Assembly: GCA_047602405.1 (NCBI GenBank)
Contig: JASGHJ010000002.1
Span: 3,008,001-3,072,000 of the forward strand
Source of the DNA: Anaeromyxobacteraceae bacterium
Lineage (GTDB): Bacteria; Myxococcota; Myxococcia; Myxococcales; Anaeromyxobacteraceae
Direction: 5' to 3'
Length of the DNA stretch: 64,000 nucleotides
Shown here: in pieces, positions 1-64,000 of the stretch
Layout of the letters: every line of letters begins with the position of its first letter
Numbering within the stretch: the stretch's first letter is position 1
Translations under genes and position numbers: made by a program
Notes under the pieces: generated by a model
Databases searched by the model: none
What the model was told of the DNA's origin: nothing
The model's input: only the letters and a program-made list of their open reading frames with translations

Positions 1-1971
1 GCCGCGCTCGGCCGCGAGGTGAAGCTCGCGCGGGCGAAGCTCGACCTCTTCCCCGAGACGCGGGTGGCGCTCGAGGGCTTCTCGGTGGCCGGCCGGCCGG
101 GCGAGCCGGAGCTCGTCACGCTCGACGCGCTCCGCCTCGAGCTCGCGCTGTGGCCGCTCGTGCGCTCGCTCGGCAAGGAGCTCGAGATCCGCGAGATCGT
201 CCTCGCCCGGCCGACGATCGCGCTCGTGAAGGGCAAGGACGGCACCTGGAGCTACGAGGGGCTCGGGCAGGGCCCGGGCGCGAAGGCGGAGGAGCCCGCC
301 ACCGCGCCGTCGTCGGGGGGCGCGGCGCCGGCGGTGGCGGTCCGCACGTTCCGCATCGAGAAGGCCGCCATCAAGGTCGTCGACCGCTCGCAGGGGAAGG
401 ACGACGCCGGGATCGCGCTCTCCGAGCTCGACCTCGAGGCCCACGAGGTCGGCGTGGGCCTCCCGCTCTCGGCGACGCTCCAGGCCGCGCTCGCCTCGAA
501 GACCCAGAACCTGCACGCGACCCTCTCCGTCTCGAAGGTGCCGGGCGCGATCCCCGCGCGGCCGGAGGACTGGCCCACCCTCCAGGGCACGCTCGCGATC
601 GGCCCGCTCGCGCTCGACCGCTTCCGCGCGCTCTTCCCCGCCCATCTCGCGACGCTCGTGCGCGGCGGGACCGTGAAGCTCGACGCGCGCCTGTCGACGC
701 GCGAGGACCGTGCCTACCGGATCGAGGGCGACGGCCAGCTCGCCGACCTCCGGCTGCGCGGCCAGGCCGCCTCCGGCCGCTTCCGCGCCACCGCGACCTG
801 GTCCCCGGCGGCGCCGGGCCAGGCGCGGGTCGACCTCGCCGACCTCGCCGTGCGCGGTCCCGGCGTGGACCTCGGCGGCAACGCCTCGGTCGAGACCGAG
901 CCGATGCGCGCCTGGTTCGTCGTGACCGGGCCGCTGCTCGACCTCGACGCGCTCATGGGCGTGCTGCCCGAGAGCGAGCCCACCCCGCCGCCCGCGCCCG
1001 GCGAGGATCTCGTCCCGGCGAGCACCCGCGGCCAGCTGCGGGAGACGGCGCTCCGCGGCCAGGTGGCCATCCAGGAGGTCCGCTCGGGCGGGCTCACGCT
1101 CACCGACGTGAAGGGCAAGGTGTCGCTCCAGGGCGGCGTCATGACGCTCGACGAGCTCACCGCCGCGCTCTTCGGCGGCCGGGTGGAGGCCTCCGGCACG
1201 AAGGTCGACCTCGGGAAGAAGGAGCCGACCTGGACGCTCGCGGCGAAGCTCGCCGGGCTCGACGTGAAGCAGGCGATGACGGCGTTCTCGCCCGGGAAGG
1301 TCGCCCCGCTCGAGGGCAAGCTCGACGGCACCGTGAGCGTGGCCGGCGCCGGCATCGACTGGGCCGCCATGCGCGACCGGCTCGACGGCTCGACCTCGCT
1401 CGGGATGAAGGAGGGCGCGCTCGTCACGACCGACGTGGGCGACAAGGTGCTGGGCGGCCTCTCGCAGGCGCTCTCGGCGGCCGGCAAGGGCGGCGCCGCG
1501 GAGAAGCTCTCCGGCGCGAAGGGCGGCCGGACCGAGTGGAAGGACCTCGCGGGCGACTTCGCGATCACCGAGGGCGCGCTCGTCGCGAAGAAGCCGGTCG
1601 CGTTCCAGAGCGGCGCCGGCGCGGTGACCCTCGGCGGCAAGATCGGCCTCGACGGCAAGCTCGGCCTCGAGGGGCAGGCCGCGGTGCCGAAGGCGGTCCT
1701 GGGCGCGCGGCTCGAGTCGCTGAAGCTCCCCGCCGCGCTCCCTGCGACGCTCGTGGTCCCCATCGGCCTCGGAGGGACCCTGGGTTCACCCTCCGTCGAG
1801 GTGGACGCCGGGAAGGCGGTGGGGGGGCTCCTGAAGGGACAGGTGGGCGCCGCGAAGGCCGCCGCGACCGAGAAGGCCAAGGAGGAGGCCGCGAAGGCCG
1901 CCGACCAGGCGAAGGGCGCCGCGAAGAAGGCGCTCGGCGGGGCCCTCGATCGTCTGCGCCAGAAGAAGTAG
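1..1971 (+). CDS. AsmA-family protein (5' end probably outside the window)
   Basis: Frame is open from base 1 to TAG at 1969-1971. AsmA-like N-terminal segment (LELALWPL...LEIREIVLARPTIAL) and C-terminal segment (LGGKIGLDGKLGLEG...VPIGLGGTLGSPSV). Confidence 0.75.
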   Translation, partial: AALGREVKLARAKLDLFPETRVALEGFSVAGRPGEPELVTLDALRLELALWPLVRSLGKELEIREIVLARPTIALVKGKDGTWSYEGLGQGPGAKAEEPATAPSSGGAAPAVAVRTFRIEKAAIKVVDRSQGKDDAGIALSELDLEAHEVGVGLPLSATLQAALASKTQNLHATLSVSKVPGAIPARPEDWPTLQGTLAIGPLALDRFRALFPAHLATLVRGGTVKLDARLSTREDRAYRIEGDGQLADLRLRGQAASGRFRATATWSPAAPGQARVDLADLAVRGPGVDLGGNASVETEPMRAWFVVTGPLLDLDALMGVLPESEPTPPPAPGEDLVPASTRGQLRETALRGQVAIQEVRSGGLTLTDVKGKVSLQGGVMTLDELTAALFGGRVEASGTKVDLGKKEPTWTLAAKLAGLDVKQAMTAFSPGKVAPLEGKLDGTVSVAGAGIDWAAMRDRLDGSTSLGMKEGALVTTDVGDKVLGGLSQALSAAGKGGAAEKLSGAKGGRTEWKDLAGDFAITEGALVAKKPVAFQSGAGAVTLGGKIGLDGKLGLEGQAAVPKAVLGARLESLKLPAALPATLVVPIGLGGTLGSPSVEVDAGKAVGGLLKGQVGAAKAAATEKAKEEAAKAADQAKGAAKKALGGALDRLRQKK

Positions 1972-2026
1972 ACCCGCGGCACGGGGACCCAAGAGGGTGG
2001 TCCCGAGTTGAGGCAGACTAGGGCTC

Positions 2027-2041
2027 GACCGGTTACCGGTC
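2027..2041. promoter_or_regulatory. Palindrome GACCGGT-T-ACCGGTC upstream of the DUF3015 gene; possible operator
   Basis: 7-bp perfect inverted arms around one central base, about 70 bp before the ATG at 2114. Confidence 0.3.
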
Positions 2042-2113
2042 TCCCTGGTTGAGCGCAGTTCAGTTCACCTGCACCGCTTCACCGGAAGTCCACCCCCCAA
2101 GGAGAGCCATCGC

Positions 2114-2626
2114 ATGCGCAAGCTTCTCGTCGTCGCCGCCGTCGCCTTCTTCGCCGTCCCCGCGTTCGCCCAGGTCAAGGGCGCTGGGAAGTACGGCACC
2201 GCCGGCTGCGGCCTCGGCTCGATGATCTTCGCCGACCAGCCCGGCATGGTGCAGATCTTCGCGGCCACCACGAACGGCACGTTCGCCAACCAGACCTTCG
2301 GCATCACCTCCGGCACGCTGAACTGCGGCTCCGGCATGATGGCGATGGGCACGAAGAACTTCGTCGACGCGAACCGCGAGGCCCTCGCGAAGGACATCTC
2401 CCGCGGTCAGGGCGAGGCCATCGGCGCGCTCACCGTGATCAACGCGTGCGAGGACTCCTCGAAGGTCGGGGCGGCCCTCCAGGCGCAGTTCAAGTCGATC
2501 TTCCCGACGGCGCAGGCGACCAACGACGAGGTCACCGCGGCCATCCTGAAGACGCTGACCGATCCGGCCGTCGGCTGCGGCAAGATCTCGATCTCGGGCG
2601 GCTCGACGCCACCTTCGTGGTACTGA
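2114..2626 (+). CDS. DUF3015-family secreted protein
   Basis: Signal peptide; AGCGLGS, ATTNGT and FGITSGTLNC motifs; GGAG RBS at 2101-2104. Confidence 0.8.
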   Translation: MRKLLVVAAVAFFAVPAFAQVKGAGKYGTAGCGLGSMIFADQPGMVQIFAATTNGTFANQTFGITSGTLNCGSGMMAMGTKNFVDANREALAKDISRGQGEAIGALTVINACEDSSKVGAALQAQFKSIFPTAQATNDEVTAAILKTLTDPAVGCGKISISGGSTPPSWY

Positions 2627-2635
2627 GGAGCGCGG

Positions 2636-4570
2636 ATGACCCGATCGGTCGCCGCGCTCCTCGTCTTTCTGGCCGCCGCCGTGCCCGCCCTCGCCGGCGC
2701 GGCGCCCGCGGATCCCGCTTACCTCTCCGAGCTCGTCGCGCGCGCGCGCGAGCGGAAGCTCGCCGACGACGTCGGCTGGCTCCGGCTCGGCCACTGGCGC
2801 GCGCGGCCCCTCGGCGGCTGGAAGAGCGAGATCGACGGCCGGGACTTCTTCCTCGCCGCGGACGGCAAGACCGACCCCGCCGCGGAGCTCGAGGCGACGC
2901 TCGCGGGACTCCTCGAGGGGGAAGCCCGGCCGGACGAGCTCTCGAACGCGCGCTGCAGGTTCCCCGGCCGCGAGGCGTTCCTCGCCGCGCGGCTCGGCCT
3001 CGACCCCGCCCGCCTGCCCGAGCGCGCCTGCCCGAGGCGCGACGAGTTCCTCGGGCGCGTCGCCCCGCGCGCCGTCACCTACGTCTTCTCGTCCTACTAC
3101 CTCAACAACCCCGCCTCCGCGTTCGGCCACACGCTGCTGCGGCTCGACCGCACCGGGACCCTCCGGCAGGGCAAGGACGGCGAGCTCCTCGACTACGGCG
3201 TCGACTTCTCCGCGAGCGTCGACACCTCGAACGCGGTCCTCTACGCGGCGAAGGGGCTGCTCGGGCTCTTCCGCGGCGAGTTCAAGGCGTACGCGTACTA
3301 CTACAAGGTCCGCCAGTACGGCGACTACGAGTCCCGCGACCTCTACGAGTACGAGCTCGCGCTCGAGCAAGCCGAGGTGGACCTCCTCGCGAAGCACGTC
3401 TGGGAGCTCGGCGGCACCTTCATCCGCTACTGGTACCTCGACGAGAACTGCGCCTACCACCTCCTCGGCGCGCTCGAGGCGGCCGCACCGCGGCTCGAGC
3501 TCCTGCGCTGGCTGGGCAAGGCGGTGGCCCTCCCGTCCGACACGGTGCAGGCGCTCTTCCACAACCCCGGGCTCGTGCGGCGCGTGCACCACCGGCCCTC
3601 GGTGCGCACGCAGTTCCGGGCCCGCGCCGCGGGGCTGCGCGGCGACGAGCCCGCCCTCGTCGAGGAGCTGGCCCGGAACGCCGCGACGCCGATCCCCGAC
3701 GCGCTGACGCCCGACCGCAGGGCCGCCGTGCTCGACGCCGCCGCCGACCTCCTCGACCTCAGGAACGCCCGCGCCGTGCTCGCCGGCACCGACCGGAAGG
3801 TCCTCGACGCCCGCCAGCTCCTCCTCACCCGGCGCGCCGAGGTGCTCGCGCCGAGCCCGCCGCTCGTCCTGCCCGACTCGTCGCTCCGCCGCCCGGAGGC
3901 CGGGCACCGCTCCGTCCGCGCGGGGCTCGGCGGCGGCGTCACCGACGCCCGCGGCGGCTACGCCTCGCTCGACCTCCGCCTCGCGCTCCACGACCTCGCC
4001 GACCCCCCCGACGGCTACCCGCCCTCGGCGCAGATCGAGTTCCTCCCGGTCCGGCTGCGCTTCTACCCCGACGGCCGGCGGGTCGAGCTCGACGACGCCT
4101 CGATCGTGCGCGTCTACGCCGTGAACCCGCTCGACCGCTTCGACCTCCGGCCGTCCTGGCGCATGCGCGCCGGCGCCACGACCCTGCGCGACGGCGGCTG
4201 CAAGGGCTGCCTCGTGGGCGCGGTCGAGTTCGGGGCGGGGCCGGCGGTGACCGACGTGCTCGGCTTCGCCGACGCAATCCTCCTCGCCGACACGGAGGTG
4301 CTCTCCGGGCCCGGGCTGGCCGGGATCCGCGACGCGCCGGTGCGGGCCGGGCTCGGGCCCACCGGGATCCTGCGCCTGCGGGCGGGCGCGCGCGCGACCT
4401 TCCTCGCCGAGGCGCGCTGGCAGTGGCTCCCCGAGGCCACGCCGCGCACGACCCACTCGCTCGCGGGCACGCTGCGCCTCCACCTGGGCCGCGACCTCTC
4501 GCTCGCGATCGAGGCGCGGAAGACCCCGGGCGACCGGGAGCTCGGCGGGGCGGTGCTGGGGTACTTCTGA
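2636..4570 (+). CDS. DUF4105 (Lnb N-terminal-like) domain protein with probable C-terminal beta-barrel
   Basis: Signal peptide; CRFPGR, PASAFGHTLLR and YWYLDENCAY motifs; ends in GYF. Confidence 0.8.
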   Translation: MTRSVAALLVFLAAAVPALAGAAPADPAYLSELVARARERKLADDVGWLRLGHWRARPLGGWKSEIDGRDFFLAADGKTDPAAELEATLAGLLEGEARPDELSNARCRFPGREAFLAARLGLDPARLPERACPRRDEFLGRVAPRAVTYVFSSYYLNNPASAFGHTLLRLDRTGTLRQGKDGELLDYGVDFSASVDTSNAVLYAAKGLLGLFRGEFKAYAYYYKVRQYGDYESRDLYEYELALEQAEVDLLAKHVWELGGTFIRYWYLDENCAYHLLGALEAAAPRLELLRWLGKAVALPSDTVQALFHNPGLVRRVHHRPSVRTQFRARAAGLRGDEPALVEELARNAATPIPDALTPDRRAAVLDAAADLLDLRNARAVLAGTDRKVLDARQLLLTRRAEVLAPSPPLVLPDSSLRRPEAGHRSVRAGLGGGVTDARGGYASLDLRLALHDLADPPDGYPPSAQIEFLPVRLRFYPDGRRVELDDASIVRVYAVNPLDRFDLRPSWRMRAGATTLRDGGCKGCLVGAVEFGAGPAVTDVLGFADAILLADTEVLSGPGLAGIRDAPVRAGLGPTGILRLRAGARATFLAEARWQWLPEATPRTTHSLAGTLRLHLGRDLSLAIEARKTPGDRELGGAVLGYF

Positions 4571-4575
4571 GACGA

Positions 4576-4603
4576 GAACGGCCGCCCCTCGGGGCGGCCG
4601 TTC
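4576..4603. terminator. Hairpin between convergent genes, likely terminator
   Basis: GAACGGCCGCCCC-TC-GGGGCGGCCGTTC perfect inverted repeat. Confidence 0.65.
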
Positions 4604-4604
4604 G

Positions 4605-4640
4605 GTGCAGCGACGCTGTGCAGCGACTCCGTGCAGCGAC
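4605..4640. repeat. 3x GTGCAGCGAC with 13-bp period
   Basis: Copies start at 4605, 4618 and 4631. Confidence 0.75.
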
Positions 4641-4656
4641 GACCAGCGGACGGCGG

Positions 4657-4914
4657 CTACGTCGTCTTCTTCTCGTCCTTCTTGTCGCCGTGGTGGCCGC
4701 ACTTGCAGCCGGCGCCGCACTTGCACTCCTTGCCCGCGGACTTGCAGCCGCAGTCGGCCGGCTTCGCCTTGTCGTCCTTCTTGTCCTTCTCGTTCTCGGC
4801 CATCTGCTTCTTGTGGGCCGGGCAGTTCTTGCAGCCTTCCTCCTCACCGGCGAAGGCGGGGGCGGCGGCGACGAGGGCGAAGGCGGCGAGGAACGCGAGG
4901 GCGAGCTTCTGCAT
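4657..4914 (-). CDS. Small secreted Cys/Lys-rich protein (metallothionein-like)
   Basis: Signal peptide ending APAFA; CKNC and CGCKSAGKECKCGAGCKCGHH; GGAG RBS. Confidence 0.7.
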   Translation of the reverse strand: MQKLALAFLAAFALVAAAPAFAGEEEGCKNCPAHKKQMAENEKDKKDDKAKPADCGCKSAGKECKCGAGCKCGHHGDKKDEKKTT

Positions 4915-5059
4915 GGGCGGTTCTCCTTCGGAGGCGCCCGGGAGGCGCCGACGGGTGGAACGGGAAGCCTAGGCGGACCTCGTGCTGCGGGTCAACCGGG
5001 CGCCCGCCATCTCTGGGTCCCCCCGGCGAGGGAGCGATGTGCCTACATTCCCACCCCGC

Positions 5060-6248
5060 ATGCCCGACCTCGATCCCGACCGCCTCCTCGCGCTGCTCCG
5101 CGACCCGCACACGGAGAGCCTCGAGATCGCGAAGCTCGCCGGCGTCCCGCGCGAGGAGGCGGGGCGCGCCTCGCGGCTCCTCGCGCAGCTCACCCGCGCG
5201 AAGCCCGACGAGGTCGCGTCCTTGCCGGGCCCGCTCGCCGCCGCACTCGGCCGCGCCGCCGCCTCCGCGGGCCGGGCCGACGTGCTCGCCGCCCTCGCCG
5301 GCCACGCCGCGAAGGAGGTCGCGAAGGAGGCGAAGCGCGGCCTCCACCTCCTGAGGACGCGGGGCGTGCAGGTGCCGGAGCTCCCCGCGCCCGCGACGCC
5401 CGCCCCCGCCCCGGCCCCCGCGGAGCCGCCGCCGCCCGGCCTCGCGTCGGCGCCGGATGGCCACGGCGAGCGCGGGCTGTGGCTCCTCAGGCCCGTGCCG
5501 GGCAAGGGCTACGAGATCGCGCAGGCGGTCGTCTCCGACGTGCTCGGGCTCGTCGAGCTCTCGGTGGGCGTCCTCTCGAAGAAGGAGTGGCGCGCCTTCG
5601 CGGCGGGCCTGAAGGAGCGCGGCGCCGGCATGGCGATCTGCGAGCTCCCCGCAGGCCGGGTCCAGGCGCTCCTCCAGGCGGCGCGGGCGCTCAACGACGC
5701 CTCCGGGCAGCGGCTCCCGGAGGGCGCGGACCTCTGGCTGTCGCGGCTCGGCCCCGCGCCGGCGGCGCCCGAGGAGCCGCCGCGCCCGGCGCTCGCGCCG
5801 CTCCCGCCCGACGAGGAGGCCCGGGCGCTCGCGGCCTCCGGCGACCTGCACGCGACGCCGATGTTCCGGGGCTGGCTCGCCGACGAGGCGCACCTGCGCG
5901 CGGTCGCGGCCCGGCTCGACGAGGTCGCGGTCTCGCAGCTGTACGTGGACGAGCGCCAGCGCGCCGAGCAGGCCGACCGGATCGTCGCCGAGGCGGCGGA
6001 GGCCTGGCTCGAATCCGGCCGCTCGCGCGCGGCTCGCCTCGCGCCTCGCGGCCGCGGCCGAGCTCCTCGACCGCACGGGCGACGCGGCGCGCGCCGCGGT
6101 CGCCGCCGCCGTCGCGCGGGCGGCGGAGGCGGGCCGGCCCGCGGCGGCCGTCCCGTTCCTCCGGGCGCTCGTCGAGAAGGCCTTCCCGGCCCGTCCCCCG
6201 AGGGCCCGGGCGCGGCGCCGGGCCGAATTGACCCAGGCATCACGCTGA
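5060..6248 (+). CDS. Hypothetical protein with apparent +1 frameshift at ~6012
   Basis: GC3-rich codons from ATG 5060. Removing one A at GAATC 6011-6015 restores LDPAARARLASRLAAAAELLDR...PFLRALVEKAF. The exact 3' end is uncertain. Confidence 0.6.
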
Positions 6249-6265
6249 GATAGGTGAAGCGGCTC

Positions 6266-6688
6266 ATGCCGCCTCCGCCGGGCCCATCCCCGACCGTCGA
6301 CGTCGTCATCCTGCTCCCCGGCGACCGCGTCGTGCTCGTCGAGCGGAAGTACCCGCCGCCGGGGTGGGCGCTGCCGGGCGGCTTCGTCGAGATCGGCGAG
6401 ACGTGCGAGGCCGCCGCGGTGCGGGAGGCGAAGGAAGAGACCGGCCTCGACGTGACCCTCGTCGACTTCGTCGGGCTCTACTCCGACCCCCGGCGCGACC
6501 CGCGCCACCACACGGTCGGCGCCGTCTACCTCGGCCGGGCCGACGGCGAGCCCGCCGGCGGCGACGACGCGGCCCAGGCGCGCGCCTTCCGCTGGGACGC
6601 CCTGCCCGGCCCCATCGCCTTCGACCACGCCGAGATCCTCCGCGACGCGCGCAGGCTCGTGCTCACCGGCGCACGCAGGCTCCCGTGA
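6266..6688 (+). CDS. NUDIX hydrolase
   Basis: Nudix box GGFVEIGETCEAAAVREAKEETGL. Start could be 6254. Confidence 0.9.
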   Translation: MPPPPGPSPTVDVVILLPGDRVVLVERKYPPPGWALPGGFVEIGETCEAAAVREAKEETGLDVTLVDFVGLYSDPRRDPRHHTVGAVYLGRADGEPAGGDDAAQARAFRWDALPGPIAFDHAEILRDARRLVLTGARRLP

Positions 6689-7245
6689 CCGCGCTCGGCC
6701 CCGACGACCGCGCGGCGCTCCTCGGCATCGCCCGGGCCGCCGTCCTCGCGCACCTCGGCCGCGGGTCCGCGGCCGCACCTCCCGCGTCGGGGCCGCTCTC
6801 CGAGCCCCGCGCCGCGTTCGTCTCGGTCCACGTCGCGGGCGACCTGCGCGGCTGCATCGGCACCTTCGCGGCCGATCGCCCGCTCGCCGAGACCGTGGCG
6901 CGCGTCGCCGTGCAGGCCGCGAGCGAGGACCCGCGCTTCCGGCCGCTCGCGGCCGCCGACCTCGACGGGCTCGTGGTGAGCGTCTCGGCGCTCGGCCCGC
7001 CGCGGCCGGTGCCCGCCGTCGAGGACCGCCCTGCGCTGCGCGTCGGCGAGCAGGGCCTGCTCGTCCGCCGCGGCTGGCACCGCGGCGCGCTCCTGCCGAA
7101 GGTCGCGGTGGAGCAGGGCTGGACCGCGAAGGAGTTCCTGAAGCACGCCTGCCTCAAGGCGGGGCTGCACGCCCGCGCCTGGGAGGAGGCCGAGACGGAG
7201 GTGCTCGTGTTCGAGGCGGAGGAGTTCTCGGAGGGGGCGGCGTGA
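6685..7245 (+). CDS. AMMECR1 / AmmeMemoRadiSam protein A
   Basis: LRGCIG, DPRF and LLPKVAVE motifs; GTGA overlap with the NUDIX stop. Confidence 0.85.
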   Translation: MTALGPDDRAALLGIARAAVLAHLGRGSAAAPPASGPLSEPRAAFVSVHVAGDLRGCIGTFAADRPLAETVARVAVQAASEDPRFRPLAAADLDGLVVSVSALGPPRPVPAVEDRPALRVGEQGLLVRRGWHRGALLPKVAVEQGWTAKEFLKHACLKAGLHARAWEEAETEVLVFEAEEFSEGAA

Positions 7246-8297
7246 GCACGGCCCTCGCCATCGTCGCGGCGGTCCTGGGCGTGTCGCTGCTCATCGTGGT
7301 GCACGAGCTCGGGCACCACCTCGCGGCCCTGCGCTCCGGCATGCGGGTCGAGCGCTTCAGCGTGGGCTTCGGGCCGGTCGTGACGTCCTTCCGGCGCTGG
7401 GGCACCGAGTTCGCCATCTCGGCCCTGCCGCTCGGCGGCTACGTGAAGATCGCCGGCATGGCGCCGGGCGACGAGGTCGCCCCGGACGACCCCGCCTCCT
7501 ACGCGAACCAGCCCGCGTGGCGGCGCTTCGGCGTCATCCTCGCCGGGCCCGCCATGAACTACGTCACCGCGGTGGTGCTCGCCGCGGTGCTGCTCGCGAC
7601 CATCGGCCTGCGCGGGCCGGACGCCTCCGCCCGGGTGGGCACGGTGCTCGCCGGCTGGCCGGCGGCCGAGGCGGGCCTGAAGACCGACGACCGGATCCTC
7701 TCCGTCGACGGCGCGCCGGTCGCCGACTGGGCCGCGCTCGTAGCGCGGTTCCAGGGGAGCCCGGGGCGGCCGCTCACCCTCGAGATCGAGCGCGGCGAGG
7801 GCGCCGCCGCGACCCGCACCACCGTCGTCCTCACCCCGCGGGACGTGAAGGGGCGAGGCCGGGTGGGCGTGGGCCAGGGGGCGGCGCTGCAGCGGGAGGC
7901 CGGCCTCGCCGCCGTGACGTCCGCCTTCGCCCGCACGAACGCCTTCGCGCTCGCCCAGCTCGCCGCCTTCGGCGCGATCTTCAAGGGCGCGCAGGGCGCC
8001 GAGCTCTCCGGGCCCATCGGGATCGCGCAGCAGCTCGTCTCGGGCGCCCGCGACGGCGCCGCGCCGTTCATGGCGCTCGTCTGGCAAATCTCGATCGTGC
8101 TCGCGATCCTCAACCTGCTCCCGGTCCCCGCCCTCGACGGCGGGCGGCTCGTGTTCCTGCTCATCGAGATGGTGACGCGCCGCCGGGTGAACGAGCGGGT
8201 CGAGAGCGTCGTGCACTTCGTCGGGTTCGTGCTCCTCGTCGCGCTGCTCCTCGGCGTGACGGTGTTCGGCGATCTCGCGCGCCTGCTCGGGAGGTAA
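7242..8297 (+). CDS. rseP: RseP-like M50 intramembrane zinc protease with PDZ domain
   Basis: HELGH, LGGYV, AGPAMN and NLLPVPALDGG motifs. Confidence 0.85.
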   Translation: MSTALAIVAAVLGVSLLIVVHELGHHLAALRSGMRVERFSVGFGPVVTSFRRWGTEFAISALPLGGYVKIAGMAPGDEVAPDDPASYANQPAWRRFGVILAGPAMNYVTAVVLAAVLLATIGLRGPDASARVGTVLAGWPAAEAGLKTDDRILSVDGAPVADWAALVARFQGSPGRPLTLEIERGEGAAATRTTVVLTPRDVKGRGRVGVGQGAALQREAGLAAVTSAFARTNAFALAQLAAFGAIFKGAQGAELSGPIGIAQQLVSGARDGAAPFMALVWQISIVLAILNLLPVPALDGGRLVFLLIEMVTRRRVNERVESVVHFVGFVLLVALLLGVTVFGDLARLLGR

Positions 8298-8303
8298 GCC
8301 GCC

Positions 8304-8957
8304 GTGGCCGTCACCATCCTCTACTTCGCCGCCGCCCGCGAGGCCGCCGGCATGGCCCGCGAATCCCTCGCGCCCGCGCCGGCCACGGTCGGCGCGCTCC
8401 GGGCCGCCCTCGCGGCGGCGCACCCGCCGCTCGCGCGGATCCTGCCGCGCTGCCGCATCGCGGTGGACCAGGCGTTCGCCGCCGACGACGCCCCGCTCCG
8501 GGACGGCGCCGAGGTCGCGCTCGTCCCGCCGGTGGCCGGCGGCGCGCCCGTGTTCCGGGTCGTGGACCGCCCGCTCCTGCTCTCCGAGGTCGTCGACGCC
8601 GTCTCGGGCGTGGGGCTCGGCGGCATCGTGACCTTCACCGGCACCGTGCGGAACCACGCCCACGGCCGCAAGGTGCTGCGCCTCGAGTACGAGGCCTATG
8701 CCGAGATGGCCGAGCGGACGCTCGCCGGCATCGGCGCCGACGTCGCGAAGGAGCACGGCGCCGAGGTCGCGATCGTCCACCGGGTCGGGGTCCTCGAGCC
8801 CGGCGAGGCGGCGGTGGTCATCGCCGCCGCCGCGGCCCACCGCGGGCCCGCCTTCCGGGCCTGCGAGGCCTGCATCGAAAAGCTCAAGGCCGACGCCCCC
8901 ATCTGGAAGCGCGAGGTCTACGAGGACGGCACCGAGTGGGTGGGGCTGGGGCCGTAG
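8304..8957 (+). CDS. Fused molybdopterin synthase MoaD-MoaE
   Basis: MoaD part (ILYFAAARE...PPVAGG) fused to MoaE part (LEYEAY, HRVG, PIWKRE). Confidence 0.9.
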   Translation: MAVTILYFAAAREAAGMARESLAPAPATVGALRAALAAAHPPLARILPRCRIAVDQAFAADDAPLRDGAEVALVPPVAGGAPVFRVVDRPLLLSEVVDAVSGVGLGGIVTFTGTVRNHAHGRKVLRLEYEAYAEMAERTLAGIGADVAKEHGAEVAIVHRVGVLEPGEAAVVIAAAAAHRGPAFRACEACIEKLKADAPIWKREVYEDGTEWVGLGP

Positions 8958-8982
8958 TGCTAGGCTGGGCCCCGGCTCCCCC

Positions 8983-9345
8983 ATGAAGGTCCTCATCGCC
9001 GACGACGACCGCCTCATCCGCGCCATGGTCTCCGACCTGCTCACGGAGCTGGGCCACGCGTTCGTGGTCGCCGAGAACGGCAACGAGGCCGTGGCGCTCG
9101 CCGCCCGCGAGGCGCCGGACGTGCTGGTCCTCGACTTCCTGATGCCCCGGCTCTCCGGCCTCGACGCCCTGAAGGCGATCCGCGCGGCCGGCAACACCGC
9201 ACCCGCGATCCTGCTCTCCGCCATCAGCGACGCCTCGGTGCGGGCGGTCGAGGGCGCGGCGCAGGTGGAGGTCGTCCTCGAGAAGCCCGTGACGAAGAAG
9301 GCGCTCGAGCGCGCCCTCTCCCGCGTGAAGGGGGAGGCCCGGTGA
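8983..9345 (+). CDS. Single-domain response regulator
   Basis: VLIADDD, LVLDFLMPRLSG and LEKP receiver motifs. Confidence 0.9.
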   Translation: MKVLIADDDRLIRAMVSDLLTELGHAFVVAENGNEAVALAAREAPDVLVLDFLMPRLSGLDALKAIRAAGNTAPAILLSAISDASVRAVEGAAQVEVVLEKPVTKKALERALSRVKGEAR

Positions 9346-10301
9346 GGCTGCGCACCCGGCTCATCGTGGTGGTGGCGCTCGCGGCGACGCTGCCGGCGCT
9401 CCTCCTCGGCGGCCTCGTCGGCACCGCGCACGTGCCGGTGAAGGCCGCGACGCTCGTCGCGCTCGCGCTCGCGCTGGGCGTTTCGATCGTCCTCGCCTTC
9501 TGGGTCGCCCGCTCGGTCCTCGCGCCGATGCGCGAGGTCGTGACCGGCGCGCTCGAGATCGCCGGCGGCCGGTTCGGGCGGGAGGTGCCGCTGCGCGGCA
9601 AGGGCGAGCTCGCCGACCTCGCGTACGCGTTCAACCACATGTCGCGCGAGCTCGCGTCCTACGACGCCGAGAACCGCGAGCTCATCGCGAAGCTCGAGCG
9701 CGGCTACCTCGAGACCATCCGCGCGCTCGCCGGCGCGATCGACGCGAAGGACCCGTACACCCGCGGCCACTCCGACCGGGTGGCGGCGCTCTCGGTCGAG
9801 ATCGGCCTCGAGCTCGGGCTCGAGCCCGCGGTGCTGCGCACCCTCGAGATGGGCGGCATCCTCCACGACATCGGCAAGATCGGGATCCCCGACGTCGTCC
9901 TCGGCAAGCCCGGCACCCTCGACCCCGAGGAGACCGAGCTCATGCGCACGCACCCGCGCGTGGGCGCCGAGATCATCCAGGGCGTCGAGTTCCTGAAGCA
10001 CGCCCTCCCCTGCGTCCGGAACCACCACGAACGCTGGGACGGCGGCGGCTACCCGGACGGCCTCGCCCGCACCGACATCCCGCTCGTCGCCCGCATCGTC
10101 AACGCCGCCGACACCTGGGACGCCTGCACCACCGAGCGCCCCTACCAGCGCGCCATGGCGTCCGACGAGGTCTTCGAGATCCTCGCGCGCCTGCGCGGCA
10201 AGCAGATCGATCCCGAAGTCCACGACGCCCTCGTGCGCGTGCTCCGCCGGCGCGAGGACCATCCGACCCCGAGCCCGGCGACGCCGGCCTCGGCGGCGTA
10301 G
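9342..10301 (+). CDS. Membrane HAMP + HD-GYP phosphodiesterase
   Basis: Two TM helices, HAMP domain, KDPYTRGHS, LHDIGK and HHERWDGGGYP. Confidence 0.9.
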   Translation: MRLRTRLIVVVALAATLPALLLGGLVGTAHVPVKAATLVALALALGVSIVLAFWVARSVLAPMREVVTGALEIAGGRFGREVPLRGKGELADLAYAFNHMSRELASYDAENRELIAKLERGYLETIRALAGAIDAKDPYTRGHSDRVAALSVEIGLELGLEPAVLRTLEMGGILHDIGKIGIPDVVLGKPGTLDPEETELMRTHPRVGAEIIQGVEFLKHALPCVRNHHERWDGGGYPDGLARTDIPLVARIVNAADTWDACTTERPYQRAMASDEVFEILARLRGKQIDPEVHDALVRVLRRREDHPTPSPATPASAA

Positions 10302-10302
10302 C

Positions 10303-10352
10303 GTCCCTCGTCTCCGGGCCCGCTTCGCGGGCCCTACGCTCGGGACGAACGG
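10303..10352 (+). repeat. Dispersed REP-like hairpin element, copy 1
   Basis: GTCCCTCGTCTCC-GGGCCCGC-TTC-GCGGGCCC-TACGCTCGGGACGAACGG; flanks shared with copies at 37683 and 63955. Confidence 0.85.
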
Positions 10353-10374
10353 AGGGGCCGCGTATACTCAGTGG

Positions 10375-10791
10375 ATGCCCCACCTCGCGTTCGAGCTGAA
10401 CTTCACGCCGTCCGCCCAGGAGAAGCGCGCCTTCGCCGCGGAGGCGGTGCGGATCTTCGCGGAGGTCATGGACACCGGGACCGACCACGTGGCGGTCACG
10501 GTGCGGACGTACGCGCCGGAGGACCTCACGTTCGGGCGCGCGGCGGCGAGCGGCGGGCGGACCGCGTTCCTCGACCTCGACCTGAGGAAGGGGCGCACGC
10601 CCGAGCAGAAACGGCGGCTCTCGCTCGCGTACATCGACGCGCTCGCCTCGCGGTTCGGGGTCGCCCGGGAAGCGGTGTACGTGATCCTGACCGAGCACGA
10701 CGGCCCGGACTTCCAGCTGTCGGATCGGGTGCTCCCGTCCTGGAGCCCGGGCGAGGATCCGCTCCGCGATCCGCCGGCCGACGGGCCCTAG
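10375..10791 (+). CDS. Tautomerase-superfamily protein (tandem 4-OT-like)
   Basis: Met-Pro N-terminus; GRTPEQKRRL...VYVILTE motif. Confidence 0.75.
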   Translation: MPHLAFELNFTPSAQEKRAFAAEAVRIFAEVMDTGTDHVAVTVRTYAPEDLTFGRAAASGGRTAFLDLDLRKGRTPEQKRRLSLAYIDALASRFGVAREAVYVILTEHDGPDFQLSDRVLPSWSPGEDPLRDPPADGP

Positions 10792-11072
10792 CGCCGCGAC
10801 CGCTCGAGCCTGGCGACCTCGCGGCGCGCCACGAGCAGGCTCGTGCCGTGGATCTCGACGTAGAGCCGGGCCGCGAGCGCGCGCTCGCCGCGGGCGAGCT
10901 GGGCGTCGACGTCGGCCATGCTCGCCTCGCCCTCCGCCGGGAGCACGCCCTGCTCGCGCAGGCGGTCCAGCCGGCGCTCCTCGCGCTTCATCGCCGCCTC
11001 CAGGATCCAGACCGCGACCGCGATGAGCGCGATGCCCACGACGAACCCGATGATCGCTCCGACGAGGCCCAT
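10788..11072 (-). CDS. Small membrane-anchored hypothetical protein
   Basis: N-terminal TM helix MGLVGAIIGFVVGIALIAVAVW; C-terminal ARLYVEIHGTSL. Confidence 0.55.
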   Translation of the reverse strand: MGLVGAIIGFVVGIALIAVAVWILEAAMKREERRLDRLREQGVLPAEGEASMADVDAQLARGERALAARLYVEIHGTSLLVARREVARLERSRR

Positions 11073-11233
11073 GCGAACCCGGGAGGACACCACGGGGCCG
11101 CCCGGAAGAAAAGCTCGTTCCGGGAGCCGATGTAGGTGCCCCACAGGGAGGTCCCCGAGCCCTGCTTGAACCGGACTCCTCGTCCCTTCGCGGACTTGCG
11201 CCTTCGCGCCCATCGCGTAGGCTCGGGGGCTGA

Positions 11234-12871
11234 ATGGGGGTCCAACGCACCGCGGCGCTCCTCGCGCTCCTCCTCGCGGCGCCCGTCCGCGGCGACGATC
11301 CCGTCGCGCGCGCGTTCGATCCGGATCCCGTCCGCTCCGCCTTCTCGATCCACGGCGACCTCGCGGTCGAGACCGCCGGCGTCGCCGAGCCCGGCGACTG
11401 GTTCCTCGCCGCCCGGCTGCAGTGGGTCGAGGGGCTCCTCGCGCTGAAGCTCGGGCCGGAGAAGGACCAGCTCCTCTCCTCGCGGCTCCAGCTCTCCCTC
11501 GGCGGCAGCCGCTCGATCGCGCTGCCGCTCGTCGGCCGCGCCGAGGTCGGCGTCGACCTCCCCATCGCGCTCTGGCAGCGCTCCGACTTCTCGCTCCTGC
11601 GCGAGCAGGGCGTGACCGGCGCGCTGCTCGATCCCATCGCGGCGTTCGCCCTGGGCGACCTGCGGCTCGGCGGGAAGGTGCCGGTGCTCCGGGCCGAAGC
11701 GACGCGGCTCGGGCTCGGGATCGCGGCGGTCGCCGAGCTGCGCCTGCCCACGGGCAACAAGCAGGCGTTCACGGGCGACGGGCTCGCCTTCCTGCCGTCG
11801 GCCGTCGCCTCCCGCGCCTTCGGCAAGCTCCGGCTCGACCTGCAGGCCGGCTACCACGCCCGGCCGCAGGGCCAGTACGCGCAGCTGGTGGTTCACGACG
11901 GGTGGACGGGCGGCCTCGGCGCCTCCCTCGCGCTCCCGCCCACCGCGCGCGTGCAGCGCTGGGAGGGGCTCGCCGAGGTGACCGGCTTCTGGCCGCGCGG
12001 CCTCACCGACGCCGGGGCCCGCTACCGCGCGGCGCTCTCCGGCCGCCTCGGCGTGCGCGCGGAGCTCGGGCCGCACACCGACCTCGAGGCCGGCCTCGGC
12101 ACGGGGCTCGGCGGCGCGGGCTACGGCCGCGAATCCTGGCGGGCCTTCGTCGGGCTCCGCTTCCGCCCGCCGCCGCCCGGCTGGACGCCGCCCCCCGCGC
12201 CGACGCCCCCGCCCGCGCCGCCCGCGATGGGCCCGCCGCCCCCGCCGGTCTCGACCCAGGCCGCGCCGGTCGAGGGCTCCGACGACGATCACGACGGCGT
12301 GCTCGTGCCGCTCGACCTCTGCCCGAACGAGCCCGGCACGCTCGAGACCGACGGGTGCCCGGACCGCGACAAGGACGGGATCCCGGATCGCGAGGACAAG
12401 TGCCCCGACGAGCCCGGCCCGGCGGTGAACGACGGCTGCCCGGTCAACGAGGACGAGCCGCTCGTCGAGATCGAGACCCAGAAGCTCACGCTGCGCGACG
12501 CGATCCAGTTCGACTTCGGCAAGGACACCATCAAGCCCGAGTCCGACCGCATCCTGAACCAGATCGCGACCCTCCTCTCGCAGAACCCGGAGGTGAAGCA
12601 CATCCGGGTGGAGGGCCACACCGACAACGTCGGCTCGCGCAGCTACAACGTCGACCTCTCGCAGCGCCGCGCCGCCTCGGTCGTGAAGGCGCTCGTCGCC
12701 CGCGGCGTGAAGCGCGGCGTGCTCTACCCGAAGGGCTTCGGCTTCGACCGGCCGGTCGCCGACAACGCGACCGCGCTCGGGCGCGCGAAGAACCGCCGGG
12801 TCGAGTTCGTGGTCGTCGACGCGTCGTCCCCCGACGCCGCGCCGGCGGACGAGCCGGCCCCGAAGCCTTGA
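11234..12871 (+). CDS. OmpA-family outer-membrane protein: beta-barrel, Pro linker, TSP3-type repeats and OmpA_C (TraB-like architecture)
   Basis: Signal peptide; DxDxDG...CP repeats; IRVEGHTD, LSQRRA and NRRVEF. Confidence 0.9.
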   Translation: MGVQRTAALLALLLAAPVRGDDPVARAFDPDPVRSAFSIHGDLAVETAGVAEPGDWFLAARLQWVEGLLALKLGPEKDQLLSSRLQLSLGGSRSIALPLVGRAEVGVDLPIALWQRSDFSLLREQGVTGALLDPIAAFALGDLRLGGKVPVLRAEATRLGLGIAAVAELRLPTGNKQAFTGDGLAFLPSAVASRAFGKLRLDLQAGYHARPQGQYAQLVVHDGWTGGLGASLALPPTARVQRWEGLAEVTGFWPRGLTDAGARYRAALSGRLGVRAELGPHTDLEAGLGTGLGGAGYGRESWRAFVGLRFRPPPPGWTPPPAPTPPPAPPAMGPPPPPVSTQAAPVEGSDDDHDGVLVPLDLCPNEPGTLETDGCPDRDKDGIPDREDKCPDEPGPAVNDGCPVNEDEPLVEIETQKLTLRDAIQFDFGKDTIKPESDRILNQIATLLSQNPEVKHIRVEGHTDNVGSRSYNVDLSQRRAASVVKALVARGVKRGVLYPKGFGFDRPVADNATALGRAKNRRVEFVVVDASSPDAAPADEPAPKP

Positions 12872-12931
12872 AGAAGCTCAGCCTTGAAGAAGCTCAGCCT
12901 TGAAGAAGCTCAGCCTTGAAGAGCCTCAGCC
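12864..12931 (+). repeat. 16-bp tandem repeat AGCCTTGAAGAAGCTC (3 exact + 1 degenerate)
   Basis: Units at 12864, 12880, 12896 and 12912, spanning the OmpA-gene stop codon. Confidence 0.9.
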
Positions 12932-12948
12932 GCGAGGAAGCGCCCGCC

Positions 12949-13572
12949 GTGAAGAAGCTCACCGTCTTCGATCTCGACGGCACCCTCGTCGACTCGGCCG
13001 CCGACCTCCACGCGTCGGTGAACCACGCGCTCGCGGCGGTGGGCCTCCCGCTCCGCACGCTCGAGGAGGTCCGCGGGTTCGTGGGCGAGGGCGCGCGACG
13101 CCTGCTCGAGCGCGCGGTCGGCCCCCGCCTCGACCTCCTCGAGCCGGCGCTCGCCGCGTGGGAGGTGCACTACGCCGCGCACATGCTCGACCGGACCCGG
13201 CTCTACCCCGGGCTCGAGGACGAGCTCGCGCGGGCGGGGCGCACGCTCGCCATCCTCACCAACAAGCCGGGGCCGGCCGCCCGGCACATCGTCGAGGGGC
13301 TCGGGCTCGGCCCCCGGTTCGCGGCGGTGGTGGGCGGCGGCGAGGCGCCCCGCAAGCCCGACCCGGCCGGCCTGCTCGCGCTCATCGCGCGGCTGGGCAG
13401 CACGCCCGCGGGGACGGTGTTCGTCGGCGACAGCGTGGTCGACGTGCAGACCGCCAGGAACGCGCGGGTCCCGGTCGTCGCCGTGACGTGGGGCTTCGGC
13501 CGGCGCGAGGACCTCGCCGGCGCCGACGTCCTCGCCGATCGCGCCGCCGAGCTCGCGCCGTTCCTGCGCTGA
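12949..13572 (+). CDS. HAD-family phosphatase (phosphoglycolate phosphatase-like)
   Basis: FDLDGTLVDS, LTNK, RKPDP and VGDS motifs. Confidence 0.9.
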   Translation: MKKLTVFDLDGTLVDSAADLHASVNHALAAVGLPLRTLEEVRGFVGEGARRLLERAVGPRLDLLEPALAAWEVHYAAHMLDRTRLYPGLEDELARAGRTLAILTNKPGPAARHIVEGLGLGPRFAAVVGGGEAPRKPDPAGLLALIARLGSTPAGTVFVGDSVVDVQTARNARVPVVAVTWGFGRREDLAGADVLADRAAELAPFLR

Positions 13573-13650
13573 GCCGCGGGGCCGGGGCCGCCGCCCCCGC
13601 GCCGGGTCCGGAAAATGGCCCGCCTCCCCCTGGGGTGGTATCGCTCGTCC

Positions 13651-13983
13651 ATGTTCCGGCTCCTCCTGAAGCTCGCGCTCGCCGGCGCCTTCCTCTTCGC
13701 CCTCTGGACCTGGGTCCCGCTCGGAGGCCGCACGCTCGCCCAGCGCTGGCGCGCCGCCGCGACCCCCATGGACTTCGTCCGGGGCGGGCTCGCCGACGCC
13801 GGCGTGGGCGGCGACGCGGCCGAGCACGAGAAGCCGCGGACGTCGCCGCAGGCCCGCGCGGGCGGGAGGTCGCGGGTGGACGCCGCGTCGCGCGAGCGCG
13901 CCCCGGAGCGCGTCACCGAGGCCGAGCGCCGGGCGCTCGATCGCCGGCTCGCCGACGAGCTCGCGCGAGACGGCCAGAAGTAG
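13651..13983 (+). CDS. Hypothetical membrane-anchored protein
   Basis: N-terminal hydrophobic helix; GC3-rich codons. Confidence 0.6.
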   Translation: MFRLLLKLALAGAFLFALWTWVPLGGRTLAQRWRAAATPMDFVRGGLADAGVGGDAAEHEKPRTSPQARAGGRSRVDAASRERAPERVTEAERRALDRRLADELARDGQK

Positions 13984-14085
13984 CGAACACCGTACGGAGC
14001 CGGTCGCCCGCGCGCCTTGCCGGCGGGTGCGAGCCGTCCCCACCCTGTGATCCGGGGCCCGCGCACGCGGGCGGGGGGAGGACGG

Positions 14086-15186
14086 ATGGGGGCGTGGCTC
14101 CACGCGCTCGGGCTCGCGGCCGCGCTGGCGGCACCGCCCGACGCGCCGTTCTGGCGCGAGGCCGTTCCGCAGCCGGCGGCGATGGCGCCGCCCGCGGCGA
14201 CCGCCGGCGGCCTCCCCGAGCTCTCCCGCATCGCCCGGGAGGCGCTGCCCTCCGTGGTCGGCGTCACGACCACCCAGGGCCGCCCGCCCGGCGCCACCGA
14301 CGCGCAGCTCCGCGAGCTCCTCGACCGGCTCCACGACGGGCCGCGCAAGGGGGTCGGCTCGGGCTTCGTCATCCACCCGGACGGCTGGGTCCTCACGAAC
14401 GCGCACGTGGTCGAGGGCGCGGACCGGGTGGAGGTCGACGTCTCCGGCCGCACGCTCGAGGCGCGCGTGGTGGGCCTCGACTCCGAGTCGGACATCGCGC
14501 TCCTCAAGGTCGACCCCGACCGCCCGCTGCCCGCGCTCGTGCTCGCCGACTCCGACCGGCTCGCCATCGCCGACTGGGTGATGGTCATCGGCAGCCCCTT
14601 CGGGCTCGTCCGCTCCGTGACCTTCGGGATCGTGAGCCAGCTCGGGCGCAGCGACGTCTCGCCGGTGGGACGCCCGGGCTCCTACGAGTTCGTGCAGACC
14701 GACGCGTCGATCAACCCGGGCAACTCGGGCGGCCCGGTCCTCAACCTGCGCGGGGAGGTCGTCGCGATCGCGACGGCGGTGAACGCGACCGGCCAGGGCA
14801 TCGGCTTCGCGGTGCCGATCAACATGGCGAAGGCGGTCCTCGGGCAGCTGCGCGCGTCCGGGAAGGTGGTGCGCAGCTGGCTCGGCCTCGCCGTGAAGGC
14901 GCCGGAGCCCGAGGGCGAGGGGCTCGTGGTGACCGAGGTCGACGCCGCGGGCCCCGCCGCGGGCGCGGGGCTCAAGGTCGGCGACGTGATCACCGGCTTC
15001 CAGGGGCGCCCGGTCGCGACGCCGGCGCGGCTGCGCTGGTTCGTGTCGACCGCGGGCGTGGGGCGGGCGATCGAGCTGCGGGTGCGCCGGCCCGGGCAGC
15101 CGGACCGCACCGTGCGGGTCGGGCTCGTCGCGACGCCGTCGGGCGAGGAGGTCCGCGCGCAGGCACGCCAGGCCGCCGGGCCGTGA
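14086..15186 (+). CDS. HtrA/DegP-like serine protease with PDZ domain
   Basis: GSGFVI, LTNAHVV, DIALLK and TDASINPGNSGGP motifs. Confidence 0.92.
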   Translation: MGAWLHALGLAAALAAPPDAPFWREAVPQPAAMAPPAATAGGLPELSRIAREALPSVVGVTTTQGRPPGATDAQLRELLDRLHDGPRKGVGSGFVIHPDGWVLTNAHVVEGADRVEVDVSGRTLEARVVGLDSESDIALLKVDPDRPLPALVLADSDRLAIADWVMVIGSPFGLVRSVTFGIVSQLGRSDVSPVGRPGSYEFVQTDASINPGNSGGPVLNLRGEVVAIATAVNATGQGIGFAVPINMAKAVLGQLRASGKVVRSWLGLAVKAPEPEGEGLVVTEVDAAGPAAGAGLKVGDVITGFQGRPVATPARLRWFVSTAGVGRAIELRVRRPGQPDRTVRVGLVATPSGEEVRAQARQAAGP

Positions 15187-15223
15187 GCCGGGGCCGCGCG
15201 CGAGCGCGGGGTGGCGCGGTCCT

Positions 15224-15259
15224 CCGGGGGCGGCCGGCACGCGGCCGCTAGAGCACCGG
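15224..15259 (-). promoter_or_regulatory. Candidate bacterial SECIS element
   Basis: Minus strand: TGA CCGGTGCTCTA GCGGCCG CGTGC CGGCCGC CC CCGG. Upper stem begins 11 nt after UGA; loop has G then U at positions 2-3. Confidence 0.5.
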
Positions 15260-15743
15260 TCAATTCTCGACGACCGTGCTCCGGAGGAATCGGGTACCCA
15301 CTCGCGAGGCAGTCCGCCTCCGAGCGGAGCGTGTTCGGGGCGTAGTCGCGCGGGACCACCACGTAGTTGAAGAGCCAGAGCGGGCTGTACTTCTCCATGC
15401 CCGGCACCGAGTCGTAGATGTTGTACTGGCCCGGGACGCGCTCCGGCTCGCGCACCGGCTTCCCGTCCGGGCCGAGCTCCACCGCGTACACCACCTGGTA
15501 CTCCATCGCGACCTTGAGCCGCGCGGGATCGACGTCGAGCTCGCCCTGCTCGATCGCGTAGACGATCTTCCCCTCGAACCAGACCCGCTCGACCTCGAGC
15601 CGGTACGGGTTCGAGTAGGTCAGGGTCGAGGTGCCGTCCGCGCGGTAGGCCCCGGCCCGGGGCGCGGGGCCGGGCGTGCCGCCGTCGATCGACCAGACGC
15701 CCTCCTCCTCGCCCGGGGTGACGCCGCCATCGTGCTCGCTCAT
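15248..15743 (-). CDS. YSPLW-motif protein of unknown function (DUF7482-like); +1 frameshift at ~15288; candidate selenoprotein (TGA at 15262-15260)
   Basis: GQYNIYDSVPG..YSPLW..VPRDYAPNTLRSE. Removing one base at GAATC gives SGYPILRSTVVEN-TGA-PVL-TAG (495 nt, 165 codons). Confidence 0.65.
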
Positions 15744-15799
15744 GGCGGGCAATCTGGCCACCGGCCCGGGCCTTCACCACCCGCGGCGCGCCGGCCCGC

Positions 15800-17077
15800 T
15801 CAGGGGACGAAGTAGAACGACCGGCGGCGGACGAGCGCGGTCGTGACGAAGGCCTCCCCGTCGACGCCGTCGATGCGGGCCTCCACGAACGCGCTCGCCG
15901 CGCCGATGCCGGCCCAGGTCGTGTCGAGGTCGAGGAAGCGGACCTCCGCCGACTCGGTGATGGTGGCGTAGCCCGCGGGCGGCGCCTCGAAGCCGGCGAA
16001 CCAGGTGGTCGTCCCGGGCGACGCGCTCCACTCGAGCCGGAGCGGCCCCGCGGCGCTCACCGTCTCGAACTCGGCGGGCTTCTCGACGGAGAACTCGGCC
16101 GGCATCGTGAAGACCCGCCCGCGGGAGGTGTTCGCGGCGGTGACCGAGACGAGCACCTGCCCGCCGGGGCGGACGAGCGCGGTGTCGGCCTCCGACAGGC
16201 GGAAGGCGCCCCAGCCGGCGTCCCAGGGGATGCGCCGCCCGTTCACGCTCACGACGGCGTCGGGGTACGAGGAGACCGCGAGGCTCGTGACCCGCAGCTC
16301 CACCTGGAGCCGCGTGCCGTCGAGCGCGACGGTCCCGTCGTAGCCGAAGCCGGGGGGGCCGTCGGAGGGGAGCTCGCCGGAGAGGCCGCAGACCGGATCG
16401 AGGAGGAACGTGAGCCAGCCCGCGAGGCAGACGAAGGCGTCGTAGACCGGGCCGCCCTCGGTGAGCGAGAGCCGCACGCGCGTGTCGAGCGGGACGACCG
16501 CGGCGTCGTCGGCGCCCGCCGCCTTCACGAGGTTGAGCCCGGGCGAGAGGCCGGTCCCGGCCGGCTGCGCGCGGTCCACGTAGACGAGCGCGAAGGTCGA
16601 GGCCGGGTCGCCGAGCAGCGAGGACCCGATGATCCGGTCCACCGGCTTCCCGTACCGCGGGATGGGCGCGAGGCGCCGGTCGCCGTCGAGGTCCTGGTAG
16701 GCGAGCAGCACGCCGAACGCGCCGCGCCCGAGGAGCCCCTCGCCGAGCGGCGCGAGGGCGGCCGCGGGCGGCGGGCCGTAGAGCGGGAAGCGGAAGTCGA
16801 CCGGGAAGGTGCCCTCGGCCTCGACCTCCTCGGTGACGATCGCCGGGGGCGCGTCCGCCGCGGACGGATCCGCCGCGGCGAGCCACTGCGGGTACCAGGC
16901 GACCGCGAGGCGCACGGGCCCCTTCACGTCCACGCCGGGCGCCGGGACCATGCTGCCCGAGAGCGCGCCGAGCGGGACGCCGCGGTAGCTCGCGTCGACC
17001 AGCCGGTCGCCGCAGGCCGGGAGGAGGACGGCGAGCGCGAGGGCCAGGGTGAGGGGGTGGGACGCGCGGTTCTTCAT
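15800..17077 (-). CDS. Lipoprotein of unknown function
   Basis: Lipobox LPAC; AYQDLDGD EF-hand-like motif; last gene of the ECF operon. Confidence 0.75.
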   Translation of the reverse strand: MKNRASHPLTLALALAVLLPACGDRLVDASYRGVPLGALSGSMVPAPGVDVKGPVRLAVAWYPQWLAAADPSAADAPPAIVTEEVEAEGTFPVDFRFPLYGPPPAAALAPLGEGLLGRGAFGVLLAYQDLDGDRRLAPIPRYGKPVDRIIGSSLLGDPASTFALVYVDRAQPAGTGLSPGLNLVKAAGADDAAVVPLDTRVRLSLTEGGPVYDAFVCLAGWLTFLLDPVCGLSGELPSDGPPGFGYDGTVALDGTRLQVELRVTSLAVSSYPDAVVSVNGRRIPWDAGWGAFRLSEADTALVRPGGQVLVSVTAANTSRGRVFTMPAEFSVEKPAEFETVSAAGPLRLEWSASPGTTTWFAGFEAPPAGYATITESAEVRFLDLDTTWAGIGAASAFVEARIDGVDGEAFVTTALVRRRSFYFVP

Positions 17078-18667
17078 CTAGAGCCTCCACCCCAGCCCCG
17101 CGCGGACGCCGCGCGTCGCGGCGGCGCCGGCGTCGCGCTCGGTCGGCAGCGCCGTCCACATGAGCTCCCCCATGAACCACCCGAAGAGCGCTCCGGGCAG
17201 CGGGACCTCGAGGCCGGCGGTGAGCCCGGCGGAGAGTCCGAGCGCCCGCCGCAGCGGGAGCGGCCCCACGCCGAAGGTGTCCCGGATTTCCCGCTCCCGG
17301 GCCCGCACCGGCCGCTGCTCGACGCCGGCGACCTCGACCGCGAGCCCGAGGTGCGGCACGACCGGCCACTCGAGCCACCGGTACCCGGCCGCGAGGCCCA
17401 GGCCGAGCCGGCGCTCGTCGACCGTGAGCTCCACGCCCGGGTAGCTCGCCGCGCCGGCGCCGATCGTCGCGAGCGCCCACCACGGCCCCGCCGTGTGCCG
17501 GTAGCCGGCCGCGCCGGCCCACCGGGAGCCCGTGCCTGCGAGCGGCGAGGTCTGCACCGCCCCGAGCACGACGACCGCCGCGTTCCGCACCGAGAGGTAC
17601 CCGCCCTTCACGGCGACCTCCTGGTAGCGGCGCCAGGCGAGCTCCTGGTCGCGGACCTCGCGCTCGCCGCCGAAGGGCAGCTCGAGCTCGAGGAGCCCGG
17701 TGCTCGCGCCCGCGCGCTTGCGCACGAGGTACCGACCGGGCGGGACCGCGAGGCGGAGCGGCTTCCCGGCCGGCTTCTCGACCTCGGCGACGACGTCGGG
17801 CCTGGGCTGGCTCGCGACGACGTAGCGGCCCGAGAGCGCGGCCGGGAAGACGAGGGCGCTGTGCGCCTGGACGGGCTCGGTGAGGACGAGCTCGCCGCTC
17901 CCGGCGAGGTCGAACGCGAACGCCGGGTGCTGCCCGGCGCCGGCCGCGCCCGCGACCGTGCGCCGGTAGGCGTAGGCGTAGACCTCCGAGAGCGAGACCC
18001 GGCCGTCGCCCTCGACGTCGGCGTCGCCGCGCAGGCCGGTCAGGAGGTGGTGGGTGAAGAGCGAGCCCTTGAGCGAGTCCCACTCCTCGCTCGACTCGCC
18101 CGGCCCCGACGACGAGATGAAGACCTCGCCGCGGACCGGCAGCTGCTCGAGCGAGACCGCGAACTCCGGCCCCGGCCGCGCGCCCTTCCGCCGCGCGAGC
18201 GCGCCGGACTCGCACGCGTCCACGACGAGCACGGTGACGCGGGCCCCGGCGTCGCGCGCCGCCTCGCGGAGGTCGGCGAGGGCGAGCCGGCTGCCGCCCA
18301 GCCGGAGCACGCCGTCCTTCGCGTGCGACGAGACGTAGACGAACAGCACGGCGTCGTCGCCCGCCGCGCGGAGCTCCGAGATGCGGCCGGCGAGCTCGCT
18401 CAGGCGCTTTCGCACCTCCCCCGCCTCCCGGTCGAGCACCACGAGCGCCCGGTCCGGCCGGACGCCGCCGAGCTCGACCAGCACCTGCCGGACCCGCTGC
18501 GCGTCGTCGTCGGCGTAGGAGAGGACCGGGTCGTCGGGCTCGCCCACGTTCGCGCCGACCGCGAGCAGGAGCCGGTGCGTCGCCGCGCGGGCCGGGGCCG
18601 CCGCCCCCACGCCGGCGGCGACGAGGAGCGCGGCGAGGAGCGCGCGCGACGGGGAGGAGGAGCTCAC
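17078..18667 (-). CDS. Secreted caspase-like (peptidase C14) protein with C-terminal beta-barrel-like region
   Basis: Signal peptide; LSYADDDA, VYVSSHA (His), VVDACESG (Cys), SLFTHHLLTGLRGDAD..DGRVSLSEVYAY; ends GLGWRL. Confidence 0.85.
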   Translation of the reverse strand: MSSSSPSRALLAALLVAAGVGAAAPARAATHRLLLAVGANVGEPDDPVLSYADDDAQRVRQVLVELGGVRPDRALVVLDREAGEVRKRLSELAGRISELRAAGDDAVLFVYVSSHAKDGVLRLGGSRLALADLREAARDAGARVTVLVVDACESGALARRKGARPGPEFAVSLEQLPVRGEVFISSSGPGESSEEWDSLKGSLFTHHLLTGLRGDADVEGDGRVSLSEVYAYAYRRTVAGAAGAGQHPAFAFDLAGSGELVLTEPVQAHSALVFPAALSGRYVVASQPRPDVVAEVEKPAGKPLRLAVPPGRYLVRKRAGASTGLLELELPFGGEREVRDQELAWRRYQEVAVKGGYLSVRNAAVVVLGAVQTSPLAGTGSRWAGAAGYRHTAGPWWALATIGAGAASYPGVELTVDERRLGLGLAAGYRWLEWPVVPHLGLAVEVAGVEQRPVRAREREIRDTFGVGPLPLRRALGLSAGLTAGLEVPLPGALFGWFMGELMWTALPTERDAGAAATRGVRAGLGWRL

Positions 18668-19440
18668 GGGGCCTTCCTCAGGCGCAAGGTGGAGACGGTG
18701 CAGCCGTCGCAGGCGAGCACGGGCTCGGGCCGGCGCGCCTGGGCGCGGAGGGCCTCGAGGAGCGGCGCCGCCTCGAAGGGCCTCGTCGAGAAGACCGCGA
18801 AGACGAACTCCGGGCCGGGCGCGTCGTCGAGCACGACGGAGCCGGGCAGGAACTCGCGCTGGCCCGCCTTCTGCGGGGCGGCCGCCCCGGCGCCGTAGGG
18901 GTGGAGCACCGCGGCGGCGCCGCGGCCGTCGAGCTCGAGCACGAGGAGGAAGCCGTCCTGCGGCGCCTCGTAGGAGAAGCGCAGCGCGTCGCCCGCCCGG
19001 ACGACCGCGTCGTTCGCGGCGAGCTCCGGCGCGCCCTGCCCGCCGCGCGCGACCGCGACGCGGAAGCCGTCGCCCTTGAGCGTGACCCCGGGGGACGTGG
19101 CCGGGCCGCCGAGGAGCCGCGGCGCGATCAGGGCGACGAGCGCGAGCGGGAGGGCGAGCCCGAGCGCGGGCACGAGGCGGCGGAGGAGCGGAGGCCGCGC
19201 CGGGGCGGCCGCGGCGCTCGCCTCGCGGCGCTCGAGCTGGCGCAGGAACCGGTCCGCGGGCCGGGCCCGGCGGAAGGCGTCGGCCTCGGCGCGGAGCGCC
19301 TGGAGCTGGGCCGCGCAGGCCTCGCAGCCGGCGGCGTGGGCCTCGACGCCGGGCGGCGCGGCCTCGCCGGCCGAGAGGGCCTCGAGGACGGCGGCCGGCG
19401 GACACGCCGGGCCGCGGACGGAGGGAGGGATCGGGCTCAT
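18664..19440 (-). CDS. Zn-finger anti-sigma factor with TM helix and DUF4384-like periplasmic domain
   Basis: HAAGCEAC (HxxxCxxC); TM helix; GDALRFSY...GSVVLDDAPGPE. Confidence 0.8.
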   Translation of the reverse strand: MSPIPPSVRGPACPPAAVLEALSAGEAAPPGVEAHAAGCEACAAQLQALRAEADAFRRARPADRFLRQLERREASAAAAPARPPLLRRLVPALGLALPLALVALIAPRLLGGPATSPGVTLKGDGFRVAVARGGQGAPELAANDAVVRAGDALRFSYEAPQDGFLLVLELDGRGAAAVLHPYGAGAAAPQKAGQREFLPGSVVLDDAPGPEFVFAVFSTRPFEAAPLLEALRAQARRPEPVLACDGCTVSTLRLRKAP

Positions 19441-19943
19441 GGCGTCATGCGCTCCATACCCTGCGACCACAGCTCCCGCACCCGCTCCTCGAAGCGCTGC
19501 AGCTTCTTGCCGATGGTCTTGCGCGAGTAGCCGGTGCGCTCGGCCACCTCCTCCTGCGTGTAGCCGTCGAGGTGGTGGAGCACGCCGATCTCCCGGGTGA
19601 CGGGGTCGAGGTCGCGCAGGGCGGCGCCCACGAGCGCGCGGCGGTCGGCGTCGGCGGGGTCGCCGGCGCCGCGCCGCTCGGCGGCCTCGAGGTCGTCCTC
19701 GCCGGCGACGGGCTCCTTGCCCCGGCGCTGGAGGAGGTCGAAGGAGACGTTCCGGGCGATGGTGTAGAGCCAGGAGAGCGTGGAGCCGTCGGTGGACGGG
19801 CTCGCGCCGAGCCGCTTGACCCTGAGGAAGGTCTCCTGCAGCGCGTCCTCGGCGTCGGCGGCGTTGCGCAGGAGCGCGAGGCACCGCCGGTGCACGAGGT
19901 AGCCGTACTGCTGGTAGAGCTGGGCGAACTTGTCGTCGTCCAT
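19437..19943 (-). CDS. ECF RNA polymerase sigma factor
   Basis: DAEDALQETF, SWLYTIARN and DGYTQEEVAE motifs. Confidence 0.92.
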   Translation of the reverse strand: MDDDKFAQLYQQYGYLVHRRCLALLRNAADAEDALQETFLRVKRLGASPSTDGSTLSWLYTIARNVSFDLLQRRGKEPVAGEDDLEAAERRGAGDPADADRRALVGAALRDLDPVTREIGVLHHLDGYTQEEVAERTGYSRKTIGKKLQRFEERVRELWSQGMERMTP

Positions 19944-20102
19944 GTCCGCACGGTGGCTCCTCCGATCGTCTGGACCGGAGGACGGCCTCTTCCTGGGAAC
20001 CCCTTTCCAGGAGCGCCCCACCTGTAGCGTTCAATCGCTCCGGTCGGGTAGAGCCCGAACAGGCCTGTTCCCACGATTTCGAGCCGGCCCGGTCTGCCGG
20101 GC

Positions 20103-21867
20103 ATGACCCACCACACCACCCACCGGCTGCTCCCGCTGCTCTCGCTGGGCCTCGCGCTCGCCGCCTGCGGCGGCCGTGACCCGGCCCCCACCCCCCTCCC
20201 GGTCGAGCCCGTCGAGCGCGTCGTCGACGTGCAGATCGACCCCTCCGAGGTCACCCTCGAGGTGGGCGAGACCGTCACGCTCGCGGCGCTCGTCACCACG
20301 GAGAGCGTCGAGCCTGCCCTCGGCGCCCGCGCGCTCGCGGCGGCGAACGATCCCGAGGTGACCTGGGCCTCCTTCTCCTCCCACGTCGCCGCCGTCGCCG
20401 CCGACGGGACCGTCACCGCGGTCGCGCCGGGCTCGTCGCTCGTGACCGCGACCGCGGGTGGCATCACGGCGCAGGCCACCGTGACCGTGCGCGACCCGGT
20501 GGTCGCTCCGCCGCCCATCGCCAGCGTCGAGGTCTTCCCGGCGACCTTCTGGCTCGAGGTGGGCCAGACGCGCGCGCTCCAGGCGGTCGCCTTCGACGCC
20601 AGCGGGGGCGTGGTCTCCGGCGCCGAGCTCACCTGGTCGTCCCTCGACCCCTACGTCGCGATCGTGGGCGAGGACGGCGTCGTCACCGCGCTCTCCGCCG
20701 GCCAGGCGACCCTGGAGGTCTCCGCGGGCGACGTGACCGCGACCGCGGAGGTGACCGTCACGAACGTCACGGACCCGGGCCCCGGCACGGTCGCCCGCGT
20801 GGAGCTCTCCGAGACCGTGCTCGCGCTCGCCGAGGGCGACGTGCGGGTCCTCACCGCGACCCCGGTCGACGCCGTGGGCGCGCCCGTGACCGGCCTCGCC
20901 GTCCGCTGGCAGACCTCCGACGAGGGCACCGTGTACGTCACCCCCGGCGGCGAGGTGCGCGCCGTCCGCGCCGGCGCGGCCGCCGTGACCGCGACCGTGC
21001 ACGGCAAGGTCGCGACCGCGAACGTCACCGTGACGCTGGAGCTCGACTCGGACCTCTTCTTCGAGGCGTTCTCGGCGGCGGCGGGCAAGTACGAGTGGCG
21101 GTCCCGCGACGTGCGCGACGCCGCGGCGTCCGACGTCGTCGTCATGGCCGGCGGCGCCGTCGAGGGGCGGCCCGTACCCTCCCCGGCCGGCGACCGGATC
21201 GCGTTCACCATGAACTCCGGCCTCAACCCGGCGCACCAGCTCCGCGTGGTCGACCTCCGCCGCCAGACGATTCTGGGTCCTCGACCTCCCTGGCGACGTC
21301 CTCGACGCCGCGTGGTCCTGGGACGGCGCGCACCTCGCGTTCGCGCTCCGGACGCCGGGGACCGGGCTCGACGTCTGGACCGTCCGCGCGGACGGCTCGG
21401 ACGCCCGGAACCTGACCGCCTCGCTCGGCGCGGCCTCGAACGAGACCCAGCCGACCTGGGCGCCCGCGGCGATGGGCAAGCTCGCCTTCACCCGCACGCT
21501 CGACGGCGCCTCCAGCCTCTGGACCGTCGACGCCGACGGCGCGAACCCCACCCGGCTCACGAACGGCCTCGCCGACGCCGATCCGGCCTGGTCGCCCGAC
21601 GGCAGCTCGATCGCCTTCCAGCGCTCCTCGATCGCGATCTTCGGCGACCTGTTCTTCGTGTCGCCCACCGGCGCCATCCAGCGCAGCCTGGTCGGCCGCA
21701 TCGGCATCCAGGGCCGCCCGGCGTGGTCGCCCGACGGCGCGATGGTCGCGTTCGTCGACGACCACGACCTCGCGACGGTCCGCAAGGACGGTTCGCTCGT
21801 CGCGAGGCGCACCTTCGACGCCGAGGCCACCGCGGAGACGCGGCCGGGGTGGCTGAAGAAGCGGTAG
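20103..21867 (+). CDS. Lipoprotein with three Big_2 Ig-like repeats and a TolB-like beta-propeller; +1 frameshift at ~21271
   Basis: Lipobox LAAC; WxSxD...V..DGxVTA repeats; PAWSPDG repeats. Removing one T at GATTC 21269-21273 joins the two ORFs (588 codons). Confidence 0.8.
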
Positions 21868-21888
21868 GCAGCCATTCCTGGGAGTGAA

Positions 21889-21923
21889 CCCTGGAGGGCC
21901 ACCGCGTGGCTGGCCCTCCAGGG
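21889..21923. terminator. 13-bp stem hairpin after the TolB-like gene
   Basis: CCCTGGAGGGCCA-N9-TGGCCCTCCAGGG. Confidence 0.5.
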
Positions 21924-22015
21924 GCGTTTCGAGGGTCGCAGGACGATCTGCCGCGCATCACGGCCCGCGGGGCTGCGCCTCTCATGTACGGGCGGAGAGA
22001 ACGGAGGAGGTCCCG

Positions 22016-22432
22016 ATGGCCATCCAGGCGAAGCGGGTCGTGGGCGGCGGGCTCGTCGCCGGGCTCGTGATCTGCGCGAGCGCGGCGCTCATGGTGCCGG
22101 TGGTCGGCGACGAGATGGCGGCCGCGCAGGCCGCGCGCGGCGTGCCGCCGATGGGGCCGGGGGCGATGGCATTCTTCTTCGTCTTCTCGCTCTCGCTCGG
22201 CGTGCTCGTGGTCTGGCTCTACGCGGCGCTCCTGCCGCGGTTCGGCCCCGGGCCGCGCACCGCGCTCCTCGTGGCCATGATCCTCTGGTTCCTCACGAGC
22301 TTCTCGTCGAGCGCCGCGAACGTCGCCTACGGCTTCATGCCGCTCGGCCTCACGGTCGTCGGGATGACCTGGGGGCTCGCCGAGCTCGTCCTGGCCGCGC
22401 TCGTGGGCACGAGGCTGTACCGGGAGGCGTGA
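22016..22432 (+). CDS. Four-TM membrane protein
   Basis: GGAGG RBS; WLYAALLPRFGPGPRTAL motif. Confidence 0.75.
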   Translation: MAIQAKRVVGGGLVAGLVICASAALMVPVVGDEMAAAQAARGVPPMGPGAMAFFFVFSLSLGVLVVWLYAALLPRFGPGPRTALLVAMILWFLTSFSSSAANVAYGFMPLGLTVVGMTWGLAELVLAALVGTRLYREA

Positions 22433-22437
22433 GACAC

Positions 22438-22471
22438 GAAGGCCCCGGTCGCTCGCGCGGCCGGGGCCTTC
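22438..22471. terminator. Bidirectional terminator-like hairpin
   Basis: GAAGGCCCCGGTCGC-TCGC-GCGGCCGGGGCCTTC between convergent genes. Confidence 0.65.
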
Positions 22472-22497
22472 TCACCTCTGGAGCAGGTGCGCCGGAC

Positions 22498-23622
<1,125 letters not shown>

Positions 23623-23720
23623 GCTGACCTTCCCTTCTGAGCGATGAGGTGCGTGGGACTGCATCGTGCTGATTCGACTGTGCCGCTTGCAGGCGGTGCT
23701 GCGGTTGACGCGGCCCGTGT

Positions 23721-24641
23721 TCACCCGCCGGGGAAGAACGGCTTCCCCAGCGAGGCGGGCATGTTGAGCCGGATCCAGAGCGGGTTCCGGGAGATGAGGA
23801 CGAGGACCACCACCGTCGAGAGGTACGGGAGCATCGCGAGGAACTGGTTCGGCACCTGGACGCCCTGCGTCTGGAGCGCGAACTGCAGCATCGTGACGCC
23901 GCCGAAGAGGTACGCGCCGAGCAGCACGCGCGCCGGCCGCCAGGTGGAGAAGACCGTGAGCGAGAGCGCGATCCACCCGCGCCCGCCCACCATGCCCTCG
24001 CTCCAGAGCGGCGTGTAGACCGTGGAGATGTACGCGCCGGCGAGGCCACAGAGCGCGCCGCCCACCACCACCGCCCCGAGCCGGATCCAGCGCACCGGGT
24101 AGCCGAGCGCGTGCGCGGAGGATGGCGACTCGCCGACCGAGCGCAGCACGAGCCCGGCGCGGGTCCGGTAGAAGAACCACGCCGTCGCGCCGACCATCGC
24201 GATGGTCAGGTAGACCATCCAGTGCTGGCGGAAGAAGGCCTCGCCGACCCAGGGGAGGTCGCGCAGCCCCGGCACGCCGACGATCTCGGTCTCCACGATC
24301 TTCTTCCCGACGTAGTCGAGGCCGACGAAGGCGGAGAAGCCGTTGCCGAAGAGGCTCATGGCGAGGCCGGTCGCGTACTGGTTCGTGTTGAGCCAGATGA
24401 CGAGCCAGCCGAACGCCGCCGCGGCCACCGCGCCCGCGAGGACGCCCGCGCCGAGCGCCATGCCCGTGCTCGCGGTGTGGAACGCGACCGCGAAGCCGGT
24501 GACGGCGCTGATGAGGAGCATGCCCTGCGCGCCGAGGTTGAGGATCCCGGCGCGCTCGTTGATGACCAGGCCGAGCCCGGCGATGGCGAGCGGGGTGCCG
24601 GCCGAGAGCGTGGTCGCGACGAGGCTCGCGAGCTGGTTCAC
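23721..24641 (-). CDS. Nucleoside ABC transporter permease
   Basis: ERAGILNLG, GRGWIAL and MLPYL motifs; GTGA overlap. Confidence 0.9.
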   Translation of the reverse strand: MNQLASLVATTLSAGTPLAIAGLGLVINERAGILNLGAQGMLLISAVTGFAVAFHTASTGMALGAGVLAGAVAAAAFGWLVIWLNTNQYATGLAMSLFGNGFSAFVGLDYVGKKIVETEIVGVPGLRDLPWVGEAFFRQHWMVYLTIAMVGATAWFFYRTRAGLVLRSVGESPSSAHALGYPVRWIRLGAVVVGGALCGLAGAYISTVYTPLWSEGMVGGRGWIALSLTVFSTWRPARVLLGAYLFGGVTMLQFALQTQGVQVPNQFLAMLPYLSTVVVLVLISRNPLWIRLNMPASLGKPFFPGG

Positions 24642-25753
24642 GGCGCGGCCCCCTCCGCCCGGGCGGGCCGCGGCGCCGCCCGGACCGGCCGGTCGAGCAC
24701 GATCCGGTAGTGGATGAGCGTGTCGAAGGCGAGCAGCGACACGAGGAGGACGCCCTGGAACACGCCGCTCACCGCCGAGGGCAGGCCGACGCGCGACTGG
24801 GCGAGCTCGCCGCCGCGCATGAAGGCGGAGAGGAGCACGCTGCCCAGGATGGCGCCCAGCGGGTGGAGGCGGCCCACGAACGCGACGATGATCGCGGTGA
24901 AGCCGTAGCCGGAGGCGACGTGGGGCGTGAGCTGGTTCATCGGCCCCGCGACCTCGAAGCCGCCCGCGACGCCGGCGAGGCCACCCGAGACGAGGAGCGT
25001 GGTCCAGACCGCGCCGCGGGCCGAGAAGCCCGCGTAGCGCGCGGCCGCCGGGGCCGGGCCGCCGACCTGCAGCTGGATGCCGCGGTAGGTCCGGTAGAGG
25101 AAAATCCACATCGCGACCGCCGCGACGAGCGCGACCGCGAAGCCCCAGTGGAGCCTCAGGCCCGGCACCACCCGCGGCAGCTCGGTGCCCGACGCGAAGC
25201 TCATGGTCTGGGGGAAGTTGAACCCCATCGGATCCTTCCACGGCCCGAAGACGAGCCAGGAGAGGAAGAGGTCCGCCACGTAGACGAGCATCAGGCTGAC
25301 GAGGATCTCGTTCGTGTGGAAGCGGTCGCGCAGGAACGCGACGATCGCCGCCCACGCCGCGCCGCCGGCCGCGCCGGAGAGGATGACGAGCGGGAAGAAG
25401 GCCCAGCGCCCGACCGGGATCTCCGCGGTGGTCACCCAGAGCGACAGGCCGCCCGTCGCGATGGCGCCCATGAGGTACTGCCCCTCGGCGCCGATGTTCC
25501 AGACGTTCGCGCGGAAGCAGAGCGCGAGGCCGATGGCGGTGAGGACGAGCGGCGTGCACTTGAGCGCCAGCTCCGCGAGCTCGCGCCGGCCGTGGAACGG
25601 CTCGACGAGGAACATCGAGAGCGCGCGGACGGGGTCCTTGCCGAGCGCGGCGAAGAGCACGCCGCCGACCAGGATGGTGAAGAGGATGGCGACCGCCGGC
25701 GAGAGCACGCTCCACTTGCCGGAGGGGAGCTGGCGGGCCTCGAGGCGGATCAC
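24638..25753 (-). CDS. Nucleoside ABC transporter permease
   Basis: WNIGAEGQ, NEILVSLML and GYGFTAIIVAFVGRLHP motifs. Confidence 0.9.
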   Translation of the reverse strand: MIRLEARQLPSGKWSVLSPAVAILFTILVGGVLFAALGKDPVRALSMFLVEPFHGRRELAELALKCTPLVLTAIGLALCFRANVWNIGAEGQYLMGAIATGGLSLWVTTAEIPVGRWAFFPLVILSGAAGGAAWAAIVAFLRDRFHTNEILVSLMLVYVADLFLSWLVFGPWKDPMGFNFPQTMSFASGTELPRVVPGLRLHWGFAVALVAAVAMWIFLYRTYRGIQLQVGGPAPAAARYAGFSARGAVWTTLLVSGGLAGVAGGFEVAGPMNQLTPHVASGYGFTAIIVAFVGRLHPLGAILGSVLLSAFMRGGELAQSRVGLPSAVSGVFQGVLLVSLLAFDTLIHYRIVLDRPVRAAPRPARAEGAAP

Positions 25754-27306
25754 GGGGTCACCTGCTCGCCGCCGGGCGGCGGGGGCTGGACCGGCTGGGA
25801 GCCCGGGCCGCCGGGCCACAGGCCGCTCATCCACTCGCCCACCTGCTCGACCGTGGCCTGCTCGGCCGGGATGGAGGGCGAGAGCCGCCCCTTCGCGATC
25901 ACGTAGAGCCGGTCGGCGATGGCGAAGAGCTCCTCGAGCTCCTCCGAGACGAGCAGCACCGCGCAGCCCGCGTCGCGCAGCGCGAGGAGCTCGGCGCGGA
26001 TCTGGGCGGCGGCGCCGACGTCGACGCCCCAGGTCGGCTGCGCGACCATGAGCAGCTTCGGCACCGCGTCGAGCTCCCGGCCGACGATGTACTTCTGCAG
26101 GTTGCCGCCGGAGAGGCTGCGCGCGACCGCGCCCGGGCCGGAGGCCTTCACCCAGTAGCGCCGGATGACGCCGGTCGCCTGCTCGCGCAGGGCGCGCCGG
26201 TCGATCCAGCCGAGGGCGCGCAGCGCCTCGTTGCGGGTGAGGAGCAGGTTGTGGGCGAGCGAGAGCGAGGGCACCGCGCCGCGCCCGAGCCGCTCCTCCG
26301 GCACGAAGTTCATGCCGAGCTTGCGCCGCTGGGCCGCGCCGAGCCGGCCGATGGCCTTGCCGAAGAGCCGGACCGCGCCCTCCTCGGCGCGCGGGTCCTC
26401 GCCGGACAGCGCCGCGAGGAGCTCCTGCTGGCCGTTGCCCGACACGCCCGCGATGCCGGCGATCTCGCCCTGGCGGACCTCGAGGGAGATGCCCTCGAGC
26501 GGCACCGCGAAGCGGTCGAAGCGCGCGAGGTGGAGATCCCGCACCTCGAGCGCGACGTCCCCGAGCTTCGCGGGCTTCTTCTCGATGCGCGGCGGCTCCG
26601 CGCCGATCATCAGCCGGGAGAGGCTGGCGGTCGTCTCCTGCGAGGGGTCGCAGGTCGCGACGACCTTCCCGCCGCGCAGCACGGTGCAGCGGTGGCACAG
26701 CGCGCGGATCTCGTCGAGCTTGTGGCTGATGTAGAGGATCGAGACGCCGCCCGCGGCGAGCTTGCGGAGCGTGACGAAGAGCTTCTCGACGGCCTGCGGG
26801 GTGAGCACCGAGGTCGGCTCGTCGAGGATGAGGAGCCTCGGGTCGGCGAGCAGCGCCCGCACGATCTCCACCCGCTGCCGCTCGCCCACCGAGAGCACGT
26901 GCACCGGCTTCGCGGGGTCGAGGTCGAGGCCGTACTGCGCGGCCTTCTCCTCGATGCCCCGGACCACCGCCTCGAGCGGCACCTTGCGCGAGAGCCCGAG
27001 CCAGACGTTCTCGGCGACGGTGAGCGTGTCGAAGAGCGAGAAGTGCTGGAACACCATCGCGATGCCGAGCGCGCGCGCCTCGTGCGGGCTCTTGATCTGG
27101 ACGGGCCGGCCCTCCCAGCGGATCTCCCCGGCGTCGGGGTGGACCGCGCCGTAGACGATCTTCATCAGCGTCGACTTGCCCGCCCCGTTCTCGCCGAGGA
27201 TGGCCTGGATCTCGCCCGGTGCGACGGTGAGCGACACCTCGTCGTTCGCGGCGAGGTCGCCGTAACGCTTCGTGACGCCCAGGAGCTCGAGGCGGGGAGC
27301 CGACAT
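25750..27306 (-). CDS. Nucleoside ABC transporter ATP-binding protein (two ABC domains)
   Basis: GENGAGKST, LSVGERQR, LILDEPT and LSGGNLQK motifs. Confidence 0.92.
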   Translation of the reverse strand: MSAPRLELLGVTKRYGDLAANDEVSLTVAPGEIQAILGENGAGKSTLMKIVYGAVHPDAGEIRWEGRPVQIKSPHEARALGIAMVFQHFSLFDTLTVAENVWLGLSRKVPLEAVVRGIEEKAAQYGLDLDPAKPVHVLSVGERQRVEIVRALLADPRLLILDEPTSVLTPQAVEKLFVTLRKLAAGGVSILYISHKLDEIRALCHRCTVLRGGKVVATCDPSQETTASLSRLMIGAEPPRIEKKPAKLGDVALEVRDLHLARFDRFAVPLEGISLEVRQGEIAGIAGVSGNGQQELLAALSGEDPRAEEGAVRLFGKAIGRLGAAQRRKLGMNFVPEERLGRGAVPSLSLAHNLLLTRNEALRALGWIDRRALREQATGVIRRYWVKASGPGAVARSLSGGNLQKYIVGRELDAVPKLLMVAQPTWGVDVGAAAQIRAELLALRDAGCAVLLVSEELEELFAIADRLYVIAKGRLSPSIPAEQATVEQVGEWMSGLWPGGPGSQPVQPPPPGGEQVTP

Positions 27307-27335
27307 CGGTGAGGGGAACCTTCTACACGACTGCT

Positions 27336-27385
27336 GTGCCGTGCTGCGCGACTTCGTGCCGTGCTGCGCTACTTCGTGCCGTGCT
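27336..27385. repeat. 20-bp tandem repeat (2.5 copies) spanning the gpt stop codon
   Basis: GTGCCGTGCTGCGCGACTTC / GTGCCGTGCTGCGCTACTTC / GTGCCGTGCT. Confidence 0.85.
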
Positions 27386-27950
27386 TGATCGGGGAGACGA
27401 ACCGGTAGTCGATGTCCCAGGGGAAGTAGATCCACTTCTCCTGCTTGAACTCCTTCACGAACGTGTCAACGATCGGGCGGCCCAGCGGCTTCGCGTAGAG
27501 CGTGGCGAAGTGGGCCTTCGGGAGCTTCTTGCGGACCGCGGCCGCGGTCTTGCCCGTGTCGACGAGGTCGTCGATGAGGAGCCAGCCCTCGCCGTCGCCC
27601 TCCACGCCCTTCAGCCAGCGCAGCTCGCCCTGCTGCTGCTCGGCCTGGCCGCCCTCGCCGGCGCCGTAGGAGACGATGCAGACCGTGTCGATGAGCCGGA
27701 TCTCGAGCTCGCGGGCGACGAGCGCCGCCGGGACGAGGCCGCCGCGGGTGATCGCGATGATGCCCTTCCACTCGCCGAGGCCGTGCAGCACGCGGGAGAG
27801 GTAGCGCGCGTCCCGGTGAAGCTCGGGCCACGAGATGACGATCTCGTCCTTGTACGGGGAGCCCGAAACGCCCTCACCCGCCTCGCCAGCAGCCGCCTCG
27901 TCGTGTCCCGAGGAGCCGCCGGCGGTCGGGTCGTTCGACCGTTGCGCCAT
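27369..27950 (-). CDS. gpt: Xanthine-guanine phosphoribosyltransferase
   Basis: ITRGGLVPA, LIDDLVDTGKT and WIYFPWD motifs. Confidence 0.92.
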   Translation of the reverse strand: MAQRSNDPTAGGSSGHDEAAAGEAGEGVSGSPYKDEIVISWPELHRDARYLSRVLHGLGEWKGIIAITRGGLVPAALVARELEIRLIDTVCIVSYGAGEGGQAEQQQGELRWLKGVEGDGEGWLLIDDLVDTGKTAAAVRKKLPKAHFATLYAKPLGRPIVDTFVKEFKQEKWIYFPWDIDYRFVSPIKHGTK

Positions 27951-28219
27951 GGACCCTTCTAGGCACTCCGTCTGACACGGACACCCGTCCCGGCCTGCGG
28001 CCTTTCGTCACGCTCCCCCGGTCCGCGAAGACGGAGTTTTCCGCCCCGAGGTGTACGTGCGCGTGGGAGCCGGGCCTGCCCCGGACCCTATGTAAGTATC
28101 TGGAACGAAAGGGCTTTCAACCCGATGGCGGGTTGCGAGGGCCTGCCCCCCTGCACCATGGTGCGGTGTCAGGAGCGCCGGGGGCATCCACTTCGCCCGG
28201 CCCCGAAGGTCCCGAACCC

Positions 28220-30295
28220 ATGAACGCCCGCCTTGCCGCCTCGCCCGCCCTCCTGCTCGCCGTCGTGACGGCCTGCGGCATGCGCCCGGGGACGCCCTCC
28301 CCCCTCGCCGATCCGGCCCCGATCACGACGAGCGCCTCGGTCCCGGCGAGCGCGAGCGCCGCGAACACGGCGGTCACCTGGTCCGTGACCGGCGGCGGCA
28401 CCGTCGACGCGACCGGCAAGTACACCGCCCCGGCCTCCGCGGGCGTCTTCACGGTCGTCGCGAAGAGCGTGCAGGACACGACGAAGACCGGCCAGGCCCA
28501 GGTGAACGTCGTGACCGGCGGCGGCGGGGGCAGCTTCGACCTCGGCGCCGAGCGCGGCACCACCTGGAAGCCCGGCGTGACGCTCAACGGGGGCATCCCG
28601 GTCCGGAACACGGTCTGCGCGACCGTGAACGCCTCGACCTACGGCAACGGCACCCAGGAGGCCTCGAACGGCATCGAGGCCGCGATCGCCGCCTGCCCCG
28701 CCGGCCAGGTCGTGCAGCTCTCCGCGGGCACGTTCCTCGTCAACAACTACATCCTCGTGAACAAGGGCATCACGCTGCGCGGCGCGGGCGCGGGCCAGAC
28801 CATCCTCCAGAAGACGAACGGCGCGAAGGCCTGGCAGGACGCCGCGGCCGACTACCAGCCGATCATCGTCGTCGGCTCGCAGCGCTGGGGCGGCCCCGAC
28901 GACGCGACCTCCACGAACCTCACCGCCGACGCGGTGAAGGGCGCCTTCACCGTCACGGTCGCCTCCGCCTCCGGCCTCGCGGCGGGCCAGTACGTGCTCC
29001 TCGACGAGCTCTCCGGCGCGCAGTGGATGACCGACCCGCTCGGCCGCGGGAAGATCTGGGCCTCGCCCGACTGGCGCGTGACCTGGGGGCTGCACAACCC
29101 GTCGCAGCAGACCGACGACCCGCTCACCGCCACCACCCCCACCGGCGGCGACGCGGCCTCGTGGTTCTGCCGGCGCGACCGCCCCACCAACGAGATCAAG
29201 GAGATCGCGAGCGTCAGCGGCAACACGATCACCTTCACGACGCCGATCCACATCTCCTACCGCACGAGCCACACCGCCCAGATCACCCGGTACACCGGCG
29301 CCGAGGCCCACGTGAAGAACGTCGGCATCGAGAAGCTCACCGTGACCGGCGGCTCCGACGGCGCGCTGCGCTTCGAGCGCGCGGCGATGTCCTGGGCGCG
29401 GAACGTCGAGGTCACGATGTGGCTCGGCGAGGGCGTCGCCATCAACCACTCGTTCCGGGTGGAGCTCCGCGACTCCTACATGCACGACGGCGCCTGGCCG
29501 TCGCCGGGCGGCGCGGGCTACGCCATCAGCTTCGCGAACGGCTCCTCCGAGATCCTCGTCGAGAACAACATCTCGATGCTCGCGAACAAGGTGATGGTGG
29601 CGCGCTGCTCCGGCGCGGGCTCGGTGTTCGGCTACAACTACGTCGACGCCGGCTTCATCGCGTACTCGGAGGGCTGGGTCGAGGTCGGCCTCAACGCCTC
29701 GCACATGGTCGGCCCGCACCACGTGCTGTTCGAGGGCAACATGGGATGGAACTTCGACAGCGACAAGACGCACGGCTCGTCGGTGCTCCACACCATCTTC
29801 CGGAACTGGCTCAAGGGCTCCCGCAAGTCCTTCGTCAACGGCTCGACCGGCCACACCATCGACGACTACGCGCAGGGCGGCAACGGCCCGCGCCGCGCCG
29901 CCGGCGCCGCCGCGTACTCGTACGGCATGAGCTTCGTCGGCAACGTGCTCGGCGAGCAGGGCAAGATGGCGGGCTGGGTCTACGAGGCGAACCACGCCGG
30001 CGGCATGGACGACAAGACGATCTGGCTGCTCGGCTGGGACGACTGGAGCCCGCAGCCGTACGACGCGACCGTCATCACGACCACGCTCCGCTCCGGCAAC
30101 TGGGACTGGCTCCAGGCGAAGCAGACCTGGCACGACGGCACGCCCGCCCCGCTGCCGGACTCGATGTACCTCGCCGCGAAGCCCACCTTCTTCGGCGCGA
30201 ACACCTGGCCGTGGGTCGACCCCACGACCGGCGTGACCTACACGCTGCCGGCGAAGGCCCGCTACGACGCGGGGACGCCGAACCTCGTGCCATAG
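28220..30295 (+). CDS. Lipoprotein with Ig-like segment and parallel beta-helix (pectin-lyase-fold) domain
   Basis: Lipobox VTAC; IEAAIAACPAGQVVQLSAGTF and ITLRGAG; Asn-rich repeats. Confidence 0.75.
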   Translation: MNARLAASPALLLAVVTACGMRPGTPSPLADPAPITTSASVPASASAANTAVTWSVTGGGTVDATGKYTAPASAGVFTVVAKSVQDTTKTGQAQVNVVTGGGGGSFDLGAERGTTWKPGVTLNGGIPVRNTVCATVNASTYGNGTQEASNGIEAAIAACPAGQVVQLSAGTFLVNNYILVNKGITLRGAGAGQTILQKTNGAKAWQDAAADYQPIIVVGSQRWGGPDDATSTNLTADAVKGAFTVTVASASGLAAGQYVLLDELSGAQWMTDPLGRGKIWASPDWRVTWGLHNPSQQTDDPLTATTPTGGDAASWFCRRDRPTNEIKEIASVSGNTITFTTPIHISYRTSHTAQITRYTGAEAHVKNVGIEKLTVTGGSDGALRFERAAMSWARNVEVTMWLGEGVAINHSFRVELRDSYMHDGAWPSPGGAGYAISFANGSSEILVENNISMLANKVMVARCSGAGSVFGYNYVDAGFIAYSEGWVEVGLNASHMVGPHHVLFEGNMGWNFDSDKTHGSSVLHTIFRNWLKGSRKSFVNGSTGHTIDDYAQGGNGPRRAAGAAAYSYGMSFVGNVLGEQGKMAGWVYEANHAGGMDDKTIWLLGWDDWSPQPYDATVITTTLRSGNWDWLQAKQTWHDGTPAPLPDSMYLAAKPTFFGANTWPWVDPTTGVTYTLPAKARYDAGTPNLVP

Positions 30296-30325
30296 CGAAC
30301 GAGGTGCCAGCAGCCCGGCCGCCGC

Positions 30326-30349
30326 GCCCCGGCCCGCCCGGGCCGGGGC
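30326..30349. terminator. GC-rich hairpin between the convergent paralogs
   Basis: GCCCCGGCCCG-CC-CGGGCCGGGGC. Confidence 0.4.
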
Positions 30350-30357
30350 AGTGAAGC

Positions 30358-32256
30358 TCAGGGCACGTCGTTCGGCGTGCCCGCCTCGAGCCGCGCGCGC
30401 GCCGGGAGGACCCCGGTCCTCCCGGTCGCCGGATCCACCCAGGGCCACGGCGCGGCGCCGAAGAACGGCGGCTTCGCCGCGAGGTAGAGCGAGTCGGGGA
30501 GCGGCCCCGGCACGCCCTGCTCCCAGGACTGCCTCGCCTGGAGCCAGTCCCAGTTGCCCGCGCGCAGCGCGGTGGCCGCGACGCTCGGGTCCCACGGCTG
30601 CGGGGAGGCGTCGTCCCAGCCGAGGAGCCAGATGCTCGGCTTTCCCATCGCGTTCCGGCCGGCGCCCTCGTAGACCCAGCCGTCCATCTTCCCTTGCTCG
30701 CCGAGCACGTTCCCCACGTAGTTCATGCCGTAGGTGTAGGCGCCCGCCCCGGCGCAGCGCTTCGGGCCGTTCCGCTTCGAGGCCGCGTCGTCGACGACGT
30801 TGCGGGTCTGCGGGTTCGTGAACGGCCGGCGCACGCCGCGCAGCCAGTTGCGGAAGACCGTCATCCGGGTCGAGGAGCCGTGGGTCTTGTCGCTGTCGAA
30901 GTTGAAGCCGTCGTTCCCCTCGAAGAGGACGTGGTGCGGGCCGACCATGTGCGACGCGTTGAGGCCGACCTCGATCCAGCCCTCGCTGCCGAGGATGAAG
31001 CCGCCGTCGGCGTAGCTGTAGGCCACCACCGAGCCCGCGCCGGCGGAGCGCGCCACCATGACCTTGTTGGCGTTGACGAGGACGTCGTTCTCGACGAGCA
31101 CCTCGGCGGAGCCGTTCGAGAGGGAGAGTGCGTACCCGGCGCCGCCCGGCGACGACCAGGCGCCGTCGTGCACGTACGAGTCCCGCACCTCGACACGGAA
31201 CCCGTGCGTCACGGCGATGCCCTCGCCGAGCCAGCGGCTCACCTCGACGTTCCGCGCCCAGCACCGGGCCGCCGCCTCGAAGCGGAGCGCGCCGTCCGAG
31301 CCGCCGAGGAGCGTGAGCGCCTCGACGCCGGCGCCCCGCACGTGCGCAGAGTCCCCGGTGAAGCGGACGAGCTGGGCCTCGCGCTCGACGCGGTAGTCGG
31401 TGTGGAGCGGGGTCGTGAAGGTGACGGCGTCGCCCGCGACGCTCGCGACCTCCTTCACCTCGGCGATGGGCCGGTCGCGGCGCGAGAACCAGGCCGCGGC
31501 GGGCCCGCCCGTCGGCGTCCCCGGCTCGAGCGGATCGTCGGCGCTCCAGCGCGGGTCGTGGAGCTGCCAGGTCACGCGCCAGTCGGGCGCCGCCCAGACC
31601 TTGCCGCGGCCGAGCGGGTCGGGCATCCAGCGCGCGCCGGAGCGCTCGTCGAGGAGGACGACGTCCCCCGCCTTCACGCCCTGGAGGCCGGCGACGCGGA
31701 TCGCGGTCGCCCCCTTCGCGCCGTCCGCCTGGAGCGGCCGGGCCGTCGCCTCGTCCGGCTTCGGCCAGCGGCTCGGGCCCACCACGAGGAGCGGCTGGGC
31801 GTTCCGGGGCTGGTAGCTCAGCATGACCGCGCCGTCGGTCTTCTCGAGGAGGGTCTTGCCCGCCCCGGCGCCGCGCAGCGTGATGCCCTTGCCGATCCGG
31901 ACGAGGTGGTCGACCACGAACCGCCCGGCGCCGAGCTGCACGACCTGCCCCTCCGGGCAGCGGTCCACGGCGGCCTGGATCGCCGCGGACGCGTCCTCGC
32001 CGCCGGCGGGCGCCGGCACGGTGGCGCAGACCTTCGACCGGACCGGGATCCCGCCGTCGTGGGTGACCCCGGGCCGCCAGACCGTCCGCCGGGCGGCGGG
32101 GATGACGTCCTTCCCGGCGCCCGGGCTGCCGAGCGGGAACGCGGCCACGACCGCCGCGTCGGGCGAGGCCTTGGCGGCCGTGGGGCGGCAGGCCGTCGCG
32201 AGGACGGCGGCGACGGCCAGGGCCGCGGCGGCGGAGACGACGACGTGCAGGCGCAA
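30358..32256 (-). CDS. Paralogous beta-helix (pectin-lyase-fold) lipoprotein
   Basis: Lipobox ATAC; colinear with 28220-30295, e.g. GLNASHMVGPHHVLFEGN and FDSDKTHGSS. Confidence 0.75.
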   Translation of the reverse strand: MRLHVVVSAAAALAVAAVLATACRPTAAKASPDAAVVAAFPLGSPGAGKDVIPAARRTVWRPGVTHDGGIPVRSKVCATVPAPAGGEDASAAIQAAVDRCPEGQVVQLGAGRFVVDHLVRIGKGITLRGAGAGKTLLEKTDGAVMLSYQPRNAQPLLVVGPSRWPKPDEATARPLQADGAKGATAIRVAGLQGVKAGDVVLLDERSGARWMPDPLGRGKVWAAPDWRVTWQLHDPRWSADDPLEPGTPTGGPAAAWFSRRDRPIAEVKEVASVAGDAVTFTTPLHTDYRVEREAQLVRFTGDSAHVRGAGVEALTLLGGSDGALRFEAAARCWARNVEVSRWLGEGIAVTHGFRVEVRDSYVHDGAWSSPGGAGYALSLSNGSAEVLVENDVLVNANKVMVARSAGAGSVVAYSYADGGFILGSEGWIEVGLNASHMVGPHHVLFEGNDGFNFDSDKTHGSSTRMTVFRNWLRGVRRPFTNPQTRNVVDDAASKRNGPKRCAGAGAYTYGMNYVGNVLGEQGKMDGWVYEGAGRNAMGKPSIWLLGWDDASPQPWDPSVAATALRAGNWDWLQARQSWEQGVPGPLPDSLYLAAKPPFFGAAPWPWVDPATGRTGVLPARARLEAGTPNDVP

Positions 32257-32357
32257 GGGGGACCTCCGGAGGCGGCGAGTCTACAGCACGTCAGGAGGCC
32301 TACCCGGCCGTCTCCGCTATTGATTTCGAGCGCCGGGTCGGGTACGAAGCGCCCTCC

Positions 32358-32672
32358 ATGGCCGAGACGACCACCAAGACCAAGACCAAGAAGTCGGCGC
32401 CGAAGGCGAAGGCCGCCGGCAAGAAGACCTGCACCGTCACCGGGTGCAAGCGCGCCTACCGTGCGAAGGGGCTCTGCTTCTTCCACTACAAGAAGTGGCG
32501 CCGCGGCGAGCTCGAGGGCCGTCCGACCCGCTGGATCGGCGTCTGCTCGAAGGCCGAGTGCAAGAAGAAGGTCGCCGAGCACGGCCTCTGCCAGGAGCAC
32601 TTCGAGGCCTGGAAGAAGAGCCGCAAGAAGAACCAGGCGAAGGCCGCGGCCGACGCCGCGCCGGCCGCCTAG
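32358..32672 (+). CDS. Basic Cys/His-rich protein resembling myxobacterial vegetative protein VegA
   Basis: Lys-rich N-terminus; CTVTGCKRAYRAKGLCFFHYKKWR and CSKAEC...GLCQEH. Confidence 0.7.
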   Translation: MAETTTKTKTKKSAPKAKAAGKKTCTVTGCKRAYRAKGLCFFHYKKWRRGELEGRPTRWIGVCSKAECKKKVAEHGLCQEHFEAWKKSRKKNQAKAAADAAPAA

Positions 32673-32706
32673 GGCGACGGCCCGTGTGCTGCCGGGGTGG
32701 GGCCCC

Positions 32707-33384
32707 ATGAGCTTTGCTCCGTGGGGCGGGGCGCGCCGAGCGCCCCGGAAGCACGGCATCGCCGCCTTCCTGGCCACCGCGCTCGCGGTGGCAGGGCCCG
32801 CGTACGCCCAGGCCCCGCAGCCCGGCGCCGCGCCGGCGGCCGTCCCCGCCCAGGAGGTCCGCCGCGTCGGGCTCCTCCTGCGCATGGTGCTCGACGTCGG
32901 TGGCGAGCAGCTCGGCGTCGTCAGCTACAGCGACGGCTCGAAGGCGAAGCTCCGCGCCGGCCAGCTCGGCACGTTCGCGGCCGGGTTCCTGTACCGCGCC
33001 GAGGCGCCCTGGGCCCTCGAGGCGACGTTCGGCTACAAGTTCGACCAGGCGAACGCCTCGAACGGCTCGGTGAAGTTCACCCGCCTGCCGGTCGACGTGA
33101 TCGCGTCCTACGCGCTCGACCGCCACCGCTTCGGCGTCGGGCCGACCCTCCACCTGTCGCCGAAGTACAGCTGCACGTTCGGCGCGACCGAGTGCCAGGG
33201 CGTGCGCGAGGTGAAGTTCGACACCGCGGTGGGCGGCATCGCGCAGTACGCCTTCCAGCTGCCCCGCGGCTCGTCGGGCTACGAGCTCGGCGCGCGCTTC
33301 ACCGTCGTGAAGTACAAGGCGTCCGGCGCCCTGCTGGAGCTCGACGGGAAGTCGTTCGGGTTCTTCTTCGGCGGGTGGCTCTGA
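32707..33384 (+). CDS. Outer-membrane beta-barrel protein
   Basis: Signal peptide, amphipathic strands, aromatic-rich C-terminus FGFFFGGWL. Start uncertain. Confidence 0.65.
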   Translation: MSFAPWGGARRAPRKHGIAAFLATALAVAGPAYAQAPQPGAAPAAVPAQEVRRVGLLLRMVLDVGGEQLGVVSYSDGSKAKLRAGQLGTFAAGFLYRAEAPWALEATFGYKFDQANASNGSVKFTRLPVDVIASYALDRHRFGVGPTLHLSPKYSCTFGATECQGVREVKFDTAVGGIAQYAFQLPRGSSGYELGARFTVVKYKASGALLELDGKSFGFFFGGWL

Positions 33385-33433
33385 GCGGCGTCGTGGTCGC
33401 CCCGGGGCGACGCCGGCCCGCGCCCGTCGAGCG

Positions 33434-35431
33434 CTAGCCCATCCCCGCGAGCGCCCGCGCGAGGTCGCGCACGCGGTAGGGCTTCTGCACGAACGCGACC
33501 GCGCCCGCGTCGAGGACCTCCTGCGCGACGCCGTCGCGGTCGAAGCCGCTCGAGACGACGACCCGCAGCTCCGGCCGCAACGCCCGCATCCTGCGGAAGG
33601 CCTCCGCGCCGGCCATCCCCGGCATGGAGAGGTCGAGCACCACGGCCGCGAGCGGCCCGGGGTTGGCGGCGAGCCAGTCGAGCGCCTCCTGCCCGCCGCC
33701 CAGGGGCACCGGCTCGTAGCCGAGCGACTCGAGCACGCGCGCCCCGGCGCGCCGCACCGCCTCCTCGTCGTCGACGACGAGCACGCGGCCGTGGCCCCGC
33801 GGCGACGGGACCTCGGCGGCGTCCCCCGCCGCGTCGGCGGCGGGCGCGAGCGGCAGGCGCACGCGGAACCGCGTCCCCGCGCCGGGCGCGCTCTCCACCG
33901 TCACCGCGCCGCCGTGCACCTTCAGGATCCCGTACACGGTCGAGAGGCCGAGCCCGGTCCCCTTGCCCTCCGACTTCGTGGTGAAGAACGGGTCGAAGAT
34001 CCGCTCGAGGTGCTCCGGCGCGATGCCGACGCCGGTGTCGGAGACCTCGAGCACGAGCGTCCGCGCGGCGGCGTCCACCGAGGTCTCGAGCGCGAGCGTG
34101 CCGCCGGAGGGCATCGCGTCGCGGGCGTTCACGGCGAGGTTGAGGATCACCTGCTGCAGCTGCCCGGGGTCGCCCCGCACGGTGGACGGCTGCGCGTGGA
34201 GGCGCGCCTCGACGCGGATCGACTTGTCGAGCGTGCGCGAGAGCAGCGCGACCACCTCTCGCACGAGGAGGTGGAGGTCGACCGCCTCCTCCCGGCGCGG
34301 GCCCATGCGCGCGAAGGCGAGGAGCTGGCGGGTGAGCTCCGCCGCGCGGGTGGCCGCCTTCGTGATGGTGGTGGTGGCCTCCTCCTGCAGCGTGCCCGGC
34401 TTCGCCTCCTCGCGCAGGAGCTCGGAGTAGCTGAGGATGCCCACGAGCAGGTTGTTGAAGTCGTGGGCGACCCCGCCGGCGAGGAGCCCCACGGCCTCGA
34501 GCTTCTGCGACTGGCGGTGGGCCTCCTCGGCGCGGCGCTGCGCCTCGTGCGCCTCCTTCAGCTCGGCCGTGCGCGCGTCCACCTCGCGGCGCAGGATCCC
34601 GGGGAGCGCCAGGACCCGGTAGGCGAGCAGCGCCGCGAGCAGCGCGAGCAGGACCGCGCCGATCACGAGCCCCACCGTGACACCACCTCCCCAGCCGGCG
34701 CGGGGCTCGACCGCGAGCCGCCAGGCCTGCCCCGAGATCGCGAGCTCCACGGTCACCGGGTCGCGCAGCGGCTGGCCGCCGGGCGCCGTCGTGTGGAGGA
34801 GCTGGTCGGCGGCGCCGCCGTTCACCCGCACGAGCTGGAAGTCGTAGCCCGCGGGCGGCAGCTGGGTGAGGTGGCTCCGCTCGAGCAGCACCTCCTCGCG
34901 CACGATCGCGCTCACGAGCCCCCAGAAGCGGTCGCCGGCGGGCCCCTGGATCCAGACCGGCACGCGGACGGCCAGCGCTTGGCCACCCTGCATGAGCTCG
35001 AAGGGCCCGTAGACCAGCGGCCGCCGCTCGTCGCGCGCCCGGCGCGCGAACGGGCCGTGGATCGGGTGCTCGAGCAGGTGGAGCCCGAGGGCGCGCTCGT
35101 TGCCCGCGAGCGGCCACGAGTGGCGGATGATCCCGTCGGGCGCGAGCTGGAGGATGGCCCCGCTGCCGGTGAGCACGAGCAGGCGCCGGGCGACCCCGTC
35201 GAGCTCGGCCTCGGAGGCGCCCTCGGCGACCATCGCGCCGAGCGCGCCGGCCGCGAGGTTGGATCTCGAGAACTCCTGCTCGACGGCGACGCCCGCGGCG
35301 CGCGCGAGCTCGAGCGCCGCCGCGCGCCGCTCGGCACGGTCGACGCTCCCGGCCTGGTGGAGCACCGCCGCCCCCGCGGCCAGGGCCACGAGGAAGACGA
35401 GCACCGCGGTGAGGAGCGCGCCTCGTTGCAT
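33434..35431 (-). CDS. CHASE-domain hybrid sensor histidine kinase/response regulator
   Basis: YGPFELMQGG (CHASE); AHDFNNLL; NARDA, DTGVG, FFTTK and GTGLGL; C-terminal receiver domain. Confidence 0.9.
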   Translation of the reverse strand: MQRGALLTAVLVFLVALAAGAAVLHQAGSVDRAERRAAALELARAAGVAVEQEFSRSNLAAGALGAMVAEGASEAELDGVARRLLVLTGSGAILQLAPDGIIRHSWPLAGNERALGLHLLEHPIHGPFARRARDERRPLVYGPFELMQGGQALAVRVPVWIQGPAGDRFWGLVSAIVREEVLLERSHLTQLPPAGYDFQLVRVNGGAADQLLHTTAPGGQPLRDPVTVELAISGQAWRLAVEPRAGWGGGVTVGLVIGAVLLALLAALLAYRVLALPGILRREVDARTAELKEAHEAQRRAEEAHRQSQKLEAVGLLAGGVAHDFNNLLVGILSYSELLREEAKPGTLQEEATTTITKAATRAAELTRQLLAFARMGPRREEAVDLHLLVREVVALLSRTLDKSIRVEARLHAQPSTVRGDPGQLQQVILNLAVNARDAMPSGGTLALETSVDAAARTLVLEVSDTGVGIAPEHLERIFDPFFTTKSEGKGTGLGLSTVYGILKVHGGAVTVESAPGAGTRFRVRLPLAPAADAAGDAAEVPSPRGHGRVLVVDDEEAVRRAGARVLESLGYEPVPLGGGQEALDWLAANPGPLAAVVLDLSMPGMAGAEAFRRMRALRPELRVVVSSGFDRDGVAQEVLDAGAVAFVQKPYRVRDLARALAGMG

Positions 35432-35621
35432 CGGTGGAGGTCCCTCGTCTCGAGCGCAGCTGCGGGGCCATTGTGGCCTCACCTGGGCCCGGCCGGGTAG
35501 TCCCCTGCGCTTCGATCCGTGGGACGGGGGGTGTGGGCAGCCTCAGCGCTGCCCGATCACGAGCCGGAGGGCGGTGAGCGCGGCCAGCGCCCGGGGCGAG
35601 CGGCACCGGCGACGTGGCGCC

Positions 35622-37598
35622 TCAGACCCGCTCGCTGCGCCTCCTCCCGAACTGGCCGTCCTTCCAGACGACGCCGTTCACGCGGAACTCGACGGCGTCG
35701 GGGAAGATGCCGGTGATGGTCGCGAAGCCCTCGTGGACCACGACGAGGTGGTGGTAGGCGCAGAGCGGCATCCGGTTCCAGTCGTCCTCCGAGCCGCCGC
35801 GGCTGCGAAACTCGATGTGGTGGCCCTGGCAGCTCCGGCGGCTGCAGCCCGGGAACTGGCAGCGCCGGTACTTCGCGCGCTGCTTCTGGGAGACGGTCTT
35901 CGGCTTCGTGCGCTCGTTGCACCAGGCCTGGATGAAGTGGCGGGCGAGCTCGCCGAGGAAGGGTCCGTCGAGGCGGGGCTCGGCGGGCGGCTCGGCGGGC
36001 GGCTTCGGCGTTCCCTTGTCCTTCCCGTGCTTTCCGTCGTGCTCGCACCCATCCACGCAGGGGGCTGATTCCTCTGTGGGGCGCTCCTCCGGCACCCGCC
36101 TCATCAGCGACACCTGGAACGCCTGCTCGAGCAGCACCGCGACGCTCCGCGGCACCCGGGCCTCGAAGAACTTCAGCGCAGACATCTGCGCGTCGGACTT
36201 CGCCTGGATCGCCTCCCGGAGCTCGATGACCGTGAGCTTCTCGGCCCGCTGCGCCATCTGGAGGAGGTCGACCTGGGGCACCTCCTTCAGGAGGAGGAGC
36301 TTCGAGTAGGTGAGCCCCATCTCCTTCGCGATCCGGAGCTCCGGCTTCTCCCAGAGGTGCTTCTCGAGCGCGGCGCGGGTCTCGATGGTGCGGGCCGGGA
36401 CCCCGAGGCGCTCGGTCGCGTAGTGCCGGAAGTCCACGAACCCCGCCTCGCGGTGGGTGTGCGTGCCCTTCACGACGGCCGAGCACCACCCCATGAAGTC
36501 GTCCCAGGCCTTGAGCTCGGAGGCGATGCCGAGGCCCGTCGCCATGAGCTCGTCGTCCGTGGCGAGGGCGTTCGGATCGACGTCGAGGGCCGCGACGGCG
36601 TGGACCGGGTCGAGGTACTCCCAGTGGGAGGTCTCGTCCTCGAGCTTCGCCTCCGCGGCGTCGCGCTTCGTCTGGACGTCGAGCGGGTGGAGCCGCCGCT
36701 CCACCGCCCGCTCCGCCTCGGCGGCGACCGACTCGTCTCCCGGGTGCTCCGACAGGTACTCCTGCGCGAGCGCCTCGAGCTGCACGTGCCGGTGCGAGCT
36801 CTCGACGAGCTCGCCCGCGAGGGCCATGGCGCTGCGGAGATCCGCGTGGTCCTCGTCGGAGATCGGCACGCGCAGCCGGACCCACGGCTCCTCGTCCGCC
36901 TCCGCCTGCTCTGCGGCCGCATCCGGCCCCGGCAGCGACTTCCGCTCCTTCAGGGCCTCCTTCACGAGCTGCTTCAGCTTCCGGACCGGCTGGACCTTCG
37001 CCTCCTCCACCCAGCGCTCCTCGTCGTCGCCGGCCGCGACCGGCAGGACCGCGAGCGCCGCCGACGGGGTCACGAGCCCCTCGTACGCAGCGGCCCTCAG
37101 CAAGGGCCGCTCCCGGAGCGCCTTCGCGAGCTGCGCCGCCACCTGCGCCGCGCGCCGGCGGACGCCGAAGAGGTTCTCGGTGAGGTCGCCGAGGTTCGAG
37201 AACCCCTGCCGGGCGAGGCGGTCACCCTCCGTGAACGTGGCGAAGATCGCGCCGAGGCTGAGCTCGAGCGCGCTGCGCATGCAGGCGGCCTGCGCGAGCG
37301 CGCGCTCGAACTTCTCCGGGCCGCCCTCGCCGCGGAGGACCAGCTCTCGAAGCTCGAGCATCGTGAAAGACGGGTACTCCCAGCGCGGCGCGTGCAGGTC
37401 CCAGCGCTCGCGGAGCGGATCCCCGCGGGCGGGTTCGTTCGCGGCGGCTACGGTCGCGGCGGCTACGGTCGCGGCGACTACGGTCGCGGCGGGTTCGTTC
37501 GCGGCGGCGTCGTTCGCGGCCGCGCCCGTCGGCTCGGCACCCGGAGTGAACTCCGGGAGCGCCGCAGCGACGAGCTCGCTGGCCGTGCACGCGTCCAT
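35622..37598 (-). CDS. Large protein with C-terminal HNH endonuclease domain (DUF222/HNH-like)
   Basis: CQFPGC..CQGHHIEFRSRGGSEDDWNRMPLCAYHH; low-complexity repeat near the N-terminus. Confidence 0.8.
   Translation of the reverse strand: MDACTASELVAAALPEFTPGAEPTGAAANDAAANEPAATVVAATVAAATVAAANEPARGDPLRERWDLHAPRWEYPSFTMLELRELVLRGEGGPEKFERALAQAACMRSALELSLGAIFATFTEGDRLARQGFSNLGDLTENLFGVRRRAAQVAAQLAKALRERPLLRAAAYEGLVTPSAALAVLPVAAGDDEERWVEEAKVQPVRKLKQLVKEALKERKSLPGPDAAAEQAEADEEPWVRLRVPISDEDHADLRSAMALAGELVESSHRHVQLEALAQEYLSEHPGDESVAAEAERAVERRLHPLDVQTKRDAAEAKLEDETSHWEYLDPVHAVAALDVDPNALATDDELMATGLGIASELKAWDDFMGWCSAVVKGTHTHREAGFVDFRHYATERLGVPARTIETRAALEKHLWEKPELRIAKEMGLTYSKLLLLKEVPQVDLLQMAQRAEKLTVIELREAIQAKSDAQMSALKFFEARVPRSVAVLLEQAFQVSLMRRVPEERPTEESAPCVDGCEHDGKHGKDKGTPKPPAEPPAEPRLDGPFLGELARHFIQAWCNERTKPKTVSQKQRAKYRRCQFPGCSRRSCQGHHIEFRSRGGSEDDWNRMPLCAYHHLVVVHEGFATITGIFPDAVEFRVNGVVWKDGQFGRRRSERV
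37428..37520. repeat. In-frame 15-bp-based repeats in the HNH gene (ATVAA / AANEP units)
   Basis: TACGGTCGCGGCG x3 flanked by two copies of GCGGGTTCGTTCGCGGCGGC. Confidence 0.8.
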
Positions 37599-37682
37599 GC
37601 CCGCGATCCTGCCACCCCGGTCTGACGGTGAGATCGCACGATCCGGCTGGGGCTCAGGGCTGATCTGAGCCCCCGGACCCCT

Positions 37683-37732
37683 GTCCCTCGTCTCCGCCCC
37701 CGCTGCGCGGGGGCTACGCTCGGGACGGACGG
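37683..37732 (+). repeat. Dispersed REP-like hairpin element, copy 2
   Basis: GTCCCTCGTCTCC-GCCCCCGC-TGC-GCGGGGGC-TACGCTCGGGACGGACGG. Confidence 0.85.
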
Positions 37733-37828
37733 GGGGAGGAGAACCCCACCGCCGCGGGCGGGGTCACGTCTACCTCCGGAGGAGCGAGGGACGGACGGGG
37801 GCGGAGAGGGACGGACGGGGGAGGGTTG

Positions 37829-37890
37829 GATGCGCAGACGTCTGCGCCGGCCCTCGGGAGCCCGCGCCTGATGCGCAGATGTCTGCACCG
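37829..37890. promoter_or_regulatory. Pair of palindromic direct repeats GATGCGCAGAYGTCTGCRCCG, 41 bp apart
   Basis: GCGCAGACGTCTGCGC (37832-37847) is a perfect palindrome; the second copy (37873-37888) has two differences. Confidence 0.5.
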
Positions 37891-37939
37891 AGCATCGACC
37901 CTCCGGTCGTCCCGGGCGGCTGGCCCCGCCCGGGCACCG

Positions 37940-38075
37940 CCGGACGTGGATCGTGCCGTCTCCGCCGCCCACGACCACGTCCGTCGCGCCCCGCTGGAGC
38001 TCGTCGGAGATCCAGGCCGGGAGCGCGGCGTGCGCGGGCGTTGACGAGGAGCACCACGCGCCGGGCCCGGTCCAC
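37940..38075 (-). pseudogene. Remnant of a diacylglycerol-kinase-family (YegS-like) lipid kinase
   Basis: RRVVLLVNARARR, then in another frame WISDELQRGATDVVVGGGDGTIH (GGDGT motif); the rest of the gene is absent. Confidence 0.6.
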
Positions 38076-38111
38076 CCGGAGAGGCTGGTCCCGGGAGCGC
38101 CGCCCCGGGAG

Positions 38112-38888
38112 TCACCCCTCCACGACGAGCTCGAGCAACCCGACCGCGGTCTCCGCGTGCACGTCGAGCACCGGGGTGCGCCCAGCCACCGCCGCCTCGG
38201 TCCATAACGCGCCCGCGCGCTTCGTGAGGCCGTCGCCGATCTGCAGCCCGCCCACCACCGAAGAGGCCTCGATCCGCGCGGGCGTGGAGCCGGGGACCGC
38301 CACCCGCACGGCGGCGACGCCCGCGTCGAGCCGGGCCCGGGCGTCCCGCGCGAGCGCGCCCCCGAAGTGGGCGGTGCAGCGCGCGGCCCCGCCGGCCACG
38401 ACGAGCTCGGCGAAGCCCGCGTTGCACAGGTTGCGCAGCTCGATCGACGCGGCGCCCGCCTCCACGCGCAGCTCGCCGAGCCCCGGGGGGCACGGGCGGG
38501 AGAAGTCGAGCCGCAGGCGCCCCGCGGCCTGCCGGATCGCGATCCGGGTCAGGGGCAGGCCGCCGAGGTCGAGCGTCACGTCGGACGCGCCCGAGTCGAG
38601 CTCGAGCGCGAACGGCCGCGACGAGCCGAGCGCAAGGTCGAACGCGGGCGTCCCGCCCGAGAGGAGCTCGAACGTCCGGGCGACCTCGTAGCGCTGCGAG
38701 ACCGTGACCTTCCCGCCGTCCACCGCGACGGTCGGAGGGATGGCGCCCGACGGCTCGTCGTACGTGCCGCTCACGAGGAGCGGCCCCTCGCCCGCCGACG
38801 CACGGGCGCGACAGGCGGCGACCGCGAGCCGGAGCACCAGCGGCTCGGCGGAGGGGTACGGGATCTCGAGGCGCGGAGGGGAGGCCAT
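38112..38888 (-). CDS. Hypothetical beta-solenoid protein (LiaF/LiaG, toast-rack-like)
   Basis: Repeating LELDSGAS / LRVEAGAA / ARLDAGVA strands; GGAG RBS. Confidence 0.6.
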   Translation of the reverse strand: MASPPRLEIPYPSAEPLVLRLAVAACRARASAGEGPLLVSGTYDEPSGAIPPTVAVDGGKVTVSQRYEVARTFELLSGGTPAFDLALGSSRPFALELDSGASDVTLDLGGLPLTRIAIRQAAGRLRLDFSRPCPPGLGELRVEAGAASIELRNLCNAGFAELVVAGGAARCTAHFGGALARDARARLDAGVAAVRVAVPGSTPARIEASSVVGGLQIGDGLTKRAGALWTEAAVAGRTPVLDVHAETAVGLLELVVEG

Positions 38889-39046
38889 GGTCAGCTCCTG
38901 GTGCGGCCGGAACGCGGAGAAGGAGAACTTACTCCCGCCGGCCCTTCGGGGGCGGCGCGGCCCGTCGGGTTGCGGCCTCCCGCCGCGCTCGTCATGGGTG
39001 AGAGGCCTCCGCCCGAGCGGAGGCGGTCCAACGGAAGGAGCCTCGC

Positions 39047-39238
39047 ATGAAGAACGTCGTCCGTGCCCTCGCCGCCCTGGCCGTCGTCGCGCTCGCGACC
39101 CCGGCCCTCGCCTGCGACGGCGCCAAGAAGGAGACCACCGCCGCCGCCCAGCAGCAGAAGAAGGAGAAGAAGGCGCCGGAGCACGCGGTCAAGACCGCCC
39201 AGGCGCAGCCGAAGCCCGCCGCCCAGAAGCAGAACTAG
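39047..39238 (+). CDS. Small secreted Lys/Gln-rich protein
   Basis: AAGGAG RBS; signal peptide ending PALA-CDG. Confidence 0.65.
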   Translation: MKNVVRALAALAVVALATPALACDGAKKETTAAAQQQKKEKKAPEHAVKTAQAQPKPAAQKQN

Positions 39239-39256
39239 GGGCCCGCTTCGCCCGAG

Positions 39257-39290
39257 GAGGCCGCGTCCGGCGATGCCGGCGCGGCCTCTT
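39257..39290 (+). terminator. Hairpin downstream of the small secreted protein
   Basis: GAGGCCGCG-T-CCGG-CGATG-CCGG-CGCGGCCTC followed by TT. Confidence 0.45.
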
Positions 39291-39391
39291 CCTCATTCAC
39301 TCAACGTCCAGCACCTCACCGCCCCGGCCTGCGCAACTCGCAGCGCCGGGACGAGCCCCGCCGGCTCGCGCGCGTTAGGACCCTCACCCGC

Positions 39392-40357
39392 ATGACGAAC
39401 GCCATCGAGACGAGCGGCCTCGTGAAGCACTTCGGCGAGACCCACGCCCTGAACGGCGTGGATCTCGCCATCCGCCGGGGGGCCATCTACGGCCTCCTCG
39501 GCCCGAACGGGGCGGGCAAGACCACCACCATCCGGATCCTGGCCACGCTGCTCAGGCCCGGGGCCGGGACCGCCCGCGTGCTCGGCCACGACGTCGTGCA
39601 CGAGGCGGCCGAGGTGCGGCGCAAGGTGAGCCTGACGGGCCAGTTCGCCTCGGTGGACGAGGACCTGACCGGCCAGGAGAACCTCGTGCTCGTCGGCAGG
39701 CTCCTCGGGCTCTCGTGGCGCGACGCCCGCCGGCGCGGGGAGGAGCTCCTCGGCGCGTTCGGCCTCTCCGAGCTCGCCGGCCGGCAGGCCTCGACCTACT
39801 CCGGCGGCGAGCGGCGCCGGCTCGACATCGCCGCGAGCCTCGTCGCGGTGCCCGAGATCCTCTTCCTGGACGAGCCGACGACCGGCCTCGACCCGCGCAG
39901 CCGCTCGGCGGTCTGGGAGCTCGTGCGCCGCATCGCCGCCGAGGGCACGACCGTCCTCCTCACGACGCAGTACCTGGAGGAGGCCGACCGGCTCGCCGAG
40001 CGGCTCGCGGTGATCGACCACGGCCGGGTCATCGCCGAGGGCACGAGCCGGGAGCTCAAGGCCTCGGTCGGCTCGAACGCGCTCCACCTCGAGCTCGCCG
40101 ACGCGGGGCAGCGCGACGAGGCCCGCCGGATCATCACCAGAGTGCTCGGCGACGGCGTCCTCCCCTCGTCCGCGGAGCCGGCCGAGCTCGCGGTGCGGCT
40201 CGCGCGGACGGCCGACGCGGCGGCGGTGGTCTCGGCGCTCTCCGAGGGCGGCGTCGAGCTCACGCAGCTCACGGTGGGCAACCCGAGCCTCGACGAGGTG
40301 TTCCTCGCGCTCACCGGCCGCGCGACCGAGGCGGCGACCGAGGGGGCCGCGCGATGA
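39392..40357 (+). CDS. DrrA-like ABC exporter ATP-binding protein
   Basis: GPNGAGKTT, YSGGERRRLD, LFLDEPTTGLDP and LTTQYLEEAD. Confidence 0.92.
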   Translation: MTNAIETSGLVKHFGETHALNGVDLAIRRGAIYGLLGPNGAGKTTTIRILATLLRPGAGTARVLGHDVVHEAAEVRRKVSLTGQFASVDEDLTGQENLVLVGRLLGLSWRDARRRGEELLGAFGLSELAGRQASTYSGGERRRLDIAASLVAVPEILFLDEPTTGLDPRSRSAVWELVRRIAAEGTTVLLTTQYLEEADRLAERLAVIDHGRVIAEGTSRELKASVGSNALHLELADAGQRDEARRIITRVLGDGVLPSSAEPAELAVRLARTADAAAVVSALSEGGVELTQLTVGNPSLDEVFLALTGRATEAATEGAAR

Positions 40358-41157
40358 ACGCCGCCCACGAGGTGCTCGCGCTCCGGACCCGCCCCCGCCC
40401 GGCGTCCGCCGGCGCCGCGGTCGTGACGCTCGCGTGGCGGGCGCTCCTCAAGATCAAGCACGTGCCGTTCCAGCTCTTCGACGTGACCGTGACGCCGATC
40501 ATGTTCACGCTGCTCTTCACGTTCATCTTCGGCGGGGCGCTCGCGGGCTCGCCGCGCGAGTACGTGCAGTACCTCGTGCCGGGCGTGCTCGTGCAGACCG
40601 TCCTCTTCATCACCGTGTACACGGGCGTCGGCCTCAACGGCGACATCCACAAGGGCCTCTACGACCGGTTCCGCTCGCTGCCGATGTGGCAGCCGGCCCC
40701 GCTCCTCGGCGCGCTCGCGGGCGACGTGTTCCGGTACTCGATCGCCTCGGCGGTGATCCTGATCGTCGGGCTCATCCTCGGGTTCCGGCCGCAGGGTGGG
40801 CTCGTGGGCGTGGTGCTCGCGATCGCGCTCCTCCTCGCCTTCTCCTTCGCGCTCTCCTGGCTCTGGATCATCGTGGGCATGCTCGTGCGCACGCCCGAGT
40901 CGGTCATGACCACGAGCTTCGCGGTGATGATGCCGCTCACCTTCGCGAGCGACATCTTCGTGGGCCTCCACACCATGCCGGGCTGGCTGCAGGCCGCGGT
41001 CGGGCGCAACCCGGTCACCCACCTCGCGGCGGCCTCCCGCGCGCTCATGCACGGCGAGCCGGCCGGCGCGGAGGTCCTGTGGACCCTCGCCGCGGCCGCC
41101 GTGCTCGTGGCCGTGGCGGCCCCGATCGCGATGCGGATGTACCGGAGGGAGCGGTGA
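40354..41157 (+). CDS. DrrB-like ABC-2 permease
   Basis: Six TM helices; DRFRSLP and MPGWLQ...NPVTH; ATGA overlap. Confidence 0.9.
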   Translation: MNAAHEVLALRTRPRPASAGAAVVTLAWRALLKIKHVPFQLFDVTVTPIMFTLLFTFIFGGALAGSPREYVQYLVPGVLVQTVLFITVYTGVGLNGDIHKGLYDRFRSLPMWQPAPLLGALAGDVFRYSIASAVILIVGLILGFRPQGGLVGVVLAIALLLAFSFALSWLWIIVGMLVRTPESVMTTSFAVMMPLTFASDIFVGLHTMPGWLQAAVGRNPVTHLAAASRALMHGEPAGAEVLWTLAAAAVLVAVAAPIAMRMYRRER

Positions 41158-42992
41158 GCGGGAACCCCGCCGCGCCCGCCGCCGCCCGCGAGGCCGACGC
41201 CGACGAGGCCGAGCGCCGCTGGCTCGCCGAGGTCCACCAGCACACCGCCCCCCAGCTGACCCTGCGGGCCGCCCTCATGGGCTGCGTGCTCGGCGCGGTG
41301 ATGGCGCTGTCGAACCTGTACGTCTTCCTCAAGACCGGCTGGAGCCTGGGCGTCACCATCACGGCCTGCATCCTCGCCTGGGCGTTCTTCCGGGCGGTCC
41401 AGGCCGCGCGGCTCACGCGCCGCCCGTTCGGCCCGCTCGAGAACAACGCGATGGCGTCGGTGGCGTCGTCGGCCGGCTACATGACCGGCGGCGGCAACAT
41501 GTCGGCGCTCGGCGCGCTCGTCATCCTCACCGGCTTCCGGCCCGACGCGGCGCCGCTCATCGCCTGGTTCGCGACCATCGCCGCGCTCGGCGTCTTCGTC
41601 GCCATCCCGGTGAAGCGCCAGCTCGTGAACCGGGAGCGGCTGCCGTTCCCGACCGGCACCGCGACCGCCGAGACCATCCGCGCGCTGCACGGCGAGAAGG
41701 CCACCGGCCAGGCGCGGCTCCTCGGGTGGGCCGGGGTCCTCGGCGCGGTCGTCGCCTGGCTCAAGGAGGCGCCCGCCGCGTGGACGCCGCTCCACCTGCC
41801 CGCGAGCTTCAGCCTCCCCCTGAAGCTCGGCGGGCAGCCGCTCGTGAAGTGGGGGCTCGCGATGGACGGCTCGCTCCTGATGGTCGGGGCGGGCGCGCTC
41901 GTCTCCTTCCGGACCGGCTGGTCGATGCTGCTCGGCGCGCTCGTCGCCTACGGCGTGCTCGCGCCCTGGATGGTCGCCGAGGGGGTCATCCCGGCCGTCA
42001 CCTACAAGGCGATCGTGCAGTGGACGCTCTGGGGCGCCGCCGCGATGCTCGTGGCGGCGAACCTCGTCACGTTCGCGCTCGGCTGGCGCCACGTCGCGGC
42101 CTCGTTCACCGGGCTCGGGCGCGCGGTGCGCGGCGGCGGCGCGGACGATCCGCTCGCGCGCGTCGAGGCGCCCACGGCCTGGTTCGTCGCGGGCTTCCTC
42201 GTGCTCGGGCCGATCATCGTCGTCCTCATGAACCGGCTCTTCGCCATCCCGCTCTGGGTGGCCGCGCTCACGCTGCCCCTCGGCGTCGTGCTCGGGTTCC
42301 TGGCGGCGCGCATCACCGGCGAGACCGACACGACGCCGACGAAGGCGTTCGGCCCGCTGACCCAGCTCCTCTACGGCGGCCTCGTGCCGGGCCAGCTCGT
42401 GCCGAACGTCATGGGCGCAAACGTGACCGGCGGCGTCGGGCTGCACGCCGCCGACCTCCTCACCGACCTCAAGACCGGCTACCTGCTCGGCGCGCGCCCG
42501 CGGCCACAGCTGTACGCGCAGCTCCTCGGGACGGTGGTCGGCGCCGCGGCGATCGTGCCGGTGTTCGATCTCCTCGTGCCCGACGCGTCGGTGCTCGGCG
42601 GCGACCGCTTCCCGGCGCCGTCCTCGCAGCTCTGGGCCGGCGTCTCGCGCGTGCTGTCGGCCGGCCTCGACGGGCTCCACCCGACGGCGCGGATCGCCGC
42701 GGTCGTGGGCGCGCTCCTCGGCGTCGCCCTCGCGCTCGCCGAGGCGTGGCTCCCGAGGCGCTGGCGGGCGTTCGTGCCCTCGCCCTCCGGGCTCGGCCTC
42801 GCGGCGGTGCTCCCGGGGCCGAGCTCGATCGCGATGTTCGTGGGGGCGTCGCTCGCCGAGTGGCTGCGCCGCCGCCGCCCCGCCCTCGCCGAGCGCACGG
42901 TCCTGCCGGTCGCATCCGGCCTCATCGCCGGCGAGAGCCTGCTCGGGATCGTGCTCGGCGTGGTGATCGCGCTCGGGCTGGGCAGCGCGTAG
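41154..42992 (+). CDS. OPT-family oligopeptide/metal-chelate transporter
   Basis: QLTLRA, NLYVFLKTGW, LENN, LPFPTGTATA, DLKTGYLLGA and SGLIAGESL. Confidence 0.9.
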   Translation: MSGNPAAPAAAREADADEAERRWLAEVHQHTAPQLTLRAALMGCVLGAVMALSNLYVFLKTGWSLGVTITACILAWAFFRAVQAARLTRRPFGPLENNAMASVASSAGYMTGGGNMSALGALVILTGFRPDAAPLIAWFATIAALGVFVAIPVKRQLVNRERLPFPTGTATAETIRALHGEKATGQARLLGWAGVLGAVVAWLKEAPAAWTPLHLPASFSLPLKLGGQPLVKWGLAMDGSLLMVGAGALVSFRTGWSMLLGALVAYGVLAPWMVAEGVIPAVTYKAIVQWTLWGAAAMLVAANLVTFALGWRHVAASFTGLGRAVRGGGADDPLARVEAPTAWFVAGFLVLGPIIVVLMNRLFAIPLWVAALTLPLGVVLGFLAARITGETDTTPTKAFGPLTQLLYGGLVPGQLVPNVMGANVTGGVGLHAADLLTDLKTGYLLGARPRPQLYAQLLGTVVGAAAIVPVFDLLVPDASVLGGDRFPAPSSQLWAGVSRVLSAGLDGLHPTARIAAVVGALLGVALALAEAWLPRRWRAFVPSPSGLGLAAVLPGPSSIAMFVGASLAEWLRRRRPALAERTVLPVASGLIAGESLLGIVLGVVIALGLGSA

Positions 42993-42995
42993 CGG

Positions 42996-43622
42996 CTACC
43001 GCGGCTTGCCGCCGCCGCCGCCGCCCGGAGGCCGGCCGCGGCCCGGACCGCCGGGGCCGCGCCGATCCTTGCGGTCGTCCTTCAGCGAGTCCATCGAGAA
43101 GCCGCCGCTCTTCGGCGCGCCCTTCCCGCCGCCCCCGCCGCCGCCGCCGCCGCCACCCCCGCGCCCGCCGCCGCCGCGGCCGCCCCGCTCCCGCTTGGGC
43201 TCGGTGACCTGGCGCATCGAAGACGGCGCGTGGTCGACGAGGTACTGGAAGCCGTTCAGCGTGGTGGCGCCGGGCACGGGCTCCTCGGGCCCGAAGACGC
43301 GCACGAGGCGCACGTCGTCGATCTTCCGGCCGGCCACCTCGACCGCGTCGCGCAGGCGCGCGAGCCGGTCGCCGGACAGCCCGGTCGCGGCGCTCACCGC
43401 GGCGTCGAGCGCGGCCTTCACGGCCTCCGACTCGCCCGTCGCGGCCGGGGCCGGGGCCGGGGCCGCCTCGGCCGGCGCAGGCGCGCCCTCGGCGGGGGCC
43501 GCTGCCTCGGCGACCGGCTCCGCCTTCGGGGCCTCCTCCTTCGGGAGCGAACGCTTCGCCTCGGCGAGGGCCGCCGCCGCCTTCCTGACCGTGATGCCGC
43601 TGAGCTCCGTGAGGGTCTTCAT
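42996..43622 (-). CDS. Hypothetical protein with Gly/Arg-rich C-terminal tail
   Basis: GAGG RBS; GC3-rich codons; RGG/poly-Gly tail. Confidence 0.65.
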   Translation of the reverse strand: MKTLTELSGITVRKAAAALAEAKRSLPKEEAPKAEPVAEAAAPAEGAPAPAEAAPAPAPAATGESEAVKAALDAAVSAATGLSGDRLARLRDAVEVAGRKIDDVRLVRVFGPEEPVPGATTLNGFQYLVDHAPSSMRQVTEPKRERGGRGGGGRGGGGGGGGGGGGKGAPKSGGFSMDSLKDDRKDRRGPGGPGRGRPPGGGGGGKPR

Positions 43623-43778
43623 GCCTCACTCGTACACGCATCCGGGCCCGGCGGAAAGCCTCGCGACGCTCGGGCCGAGAGGTCCGGCCTCAGCCTGGCT
43701 TTCCTATTTTCTGGATCCACCCCCTCCACCCGGCCGCTACGTCGAGACCCGGGAGTCGAACGAGCCGGAGGAGGAGCC

Positions 43779-44075
43779 ATGGAGATCGAGGTGCGAGCGA
43801 TGGGCATGCCGGTCACCGAGGGGATGAGGGCGCACGTGGAGCGCAGGCTCGCCTTCGCGCTGGACCGCTTCGGGAACCGGGTGGCGCGCGTCACCGTCCG
43901 GGTGGCCGACGTCAACGGCCCGCGCGGCGGCCCCGACAAGGCCTGCCGGGTGAACGCCGCCCTGCGGACGGGGCACCGCGTCCACATCGACGAGCGCGAC
44001 CTCGACGCCTACGCCGCGATCGACCGCGCGGCGCACCGGCTCGGGCACACGGTGGCGCGGCGGCTCGAGCGCTGA
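43779..44075 (+). CDS. HPF/RaiA-family ribosome-associated protein
   Basis: HVERRLAFALDRF, DVNGPRGGPDKAC and DAYAAIDRAA; GGAGGAG RBS. Confidence 0.85.
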   Translation: MEIEVRAMGMPVTEGMRAHVERRLAFALDRFGNRVARVTVRVADVNGPRGGPDKACRVNAALRTGHRVHIDERDLDAYAAIDRAAHRLGHTVARRLER

Positions 44076-44090
44076 GGGTCCGACCCCCGG

Positions 44091-44912
44091 TCAGGCCGGC
44101 CGCTTCAGGAGCCGCTCGAGGGCCTTCGCGCCCGCGAGGAGCAGCTCGACCTCGCGCTGGCTCGGCCCGGCCCTGGCCAGCAGCCGCCGGAAGTCCGCGA
44201 GCACCTGCTCCGGGTTCTGCGGGTTCGTGAAGCCCGCGGCGCCGAGCATGGCCTGCAGGCGGGCCCAGAGGGCCTCCACGGTGGCGTGGCGGGCGGGCTC
44301 GGGCGCGGGCTCGGCGGGCAGCGCGACCGGCGCGCCCGCGATCTCGTAGGCGACGACCGCCACCGCCTGGGCGAGGTTCATCGAGTCGTAGGCGGACGAG
44401 GTCGGGATGGTGCAGACGGCCTGGCAGAGCTCGAGCTCGGCGTCGGAGAGGCCGCGGCGCTCCTCCCCGAAGACGACCGCCACCTCCCCCGCGAGGCTCC
44501 GCCGCGCGACCTCCGCGGCGAGCTCCCGGGGGTGCAGGCGCGGCCGGCCGGGCAGCGTGCGCGACGTCGTACCGCAGGTCCAGGTGGCGGGGCCGAGCGC
44601 GGCGGCGAGGTCGGGGTGGACCTCGGCGCCCTCGAGCAGGTCCGAGGCGTGCCGGGCGGTGGTCCGGGCCCGGTCCATCACGTCGTCCCCCGCGGAACGA
44701 TCGGCCCCGGACCGGGGCGCCCCCGCCCAGGACGGCGGGGCCACGATGGCGAGGCGCGAGAGGCCGAAGTTCTTCATCGCCCGGGCGGCCTGCCCGACGT
44801 TCTCGGCGCTCGAGGGCCGGTGGAGCACGAACCTCGTCCTCGAGCGACCGGTGCTGGAGAGCCCGGCGCTCGACGGACCGGCGTTCGACGCACTCGTTTT
44901 TGACGGATCCAT
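44091..44912 (-). CDS. TrmJ/LasT-type SPOUT RNA methyltransferase
   Basis: ENVGQAARAMKNFGL, VFGEERRGL and SMNLAQAV. Start uncertain. Confidence 0.88.
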   Translation of the reverse strand: MDPSKTSASNAGPSSAGLSSTGRSRTRFVLHRPSSAENVGQAARAMKNFGLSRLAIVAPPSWAGAPRSGADRSAGDDVMDRARTTARHASDLLEGAEVHPDLAAALGPATWTCGTTSRTLPGRPRLHPRELAAEVARRSLAGEVAVVFGEERRGLSDAELELCQAVCTIPTSSAYDSMNLAQAVAVVAYEIAGAPVALPAEPAPEPARHATVEALWARLQAMLGAAGFTNPQNPEQVLADFRRLLARAGPSQREVELLLAGAKALERLLKRPA

Positions 44913-44941
44913 GGCGGTGGGCCCGGTATAGCATCCCGCGC

Positions 44942-45902
44942 ATGCTGAACGACGACGCCCTCCGCGCCCAGCTCCCGCACTGCCTGCGCCAGCTCGACCT
45001 GCCCGCCCTCGGCGAGCTCTACCGCGGCAAGGTCCGCGACAACTACTCCCGCGGCGACCGGATCGTGATGGTCACGACCGACCGGGTCTCCGCGTTCGAC
45101 CACGTCCTCGGGACCATCCCGTTCAAGGGCGAGGTCCTGTCGCGGCTCACCTCCTTCTGGTTCGAGAAGGTGAAGGACATCGCGCCCACCCACCTCGTGG
45201 ACGTGCCGGACCCGAGCGTGATGGTCGTGAAGCGCGCGAAGGCGCTGCCGGTCGAGATCGTGATCCGCGGGTACATCACGGGCTCCCTCTGGCGCGACTA
45301 CCAGGCCGGGAAGGCGGGCGCGTACGGCATCGCCTGGCCGGCGGGCCTGAAGAAGGACCAGCGGTTCGACCAGGCGATCATCACGCCCTCGACGAAGGCG
45401 GAGTACGGCAAGCACGACGAGCCGATCAGCGAGGCCGAGATCCTGAAGCAGGGGCTCGTGACCCCGGACATCTGGAAGGAGGCGACCGCGGTCGCGCACC
45501 GGCTTCTTCCAGCGCGGCCAGGAGTGGGCGAAGACCCGCGGCCTCATCCTCGTCGACACGAAGTACGAGATGGGGATCGCCGACGGGAAGCTCGTGGTCA
45601 TCGACGAGATCCACACGCCCGACTCGTCCCGCTACTGGGTCGCCGACGGCTACGAGGACCGCTTCCAGCGGGGCGTCGAGCAGCAGATGCTCGACAAGGA
45701 GAACATCCGGCAGTGGCTCATCACCGAGCACGGGTTCTCCGGCCACGGCACGCCGCCCGCGCTCACCGACGAGGTCCGGGTGATGCTCGCGCGGACCTAC
45801 CTGCAGCTCTTCGAGCGGCTGACCGGCCAGCCGTTCACCTCCGAGGTCGGCTCGGTCGCCTCCCGCATCGAGAAGAACCTGAAGGCGAAGCAGTACCTCT
45901 AG
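44942..45902 (+). CDS. purC: SAICAR synthetase; +1 frameshift at ~45504
   Basis: YRGKVRD, TDRVSAFD, TPSTK, VDTKYE and DEIHTPDSSRYW. Removing one T gives 320 codons. Confidence 0.9.
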
Positions 45903-45905
45903 GCC

Positions 45906-46808
45906 GTGCGCCGCCTCGCCGGCCCCGGCCCCCTCGGCCTCGCGGTCGTCGCGCTGGCGCTCGGCGCCTGCGGCGGCGCGGGCGATCCCGCCCCGGCCGG
46001 CGCCGACCCGCTCGTCTACGGCGGCGCGCGGCCGGTGCGGCTGCAGGTGCCGGCGTCGGTCGAGCCGGGCAAGACGTACCCGCTCGTGCTGCTCGTGCAC
46101 GGGTACGGCGCGAGCGGCACGCTGCAGCAGCTCTACTTCGGCCTCGGCCCCTCGACGCTCCCGGGCGGCGCCTTCCTGCTCGCGCCGGACGGGACCTCCG
46201 ACGGGTCCAGCCGCTTCTGGCACGCGAACGACGTCTGCTGCGCGTTCGGCCCCGCGCAGCCGGACGACGTCGCCTACCTGGGCGGCCTCCTCGACGCGGT
46301 CGCCGCCGAGTGGCCCATCGATCCCGCGCGCGTGCTCGTGCTCGGCCACTCGAACGGCGCCTTCATGGCGTACCGGCTCGCCTGCGATCGCGCCGACCGC
46401 GTCACCGCCATCGCCGGGCTCGCCGGCGCCGCGAGCTCGATCGACGGCTCCGGCTGCGCGCCCGCGAAGCCGGTGAGCGTGCTGCACCTGCACGGCACCG
46501 CGGACCAGACCGTCGCCTACGGCGGAGGCATGCTCCTCCCCGGCGGCCCCGCGTACCCGGGCGCGGTCGCCTCGACCGAGCAGTGGGCCGCGCACGACGG
46601 CTGCGGCACCTCCTGGACGGCGGGCGCCGCGCGGGATCTCGTCTCGACCCTCGCGGGCGCGGAGACCGCGACCGCGGCCGCCGGCGGCTGCCCCGCGGGC
46701 GTCGCCGTCGAGCGCTGGACGATGACGGGCGCGCCGCACGTCCCCGCGCTCACGGCCGACTTCTCGGCGCAGGTGCTCGGCTGGCTCGCGGAGCACCCGC
46801 GGCCGTGA
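45906..46808 (+). CDS. LpqC/PHB-depolymerase-family esterase lipoprotein
   Basis: Lipobox LGAC; LVHGYG, DDVAYL, GHSNGAFMA and LHGTAD. Confidence 0.85.
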   Translation: MRRLAGPGPLGLAVVALALGACGGAGDPAPAGADPLVYGGARPVRLQVPASVEPGKTYPLVLLVHGYGASGTLQQLYFGLGPSTLPGGAFLLAPDGTSDGSSRFWHANDVCCAFGPAQPDDVAYLGGLLDAVAAEWPIDPARVLVLGHSNGAFMAYRLACDRADRVTAIAGLAGAASSIDGSGCAPAKPVSVLHLHGTADQTVAYGGGMLLPGGPAYPGAVASTEQWAAHDGCGTSWTAGAARDLVSTLAGAETATAAAGGCPAGVAVERWTMTGAPHVPALTADFSAQVLGWLAEHPRP

Positions 46809-46818
46809 CCGCCGCCGG

Positions 46819-48417
46819 TCAGCCGGCGTAGCGCCCCGGCAGGAGCGCCGTCCACCCGTCCTCGCGCGAGAGCGCCGCGGGCTTCACGTCGCCCGCGCGC
46901 CGGCCGCGCCGGCGGCAGGCCTCGTAGTACGCGGCCGCGGCGTCGCCCTCGACCACGTAGACGCGCGCCGGCGCGAGCTGGCCGAGCCGGACGCAGTGCA
47001 GGTAGTGGAAGCTCTCGCCGAGCGCGGCCTCGAGGCGGGCGCCGAGCGGCGCCGCGCCACCCGGGCCCACGGCGGCCCGCGCGACGTAGAGGGTGGTCGC
47101 GGGCGGGCCCCCCGACGCGTCCGGCGCGAGGAACGCGAGCCCGGGGCCGAGGCCCAGCCCGGCGAGCACCCGCGCCGCGAAGCCCTCGTGCAGCTTCTCG
47201 CCGCACCGGTCGAGGACGAGGTCCTCCTTGCCGACGAACTCGAGCGTCGGCGTCCGCGCGAGGAGCCCGGTCACGCGCACGCGGTCGAGGAGCCGGTAGC
47301 GCCACAGGCCGCCGCCGGTCGTGACGACCACGGAGCCCTCGTCCCCCTCGCGCCAGCGCTCGAGCGGGACGGGCCCCTGCCCCGGCAGCTCGAGCTCGAG
47401 GTAGTGCGAGCGCACCGCCGCGGGGCGGGCGCCGCCGAACGGGATCGACACGACCGCCTCGGTGGCGAGGAGCCCCTTCGCCTCGAGCGGCACGCCGGGG
47501 AGGAGCGCCTCGAGGTCGCGGGCCGGCGCCGCGGAGGGGCCGTCCGCCCAGGCCGAGACGAGCGCGAGGCGGGGCCAGACCGCCTGGAGGCCACGGGCGA
47601 GCGCGCGCTCCACCTCGCGGGCCCGCGCCGGCGCCGGGGCGAGCGGCGGCAGCGGGCCCTCGGCGGCCGCGCCGTCGCGGAGCGCGGCGAGGTGCGGCCC
47701 GGGGTCGTCCCGGAGCGGCGCGAGGAGGAGCGTGAGGAAGGTCGGGCTCCAGACCGAGAGGAGCCGGAGCTCCCGCGCGCGCAGGAGGTGCTGCAGCGTG
47801 CGCGCGCGCCAGGCGCCGAGGTCCTGGAGGTGGCGCACCGCCGAGGGCACCGCGAGCGTGGCCTCCACGAGCCGCCGCGCGGCGGCGCCGAGGTACTCGG
47901 CGTCGTCCTCGAAGCCGATGCGCGCGCCGCCGGCGGTGCGGCGCTCGCCCGCCGCGGCCGGGCTCACCGACCAGTACGCGGGGCCGAGCGCGAGCGCGGG
48001 ACGGCGGAGCGTCATGTCCGCGAGCCAGGGGCGGAGCGCGCGCTGGAACTCGTCGCGGAGCGGGGCCGGGTACGGCACGAGCTTCGTCGCGGCGGCGCTG
48101 CCGCTCGAGGGCTGGAAGAGCGGGACCGGCGCCGCCGAGAGGACGCCCGGCTCACCCGCGGCGGCCCGCTCGATCCACGGGAGGAGCCCGTCGTACGCGC
48201 GCGGCGGGACCCGCTCGAGGAACGCCCGCGGCGACGCGCCCGGCCCGAGCCCGTGCTCGCGCAGGAACGCGGCGCCCCCGTTCGCGCCGAGGATGCGCGC
48301 GAGCACCCCGGCCTGCGCGCGGGCCGGGTCGCCGAGCGCGGCGCGGAAGGCCCGCCACGCCGGGAGCATGGAGGCGAGGAGCGCGGCGTTCCCCGCGGCG
48401 GCGAGCGGCGCGAGCAC
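46819..48417 (-). CDS. GH3-family acyl-adenylate-forming amido synthetase
   Basis: FQPSSGSAAATKLVP, KGLLATEA, TTGGGLWRYRLLD and DRCGEKL. Confidence 0.85.
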   Translation of the reverse strand: MLAPLAAAGNAALLASMLPAWRAFRAALGDPARAQAGVLARILGANGGAAFLREHGLGPGASPRAFLERVPPRAYDGLLPWIERAAAGEPGVLSAAPVPLFQPSSGSAAATKLVPYPAPLRDEFQRALRPWLADMTLRRPALALGPAYWSVSPAAAGERRTAGGARIGFEDDAEYLGAAARRLVEATLAVPSAVRHLQDLGAWRARTLQHLLRARELRLLSVWSPTFLTLLLAPLRDDPGPHLAALRDGAAAEGPLPPLAPAPARAREVERALARGLQAVWPRLALVSAWADGPSAAPARDLEALLPGVPLEAKGLLATEAVVSIPFGGARPAAVRSHYLELELPGQGPVPLERWREGDEGSVVVTTGGGLWRYRLLDRVRVTGLLARTPTLEFVGKEDLVLDRCGEKLHEGFAARVLAGLGLGPGLAFLAPDASGGPPATTLYVARAAVGPGGAAPLGARLEAALGESFHYLHCVRLGQLAPARVYVVEGDAAAAYYEACRRRGRRAGDVKPAALSREDGWTALLPGRYAG

Positions 48418-48424
48418 GGCCGCC

Positions 48425-49210
48425 CTACCCGCGGAGCAACCGGCGCCCGGCGCCGGAGAGGTTCTCCGGGGAGACCTCGCAGAGGCAGGCGAGCTCGTCG
48501 CCGCGCGCGTGCCCGGGATCGAGCCGCGCGAAGAGCTCGACCGCGGGATCGCGGAGGCGCGCCTCGGTCACGTCCCCCACCCCGGGCTTCAGCCGGTGGA
48601 CGGAGCGCTCGAGGCGGATGACGCCGGTCGCCGCGTCGAAGCGCGCGCCGTACCGCTCGCGCGCGACGAGCGCGAGCCGCGCGGCGAGGTCCGGGGCGGC
48701 CTCGCGGGCCGCGGGGTGGTGGCGGCGGAAGAGCGTCGCCATCACCCGGTAGGTCCGGTGACCGGACGCGATCAGGAACCAGTCGAGCGGCTCGCCCGGC
48801 GCCTCGGCGGCCGCCGCGAGCGCACTCCGGAGCCAGGTCCGGATCGCGACCGGCGAGCGCCACGCGACGGGGTCGACGATCGTGTCGCCGCTGAAGAGCA
48901 CGCGGCGGCCCGTCGCCGCCGAGCGGTAGGCGAGCAGCGTCGAGAAGCCGCGCACCGCGCCCAGGCCGTCGGTGACGAGGACCACCCGGTCCTTCTCGTC
49001 GAGGTCGCGCTCGAAGTCCTCCCGGACCACGCCGTCGTAGTGGCGCTCGAGGAGCGCGAGCATCCCGGCGCGGGTCGCGCGGTCGAGCAGGCGCACCGGC
49101 ACGCAGGCGCCCGAGAGCGCCTCCTCGGGCGGCACGGGCTCGTGGAGCGGCACGGCCTTCTCGCCCGACGGGGTCCGGGCGGCGGGCGCGGCGAGCGTGG
49201 TGACGGTCAC
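48425..49210 (-). CDS. Hypothetical protein, probable GNAT-like fold
   Basis: FERDLDEKD, VRGFST, LFSGDTIVDP, WFLIASGHRTYR and PGHARGDELACL. Confidence 0.65.
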   Translation of the reverse strand: MTVTTLAAPAARTPSGEKAVPLHEPVPPEEALSGACVPVRLLDRATRAGMLALLERHYDGVVREDFERDLDEKDRVVLVTDGLGAVRGFSTLLAYRSAATGRRVLFSGDTIVDPVAWRSPVAIRTWLRSALAAAAEAPGEPLDWFLIASGHRTYRVMATLFRRHHPAAREAAPDLAARLALVARERYGARFDAATGVIRLERSVHRLKPGVGDVTEARLRDPAVELFARLDPGHARGDELACLCEVSPENLSGAGRRLLRG

Positions 49211-50295
49211 AGGAGGGCGACCTCCGGCGCGAGCGGGCGACCGTCGAGCGCCGCCACCCGGGCGGCCCCCTCGACGCGGTAGACGGCGAAGACGGTGGAC
49301 GGGTACGCGCGGTGGCGGTGCCGGCGCGCCCCGGCGAGGAGCGGGTGCCCCGCCGCGAGGCCGAGGAGCAGCACCCGGAGCCCGCGCCGGTGGGCGAGGT
49401 CGAGCGCGGCGTCGAGGAGCGCGCCGAAGGCCGAGGGGTCGTCGCCGCGCGCGTGCGCGAAGGCGAGGAAGCCCGCGGCGAGGGTCTCGCCCACCGCCGG
49501 CAGGAGCGCCGCGGCGCCCGGGAGCCAGCGCAGGAGCGGCCGGGCGAGCCGGACGGCGCGGGAGTGGCCGCGCACGACGGTCTGCTTGAACGCCCGCTGG
49601 TCCCAGAGCGCGCCCGCCGCGGCGAGGGTGCCGCCCTCCTCCACGACGAGGAGATCACCCGGGCCGAGCCCGCGCGCGCGCGCGGGGCACGCGAGGCGCG
49701 CCCCGTCGAGCCGCGGCGCGAGCTGGAAGCGGCGGGCCTCGCCGTCGAGGAACGCGGCCACCTCCGGGAGGCGCTCCGGCGGGCAGGCGCGGGCGGACGG
49801 CGCGCCGCGCGCAGGGCGGGTGGCGAGCGCCAGCGTGACGAGCTCCCCGAGCGGCCGGTAGGTGGGCACGCCTGCCCGGCCGCTCGAGAGGAGGCGCCGC
49901 GCGCGCGGGTTGTCGCCCACGATGGCGGTGAAGTCGAAGGGCAGCTCGTCCGGGTCGCGGGCCGCCTCCAGCCGGCGGAAGCCGTCGCCCAGCAGCGCGA
50001 GCTCGCCCCGGGCGCCCGGCTGGATGCGGAGCTGCCCGAGGTAGCCCACCCGCGCCGGCGCCCCGTCCACCCAGGCATCCCGCACGGCCCGCGCCGCGAA
50101 GCCGACCACCCGCCCCTCCCGCCGCCCCACCACGACCGCGTGGCGGTCCCCCTCCACCTCCGCGGCGTGGCGCCAGTCCGGCTCGCGCTCGAACGCCAGC
50201 GAGAGCGGGCCCGGGAACGGCGTCTCGCGCAGGATCCGCCGGAGCTCCGGCTCGTCCGCGGCCGCCATGGGCCCGAGCTCGACCGTCGCGCTCAC
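49207..50295 (-). CDS. Tandem GNAT-like N-acyltransferase-fold protein
   Basis: LAFEREP, VGYLGQLRI, TAIVGDN and LWDQRAFKQ; GTGA overlaps at both ends. Confidence 0.7.
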   Translation of the reverse strand: MSATVELGPMAAADEPELRRILRETPFPGPLSLAFEREPDWRHAAEVEGDRHAVVVGRREGRVVGFAARAVRDAWVDGAPARVGYLGQLRIQPGARGELALLGDGFRRLEAARDPDELPFDFTAIVGDNPRARRLLSSGRAGVPTYRPLGELVTLALATRPARGAPSARACPPERLPEVAAFLDGEARRFQLAPRLDGARLACPARARGLGPGDLLVVEEGGTLAAAGALWDQRAFKQTVVRGHSRAVRLARPLLRWLPGAAALLPAVGETLAAGFLAFAHARGDDPSAFGALLDAALDLAHRRGLRVLLLGLAAGHPLLAGARRHRHRAYPSTVFAVYRVEGAARVAALDGRPLAPEVALL

Positions 50296-51644
50296 TGGAC
50301 CTCGAGGAGCTCCGGCGGCGCGGCGGCGTCGCCGAGGGGGTGGCCATCGCGGAGCGAGATCTCGTCGTGGTGCAGTACGTTCGCGAAGAGGTAGCCCGCG
50401 GCGCGGCGGAGCGTGGCGCGGTTCCCGGGCGCCAGCAGGCGGGCCGCGGTGGAGCGCCAGGAGTAGAAGGCGCGCCGGGCGTCCAGGCACGCGCCGCGCA
50501 GCGTCTCGGGGCTCATCCGCGCCGGCCGGTAGGCCACCTGGCCGAAGCGGTAGCCGGGGTCGAGCCACCAGCGGTCGAAGAGGAGGCGCCCCTCGCGCGC
50601 GAGCCGGTCGTGGAGCGGCGTGCCGGGGAACGGGGTGAGGTGCGCGAACGCGGCGAGGAACATGCCCGACTCGCGCGCGAGCGCGAGCGACGGCGCGAAG
50701 GCGTCCGGGCCGTCCTGCTCGTAGCCGGCGACGAAGGTGCCGTAGACGGCGATGCGGTGCCGGCGCAGGTTCGCGAGCGCCCGCGCCACCCGGTCGCCGC
50801 CGTTGAAGGTCTTCCCCATGGCGCGGAGCACCTCGGGGTCGGTCGTCTCGAGCCCGATGAGCACGCCCTGGCAGCCGCTCCGCGCCATGCGCGCGACGAG
50901 GTCCTCGTCGAGGGCCGCGTGGATGGAGCACTGCGAGATCGAGGGTGCCCGCACGGTGGCGAGCCCGTCGAGGAGCTCCCTCGCGCCGGAGAGGTCGGCG
51001 GTGACGTTGTCGTCGACGAGGAACACGAGCGGGCGCTCCGCCCAGGCGGCGGCGACGTCCGCCACCACCTCGTCCACCGGGCGGGTGGTGCGCGACTGGC
51101 CGTAGGCCGACTGCACCGCGCAGAACTCGCAGTGGTAGGGGCAGCCCCGCCCGGACTCGACGAGGCCGATGGGGAGGTAGCGCCGGCCGCGGTAGAGGGT
51201 GCGGTCCGGCCGGACGCCGCGGAGCGCCGGGCGCGAGGTCGAGCGGTAGACGCGCTCGCCGCGCCCGTGGCGCCAGTCGTCGACGACCCTCGGCCAGAGC
51301 ACCTCCGCCTCGCCCACCACCGCGGAGTCGGCGTACCGCGCGACCTCGTCGGGCTGGAGCATCGCGTGGAAGCCGCCCATCACCACCGGCACGCCGCGGC
51401 GGCGGTACGCGCTCGCGATCTGGTAGGCGCGGCGGGCGGTGTAGGTCTCGACGGAGATGGCGACGAGGTCGGTCGGCGCGTCGTAGGGGATCTCCTCCAT
51501 GCGGTCGTCGTGCAGCACGACCTCGACGCCGCGCGGCGTGAGCGCGGCCAGCACCGCGAGCTGGAGCGGCTCCATCTGCCAGCTCCTCAGGTACCGCTCG
51601 CCGGGCCGCCGGCCGATGCAGGGCTGCACGAAGCTCACGCGCAC
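50292..51644 (-). CDS. B12-binding radical SAM protein (second of pair)
   Basis: VVMGGFHA, VGEAE, GRGCPYHCEFC, FLVDDN and TPFPGTPL. Confidence 0.9.
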   Translation of the reverse strand: MRVSFVQPCIGRRPGERYLRSWQMEPLQLAVLAALTPRGVEVVLHDDRMEEIPYDAPTDLVAISVETYTARRAYQIASAYRRRGVPVVMGGFHAMLQPDEVARYADSAVVGEAEVLWPRVVDDWRHGRGERVYRSTSRPALRGVRPDRTLYRGRRYLPIGLVESGRGCPYHCEFCAVQSAYGQSRTTRPVDEVVADVAAAWAERPLVFLVDDNVTADLSGARELLDGLATVRAPSISQCSIHAALDEDLVARMARSGCQGVLIGLETTDPEVLRAMGKTFNGGDRVARALANLRRHRIAVYGTFVAGYEQDGPDAFAPSLALARESGMFLAAFAHLTPFPGTPLHDRLAREGRLLFDRWWLDPGYRFGQVAYRPARMSPETLRGACLDARRAFYSWRSTAARLLAPGNRATLRRAAGYLFANVLHHDEISLRDGHPLGDAAAPPELLEVQ

Positions 51645-53090
51645 GGCGCCCTCCGGGGCTCGTCGGCGGGGGCGGCGGCGGACGCCGCGACGGCGGCCGC
51701 GGCGGGCGCCGCGACGGCGATGGGCCCGGCCGCGGCGGCGCGCTCGAGGGGCGACGGCGGCGCCGGGCTGAAGCCGACGATCCAGTCGCAGGTGTAGAAG
51801 CGGTGGAGGTTGCGCGCGTAGAAGCGGTAGCCGAGGTTCGCGGCGAGGAGGAGGTGCGGGTCCACCCGGGAGCGGAGGAGCCGCGAGGCGATGCTGCGGA
51901 GCCGGTAGGCGTGGCGCCAGGCCCGCTGGTGGCCCTCCTCGAGCTCCCGCACGGTCATGTTCCTCGGCTGGAAGACGACGTGCTGGGCGTCGTAGAGCTC
52001 CCAGTTCCGCGTGAGGATCCGGCCCTCGGCGTCGAGCCGCCGGTGGAGCGGCGTGCCGGGGAACGGCGTCACGATGGCGAAGCGCGGGAGATCGATGGCG
52101 GCGTCCACCGCGAAGCGCGCGGTCTTCTCGAAGACGTCGGGGGTGTCGTCGTCGAGCCCGAACGCGAAGCAGCCCATGAGCGCGATGCGGTGCCGGTGGA
52201 GGTCCGCGACGAGCGCCTTGTAGCGCTCGGGGTCGTTGAAGCCCTTCCGCGTCTTCGCGAGCGAGGCCTCGCAGAGCGACTCGAGCCCGATGAGCAGGCC
52301 CGCGCAGCCGCTCCGCGCGGCGAGCGCGAGGAGGTCCCGGTCGAGGCCGATGAGGGTCGTCGCGAGGCCGTACCAGCGGATGCGGAGCGGCACGAGCGCC
52401 TCGAAGAGGCGCGCCGCGTACCGGGTGTCGGAGACGAGGTTGAGGTCGATGAAGAGGACCTTCGGGGCGCCGAAGCGGCGGATGTCCTCGACGACGTCCT
52501 CGACCGGCTTCTGATGCTGCCTGCGCCCCCAGGCGGCGGGCGCGACGCAGAACTCGCAGTCGTGCGCGCAGGAGCGGGTCGCCTCGAAGACGGCGCGGGT
52601 GAAGTACTTCGCGGGATTCGAGGAGCTCGCGCCGCGGGAAGGGCAGCCCGGCGAGCGAGAGGTGCTCGCCCTGCGCGTAGCGCGGCGCGAGGCGCCCGGC
52701 CGCGAGGTCGCGCAGGAGCCGCGGCCAGGTCTCCTCGGCGTAGCCGGTGACCACCGCGTCGGCGTGCGCCTGGGCCTCGTCCGGCACGAGCGTCGGGTGC
52801 GGCCCGCCGAGCACCACCTTCGTCCCGCGGGCGCGGAGCCGGTCGGCGATGGCGTAGCCGCGGAGCGAGGAGCCGGTGATGAGCGTGATGCCCACGAGGT
52901 CGGCGTCGATCCGGTCCGGGTCGACGTCCTGGATCCCCTCGTCGAGGAGCTCGACCTCGGCGTGCAGCTCCGGCGGGACGTAGGCGGCGAGCGTCGTGAG
53001 CGTGAGCGGCCCGTAGCGGAGCGAGCGGCCGAAGATGCCGCCGCGGTGCCGGTAGAGCGGGCCCTTCGGAGAGACGAGCGCGATGCGCAT
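51635..53090 (-). CDS. B12-binding radical SAM protein (first of pair); +1 frameshift at ~52617
   Basis: VVLGGPHPT; after removing one base at GATTC 52615-52619 reads LDPAKYF...TRSCAHDCEFC...TPFPGTPL (485 codons). Confidence 0.88.
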
Positions 53091-53209
53091 GGGACCTCCT
53101 CGGGAAGGATGCCGCGGGCCGGGCCCGGTGTGACGTCATGGTGAACCCTCCTGGGCACCCGGTCGAGACCGCCGTTGCCACGCGGACCGATACCCGGTCT
53201 CATGGCGGC

Positions 53210-54158
53210 ATGCGCACGCGCTCCACGCTCCTGGCCCTCGCGGCCCTCCTCTCCTCGTCCCCGGCGCTCGCCCACGAGCGCGTCCTCCTCGCCCAGTCCG
53301 GCAAGCCCGCGCCCGCCCCGGAGAAGATCCACCGGGTCGAGAAGCTCGCCGACGACGTCTACGCGATCATCACCGACCGCGGCGGCAACATGGGCCTCGT
53401 CGTCGGCGACCGGTTCTGCGTCCTCATCGACGATCAGTTCGAGCCGCTCGTGCCGGGGCTCCTCGCGGCGATCCGCACGGTGACCCGGAAGCCGCTCAAG
53501 TACCTCGTGAACACGCACCACCACGGCGACCACACCGGCGGCAACCTCGCGCTCGAGCGGCAGGTGCAGGTCATCGTCGCGCACGCCAGCTCGCGCAGGA
53601 ACCAGGCGGCCTCGCCCATGACGGCGGAGGCGGCGAAGAAGGGCGGGCTCCCGGAGCTCGTGTTCGGCGAGGCCGACCCGAAGGCGAAGGCGATGCTGGC
53701 GATCTACCTCGGTGGGATGGAGCTGCACCTCGTCCACCAGGCGCCGGCCCACACCGACGGCGACCTGATGGTCGGGATCCCGCAGCGCCACGTGCTCTTC
53801 GCGGGCGACGTCTTCTTCAACGGGATGACCCCGTTCATCGACACCTCCGCGGGCGGCAGCCTCGCCGGCTACCTCGAGAACCTCGACTACCTGCTCTCGT
53901 TCGTCCCGGACGACTCGAAGGTGGTCCCCGGGCACGGCCCGGTCGGCACGAAGGCCGACCTCGCCCGCTTCCGCGACTTCCTCGCCGCCGTGCAGAAGCA
54001 CGTCGCGGCGAGCCCCGGGAAGACCGGCGCGGAGCTCGCGGCGAGCTTCGACCGCAAGGCCTTCCCCGGCATCACCGACATCCCGAACTTCCTCTCCTGG
54101 GAGGCCTTCTTCGATTCTCGCCGCCGGGCGGCCGCCTCGGCTCCCGAAGGGGAAGTGA
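53210..54158 (+). CDS. Secreted metallo-beta-lactamase-fold hydrolase; +1 frameshift at ~54115
   Basis: NTHHHGDHTGGN, AHTDGD, FAGD and VPGHG. Removing one T gives FDLAAGRPPRLPKGK-stop and removes a ~400-bp overlap with the GH2 gene. Confidence 0.85.
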
Positions 54159-54165
54159 GGCAGCG

Positions 54166-56685
54166 CTACTCGACGGCGATCGAGAGGCTCGCGGGCAGGA
54201 GCCCCACGCCCGTCGCCGTGAGCGTGATCGTGCCGGCGGCGCCGGTCGGCCGCACGACGGCGAGCGCCTTCCCGCGGAACGTCACGAGCCGAGGGGCCTG
54301 GAAGCTCGCCACCCGGTTCGGCATCGCGCTGCCCGCGGCCACGAGCTCGCCGGGGCCGCTCACCGCGAGGTCCACGGTCGTCGCGGCGTTCGGGTCGAGG
54401 TTCCCGGCGGCGTCCACGGCCTCCACGCGGACGAACGCGAGGTCGTCCCGGGCGGCGCCGAGGCGAGGACGATCCGGGCGGAGCACGAGCCCGACGGCGG
54501 GGCCGGACGTCGAGAGCGACCGGGTCGCCACCGGGACGCCGCCCGCGAGGGCGACCGCCCGGATCGTCCCCGCCGCGTAGGGGACCTCGAAGCGCGCGGC
54601 GAGCGCCGCGGCCGGCTTCGCCGCCGAGATGCCGGCCGGCCCCCGCTCGAACGAGACGGGCTTCTCGCCGAGGCTCACGCCGTCGAGCTCGAGCCGGACG
54701 GCGTCGGCCCGCGTGTAGACGGTGACCGTGAGCGGGGTCCCCTCGGCCCCGGGCCAGGTCCAGCTCGGCCGCTCGTCCGGCCACGCCCAGGGGAACATCA
54801 CCTCGGTGTCCCCGGCCGGCAGCGGCGCGTGGACGAGGACCTCGAGCGGGCGCTCGCCCCACACGACGTCGCGGTACGCGGACTGCGGCTTCTTCTCGCC
54901 GGTGAGGTCGAGGTCGCCGCACCAGGCGTTCACCCAGGGCCACGGATCGAGCCGGTTGAAGGGCGCGCTCGAGGGCCCGGCGTAGCCGACGGCGGGCTCG
55001 CCCAGGTAGTCCATCGCGGACCACACGAAGTCGCCGACGACCCACGGGTACTCGTCCACGCGGCTCCAGATGTCGTACGCGTCGAGCGGCACCGACTCGC
55101 CGCCGAGCATGACCGCGGCGGGGTACGCGGCGTGATCCGGCTCCCAGCCAGACTGGTTGTAGTTGTAGGCCGCGAGGTCGAGGAGCCCGTACGCGGCCAC
55201 GACCGTGGGGGTCGAGCCGGTGCCGGTCCTCGTCGCGCCCTGGAAGGCCTCGGTGATGGGCCGCTCGAGATCGAGGTCCCGCACCGCGGCGACGAGCGCC
55301 GTGGCGGTCGCGAGCCCGGCCTCGGTGAAGCGCTCCGGGATCTCGTTGCCGATGCTCCACACCACCCTCGGGTGGTTGCGGTCGCGCCGGAGCATCGAGG
55401 CGAGGTCGGTGGTCCAGCTCGCGGCGAAGTGCTGCGCGTAGTCGTCCGGGCTCTTCGCGGTGTTCCAGACGTCGGTGAACTCGTCGACCACGAGCACGCC
55501 GAGGCGGTCGCACGCCTCGAGGAGGCGGCGGGACGGCGGGTTGTGCGCGGTCCGGATGGCGTTGAAGCCGCTCGCCTTCAGGAGCTCGACCTTGCGCTCC
55601 TCGGCGCGGGCGAACGCCGCCCCGCCGAGGAGGCCGTTGTCGTGGTGGATCGCCGCGCCGCGGAGCTCGGTGGGCACCCCGTTCACGCGCAGCCCCTGGA
55701 CCGCGTCCCACGCGAGCGACCGCAGGCCGACCTTCAGGGGGTAGCTGTCCACCCGCGCGCCCCCCGCGTGCAGCTCGACCACGAGCTCGTGGAGGTGCGG
55801 GGTCGCCGGCGACCAGCGGAGCGGCGCGGCCACCTCCAGGAGCTGCTCGACGTTCACCGTCGAGCCCGCCGCGACCGTGCCCGCGCTCGCCGTGGCGCTC
55901 GCCGCGAGCGTCCCGTCGGGCGCGACGAGCCGCGCGCGGACCTCGACCTCGCGCGGCACCGCGGCGTCGTTCACGACCGTGACCGTGAGGCGCACCCGGG
56001 CCCGCTCGGCCGAGACCTCGGGGGTCGTGACGTGCACGCCCCAGAGGTCGACGTGCACCGGATCGGTCACGACGAGGCGGACCTCGCGGTACAGGCCCGA
56101 CCCCGTGTACCAGCGGCTGTTCAGGCCGCGGTTGCGGGCCCGGACGGCGAGGACGTTGTCCTGCCCGGGCGCGAGGAGGTGCGGGGTGAGGTCGTACGCG
56201 AACGCGGTGTAGCCGTAGGGCTGGTGGCCGAGGTGGTGCCCGTTCAGCCAGACGTCCGACTCGACGAGGACACCGTCGAAGAGCACCGCCACGCGCTTGC
56301 CCGCGTCGGCCGGGTCGAGGGTGAAGTGCCGGCGGTACCAGCCCGTGCCGCCGTAGGTGTACGCCTGCGCCGGGCGGCCGAGCGCGCGCGTGAAGGGGCC
56401 CACCGTCCCGGGCTCGTCGGAGGCGAGGTCCTCGATGCCGAAGTCGTGCGGGAGGTCCACCTCTCGCCAGGCGGCGTCGTCGTACCCGGGGACCTGGGCG
56501 CCCTCGTGCGGGTCGGTGGGATCCCCGACGACGTCCCGCGCGAACCGCCACCCGCCGTCGAAGGGCCGCTCCCGCGGCGGTGCGGCGGCCTGGGGCGCCG
56601 CAGGCCCGTCCCCGGCGCAGGCCGGGAGGAGCAGGGTCGTCGCGGCGGCGAGGACGACCCGGAGGGGCAGGCTGGAGGGGCGCAT
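54166..56685 (-). CDS. GH2 beta-galactosidase-like lipoprotein
   Basis: Lipobox LPAC; LPHD, SRWYTGSGLYR, IHHDNG, NAIRTAHNP, WSIGNE and WSAMDYLGE. Confidence 0.9.
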   Translation of the reverse strand: MRPSSLPLRVVLAAATTLLLPACAGDGPAAPQAAAPPRERPFDGGWRFARDVVGDPTDPHEGAQVPGYDDAAWREVDLPHDFGIEDLASDEPGTVGPFTRALGRPAQAYTYGGTGWYRRHFTLDPADAGKRVAVLFDGVLVESDVWLNGHHLGHQPYGYTAFAYDLTPHLLAPGQDNVLAVRARNRGLNSRWYTGSGLYREVRLVVTDPVHVDLWGVHVTTPEVSAERARVRLTVTVVNDAAVPREVEVRARLVAPDGTLAASATASAGTVAAGSTVNVEQLLEVAAPLRWSPATPHLHELVVELHAGGARVDSYPLKVGLRSLAWDAVQGLRVNGVPTELRGAAIHHDNGLLGGAAFARAEERKVELLKASGFNAIRTAHNPPSRRLLEACDRLGVLVVDEFTDVWNTAKSPDDYAQHFAASWTTDLASMLRRDRNHPRVVWSIGNEIPERFTEAGLATATALVAAVRDLDLERPITEAFQGATRTGTGSTPTVVAAYGLLDLAAYNYNQSGWEPDHAAYPAAVMLGGESVPLDAYDIWSRVDEYPWVVGDFVWSAMDYLGEPAVGYAGPSSAPFNRLDPWPWVNAWCGDLDLTGEKKPQSAYRDVVWGERPLEVLVHAPLPAGDTEVMFPWAWPDERPSWTWPGAEGTPLTVTVYTRADAVRLELDGVSLGEKPVSFERGPAGISAAKPAAALAARFEVPYAAGTIRAVALAGGVPVATRSLSTSGPAVGLVLRPDRPRLGAARDDLAFVRVEAVDAAGNLDPNAATTVDLAVSGPGELVAAGSAMPNRVASFQAPRLVTFRGKALAVVRPTGAAGTITLTATGVGLLPASLSIAVE

Positions 56686-56812
56686 TCACCGGCATCATGG
56701 CCGGGGCGCGCCCGCGGTTCTTTCGCGTTCTTGCACGGCCTGGGCGATCCCTGCGAAGCCCAGCGGAGCGGGTCCGGGGAGAGGCCCGTGGAGGCTGCTC
56801 CACGGGGAGGGG

Positions 56813-58141
56813 CTATGCCCCCTCCGGCGTACCGAAGACGCGCCCGAAGATGTAGTCCACGTGGCGCATGTGGTGGTCGAGGTCGAAGCAGGCGTCGATC
56901 TCGGCCGCGGAGAGGTGCCTCGCGACGTCGGCGTCGGCCCGGAGGGCGGTCTTGAAGTCGACCTTCTCCTCCCAGACCTTCATCGCGTTCCGCTGGACGT
57001 AGACGTAGCCCTCCTGGCGGGCGACGCCCTTGTTCACGAGCGCGACCAGCACCCGGCCGGTCTCGTAGAGGCCGCCGGTGAGGGCGAGGTTCTCCCGCAT
57101 GCGCTCCGGGTAGACCCGCAGGCTCTCCATCATCCCGGCGAAGCGGTGCAGCGAGAAGTCGAGCGTGACCGTGGCGTCGGGGCCGATGACCCGCTCGACC
57201 GACGAGTGGCTGATGTCGCGCTCGTGCCAGAGCGCCACGTCCTCCATCGCGGCGACCGACCAGGCGCGCAGGAGGCGGGCCTGGCCGGTGAGGTTCTCGG
57301 AGAGGATGGGGTTCCGCTTGTGCGGCATCGCGGAGGAGCCCTTCTGCCCCGGGGTGAACGGCTCCTCGGCCTCGCGGACCTCGGTGCGCTGGAAGTGGCG
57401 CACCGCGGTGGCGTGCTGCTCGAGGGTCCCGCCCGCGAGCGCGAGCGCGGTGAAGTACTCGGCGTGCCGGTCGCGGTTCACGACCTGGGTGGCGGCCCCC
57501 TCGGCGCCCTCGAGGCCGAGCCGCTCCATCACGAAGGCCTCGACGCGCGGGTCGAGCGACTGGAACGTGCCGACCGCGCCGGAGATCTTGCCGACCGCCA
57601 CGGTGCGCCCGGCGCGCTCGAGGAGCGACCGGCGCCGGGTCCAGGCGTCGTACCAGCCCGCGAGGACGAGGCCGAAGGTGGTGGGCTCGGCGTGGATGCC
57701 GTGGCTGCGGCCCATGAGCGGCGTCCGCCTGTGCTCGAACGCCCGCTTCTTCAGCGCCGCGAGGACGCGGTCCATGCCCGAGAGCAGGAGCGCGGTCGCC
57801 TCCTTCAGCTGGACGGCGAGCGTCGTGTCGAGGACGTCGGAGGAGGTCATCCCCTTGTGCAGCTGGCGCGCGGGGGCGCCGCCCTTCTCCTCGGCCCAGG
57901 TCAGGAACGCGATGACGTCGTGCTTGACCGTCCGCTCGATCTCGTCGATGCGCGCGACGTCCGCCGCCGTGAAGGCGTAGCCGTCGAAGGTCTTCTTCAG
58001 CGCGGCGAGGTCCTCGGCCGGCACCTCGCCGAGGCGGACCATCGCCTCGCAGGCGGCCAGCTCGACGTCGAGCCAGATCCGCAGGCGCCGCTCCGGCGCC
58101 CAGATGCGAGCCATCTCGGGTCGGGTGTAGCGCGGGATCAT
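56813..58141 (-). CDS. purB: Adenylosuccinate lyase
   Basis: MIPRYTR, GRSHGIHAEP, GSSAMPHKRNP and WHERDISHSS. Confidence 0.96.
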   Translation of the reverse strand: MIPRYTRPEMARIWAPERRLRIWLDVELAACEAMVRLGEVPAEDLAALKKTFDGYAFTAADVARIDEIERTVKHDVIAFLTWAEEKGGAPARQLHKGMTSSDVLDTTLAVQLKEATALLLSGMDRVLAALKKRAFEHRRTPLMGRSHGIHAEPTTFGLVLAGWYDAWTRRRSLLERAGRTVAVGKISGAVGTFQSLDPRVEAFVMERLGLEGAEGAATQVVNRDRHAEYFTALALAGGTLEQHATAVRHFQRTEVREAEEPFTPGQKGSSAMPHKRNPILSENLTGQARLLRAWSVAAMEDVALWHERDISHSSVERVIGPDATVTLDFSLHRFAGMMESLRVYPERMRENLALTGGLYETGRVLVALVNKGVARQEGYVYVQRNAMKVWEEKVDFKTALRADADVARHLSAAEIDACFDLDHHMRHVDYIFGRVFGTPEGA

Positions 58142-58165
58142 GGCGGGCTCCTCGAGGGCGGAGGT

Positions 58166-58612
58166 TCAGTGCTTTCCGGTCGACCCGAAGCCGCCGGCGC
58201 CGCGGCCGGTGTCGGTGAGCTCGTCGACGAGCTCGACCTCGGCCTGCACCACGGGGGCGACCACGAGCTGGGCGATGCGCTCGCCGCGGGCGAACGAGAC
58301 CGGCACCTGCCCGTGGTTCACGAGCAGGACGCCGATCTCGCCGCGGTAGTCCGCGTCGATGGTGCCAGGCGCGTTCACCATGCCGACGCCGTGGCGGGCG
58401 GCGAGGCCGGAGCGCGGCCTCACCTGCCCCTCGTGCCCGGGCGGCAGCTCGACGGCGAGCCCGGTGGGGACGAGCCGCCGCTCGCCGGGGGCGAGGGCGA
58501 CGGGCTCGTCCGCGCGGAGATCCATCCCGGCGGCGCCGGGCGTCTCGTAGCGGGGGAGGTCGAGCGGCGGGCCGCGCTGGCCGACCCGCCGGAACCTGAC
58601 CTTCACCGTCAC
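58166..58612 (-). CDS. dut: dUTP diphosphatase
   Basis: [28 protein letters not shown] and [10 protein letters not shown]. Confidence 0.96.
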
Positions 58613-58624
58613 GCGGCGGATCCC

Positions 58625-60787
58625 TTACGACTTCGCCGGCTCGGCCGGGGCGGCGCCGCCCGAGGCCTTCGCGGCGTCGGCGAGCGCCTCCTTGCGGGAG
58701 AGGCGGATCTTCCCGGCGCGGTCGACCGAGATGACCTTCACCATGACCTCCTCGCCCTCGCTGAGCACGTCGGAGACGTTCTTCACGCGCTTGTCGGAGA
58801 GCTCGGAGACGTGGATGAGGCCGTCGGTGCCCGGGAACAGCTCCACGAAGGCGCCGAACTCCACGATCTTGCGCACCGTGCCCGTGTAGATGCGGCCGAC
58901 CTCGGCCTCCTGGGTGAGGGCGCGGATCATCTTGATCGCCTCCTCCACCTTCTCGTTGTTCGAGGAGGCGATGGAGACCGAGCCGTCGTCCTCGATGTTG
59001 ATCGAGGTGCCGGTGCGGGCGGTGATGTCCTTGATGGTCTTGCCGCCGGGCCCGATGATGTCCTTGATGCGCTCCGGGCGGATCTTGATGGTGGTGATCC
59101 GCGGCGCGTAGACGCTGATGGACTCGCGGGTCTTCGGGAGCGCCTTCAGCATCTCGCCGAGGATGTGCTTGCGGCCCGCGGCGGCCTGGTTGAGCGCCGT
59201 CTCGAGGATCTGCCGGGTCACGCCGGTGATCTTGATGTCCATCTGGATGGACGTGATGCCCGCGGCGGTGCCGCAGACCTTGAAGTCCATGTCGCCGAGG
59301 TGGTCTTCGTCGCCGAGGATGTCGGACAGGATGGCGATCTTCTCGCCCTCCTTGATGAGGCCCATCGCGATGCCGGCGACCGGCGCCGAGATCGGCACGC
59401 CCGCGTCCATGAGCGACAGGCAGCCGCCGCAGACCGAGGCCATCGAGGAGGAGCCGTTCGACTCCATGATGTCGGAGACGATGCGGACCGTGTACGGGAA
59501 CTTGTCCTCGGCCGGCATGACGTAGCGGAGCGCGCGCTCCGCGAGGGCGCCGTGGCCGATCTCGCGCCGGCCCGGGGAGCGGAGGAACTTCGCCTCGCCG
59601 ACGGAGAACGGCGGGAAGTTGTAGTGCAGCATGAACTTCTTGAAGATCATGCCGGTGAGCATCTCGACGCGCTGCTCGTCCTCGGAGGTGCCAAGGGTCG
59701 TGGCGACGAGCGCCTGCGTCTCACCGCGCGTGAAGAGGGCCGAGCCGTGCACGCGGGGGAGGAGCCCCACCTCGGAGGTGATCTTGCGGATGTCGGTCGG
59801 GCCGCGCCCGCCGATCCGCCGACCCTCGTCGGTGATCATCTTGCGCATGTATTCGTACTTCACGTCCTCGTAGTAGCCCTTGATCTCCTTCTCGCGGGCC
59901 ACGACGGCGGCGAGCTTCGCGGCGTCGCCGGCGGCCTCTTCCTTCAGGGCCGCCATCAGCTCCTTCTTGATCTCCGAGAGCCGGCCGTAGCGGTCGTGCT
60001 TCTCGTTGCGGGCGTAGGCCTCCTTCGTCTTCTCCCACGTGAGGGCCTTCACCTTGGCCTTCAGGTCCTCGTCCGCCTTCGGCGGCTCGAAGGCGCGCTT
60101 CGGCTTCGCGCCGAAGGCCTTCGCGAGCGCCTCCTGGGCGTCGAGCAGGTCCTTGATGGCCGCCTGGCCGAAGAGGAGGGCCTCGATCATCACGGCCTCG
60201 GAGACCTCCTTCGCACCGCCCTCCACCATGACGATGGCGTCGCGGGAGGCGGCCATGACGACGTCGAGGTCGCACTCGGCGCGCTGCGCGATGGTCGGGT
60301 TCGCGATCAGCTCGCCGTTGAGGCGGCCGACGCGGACGCCGGCGATCGGGCCGTTGAACGGCACGTCCGAGCACTGGAGCGCGGCGGAGGCGCCGGTGAG
60401 CGCCAGCACGTCGGTGTCGTTCTCCTGATCGAAGGAGATGACCGACGCGATGATCTGCGTCTCGTTGGCGTAGCCCTCCGGGAAGAGCGGCCGGCACGAG
60501 CGGTCGACGATGCGCGAGGTCAGCGTCTCCTTCTCGGTCGGGCGGCCCTCGCGGCGGAAGAAGCTGCCCGGCACCTTGCCGGCGGCGAAGAGCTTCTCCT
60601 GGTAGTCGACCGTGAGCGGGAAGAAGTCGATGCCCTCCTTCTTCTCGGCGGCGGACACGACGGTCACGAGGACGATCGAGTCGCCCTGGCGGACCCAGAC
60701 CGAGCCGTGCGCCTGCTTGGCGATCTTGCCCGTCTCGAGCAGGATCTCCTTGCCGCCGACCTTGGCGGTCTTCTGGATGGGATTCAC
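58625..60787 (-). CDS. pnp: Polyribonucleotide nucleotidyltransferase
   Basis: [24 protein letters not shown] and GDMDFKV; KH and S1 domains; GTG start. Confidence 0.97.
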
Positions 60788-61016
60788 GAATGCACCTTTC
60801 CGGCCCCCTGGCGCATCGAGCGCCGTCCGTGGGGGCCATGGGCCCGCGTGGCCGACCGAGCTCGGGGCCCGGGAGGTGCCTCTGTTCCTCACTGCGCGTC
60901 CCGTCTGCGGACGGGGGGCGGAGTCGGAAACGGAGGTTCTCCCCTCGGGTCCCTCGCGCGCCCCGGCCGTGCGAGCGCGTTCACTGCTTGTACGCCTCCG
61001 TACCCCGGAAGCGCTT

Positions 61017-61043
61017 GCGCCCCGGTCGAGGTGACCGGGGCGC
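61017..61043 (-). terminator. Hairpin downstream of rpsO
   Basis: GCGCCCCGGTC-GAGGT-GACCGGGGCGC. Confidence 0.55.
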
Positions 61044-61057
61044 CGCCCGCACGTCCG

Positions 61058-61324
61058 CTACTTGCGGATGCCGAGCTTGTCGATGAGGGCCTTGTAGCGG
61101 GCCTCGTCGGTCTTGTGCAGGTAGTCGAGCAGCCGGCGCCGCTGGCCGACGAGCTTCAGGAGCCCGCGGCGGCTGTGGTGGTCCTTCTTGTGCGTCTTGA
61201 AGTGCTCGTTCAGGTACGCCATGCGCTCGGTGATGAGCGCGACCTGGACCTCGGGCGAACCCGTGTCCTTGTCGTGCTGCTTGAACGTCTTGACGAGCTC
61301 CTGCTTCTTGTCCGGGGTGATCAC
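61058..61324 (-). CDS. rpsO: 30S ribosomal protein S15
   Basis: [13 protein letters not shown] and [25 protein letters not shown]. Confidence 0.97.
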
Positions 61325-61468
61325 CTAAGCTGTCCTTTGCCTTGCTGACTGGGCCGTTCCCGAGGGAACGACCGGGTTGATCGGCGAGCCGCCGCGGGGG
61401 CCAAGGTCGGGCCGCGGGCGCCAGTCCGCCGAGTGAGGACGGGGATTTACGCGATCCCGGGTCCCCCG

Positions 61469-62389
61469 TCAACCGCCCGGAGGCGGCTCCGGAGGGAAGC
61501 CCCGGACCGGCCGCGCCCCGCCCCCGGAGATGGGCTTCAGGACCGCCACGAGCGTCCCGTCCGGGAGGAGCGCCCGCAGCAGCGGCCCGGGCGGCACCGG
61601 CCGCCTCAGGAAGCGGCCGCACCACAGGTCCTGGGCCTCGCCGGCATCGACCGGGACCGCCGGCAGGAGCCGGAGCGCCTCGCCCGCGGGCAGGAGCCGG
61701 CGGCGCAGGGCATCCGGGTCGGCCCGACCCAGGGCGAGGGCCTCCTCGAGCGGGATCGCGATTGAGAGGTCGAAGCCGGACGCCTCGGTGCGGCGGAGCC
61801 CGGCCAGGTGGGCGGGGACGCCGAGCCGACGGCCGAGCTCGGCGGCCAGGGTGCGCACGTAGGTGCCCTTGCCGCAGCGGACGGCGAGCCTCGCGACGAG
61901 GTGCCCGGCCGCGGGCGCCGGCGCGAGCTCCACGAGCTCGAGCGCGTGCACCACCACCCGCCGCGGCGTGCGGTCGACCTCCTCGCCGGCGCGCGCGGCC
62001 TCGAAGAGGCGGCGGCCGCCGACGCGGACCGCCGAGTACATCGGGGGCACCTGGTCGAGCTCGCCGACGAGGCCGGGGAGCGCCGCGCGGAGGGCGGCCT
62101 CCGTCACGGCGGACGGGTCACCGCGCTCGACGACCTCGCCCTCCCCGTCCTCGGTGGTGGTCGAGGTGCCGAACGCGACGGTGGCGAGGTACGCCTTGTC
62201 GCCGTCGGTGAGGTACTGCTGCAGCTTCACGGCGTCGCCGACGCACACCGCGAGCACGCCGGTGGCGGTCGGGTCGAGCGTGCCGGCGTGGCCGGCCTTC
62301 GCGGCGCCGAGCGCGCGGCGGACCTCGGCCACCACCTCGTGGCTGGTCGGGCCGGCCGGCTTGTCGATGACGAGGAGTCCACCCTTCAC
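61469..62389 (-). CDS. truB: tRNA pseudouridine(55) synthase
   Basis: DKPAGPTSH, GHAGTLDP, QVPPMYSA and CGKGTYVR. Confidence 0.96.
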   Translation of the reverse strand: MKGGLLVIDKPAGPTSHEVVAEVRRALGAAKAGHAGTLDPTATGVLAVCVGDAVKLQQYLTDGDKAYLATVAFGTSTTTEDGEGEVVERGDPSAVTEAALRAALPGLVGELDQVPPMYSAVRVGGRRLFEAARAGEEVDRTPRRVVVHALELVELAPAPAAGHLVARLAVRCGKGTYVRTLAAELGRRLGVPAHLAGLRRTEASGFDLSIAIPLEEALALGRADPDALRRRLLPAGEALRLLPAVPVDAGEAQDLWCGRFLRRPVPPGPLLRALLPDGTLVAVLKPISGGGARPVRGFPPEPPPGG

Positions 62390-62399
62390 GGCGTGGCCT

Positions 62400-62762
62400 T
62401 CACTTGCCCGCGTCCTTCTCGCGCGCCTCCTTGAGGAGGCGCTCGATGCGGTCGCCGCGCTCGACCGACTCGTCGTAGACGAAGCGCAGGTGCGGGGTGT
62501 GGCGCAGGCGCAGGTTCCGCGAGACCTCGCGCTGGAGGAACCCTGCAGCGGCGGCGAGCCCCTGCATGGTGCGGTCGCGCTCGGCCTCCGGCGCGTGGAT
62601 GGAGACGTACACGGTCGCCTCGCGCAGGTCGGGCGACATCTTCGCGCCGGTGACGGTCACGAACCCGGTGACGCGCGGGTCCTTGATGCCGCCCCTCGCG
62701 AGGATGGCGGTGAGCTCGTGCCGGAACTCCTCGGCGACGCGGGCGGGGCGATCGTGGGCCAT
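62400..62762 (-). CDS. rbfA: Ribosome-binding factor A
   Basis: IKDPRV, MSPDLREA and LRHTPHLRFVYDES. Confidence 0.95.
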   Translation of the reverse strand: MAHDRPARVAEEFRHELTAILARGGIKDPRVTGFVTVTGAKMSPDLREATVYVSIHAPEAERDRTMQGLAAAAGFLQREVSRNLRLRHTPHLRFVYDESVERGDRIERLLKEAREKDAGK

Positions 62763-62770
62763 GTGCGGTT

Positions 62771-63145
62771 CTACCTCGGGTTCTCGTCGTCGTCGCGCCA
62801 GCCGTCGACGTCGGCCAGCGTTCCACCGCCGCCGTCCGTGCCGAGGCCGTCCGGGTAGGACTCGACCTCCACGTCCTGCCCGGTGATCATGATCTGCCCG
62901 CCGTGCATGGAGCCGACGAAGTCGGCCACCTTGTCGAGCGACTCGCGCACGAACGCGGCGTCGTTGCCCACCGCGGTCACGCCCACCACGCTCTTCTGCC
63001 ACAGGTCGTTCTCGGCGACCTCGGCGATCGAGACGTTGAACTTCGCCTTCACCCGGTCGATGGCCGAGCGCACGAGGTGGCGCTTCGACTTCAGGGAGCC
63101 GGGCTCGGGCAGGTGGAGGGTGAGGCGCAGCACGCCGACGAACAT
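62771..63145 (-). CDS. DUF503 (YlxP) family protein
   Basis: SLKSKR and FNVSIAEV..NDLWQ motifs; usual position upstream of rbfA. Confidence 0.9.
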   Translation of the reverse strand: MFVGVLRLTLHLPEPGSLKSKRHLVRSAIDRVKAKFNVSIAEVAENDLWQKSVVGVTAVGNDAAFVRESLDKVADFVGSMHGGQIMITGQDVEVESYPDGLGTDGGGGTLADVDGWRDDDENPR

Positions 63146-63204
63146 TGGGGGGCGGAGTCTAATCCTTCCGGGGGCTCAAGTCAGGAGGAACGGACTGCCG
63201 CCCC

Positions 63205-63546
63205 TCACTCCAGCCGCCGCGACACGAGCAGCACCTCCATCTCGCCCATCGAGCACTCCTCGCTCGACACCGGGTTCACCGTGATCACCTCCAGGATCCC
63301 GCCGGTGCGCAGGAAGAACCGGATGTCGTGGACCTGGGTGAAGCGGTCCTTCCCGTCGTCGCCGGAGGCGAGGCGGGTCACCTCGGTGCGGTCGAGGTCG
63401 ACGGCGGTCCGCTCCGCGAGGCCGGCGTCCACCACGGCGTCGAGGGCGAACCGCGCCGGGAAGCGACCCCGGCCGGTGCAGTCGGGCGGCTCGGCCCGGG
63501 CGGTGGCGGCGAAGAAGAAGGCGAGCGTCGCGAGCTTCGTGCGAAT
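63205..63546 (-). CDS. Small secreted hypothetical protein (start codon unclear)
   Basis: Signal-like RTKLATLAFFFAATARA-EPPDC; EVITVN..SSEECSM; GC3-rich only in this 3' part of the longer ORF. Confidence 0.5.
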   Translation of the reverse strand: MRTKLATLAFFFAATARAEPPDCTGRGRFPARFALDAVVDAGLAERTAVDLDRTEVTRLASGDDGKDRFTQVHDIRFFLRTGGILEVITVNPVSSEECSMGEMEVLLVSRRLE

Positions 63547-63858
63547 GTCCTCGGGGAGCGCAGCTTCCGGGCCGGGGCGGCGAACGCGAGGCGGTGCGAG
63601 CGGTTGCGCGAAGATGTGGCCGGCGGGACGCACGGTGTCTCTCGCCGGATGGAGCGAGGCCGAGAACCGGCACGCAAGCCGCCGTGGCACTCCGCCGTCC
63701 CCACCCTCCTTCGGAGGCGAGAGACAGAGGCGGGGGACCGGTCCTCGGGGGCGTGCAGCTTCACGCAGAGTCACTCCCGCCAGCGGGAGTAACTGGATGT
63801 TCTGGGTGCCGTGCCACCCGCCCTCGAGATCTGCCGAATTCAAGATGGGCGTGGGGCC

Positions 63859-63970
63859 GCCCCTCGTCTCCGCTGCCCCTCGTCTCCGCTGCCCCTCGTC
63901 TCCGCTGCCCCTCGTCTCCGCTGCCCCTCGTCTCCGCTGCCCCTCGTCTCCGCTGCCCCTCGTCTCCGCT
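63859..63970 (+). repeat. 7x 16-bp tandem repeat GCCCCTCGTCTCCGCT
   Basis: Units at 63859, 63875, 63891, 63907, 63923, 63939 and 63955. Confidence 0.95.
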
Positions 63971-64000
63971 GCCGCTTCGCGGCAGCTACGCTCGGGGTGA
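63955..64000 (+). repeat. Dispersed REP-like hairpin element, copy 3 (runs to the window edge)
   Basis: GCCCCTCGTCTCC-GCTGCCGC-TTC-GCGGCAGC-TACGCTCGGGGT. Confidence 0.85.

Follow-up and report, generated by a model that had tools for sequence, protein, structure and literature searches.

Site-specific cleavage of single-stranded DNA beside hairpin repeats has been described for SsnA of Neisseria meningitidis, an Ssn nuclease (cd10448) accompanied by NTS/SRM hairpin repeats (Chenal et al. 2025, PMC11893778). The Ssn proteins were presented there as the first site-specific ssDNA endonucleases and were linked to one domain family, with Y6, Y17, and E64 being required in SsnA. The only role of SsnA demonstrated in vivo is a lower transformation by NTS-bearing DNA, and its part in spreading the repeats is a hypothesis even in that paper. 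The SRM table of the same source includes four Anaeromyxobacter genomes with enrichments of 0.44-0.78, none of which passed the strict cd10448 test. Short tagged palindromes are also known as the GTAG- and CGTC-tagged REPs and BIMEs associated with RAYTs (Di Nocera et al. 2013, PMC3733652). Here, a dispersed DNA hairpin was analyzed, starting from a window, that is, the whole stretch of 64,000 nt. It is likely to be the ssDNA recognition site of a 102-aa GIY-YIG protein and has probably been spread via repair of the cuts that this protein would make.

Three copies in the window, listed in Table 1, were all found at the positions and with the stems given in the earlier note, and are the only ones within it. 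Read on the minus strand, the repeat is approximately 50 nt long and consists of CCGYTCR, a 4-bp stem, GAGCGTA, an inner stem, GGAG(A/T)CGA, and then the 4-bp stem again. The inner stem is variable, 7-8 bp in length, and capped by a C-GNA-G triloop. The hairpin drawn originally holds, but the element extends about 6 nt past that boundary and includes an unpaired, conserved tag (plus strand GAACGG, minus strand CCGYTC). Similarly, the covarying outer stem is conserved over 4 bp, but its fifth pair is Watson-Crick in just 144 of 278 copies. The internal loop had been considered invariant, yet one of its positions is either A or T (47% and 50%). The apical stem behaves as an optional module, since 2 nt stand in its place in minimal forms of the repeat. 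Furthermore, nested copies and stutters of the arms are common; by a loose pattern, stutters were counted in the 3' arm of 10 and in the 5' arm of 30 among the 278 long copies.

Table 1. Location of the hairpin copies and associated genes (window positions, except for the prefixed entry, which lies outside the window).
Feature	Position	Strand	Remark
Hairpin repeat copy 1	10303..10352	-	GACGA subtype, GAA triloop (minus strand)
658-aa multicopy gene, weak C-terminal HNH match	35622-37598	-	PF01844 E 0.0065, below cut-off
Hairpin repeat copy 2	37683..37732	-	GCA triloop
Stutter: 16-nt piece of one copy 3 arm, six additional tandem copies	63860..63955	-	
Hairpin repeat copy 3	63955..64000	-	GAA triloop; extends 4 nt past window end
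Standalone GIY-YIG gene, 102 aa	G000:C1:1892788-1893096	-	PF01541 above cut-off; outside window

Stem pairing between the fixed motifs is far above chance. Among 108 exact matches to the two fixed motifs, found by a search that imposed no pairing, 101 form 5 or more pairs in the inner stem. Base-pair counts over the long copies demonstrate strong covariation of the stems, in which mismatch-type pairs are scarce (7 G-T and 4 A-C among 528 stem cells). This covariation may reflect selection, perhaps together with palindrome-correcting mutation. On the minus strand, opposite to the one read in the earlier note, 174 of 210 triloops are GNA, and d(GNA) closed by a C-G pair forms an unusually stable DNA loop (PMC3201870). 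The GNA triloops on this strand point to a DNA hairpin. The minus strand is probably the informative one, a call that derives from the loop sequence and from the orientation relative to the nuclease gene; by nearest-neighbour DNA folding the strands are indistinguishable (-17.9 vs -18.0 and -16.2 vs -16.1 kcal/mol).

The same covariation would be expected from a repeated structured RNA motif, an option named in the earlier note; such an element, acting as an mRNA stabilizer, terminator, or small RNA, is regarded here as highly improbable. Copies are enriched in convergent gaps (102 of 241 intergenic copies vs 334 of 2815 gaps), stop codons are often close by, and the RNA folds well, with z values against shuffles of -4.0, -3.0, and -2.5 for copies 1, 2, and 3, respectively, copies 1 and 2 beating the shuffles. 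However, Rfam at gathering score gave no family match in the window or in 18 loci (one chance match, E 7.7, lay off the element), and copies in tandem gaps occur in both orientations relative to the genes (73 vs 43). The scarcity of G-T pairs, the DNA type of the loops, the lack of a U-tract (no terminator-like site in a locus with eight copies), and the fast site turnover described below also argue against it. A secondary effect of the repeat on mRNA may nevertheless exist. A search for tRNA and tmRNA genes found none in the window.

Scanning of the genome and its relatives, as had been recommended, revealed approximately 290 copies here (297 hits, at least 3 of them false, against 0 in the reversed genome) and further copies in relatives. 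Around 30 copies lie in frame within predicted genes, showing that the repeat remodels proteins. In-frame gene insertion is likewise described for the Rickettsia RPE palindromic elements (PMC3733652, introduction), the likeness being one of behavior only. By inspection of 200-kb bins, no replication-strand bias was obvious. Site turnover is fast and imprecise. Empty orthologous sites, which the earlier note suggested looking for, do exist: of 124 sites that could be compared with the sister genome G026, 53 have no copy there and 21 have one facing the opposite way, the filled and empty sites being unpolarised, such that empties could be deletions. Where both genomes share a copy in the same orientation (39 sites), the inner stem is different in 24. 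A divergence of about 6% makes the junction calls noisy, and 19 and 14 of 89 alignments were unusable; with this proviso, just 14 of 70 usable 5' junctions fell within 8 nt of the end of the element, while 41 of 75 usable 3' junctions fell between -5 and +8 nt of it. At least 3 nt of target was replaced at 63 of 70 usable sites and duplications occurred at 2 (8 and 19 nt). The label of MITE-like element was discarded, since the ends are asymmetric, lack terminal inverted repeats, and are not accompanied by a regular target-site duplication.

Regarding the copies of the window, copy 1 lies 1 nt past the stop codon of an HD-domain gene, and the orthologous gap of G026 contains a different, opposite-facing copy within an insert of about 690 bp. 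At the site of copy 3, G026 has one copy, unstuttered. Copy 2 belongs to a repeated unit composed of the hairpin, a leader, and an HNH gene; between its start and the ATG of the 658-aa ORF lie 85 bp, exactly as first measured, the HNH match of this large gene being weak (Table 1). The same hairpin is found about 90 bp upstream of 8 of 11 close HNH paralogues and is absent from 3. As a general mover the HNH gene was rejected, since it accounts for 9 of 297 hits (<5% of copies) and three close paralogues have no hairpin. The HNH link is real but secondary: the 658-aa gene is the context of copy 2, and the main partner is elsewhere.

The densest cluster of the repeat surrounds the 102-aa GIY-YIG gene, which ranks first of 5112 predicted genes for flanking copies, bearing out the suggestion that genes of this family be inspected. 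Of the eight copies that bracket it, six lie upstream and on the same strand as the gene, an inverted one follows just downstream, and the last is further out. Residues Y17, R27, H31, and E64 show little or no variation across 62 homologues; Y7, Y17, and E64 correspond in the alignment to the tyrosines and the glutamate of Ssn proteins. The alignment-based structure model has a GIY-YIG fold (pLDDT 89), with UPF0213 as the best PDB match, followed by HIGLE and Slx1; the single-sequence model was poor (pLDDT 66, no fold match). UPF0213/YhbQ/YazA (PDB 1zg2, 1ywl) provides the best matches of the protein in both sequence and fold. Nearly all genomes of the family have a YhbQ-like gene, and such genes are unflanked, including a separate one in the host genome, whereas the 102-aa type is flanked and patchy (18 of 92 genomes), located at differing sites among genomes. 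When an empty site of the nuclease cassette was sought in five relatives, only the neighbouring conserved gene matched.

Across the 92 family genomes, expansion of the repeat was observed in 18 of 18 carriers of this gene type vs 12 of 74 non-carriers, and within the genus in 14 of 14 vs 9 of 23, counts in which kin are not independent and for which thresholds were chosen after the counts were visible. Hairpins lie within 700 bp at 18 of 18 family loci of this nuclease type vs 0 of 12 YhbQ-like loci. In a wider bacterial set, 62 of 69 genes of the type have a hairpin within 300 bp, 45 of them on both sides, compared with 2 of 32 YhbQ-like genes and 0 reversed flanks; the first figure is optimistic, as the detector was written after the flanks had been viewed and the group profiles were built partly from rows of this set. 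The subtype of the window reaches 103 and 72 copies in the two genomes with this nuclease lineage, which are sister genomes, and at most 1 in each of the other 90. It should be noted that the single-contig genomes G001 and G006 hold 42 and 60 long copies and no gene of this type, so the repeat either outlives the gene or has another mover. A candidate decayed nuclease in G001 turned out to be unrelated.

Such expansions in genomes without the gene also fit a different account, in which the nuclease, domesticated for ssDNA restriction or repair, recognises the hairpins without moving them, and copies arise through host slippage, gene conversion, and palindrome correction. The frequent arm stutters and nested copies agree with this, as do the inner stems that differ at shared sites and the restriction of the in vivo evidence for SsnA to transformation. 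However, presence of the gene always coincides with expansion, the gene is patchy and found at different sites, and insertion into new coding sites requires an end-forming step. The account is therefore considered rather unlikely.

A REP moved by a RAYT/Y1 HUH transposase was also considered, since the minus strand has GTAG at the base of the inner stem, with the last G paired, and the genome has six weak matches to Y1 (PF01797). Like the GTAG- and CGTC-REPs of PMC3733652, the present repeat has complementary stem variants and occurs downstream of genes and sometimes within them; unlike them, it is not linked to Y1 transposases and is seldom dimeric. Within 1.5 kb of the six Y1 loci, a single copy was found, at one locus; the enrichment next to RAYT genes that the earlier note suggested looking for was thus not seen. 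Minimal forms are missing GTAG, copies are mostly single (264 clusters from 297 hits), and the insertions are imprecise, which leaves a GTAG-type REP barely credible. In the text and four supplements of PMC3733652, neither Anaeromyxobacter nor the repeat motifs were found. Literature searches outside subscription journals gave nothing related by title to the repeat motifs, no match to the element in passages from the Anaeromyxobacter literature, and no paper joining YhbQ with GIY-YIG.

The preferred reading is that of a nuclease and its own site. The earlier description of a REP-like element whose stems covary around a fixed loop sequence is supported, and a nuclease probably reads this element as ssDNA. 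By analogy with SsnA, the 102-aa protein would bind the fixed tag and the internal loop on one strand while the DNA is single-stranded, during replication or repair or in incoming DNA, and would then cut beside the hairpin. The cut strand with its hairpin might subsequently enter new sites through illegitimate recombination, at the cost of some target DNA, and copies might persist where harm is small, as in convergent gaps and flexible protein loops; these last two steps are proposed more cautiously. The density of filled and empty sites between the sister genomes makes nuclease-driven spread of a repeat directly testable.

Comparison with the Ssn/SRM system reveals the closest likeness. In both, a standalone GIY-YIG gene of about 100 aa lies between oriented hairpins that flank it on both sides, hundreds of mostly intergenic copies exist per genome, and a 5' tag stands ahead of the stem with purine-C behind it. 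The catalytic Tyr, Tyr, and Glu are matched, activity here being predicted from sequence. By contrast, the present repeat is longer, its internal loop is fixed, its apical stem can be dispensed with, and its tag is CCGYTC where that of SRM is HGTC. Could it be an ordinary Ssn/SRM system, with a repeat drifted past the published pattern and a divergent cd10448 protein? Gene size and the layout of hairpin, gene, and inverted hairpin are shared, Ssn proteins match the gene at E 1e-9 to 7e-12, near the loose cut-off of 1e-10 (PMC11893778), and a UvrC-outgroup tree nests the Ssn rows inside the group (SH-aLRT 90 and 93). Moreover, the internal loop recurs in the hairpins of some acidobacterial Ssn-group genes and, overall, in those of 9 of 21 Ssn-group genes, and is hence not unique to the 102-aa group. 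Yet the protein scores 147 with the profile of its own group (itself left out), 94 with YhbQ/YazA, and 63 with Ssn, placing it nearer the UPF0213/YhbQ profiles than Ssn. In two quick trees of 97-98 columns, Ssn rows, for which NTS-flanked genes from N. gonorrhoeae and A. lipoferum 4B served as clade references, form a separate long branch (support 100) with the protein outside and no settled order deeper in the trees. No match to the published SRM pattern lies closer to the gene than 700 bp, and just 26 of the 297 copies are within 30 nt of such a match, the 72 matches genome-wide being at the chance level of 68-110 in congeneric genomes. Considering also the low SRM enrichment and strict-test failure of the published Anaeromyxobacter genomes, an ordinary Ssn system appears very unlikely.

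A broader proposal, offered tentatively, is that a second widespread branch of standalone GIY-YIG proteins, filed as UPF0213/YhbQ, consists of site-specific ssDNA nucleases that read a hairpin with a fixed GAG/TCGA internal loop and write copies of it genome-wide, into genes, and onto the 5' ends of other mobile genes, and that Ssn may derive from within it. Monophyly of the 102-aa group is weak, with SH-aLRT 86 in one quick tree and not one clade in the other. If the proposal is true, selfish units of nuclease plus hairpin are older and broader than described, and many orphan bacterial palindromes would be explained. If the second group cuts its own hairpins, the pool of site-specific ssDNA endonucleases and their specificities would widen, and common unannotated palindromes of myxobacteria and other groups would gain a cognate enzyme. 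If the nuclease recognises and cuts the repeats as ssDNA, as is likely, the system would be an apparently undescribed sister of the Ssn nuclease-and-repeat system.

The hairpin repeat is a real feature of this genome. The three copies described in the window by the earlier note were all found as stated, and the whole 64 kb holds no others. In the source genome (6.16 Mb, 74% GC; inferred from its named neighbours to be Anaeromyxobacter-like), exact matches to both fixed motifs occur at 108 places in a search that did not demand pairing, and at least five inner pairs form at 101 of them. With a structure-aware detector the genome, in which further copies had been anticipated, gave 297 matches in all (278 long copies with an apical stem and 19 minimal forms), including at least three chance matches in coding DNA and a few that overlap; the reversed genome gave 0. 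Among the long copies 170 different inner stems were counted. Watson-Crick pairs filled 512 of the 528 cells in 66 distinct 8-bp stems, compared with a mean of 328 and a maximum of 355 in 1000 shuffles, a comparison on which the detector's preference for paired stems bears; the other cells include 7 G-T and 4 A-C. The stems vary yet remain paired, as had been proposed, and the outer stem also covaries (C-G/T-A at positions 1 and 4). On the minus strand the consensus reads CCGYTCR, stem, GAGCGTA, inner stem, C-GNA-G loop, GGAG(A/T)CGA, stem, RC, with GNA in 174 of 210 triloops; d(GNA) loops with a C-G closing pair form exceptionally stable DNA hairpins, according to the portion of PMC3201870 covered. 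This strand faces the nuclease gene in upstream copies, and computed DNA folding energies did not separate the two strands. Minimal forms carry 2 nt in place of the apical stem, indicating that the core consists of the tag, a short stem and the GAGC/GWCGA loop. Expansions of minimal forms are very large in two other family genomes (G025, 650 pattern matches; G009, 314; controls, 0 and 7).

Three GIY-YIG matches were obtained in the source genome, one of which is a standalone gene of 102 aa. It ranks first among 5112 genes for flanking copies, so that the suspected enrichment near GIY-YIG genes was borne out. Across 92 family genomes, 19 top-tier nuclease matches (at least 84 bits) were located in 18, while a second tier of at most 57 bits is near-universal; family hairpins are present at all 18 of the top-tier loci retrieved versus 0 of 12 second-tier loci. 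Furthermore, the repeat is expanded in all 18 carrier genomes versus 12 of 74 non-carriers (Fisher p 1.5e-11, overstated because the genomes are kin and the thresholds were chosen afterwards). Against this link, however, stand two single-contig genomes, G001 and G006, which lack a gene of this type but contain 42 and 60 long copies, respectively. The hairpin subtype of the window was matched 103 times in the source genome and 72 times in its sister genome, and no more than once in any of the remaining 90. It is these two genomes that carry this nuclease lineage, and shared ancestry alone could be sufficient for the confinement. A second nuclease-type gene in the sister genome, 58% identical, has presumably a MoxR-like gene and a DUF58-like gene as its neighbours and is flanked by another hairpin subtype; at that site the source genome has just a solo hairpin. 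The same layout with related hairpins recurs in metagenome, plasmid and other-phylum loci, where typically a hairpin stands 20-60 nt upstream of the gene and a second, inverted, directly past the stop codon. A hairpin lies within 300 bp of 62 of 69 genes of this nuclease type (duplicates, three unsuitable rows and loci with less than 200 nt of flank being left out, and the detector and gene groups both having been built on these same data) versus 2 of 32 YhbQ-like genes; for Ssn-group genes the count was 9 of 21, and reversed flanks gave 0.

Turnover was analyzed over ~2.4 Mb of the ~6.0 Mb sister genome, where the DNA is ~94% identical. Empty orthologous sites, which the earlier note had suggested looking for, were observed for 53 of the 124 clusters with both flanks in the sister genome (a subset of 264); another 45 held a copy facing the same way, 21 held one facing the opposite way and 5 contained a large insert. 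The reverse comparison of 135 sites gave 58, 46, 19 and 12, respectively, both sets being unpolarised, with gains and losses not told apart. Of 39 single sites shared by the two genomes, 24 have different inner stems. The site of copy 1 is occupied in the sister genome by a different, opposite-facing copy within a larger insert, and that of copy 3 by a single unstuttered copy. Junctions are imprecise, with at least 3 nt of target replaced at 63 of 70 usable sites and duplications at 2; the 3' junction lies close to the boundary of the element in 41 of 75 cases, the 5' junction in 14 of 70. Such junctions would fit cutting in the variable flank 5' of the hairpin followed by sloppy joining. SsnA cuts in the variable flank 5' of its own hairpin, as described in the part of PMC11893778 covered. 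This mobility step is the weakest part of the nuclease-repeat explanation, which overall we regard as fairly probable.

Regarding placement, for which genes were predicted by a home-made caller, convergent-gene gaps hold 102 of 241 intergenic copies versus 334 of all 2815 gaps, and divergent-gene gaps 23 versus 797. Both orientations are present. Predicted genes are overlapped by 56 copies, and 35 lie deep within them, 3 of these being false matches. At five intragenic copies the insert is absent from the sister orthologue and both frames are open.

Coordinates of the repeat and associated features (G000, source genome, contigs C1 and C2; G026, sister genome)
Feature	Location	Strand	Remarks
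Hairpin copies 1, 2 and 3	window 10303, 37683, 63955		
102-aa standalone GIY-YIG gene	G000:C1:1892788-1893096	-	six copies upstream, inverted copy just downstream, one more beyond
In-frame copies absent from G026 orthologue	G000:C1:848467, 1646850, 2082182, 2299366; C2:3532036		~30 intragenic copies in all
Nested elements	G000:C1:1586748, 1646850, 1678705; also G026 loci		hairpin forms apical stem of opposite-strand hairpin
Copies inside longer GC-rich inverted repeats	locus L163; G000:C1:1608994, 1765166; C2:3556855		inverted repeats recur elsewhere
Seven-copy tandem array	G000:C2:3676093-3677034		period ~157 bp; nuclease gene not beside
Multicopy HNH-like unit	window 35622-37732; G000:C1:210209, 427933, 1657427; C2:657798, 1175894, 2197583, 2562885, 2830469, 2927628, 3330398		~1.9 kb
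Short tandem repeats	window 37446-37495		5' part of HNH-like ORF; Ala-Thr-Val-Ala-Ala run

The association with HNH genes, also raised earlier, held in part: of 11 close paralogues of the window's HNH-like gene, 8 are preceded at ~90 bp by an identical hairpin lying on the same strand as the gene, and the rest lack it. The unit comprises a ~60-bp conserved leader and a gene of 600-660 aa with a weak C-terminal HNH match, and looks like a mobile gene without terminal repeats. Common sequence begins about at the hairpin and stops at the stop codon; both paralogues seen in the sister genome have different upstream hairpins. The hairpin either sets the 5' end of the carried gene or rides along. 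The suggested enrichment near Y1/RAYT genes did not emerge, one copy lying near one of six weak matches. Six Y1/HUH genes (L001-L006, PF01797-like) are divergent, three being nearly identical, and are unlinked to the repeat.

The nuclease protein scores above the PF01541 cut-off, and its best PDB matches by sequence and fold are UPF0213 proteins, followed by HIGLE and Slx1. Across 62 homologues there is no variation at G19, H31, E64 or W70, and conservation reaches at least 90% at Y7, Y17 and R27. Against the profile of its own group the protein scored 147, compared with 94 against YhbQ/YazA and 63 against Ssn. A quick tree built on 127 rows, after exclusion of 17 that were short or duplicate, placed it in a group of 75 rows (SH-aLRT 86), separate from 21 Ssn rows (SH-aLRT 100) and 26 YhbQ/YazA rows. 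In a UvrC-outgroup tree the Ssn rows were nested, with unstarred support, in the nuclease's group, which was not one clade; the deep order in these trees is tentative.

Among published repeats, no match was found in the covered text, as distinct from the consensus figure, of Di Nocera 2013 (PMC3733652), or in the covered parts of RepRanger (PMC12306157) and PMC5217627. Eight Ssn-group genes (L385-L387, L389, L396, L400, L401, L403), mostly from Acidobacteriota, have TGTCAT-tagged hairpin flanks in which the GAGC/GTCGA internal loop recurs and the apical stems are long; the published SRM pattern misses these hairpins. In the portion of PMC11893778 covered, Chenal et al. 2025 equate Ssn with cd10448 proteins accompanied by SRM repeats, the main text there mentions none of UPF0213, cd10456, YhbQ or YazA, and four tabulated Anaeromyxobacter genomes lack a strict cd10448 match and have SRM enrichment values between 0.44 and 0.78. 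Two defining features of Ssn/SRM that were looked for in the present system were not found, and its membership is at most putative; the published SRM pattern matches 26 of the 297 copies, none near the nuclease gene. Reference Ssn proteins, in contrast, match the nuclease gene at E 1e-9 to 7e-12, so members may belong to the loose homologue set of PMC11893778. It is likely that the repeat and its nuclease work in the manner of Ssn/SRM.

Follow-up and report, generated by a model that had tools for sequence, protein, structure and literature searches.

A gene on the minus strand of the window, by which we mean the whole 64,000-nucleotide stretch of DNA that was analysed, very likely encodes a selenoprotein whose family is missing from the lists checked and which uses the known recoding system. 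We take the in-frame UGA as a selenocysteine (Sec) codon because the TGA, the three codons that follow it and an adjacent hairpin are conserved across several phyla, because homologs of the DUF7482 type carry Cys at this position, and because the host genome (G000) has selA to selD. The ribosome would read the UGA at 15262–15260 as Sec, with SelB directing the insertion from the hairpin immediately 3' of the codon, and the product would be a 164-residue protein ending N-U-P-V-L. A broader reading, which we hold with good but lesser confidence, places the gene in an unlisted selenoprotein family with a fold not found in the PDB, spread across Chloroflexota, Actinomycetota and Acidobacteriota in addition to the phylum of G000. 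Its members would occur free in the cytoplasm, as exported proteins or targeted to encapsulins, and those of the third kind would be the first Sec cargo of a bacterial nanocompartment.

The gene end, its homologs and the hairpin

The main coding frame (15743–15291, minus strand) runs for 151 codons from its ATG at 15743 and stays open through ...DCLASGYP; it has a GC3 of 0.98 and is 97% identical to the closest homolog, P0001. The frame encodes a hairpin region (EEEGVW) at the N-terminus and one DUF7482-like domain (GQYNIYDSVPG..YSPLW), and neither a signal peptide nor an encapsulin tag was seen in the protein. Comparison with homologs places the conserved last β-strand, LRSTVVEN, in a shifted frame at 15286–15263, displaced by an extra base within 15290–15287 (a T or C homopolymer longer by one). 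It is followed by the TGA at 15262–15260, the predicted Sec codon (residue 161 of the error-free protein), which aligns with the Cys of N-C-P-V in homologs, and by the Pro-Val-Leu codons CCG GTG CTC with the true stop TAG at 15250–15248 (together 15259–15248). A predicted bacterial SECIS with a 7-bp upper stem and a CGUGC loop occupies 15248–15230, mostly in the 3' UTR. The gene end is the one that the earlier note had described, N-(UGA)-P-V-L-stop once a single base is removed at GAATC (15287–15291), and the perfect 7-bp stem that it reported 11 nt after the UGA, closed by the loop CGTGC, is present as well. Left uncorrected, the frame becomes a 359-codon ORF that runs antisense into a convergent htrA-like gene. 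The upstream gene (15800–17077, minus strand; 425 aa) is a probable lipoprotein judging by its N-terminus; it matches no Pfam or NCBIfam model and has close relatives on sludge metagenome contigs. An Rfam scan over 14000–17500 gave no matches, and a tblastn search of plasmids returned none.

The protein search yielded 1021 matches, and in all of the best 120 of these the annotated C-terminus is Asn. Homolog DNA comprised 34 loci in GTDB genomes (Chloroflexota, Actinomycetota, one Acidobacteriota and one labelled Proteobacteria) and 38 metagenome loci. The pattern TGA-P-[VI]-[LIVF]-stop is found in 33/34 GTDB loci, and the 34th (L046) has the same tail behind a frameshift of its own just upstream; 36 of the 38 metagenome loci extend to the stop, all with TGA, and the other two, L053 and L086, are cut off by the edge of their contig. 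For the codon counts, 69 loci gave 57 distinct 48-mers, the window included. One locus, L043 (in the unpublished genome G064), is nearly identical to L042, and the conclusions are independent of it. The first stop codon is TGA in 57/57, and the bases between it and the second stop vary like coding sequence: the next codon is Pro throughout (CCG 35, CCC 18, CCA 3, CCT 1), the second is GTG in 31 loci, GTC in 17, GTT in 8 and ATC in one, and the third is drawn from ten different codons for Leu, Ile, Val or Phe. The second stop drifts among the same loci (TGA 34, TAG 15, TAA 8). An additional set of 14 further or repeated loci has TGA without exception. The supposition of the earlier note that the UGA occupies a conserved Cys column is borne out, as neither TAA nor TAG ever follows ...EN and distant homologs read N-C-P-V/I. 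A reading of UGA as Trp was rejected, since 34/57 loci use TGA again for the true stop, four codons later.

The hairpin pairs GCGGCCG with CGGCCGC, and its loop starts 18 nt after the TGA. The bSECIS model specifies a loop of 3–9 nt, an upper stem of 4–16 bp, a G in the first two loop positions, a UGA-to-loop distance of 16–37 nt and an MFE ≤ −7.5 kcal/mol (PMC13188914, Fig. 2 legend), and G is allowed at the second loop base (PMC13188914, section 5). The window's hairpin falls within these constraints, with a 5-nt loop, 7 bp, G at position 2, a distance of 18 nt and −22.5 kcal/mol. Two details of its earlier description change: the G that was said to start the apical loop is the second loop base (C-G-U-G-C), which still lies within the model's first two positions, and the CCGG/CCGG lower stem gives way to a predicted GGU/ACC plus CUCU/GGAG. 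The stability of the hairpin, taken alone, is at chance level in DNA of 74% GC (z −1.6; 13/200 shuffles as stable), and the property that exceeds chance is its conservation among homologs. A strict filter (stem of at least 5 bp, loop of 3–5 nt with GU in the first positions, loop 16–24 nt past the codon) is passed by 55/57 distinct family loci, L082 being too short for this count. Applied to the gene ends of G000, the filter passes 21/642 TGA, 9/652 TAG and 2/92 TAA ends. Four of the 21 TGA ends resemble known selenoproteins by motif and provide a positive control (three formate dehydrogenase-like U-H sites and one rhodanese-like); the hairpin after the in-frame TGA of the rhodanese-like gene has the same CGUGC loop and a 7-bp stem. 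In an alignment of 32 loci, both sides of the stem change in 6/7 pairs. The covariation score was reached by 0/500 shuffles, a test inflated by related sequences, and slid partners, the better control, scored 0.04–0.09 versus 0.21.

The Sec machinery that the earlier note had proposed to confirm in the genome is complete: G000 has selA, selB, selC (tRNA-Sec) and selD, the last with an in-frame TGA of its own. Apparent selenoprotein genes elsewhere in G000 lie at C1:1183060 (−), C2:776837 (+), C2:3601568 (+), C2:525753 (−) and C2:257287 (+); they are one rhodanese-like gene (CKNER-U-HAC), three formate dehydrogenase alpha-like genes and selD. Across the host genomes, selA is found in 31/33 and selB in 30/33; two host MAGs, G040 and G067, yielded neither and are possibly incomplete. 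In a phylum sample, selA occurs in 14/14 TGA-confirmed hosts versus 308/401 genomes (77%), with p 0.023 if kinship is ignored, and all 18 genomes with a family match, including these 14, have it. Co-occurrence with selA is a weak control because the host lineages are mostly Sec users anyway, and in the class of G043 the background is uninformative at 190/201 genomes (six unpublished ones included).

Predicted fold and Cys-containing homologs

AlphaFold2 predicts a β-rich domain with one short helix. The model built without the tail has a pLDDT of 86.0, and that with the tail, Cys standing in for Sec, has 93.6 with an ordered tail whose last residues reach 95; the two runs used different alignments, and the figures are no controlled comparison. 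The U-P-V-L tail is predicted to form the ordered end of the last β-strand. Foldseek against the PDB gave no match at E ≤ 0.001 for either model, the best Z in VIA-align wide was 2.6 (obtained for the model without the tail only), a profile search of PDB sequences gave 0 matches, and the ESM Atlas gave no usable match for P0001. This lack of a PDB match by fold or profile does not prove a new fold. The helix contains a cysteine (DCL, residue 145, codon at 15311–15309), a candidate resolving cysteine that lies 16 residues before Sec; it is present in 120/120 of the closest homologs and missing in several Sec-type members such as L042, L047 and L118. In the proposed redox cycle, the selenol of Sec161 would act as the nucleophile on peroxides or disulfides in the cytoplasm and would form a selenenyl-sulfide with Cys145. 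We give this cycle about an even chance.

Homologs with Cys at the Sec position were sought by a profile search of 1.84 billion representatives, which gave 331 matches. The best 150 of the 331 contain 111 domains with the motif. Of these, 60 terminate in N-C-P-[VILAF], 28 have Asn as the last residue of the protein, and 23 are of other kinds, including His, Arg, Leu or Ser at the Sec position and frameshifted fragments. P0216 is a single-domain Cys homolog that ends NCPVL at the same place and is 37% identical over 126 residues. Most Cys forms, as judged from 35 proteins scanned, consist of DUF7482 (PF24298) repeats that belong to larger and often exported proteins, in fusion with cupredoxin, a PQQ or Kelch propeller, PKD or a type IX secretion tail. 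Three further proteins (P0150, P0154 and P0214) have an N-terminal peptidoglycan-binding domain, shown to be PF01471 for P0150, and also end at Asn.

The link to DUF7482 that the earlier note mentioned holds for the Cys homologs, many of which exceed the Pfam gathering cut-off (27.5 bits), and does not extend to formal membership of the window protein. The latter has no Pfam match, and 26/38 close homologs match DUF7482 weakly, below the cut-off (best E 0.0084). Judged by sequence, the Sec-type family is related to DUF7482 through the Cys homologs and is no formal member. What is common to both is the unit GQxN[IV]xDxxPGxxxYSxxW ... N-C-P-[VI]; what sets them apart is that DUF7482 proteins are mostly tandem repeats with Cys in exported multidomain proteins, whereas the Sec-type family has just one unit, in which TGA takes the place of the Cys codon. 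The comparison points to a functional residue of the DUF7482 unit.

Within the phylum of the window, a full Sec-type gene was found in G000 alone among 301 genomes, the other seven matches being Cys-type or degenerate repeats. Gene neighbours mostly vary (102/178 neighbour ORFs were scanned against Pfam), and beyond encapsulin and sufB they reveal no conserved operon. The SufB of one locus, L029, has a long, apparently intein-like insertion.

Alternative readings of the codon, the frame and the residue

That the TGA is an ordinary stop, with a protein ending at Asn and a hairpin acting as a terminator or stability element, is in our view highly improbable. Every database protein is annotated in this way, TGA is common as a stop in GC-rich genomes, and the gene converges on the htrA-like gene in the window; yet a plain stop would drift as the second one does, and the three codons beyond it, which vary synonymously, match the P-V-x of the Cys homologs. 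The earlier note had itself raised the objection that the hairpin might be only the terminator shared with htrA. Against this, the GU loop is kept at a fixed distance, with compensatory stem changes, at loci whose downstream genes are unrelated; there is no U-tract, and a promoter and terminator scan at the locus found none. With the UGA read as Sec, the window's own copy could still be a real pseudogene within a selenoprotein family, in which case the extra base would exist in the organism and the product would run antisense into the htrA gene. The surplus base lies in ATTC (15290–15287), LRSTVVEN continues from 15286 in another frame, and P0001 runs in frame as YPILRSTVVEN without a shift. 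A search of 36 other genomes of the genus did not recover the gene, which is therefore dispensable, and with about one frameshift in every 11 kb of the coding sequence tested (13 in ~142 kb), an error would hit only ~4–5% of genes of this size; both points favour a pseudogene. However, when 182 ORFs from a 400-kb portion of a complete congener were compared with G000, 116 had orthologs there, and 13 of these orthologs, rpoB, rpoC, lpxA, lolE and hemH among them, contain a frameshift. The assembly must carry indel errors because a living cell cannot lack rpoB and rpoC, and the same kind of shift affects the essential genes lpxA and lolE. The rest of the gene, the TGA and the hairpin are moreover intact, with the GC3 at its high value. 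We consider a true pseudogene unlikely; the extra base is probably an assembly error, the likeliest reading of a site over which neither reads nor contigs were found (21 sequencing runs contained at most 7% of the stretch's words, and four were aligned, none covering 15286–15291). An Ig-like/TolB-like gene in the window (20103–21887, plus strand) appears frameshifted too, and other frameshift findings in G000 are to be read with the frequent single-base indels of this assembly in mind.

The chemistry of the residue leaves more room for a second reading, the main rival of the redox cycle. The same selenoprotein might use Sec as a ligand for a soft metal (copper, mercury or iron) and serve as a metal carrier or sink, not as a redox catalyst, a possibility to which we assign appreciable weight although we think it somewhat doubtful. 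Pointing this way are the cupredoxin fusions of the Cys homologs P0162, P0165 and P0269, the use of encapsulins in iron storage too, and the position of the gene directly after sufB in four Actinomycetota loci (L018, L021, L029 and L031). His or Met replaces Cys in P0259, P0263 and the second repeat of P0223, and these replacements, together with the missing Cys145 in several Sec-type members, fit metal binding as well as redox chemistry. A redox role agrees better with other features: no second Cys or His cluster is conserved family-wide, the invariant additional Cys of the 120 closest homologs suits a redox pair, and the majority of characterised selenoproteins are redox enzymes according to section 7 of a recent review (PMC13188914).

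Known selenoproteins, members with an encapsulin tag and probable exported members

The claim of the earlier note that this is a Sec-containing member of a family not known as a selenoprotein family gains support from the constant TGA, the conserved hairpin and the sources that could be compared. Table 1 of a 2026 review gives 119 prokaryotic selenoprotein families (PMC13188914), and within that table there is neither DUF7482 nor a matching motif. Those listed families that are defined by an NCBIfam, TIGRFAM or Pfam model gave no match. NCBIfam 20.0 has no model for the family; one unrelated match at E 0.1 appeared in 1/38 homologs, and none for P0271 or P0272. Nothing matching the family is found in the passages compared from deep-Sep (PMC12013277) and BSepDB (PMC13326102), the literature searched contained no paper on DUF7482, and titles and abstract starts revealed none on encapsulins with selenoprotein or selenocysteine cargo. 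Deng et al. 2026, which reportedly presents unvalidated new candidates from groundwater MAGs, its supplements or the BSepDB website could already contain the family, and the families said to have been described by Haft and Tolstoy in 2025, known here only through the review's Table 1 and NCBIfam, could also bear on novelty.

SaoC (NF040734) and KCU-star (NF033934) are listed bacterial selenoproteins (PMC13188914, Table 1). The present family differs from them in having no match to any NCBIfam model, the motif N-U-P-V-x-COOH and a predicted fold without a PDB match. In common are UGA recoding by SelB, an adjacent SECIS and a near-terminal Sec, which in SaoC and KCU-star we take, from their names, to be close to the C-terminus, and which leads annotation pipelines to truncate such proteins. 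About 1000 database proteins (the 1021 matches) appear to be annotated four residues short, minus the likely active-site residue. With this family, the bacterial selenoproteome would gain a scaffold that is not of the thioredoxin type and is structurally uncharacterised.

Encapsulins serve in iron storage and oxidative stress resistance, and the targeting peptide of Myxococcus xanthus EncC is PEKRLTVGSLRR, the core of which is TVGSL (PMC10402063). TVGSL occurs near the N-terminus in 7 of the best 120 of the 1021 homologs and in ten fetched loci (L024, L036–L038, L074, L082, L083, L119, L123 and L125), the form in tagged relatives being an N-terminal [LFW]TVGSL. An encapsulin gene is present in 7/7 genomes with TVGSL versus 0/34 untagged Sec-type genomes. 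In the first 34 genomes examined, matches to PF04454 coincide with TVGSL members: they occur in the four genomes that have such members, two of which are near-identical sisters, and neither in G055, which has the variant TVGQL, nor in the 29 untagged genomes, G000 included. Among 12 further genomes, encapsulin is present in three tagged ones and in none of five untagged Sec-type ones; it is absent from G561, where the gene is split over two contigs, and present in G415 and in two genomes with Cys-type repeats only. Many metagenome loci are short, and the absence of encapsulin there carries little weight. The encapsulin gene is adjacent in L036, L037/L038, L074, L082, L083, L119 and L123, and the shell protein of L036 passes NCBIfam encap_f1 (NF041155). 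Predicting the L036 encapsulin in complex with the 35 N-terminal residues that bear the tag gave a score of 0.20, with the mark at 0.34, which counts neither for nor against an interaction.

A subset of the family is probably encapsulin cargo, judging by tag and gene content, and the tagged relatives would do the same chemistry inside a Family 1 encapsulin shell, others probably being exported. These putative cargoes resemble known Family 1 cargo such as M. xanthus EncC in the [LFW]TVGSL tag and in the adjacent or same-genome Family 1 encapsulin gene; they differ in carrying the tag at the N-terminus and in a domain that has neither a peroxidase nor a ferritin-like fold and that would include Sec. 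Through such members, selenium biochemistry would be connected with encapsulin compartments. The window's copy lacks the tag, and G000 gave no encapsulin match.

Exported Sec forms likely exist as well: L118 (in G548) has TGA-P-V-I-stop, the hairpin and an apparent Tat or lipoprotein signal. A distant branch (P0166, P0183, P0184, P0187, P0191, P0193, P0217 and P0228) has apparent twin-arginine or lipoprotein signals and also ends at Asn. In G415, a decayed remnant of the family (L130/L148) adjoins a broken encapsulin gene that has two internal TGA stops, and the pair seems to decay jointly.

Follow-up and report, generated by a model that had tools for sequence, protein, structure and literature searches.

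What a bacterium synthesizes with two putative cobalamin-dependent radical SAM enzymes, two GNAT-like acyltransferases and a GH3-type ligase is the question raised by a five-gene operon in the genome of an Anaeromyxobacteraceae bacterium, located in a stretch of 64,000 nucleotides (the window). The gene families, their conservation and their neighbours in other genomes suggest an amide-linked envelope lipid, with roughly an even chance of this being the product, while several other readings have to be weighed against it.

Organization of the operon and the frameshift in rSAM1

The five genes are arranged on the minus strand in the order rSAM1-rSAM2-GNAT1-GNAT2-GH3 (Table 1), with overlaps of 10, 4 and 4 nt at the first three junctions and a 7-nt gap between GNAT2 and GH3, and their reading frames are tracked by GC3 values of about 0.9-1.0. 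The first-pass annotation, which described five co-oriented genes overlapping or separated by 7 bp or less, is thus borne out. A scan for promoters and terminators found none. Genes for a carrier protein, an acyl-CoA ligase or any lipid-specific function are absent from this copy of the operon, and in the genome no close homologue of the accessory genes that accompany the cassette elsewhere was found, with the exception of one Rieske gene.

Table 1. Features of the five-gene operon, in coordinates of the window
Feature	Position	Strand	Description
Shine-Dalgarno-like GAGGAGG	53095..53101	-	4 nt ahead of the rSAM1 ATG; from sequence
rSAM1	53090-51635	-	B12-binding + radical SAM (CAHDCEFC) + DUF4070; 484 aa when read through
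rSAM1 frameshift	~52616	-	One surplus base
rSAM2	51644-50292	-	B12-binding + radical SAM (CPYHCEFC); 450 aa
GNAT1	50295-49207	-	Tandem-GNAT acyltransferase, N-myristoyltransferase-like fold, C-terminus EVALL-stop; 362 aa
GNAT2	49210-48425	-	Single GNAT fold with insertion; no Pfam family; FSGDT and GDELxC motifs
GH3	48417-46819	-	Predicted GH3-family adenylating amide synthetase; 532 aa

The frameshift in rSAM1 is most likely an assembly error, because the extra base is absent from relatives, whose rSAM1 stays in frame (intact in the relative locus L016 at 94% identity), and because net +1 events outnumber net -1 events in the same genome by 21 to 3 (170 ORFs, 212 kb; blastn), with purC among the ORFs hit by a one-base event. 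The possibility envisaged earlier, that rSAM1 is truly broken in this strain and the operon is decaying, whatever its role elsewhere, draws on the fact that no raw reads of the strain were found with which the extra base could be disproved. However, given the in-frame relatives, the insertion bias and the intact state of the remaining four genes, such decay is highly improbable.

Enzyme families encoded by the cassette

Both rSAM proteins contain a B12-binding domain above the Pfam cut-off (42.9 and 34.1 bits versus 32.1) and a Radical_SAM domain, with the CxxxCxxC motif of cobalamin-dependent radical SAM enzymes, and hence the N-terminal cobalamin-binding domains and intact CAHDCEFC and CPYHCEFC motifs first read from the sequence are confirmed. 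In a FastTree tree, rSAM2 forms a paralogous clade separate from rSAM1. The two proteins have the B12-binding Rossmann domain and CxxxCxxC in common with HpnP/HpnR, HpnJ, BchE, the ladderane B12-rSAM and AprD4, and the likeness extends to the DUF4070 tail of rSAM1 and to the pairing of paralogues. AprD4, which works without cobalamin, is their best PDB sequence match (E 3e-12). However, the NCBIfam cut-offs for HpnJ, HpnR, BchE, the ladderane rSAM and AprD4, the families scored, are reached by neither protein, the best scores being 54-68 bits against cut-offs of 251-650, about a tenth of those values, and methylases and non-methylases are not distinguishable here. Since these nearest families include non-methylases, namely BchE, HpnJ and AprD4 (PMC9204698), the methylation proposed initially is not established and is retained as the likeliest guess for the predicted chemistry. 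The Anaeromyxobacteraceae genome encodes B12-using mutases, and no match to CobS was found in it.

The notion that rSAM1 and rSAM2 are simple anaerobic stand-ins for oxygenases was rejected, as oxygenase-type genes (desaturase, Rieske, AurF-like or P450, counted beside the cassette) coexist with them in 13 of the 23 loci that have two rSAM genes and complete flanks. Such genes are present in one of four four-rSAM loci versus three of four rSAM-less loci, and therefore only an extra rSAM pair may substitute for oxygenases, with numbers too small for a test.

That two of the proteins are GNAT-like is supported by fold; Pfam gives a sub-threshold GNAT match for GNAT1 and none for GNAT2, and Atlas look-ups led to clusters that are unnamed or described as generic GNAT only. 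Using the structure model of GNAT1 (pLDDT 94.5), Foldseek returned N-myristoyltransferases (NMTs) in all matches listed (best E 9e-13, TM 0.62), and a VIA structure comparison gave yeast NMT as the best match (Z 22.2, rmsd 3.7, 299 aligned). GNAT1 shares the tandem GNAT fold with eukaryotic NMT (PDB 2p6e, 1iyl), and the VIA alignment runs to its last residue, residue 362, which falls on NMT chain residue 455. The GNAT1 chain ends exactly four residues past a conserved Glu/Asp in 120/120 database homologues and likewise in complete GNAT1 proteins of loci lacking rSAM genes, in contrast to GNAT2 tails, which range from 20 to 79 residues. The catalytic base of NMT is its C-terminal carboxylate (PMC7048800), and the fixed C-terminus of GNAT1 is consistent with the pattern expected if its terminal carboxylate served as such a base. 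Unlike eukaryotic NMT, GNAT1 is bacterial and lies within a small-molecule operon, and the two are only 11-14% identical; the NMT Pfam family gave no match in GNAT1, and the GNAT1 profile found nothing at E under 0.78 among PDB sequences. Other tandem GNATs score within 1 Z unit of NMT (7q3a, Z 21.4), so that the fold does not dictate the length of the acyl chain.

GNAT2 folds as a single GNAT with an insertion, has no standout structural relative (best Z 13.0, the N-terminal acetyltransferase NatD) and belongs to a family of 918 clusters at 50% identity (E up to 1e-30), with FSGDT and GDELxC motifs invariant in the homologue alignment. In three homologous proteins it is fused to GH3. The last gene scores above cut-off for Pfam GH3 (PF03321, 86.8 bits versus 23.6) and GH3_M (PF23571, 40.3 versus 23.6) and below it for GH3_C (15.9 bits), and the nucleotide-binding motifs SSGS, KGLLATE and YRxxD are kept across 70 family sequences, so that domains and motifs agree with the GH3 assignment made at first reading. 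Its profile matches the plant acyl acid amido synthetases JAR1 and GH3.6 at E ~1e-40; however, motif II is KGLLATE instead of the plant YASSE type, and the hormone context is absent from the cassette. A bacterial GH3, Lol1, is also found near acyl-handling genes and an MFS pump in the legionellol cluster, but there it is accompanied by ketosynthases and an ACP, without the GNATs or rSAMs of the cassette, and knock-out of the GH3 gene was without effect, the gene being dispensable (PMC5640695).

Conservation of the cassette

The order rSAM-rSAM-GNAT1-GNAT2-GH3 is conserved in 43 of the 54 loci with room for it, not counting L046, where one split gene mimics the order, and recurs in at least eight phyla, which answers the suggested check of gene order in other genomes and indicates that the cassette is a real, widely shared bacterial pathway. 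In 71/75 loci, the core gene that follows GNAT2 is GH3, and a core of GNAT1 with GNAT2 and GH3 but lacking rSAM genes occurs in Acinetobacter, Burkholderia and many myxobacteria. As judged from such gene content, GNAT2 and GH3 together with GNAT1 are the core, rather than the radical SAM pair, which is optional tailoring. Citrobacter, with the copy on a plasmid, Geobacteraceae and Desulfuromonas sp. CSMB_57 (L034) are also among the hosts, and a search of E. coli genomes with 3.9 kb of the Citrobacter copy gave no match. The flanking lipoprotein esterase and MBL hydrolase, earlier considered as possible members, do not belong to the cassette, because among 99 loci they adjoin it only in the closest relatives.

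Proposed product and alternative readings

We propose, at about an even chance, that the operon draws on fatty acids of the cell to make an amino-acid-based envelope lipid with an amide linkage, followed by radical tailoring. GNAT1 would acylate a free alpha-amino group with a long chain taken from acyl-CoA, using its C-terminal carboxylate as the base in the manner of NMT. GH3 would adenylate a carboxylate with ATP, that of a fatty acid or of the N-acyl amino acid from the preceding step, and couple it, together with GNAT2, to a second amine, GNAT2 probably carrying out another acyl transfer or handing over an intermediate; the two steps may run in either order. Finally, rSAM1 and rSAM2 would each alter one unactivated carbon of the completed lipid, most likely by C-methylation, with ring formation or oxygen-free oxidation as possibilities; in other genomes the set is extended by desaturases, by Rieske or di-iron oxygenases, by head-group transferases or by an exporter. 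Of the earlier suggestion, a compact, PKS/NRPS-free route to an acyl-amide or modified lipid stands as the best reading. Points against the proposal are the gene content of this copy, the ties of GNAT1 with other tandem GNATs, the lack of a standout relative for GNAT2, the dispensable GH3 of the legionellol cluster and the low rSAM scores.

The nearest known route is the ornithine-lipid pathway of OlsH/OlsI(/OlsG) in Singulisphaera acidiphila, in which the bacterial GH3 OlsH catalyses ATP-dependent amide formation as part of lipid synthesis and produces N-acyl-ornithine (PMC12493201). An unrelated alpha/beta-hydrolase-like gene, by its motifs a putative O-acyltransferase, is present at 15/80 other cassette loci. 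However, the cassette GH3 reaches 19.3 bits against the NF052613 cut-off of 620 and is tied to two GNATs, one of them NMT-like, and to B12-rSAMs or oxygenases, while an OlsI-type alpha/beta-hydrolase acyltransferase and OlsG are absent from the five-gene operon and conservation of the cassette does not extend to the convergent esterase. No curated family matching the cassette was found, and the view that no cluster of such composition has been characterized held in the full-text literature searched, which left out subscription papers, MIBiG and most supplements.

Across 80 loci, neighbours include fatty-acid desaturases (27), PAP2 (27), SnoaL-like proteins (23), Rieske oxygenases (22) and cardiolipin-synthase-like PLD (4), and in A. 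baumannii EmrA-like, MFS and TolC-like export genes lie inside the cluster, where the pump beside the core is an exact match to the AmfAB primer. AmfAB expels no antibiotic and influences acid growth and envelope permeability (PMC10812440). Desaturases, PAP2, Rieske, PLD and AmfAB as neighbours point towards an amide-linked lipid, but the Acinetobacter efflux pump and outer-membrane channel fit a secreted product equally well. The same chemistry could then yield a small secreted acyl-amide, such as a surfactant, signal or antibiotic, in line with those export genes inside the cluster, with an HlyD/FtsX exporter beside GNAT2 in L079 and with the patchy occurrence in the genus of the window (GH3 match in 3/36 genomes), typical of specialised metabolites. 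This is nevertheless rather unlikely, as the proteins most often encoded nearby are PAP2, PLD, membrane desaturases and SnoaL proteins anchored in the membrane, no exporter adjoins the operon in the Anaeromyxobacteraceae genome, and presence in 19/19 genomes of one myxobacterial genus sample is more like a housekeeping envelope trait.

The NMT fold and NMT-type fixed C-terminus, the N-terminal acetyltransferases as best fold matches for GNAT2 and the methylation of peptides by other B12-rSAMs would suit a GNAT1 that is a genuine N-acyltransferase of bacterial proteins or peptides, with the cassette serving to make or alter a lipidated peptide or protein. We consider this improbable, since no gene for a small precursor, a protease or an exporter of peptides was found among the recurrent neighbours (ORFs of at least 90 aa), the neighbours are lipid enzymes, and the NAT matches of GNAT2 are not above those of other GNATs. 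Decoration of an existing hydrophobic scaffold (sterol, hopanoid or carotenoid) via amidation, oxidation and methylation is very improbable: it can call on weak SdmA/KshA matches of neighbouring Rieske proteins, on P450 or sterol-desaturase-type genes at some loci and on rSAM1, with its DUF4070 and weak HpnJ/HpnR scores, but every score is far under cut-off, the neighbours examined show no recurring cyclase or terpenoid gene, and Acinetobacter, Citrobacter and Geobacteraceae are hosts of the cassette.

Returning to the amide-lipid reading, a tentative extension, with clearly less than an even chance, is that an NMT counterpart and a GH3-GNAT pair build a whole undiscovered class of bacterial amide lipids in hundreds of species as far apart as myxobacteria and Acinetobacter, and that the B12-radical enzymes perform oxygen-free chain chemistry, ring formation or oxidation, rather than plain methylation. 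The family is large and reaches tractable organisms, yet is without description in the literature searched, and its three-gene core lacking rSAM opens the question to direct testing. The product, if found, would represent a new class of lipid or amphiphile, whose rSAM-modified forms are possible biomarkers, would give two to four orphan B12-rSAM clades their substrates and is a candidate natural cargo of the A. baumannii AmfAB pump, while a bacterial NMT-like enzyme would bear on the origin of NMT.

Organization and spread of the cassette

The first-pass annotation had described five co-oriented, tightly packed genes, two encoding B12-binding radical SAM enzymes (rSAM1, rSAM2) and the last a protein of the GH3 adenylating amide synthetase family, and this is borne out by the coordinates, the junctions (overlaps of 10, 4 and 4 nt, then a 7-nt gap, from rSAM1 to GH3) and the Pfam domains. 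None of the five genes reaches an NCBIfam family cut-off. Both flanking hydrolases were rejected as cassette members. The window's genome (6.16 Mb, two contigs) has its closest named relative at this locus in an Anaeromyxobacter MAG (L016; GNAT2 93%).

Coordinates of cassette genes, surroundings and related loci (window positions unless a locus is named)
Feature	Position	Strand	Content
rSAM1	53090-51635	minus	Pfam B12-binding, radical SAM, DUF4070
rSAM2	51644-50292	minus	Pfam B12-binding, radical SAM
GNAT1	50295-49207	minus	GNAT Pfam match below threshold
GNAT2	49210-48425	minus	no GNAT Pfam match
GH3	48417-46819	minus	Pfam GH3
Lipoprotein esterase	45906-46808	plus	PHB-depolymerase-like (below cut-off); outside cassette
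Secreted MBL-fold hydrolase	53207-54118	plus	SoxH-related (below cut-off); outside cassette
purC (SAICAR synthetase)	44936-45902	plus	split by one-base insertion at 45505
Third B12-rSAM unit	G000:C1:533515-537054		window's genome; 738-aa probable membrane protein (MMPL-like as read) 6 nt after the rSAM
A. baumannii cluster	L099:7165-14841		emrA-emrB-GNAT2-GH3-TolC-like-GNAT1
Rivularia locus	L042:9938-20636		GNAT2, three Rieske oxygenases, two ferritin/AurF-like, OlsE-like hydroxylase, hexapeptide membrane protein, GH3
Azospirillum locus	L098:8316-10813		GNAT2 homologue after ABC/SPFH genes, male-sterility-type reductase, SET-domain gene
Distant myxobacterial GNAT2-like domains	L141:8464-9927; L142:9279-10790; L144:9347-10873		cNMP-binding fusion, N-terminal
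ParE-type toxin-antitoxin pair (small)	L150:5390-5925		inside four-rSAM cassette version

Gene-neighbourhood comparison upheld conservation of the five-gene order. A GNAT2 scan of GTDB genomes gave 158 confirmed loci, the best 80 of which were used for counts, and the co-oriented order rSAM-rSAM-GNAT1-GNAT2-GH3 is kept, in some cases with inserted genes, in 43 of the 54 loci with room for five genes (the script gave 44; L046 was dropped since one rSAM is split). By record labels, ordered loci belong to Myxococcota, Acidobacteriota, Planctomycetota, Verrucomicrobiota, Desulfobacterota, Chloroflexota, Bacillota and Deinococcota. With E limited to 1e-30, the GNAT2 profile matches 918 clusters (50%-identity representatives). 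GH3 was matched in only 3 of 36 other genomes of the window's genus; GNAT2 was matched in 109/301 genomes of its phylum and in 85/125 of one family, probably Myxococcaceae, whose genomes measure 9-13 Mb. These tallies include an unpublished set (G217), and about a fifth of the matches are weak and distant.

GNAT-fold proteins and GH3

Structural checks were run on both GNAT-like proteins. GNAT1 gave a confident AlphaFold model (pLDDT 94.5), for which all listed Foldseek matches are N-myristoyltransferases (NMTs), and an independent VIA search placed yeast NMT at the top (Z 22.2, rmsd 3.7, 299 aligned, model residue 362 against chain residue 455 at the end), with a mycobacterial tandem GNAT within 1 Z of it, aligned only to residue 343, and Fem-type aminoacyl transferases at Z 12-13. 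NMT is described as binding acyl-CoA in its N-terminal half and using its C-terminal carboxylate as the base (PMC7048800, in part). The GNAT1 chain ends exactly four residues past a conserved Glu/Asp in 120/120 listed homologues, whose permitted lengths ran to 634 aa, the last residue being Leu in 119 and Ile in one; this fixed end is seen in 70 of 73 locus copies, and the remaining three stop in register with it, while GNAT2 tails, as control, range over 20-79 residues. Distant copies from rSAM-less loci keep the register with a varied last residue (P, A, S, V, I), one fragment of a split gene (L147) having been set aside. Thus the end position is kept and the side chain is free, as a catalytic alpha-carboxylate predicts, and from this pattern we infer that the C-terminal carboxylate of GNAT1 would be catalytic. 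GNAT1 likely works like NMT, although it failed the sequence test for the NMT family.

GNAT2 is a single GNAT fold with no standout relative in the fold comparison (NatD Z 13.0, LasI 11.5, FeeM 10.6). With the GH3 family profile, plant GH3s are hit at an E value of about 1e-40, and variant forms of the three nucleotide motifs are retained in the cassette GH3. Against the family of OlsH, the bacterial GH3 of the ornithine-lipid pathway, it scores 19.3 versus 620 bits and is not an OlsH; the cassette resembles the OlsH route in working but not in membership.

Core genes, tailoring and neighbours

In 71/75 loci the core gene that follows GNAT2 is GH3, and three separate proteins (P0242, P0270, P0299) are GNAT2-GH3 fusions. 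rSAMs are lacking in 4 of 36 fully flanked loci; Burkholderia arboris (L096) and A. baumannii (L099) carry GNAT2, GH3 and GNAT1 without them. Twenty GNAT2-matched loci of the window's phylum were sampled: the 16 strong matches have GH3 in 15, a Rieske oxygenase in 14 and rSAMs in one, and, of the four weak matches, all three that were scanned carry a GNAT2-like domain joined to a cNMP-binding domain, possibly a cyclic-nucleotide-regulated acyltransferase family. Because GNAT2-GH3(-GNAT1) loci occur without rSAMs, the rSAM pair is, on gene content, assigned a tailoring role; it does not simply stand in for oxygenases, since 13/23 two-rSAM loci also hold an oxygenase. rSAM1 and rSAM2 form separate clades, with third and fourth clades in loci that hold four rSAMs, among them a Citrobacter plasmid, and fall within the broad B12 radical SAM class, described as including methylases and non-methylases alike (PMC9204698, in part). 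The third B12-rSAM of the window's genome, 44% to rSAM1, lies in a separate two-gene unit.

Among the best 80 of 158 loci, neighbours include a desaturase (27) and PAP2 (27, at times fused to the desaturase), a SnoaL-like protein whose C-terminal tail is hydrophobic (23), Rieske (22), AurF-like (8) and P450 (3) proteins, a Pfam-less protein with alpha/beta-hydrolase-like motifs as read (15), a small membrane protein (8), a hexapeptide protein (7) and PLD (4). Fatty-acid-hydroxylase genes adjoin GNAT2 in three myxobacterial loci. The window's copy has the five genes only; tblastn of accessory genes against its genome found no close homologue except one Rieske gene, and unrelated desaturases and PAP2 genes are present. 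This genome encodes B12-dependent mutases, and a CobS match sought there was not found. In most rSAM-less myxobacterial loci (of L131-L140, L082, L088, L149) a 950-aa membrane protein (NQR2/RnfD-like, FG-GAP repeats, ASPIC/UnbV) adjoins GNAT2-GH3-Rieske. The available Rivularia stretch lacks GNAT1 and rSAM, and the Azospirillum locus lacks GH3 within 20 kb.

The published forward primer for AmfAB, an A. baumannii pump, matches the L099 emrA start exactly. AmfAB is reported to leave antibiotic MICs unaffected, to aid growth at pH 4.6 and to alter envelope permeability (PMC10812440, in part); its authors describe the operon as having no outer-membrane channel, whereas in the L099 strain a TolC-like channel lies two genes downstream of the pump.

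The rSAM1 frameshift and the candidate product

The rSAM1 frame shifts at ~52616, which the first-pass annotation had allowed might be real, and a broken rSAM1 would mean that the operon is decaying in this strain. L016 rSAM1 is intact at 94% identity with a one-base difference there, and in ~94% identical strains the extra base is absent from the contigs of three of four sequencing runs, the fourth having no coverage at that point. Over 170 ORFs (212 kb) compared with close relatives (G010 loci L114-L130, L015; plus L016), 33 non-triplet indels in 29 ORFs were net +1 in the window's genome in 21, net -1 in 3 and larger in 9. The ORFs had been chosen to be open in the relative, and some were over-called frames; neither point accounts for the 21:3 bias. 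The +1 set includes purC and what we take to be an lpxA-like gene; the purC insertion, absent from a 98% identical relative, marks assembly errors at about one per 10 kb, and at the surveyed +1 rate a 6.3-kb operon would carry one with ~46% chance (arithmetic estimate). Assembly error is much likelier than decay, which is very improbable; a search for sequencing reads of this strain found none.

The best reading, to which we give about an even chance, is that the cassette makes an amide-linked amino lipid: NMT-type N-acylation would be followed by amide formation by GH3 with GNAT2, then by optional radical or oxygenase tailoring, and further by optional head-group transfer and export. A secreted acyl-amide is a possible but rather unlikely product; protein or peptide acylation is improbable, and terpenoid decoration slightly more so. 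No description of the cassette was found in openly readable full-text literature, a scope that leaves closed literature and MIBiG outside, and the accessible portion of an amino-lipid review (PMC12971839) lists no such pathway. The cassette is real, undescribed and testable, and there is a fair chance that it yields a new lipid class.
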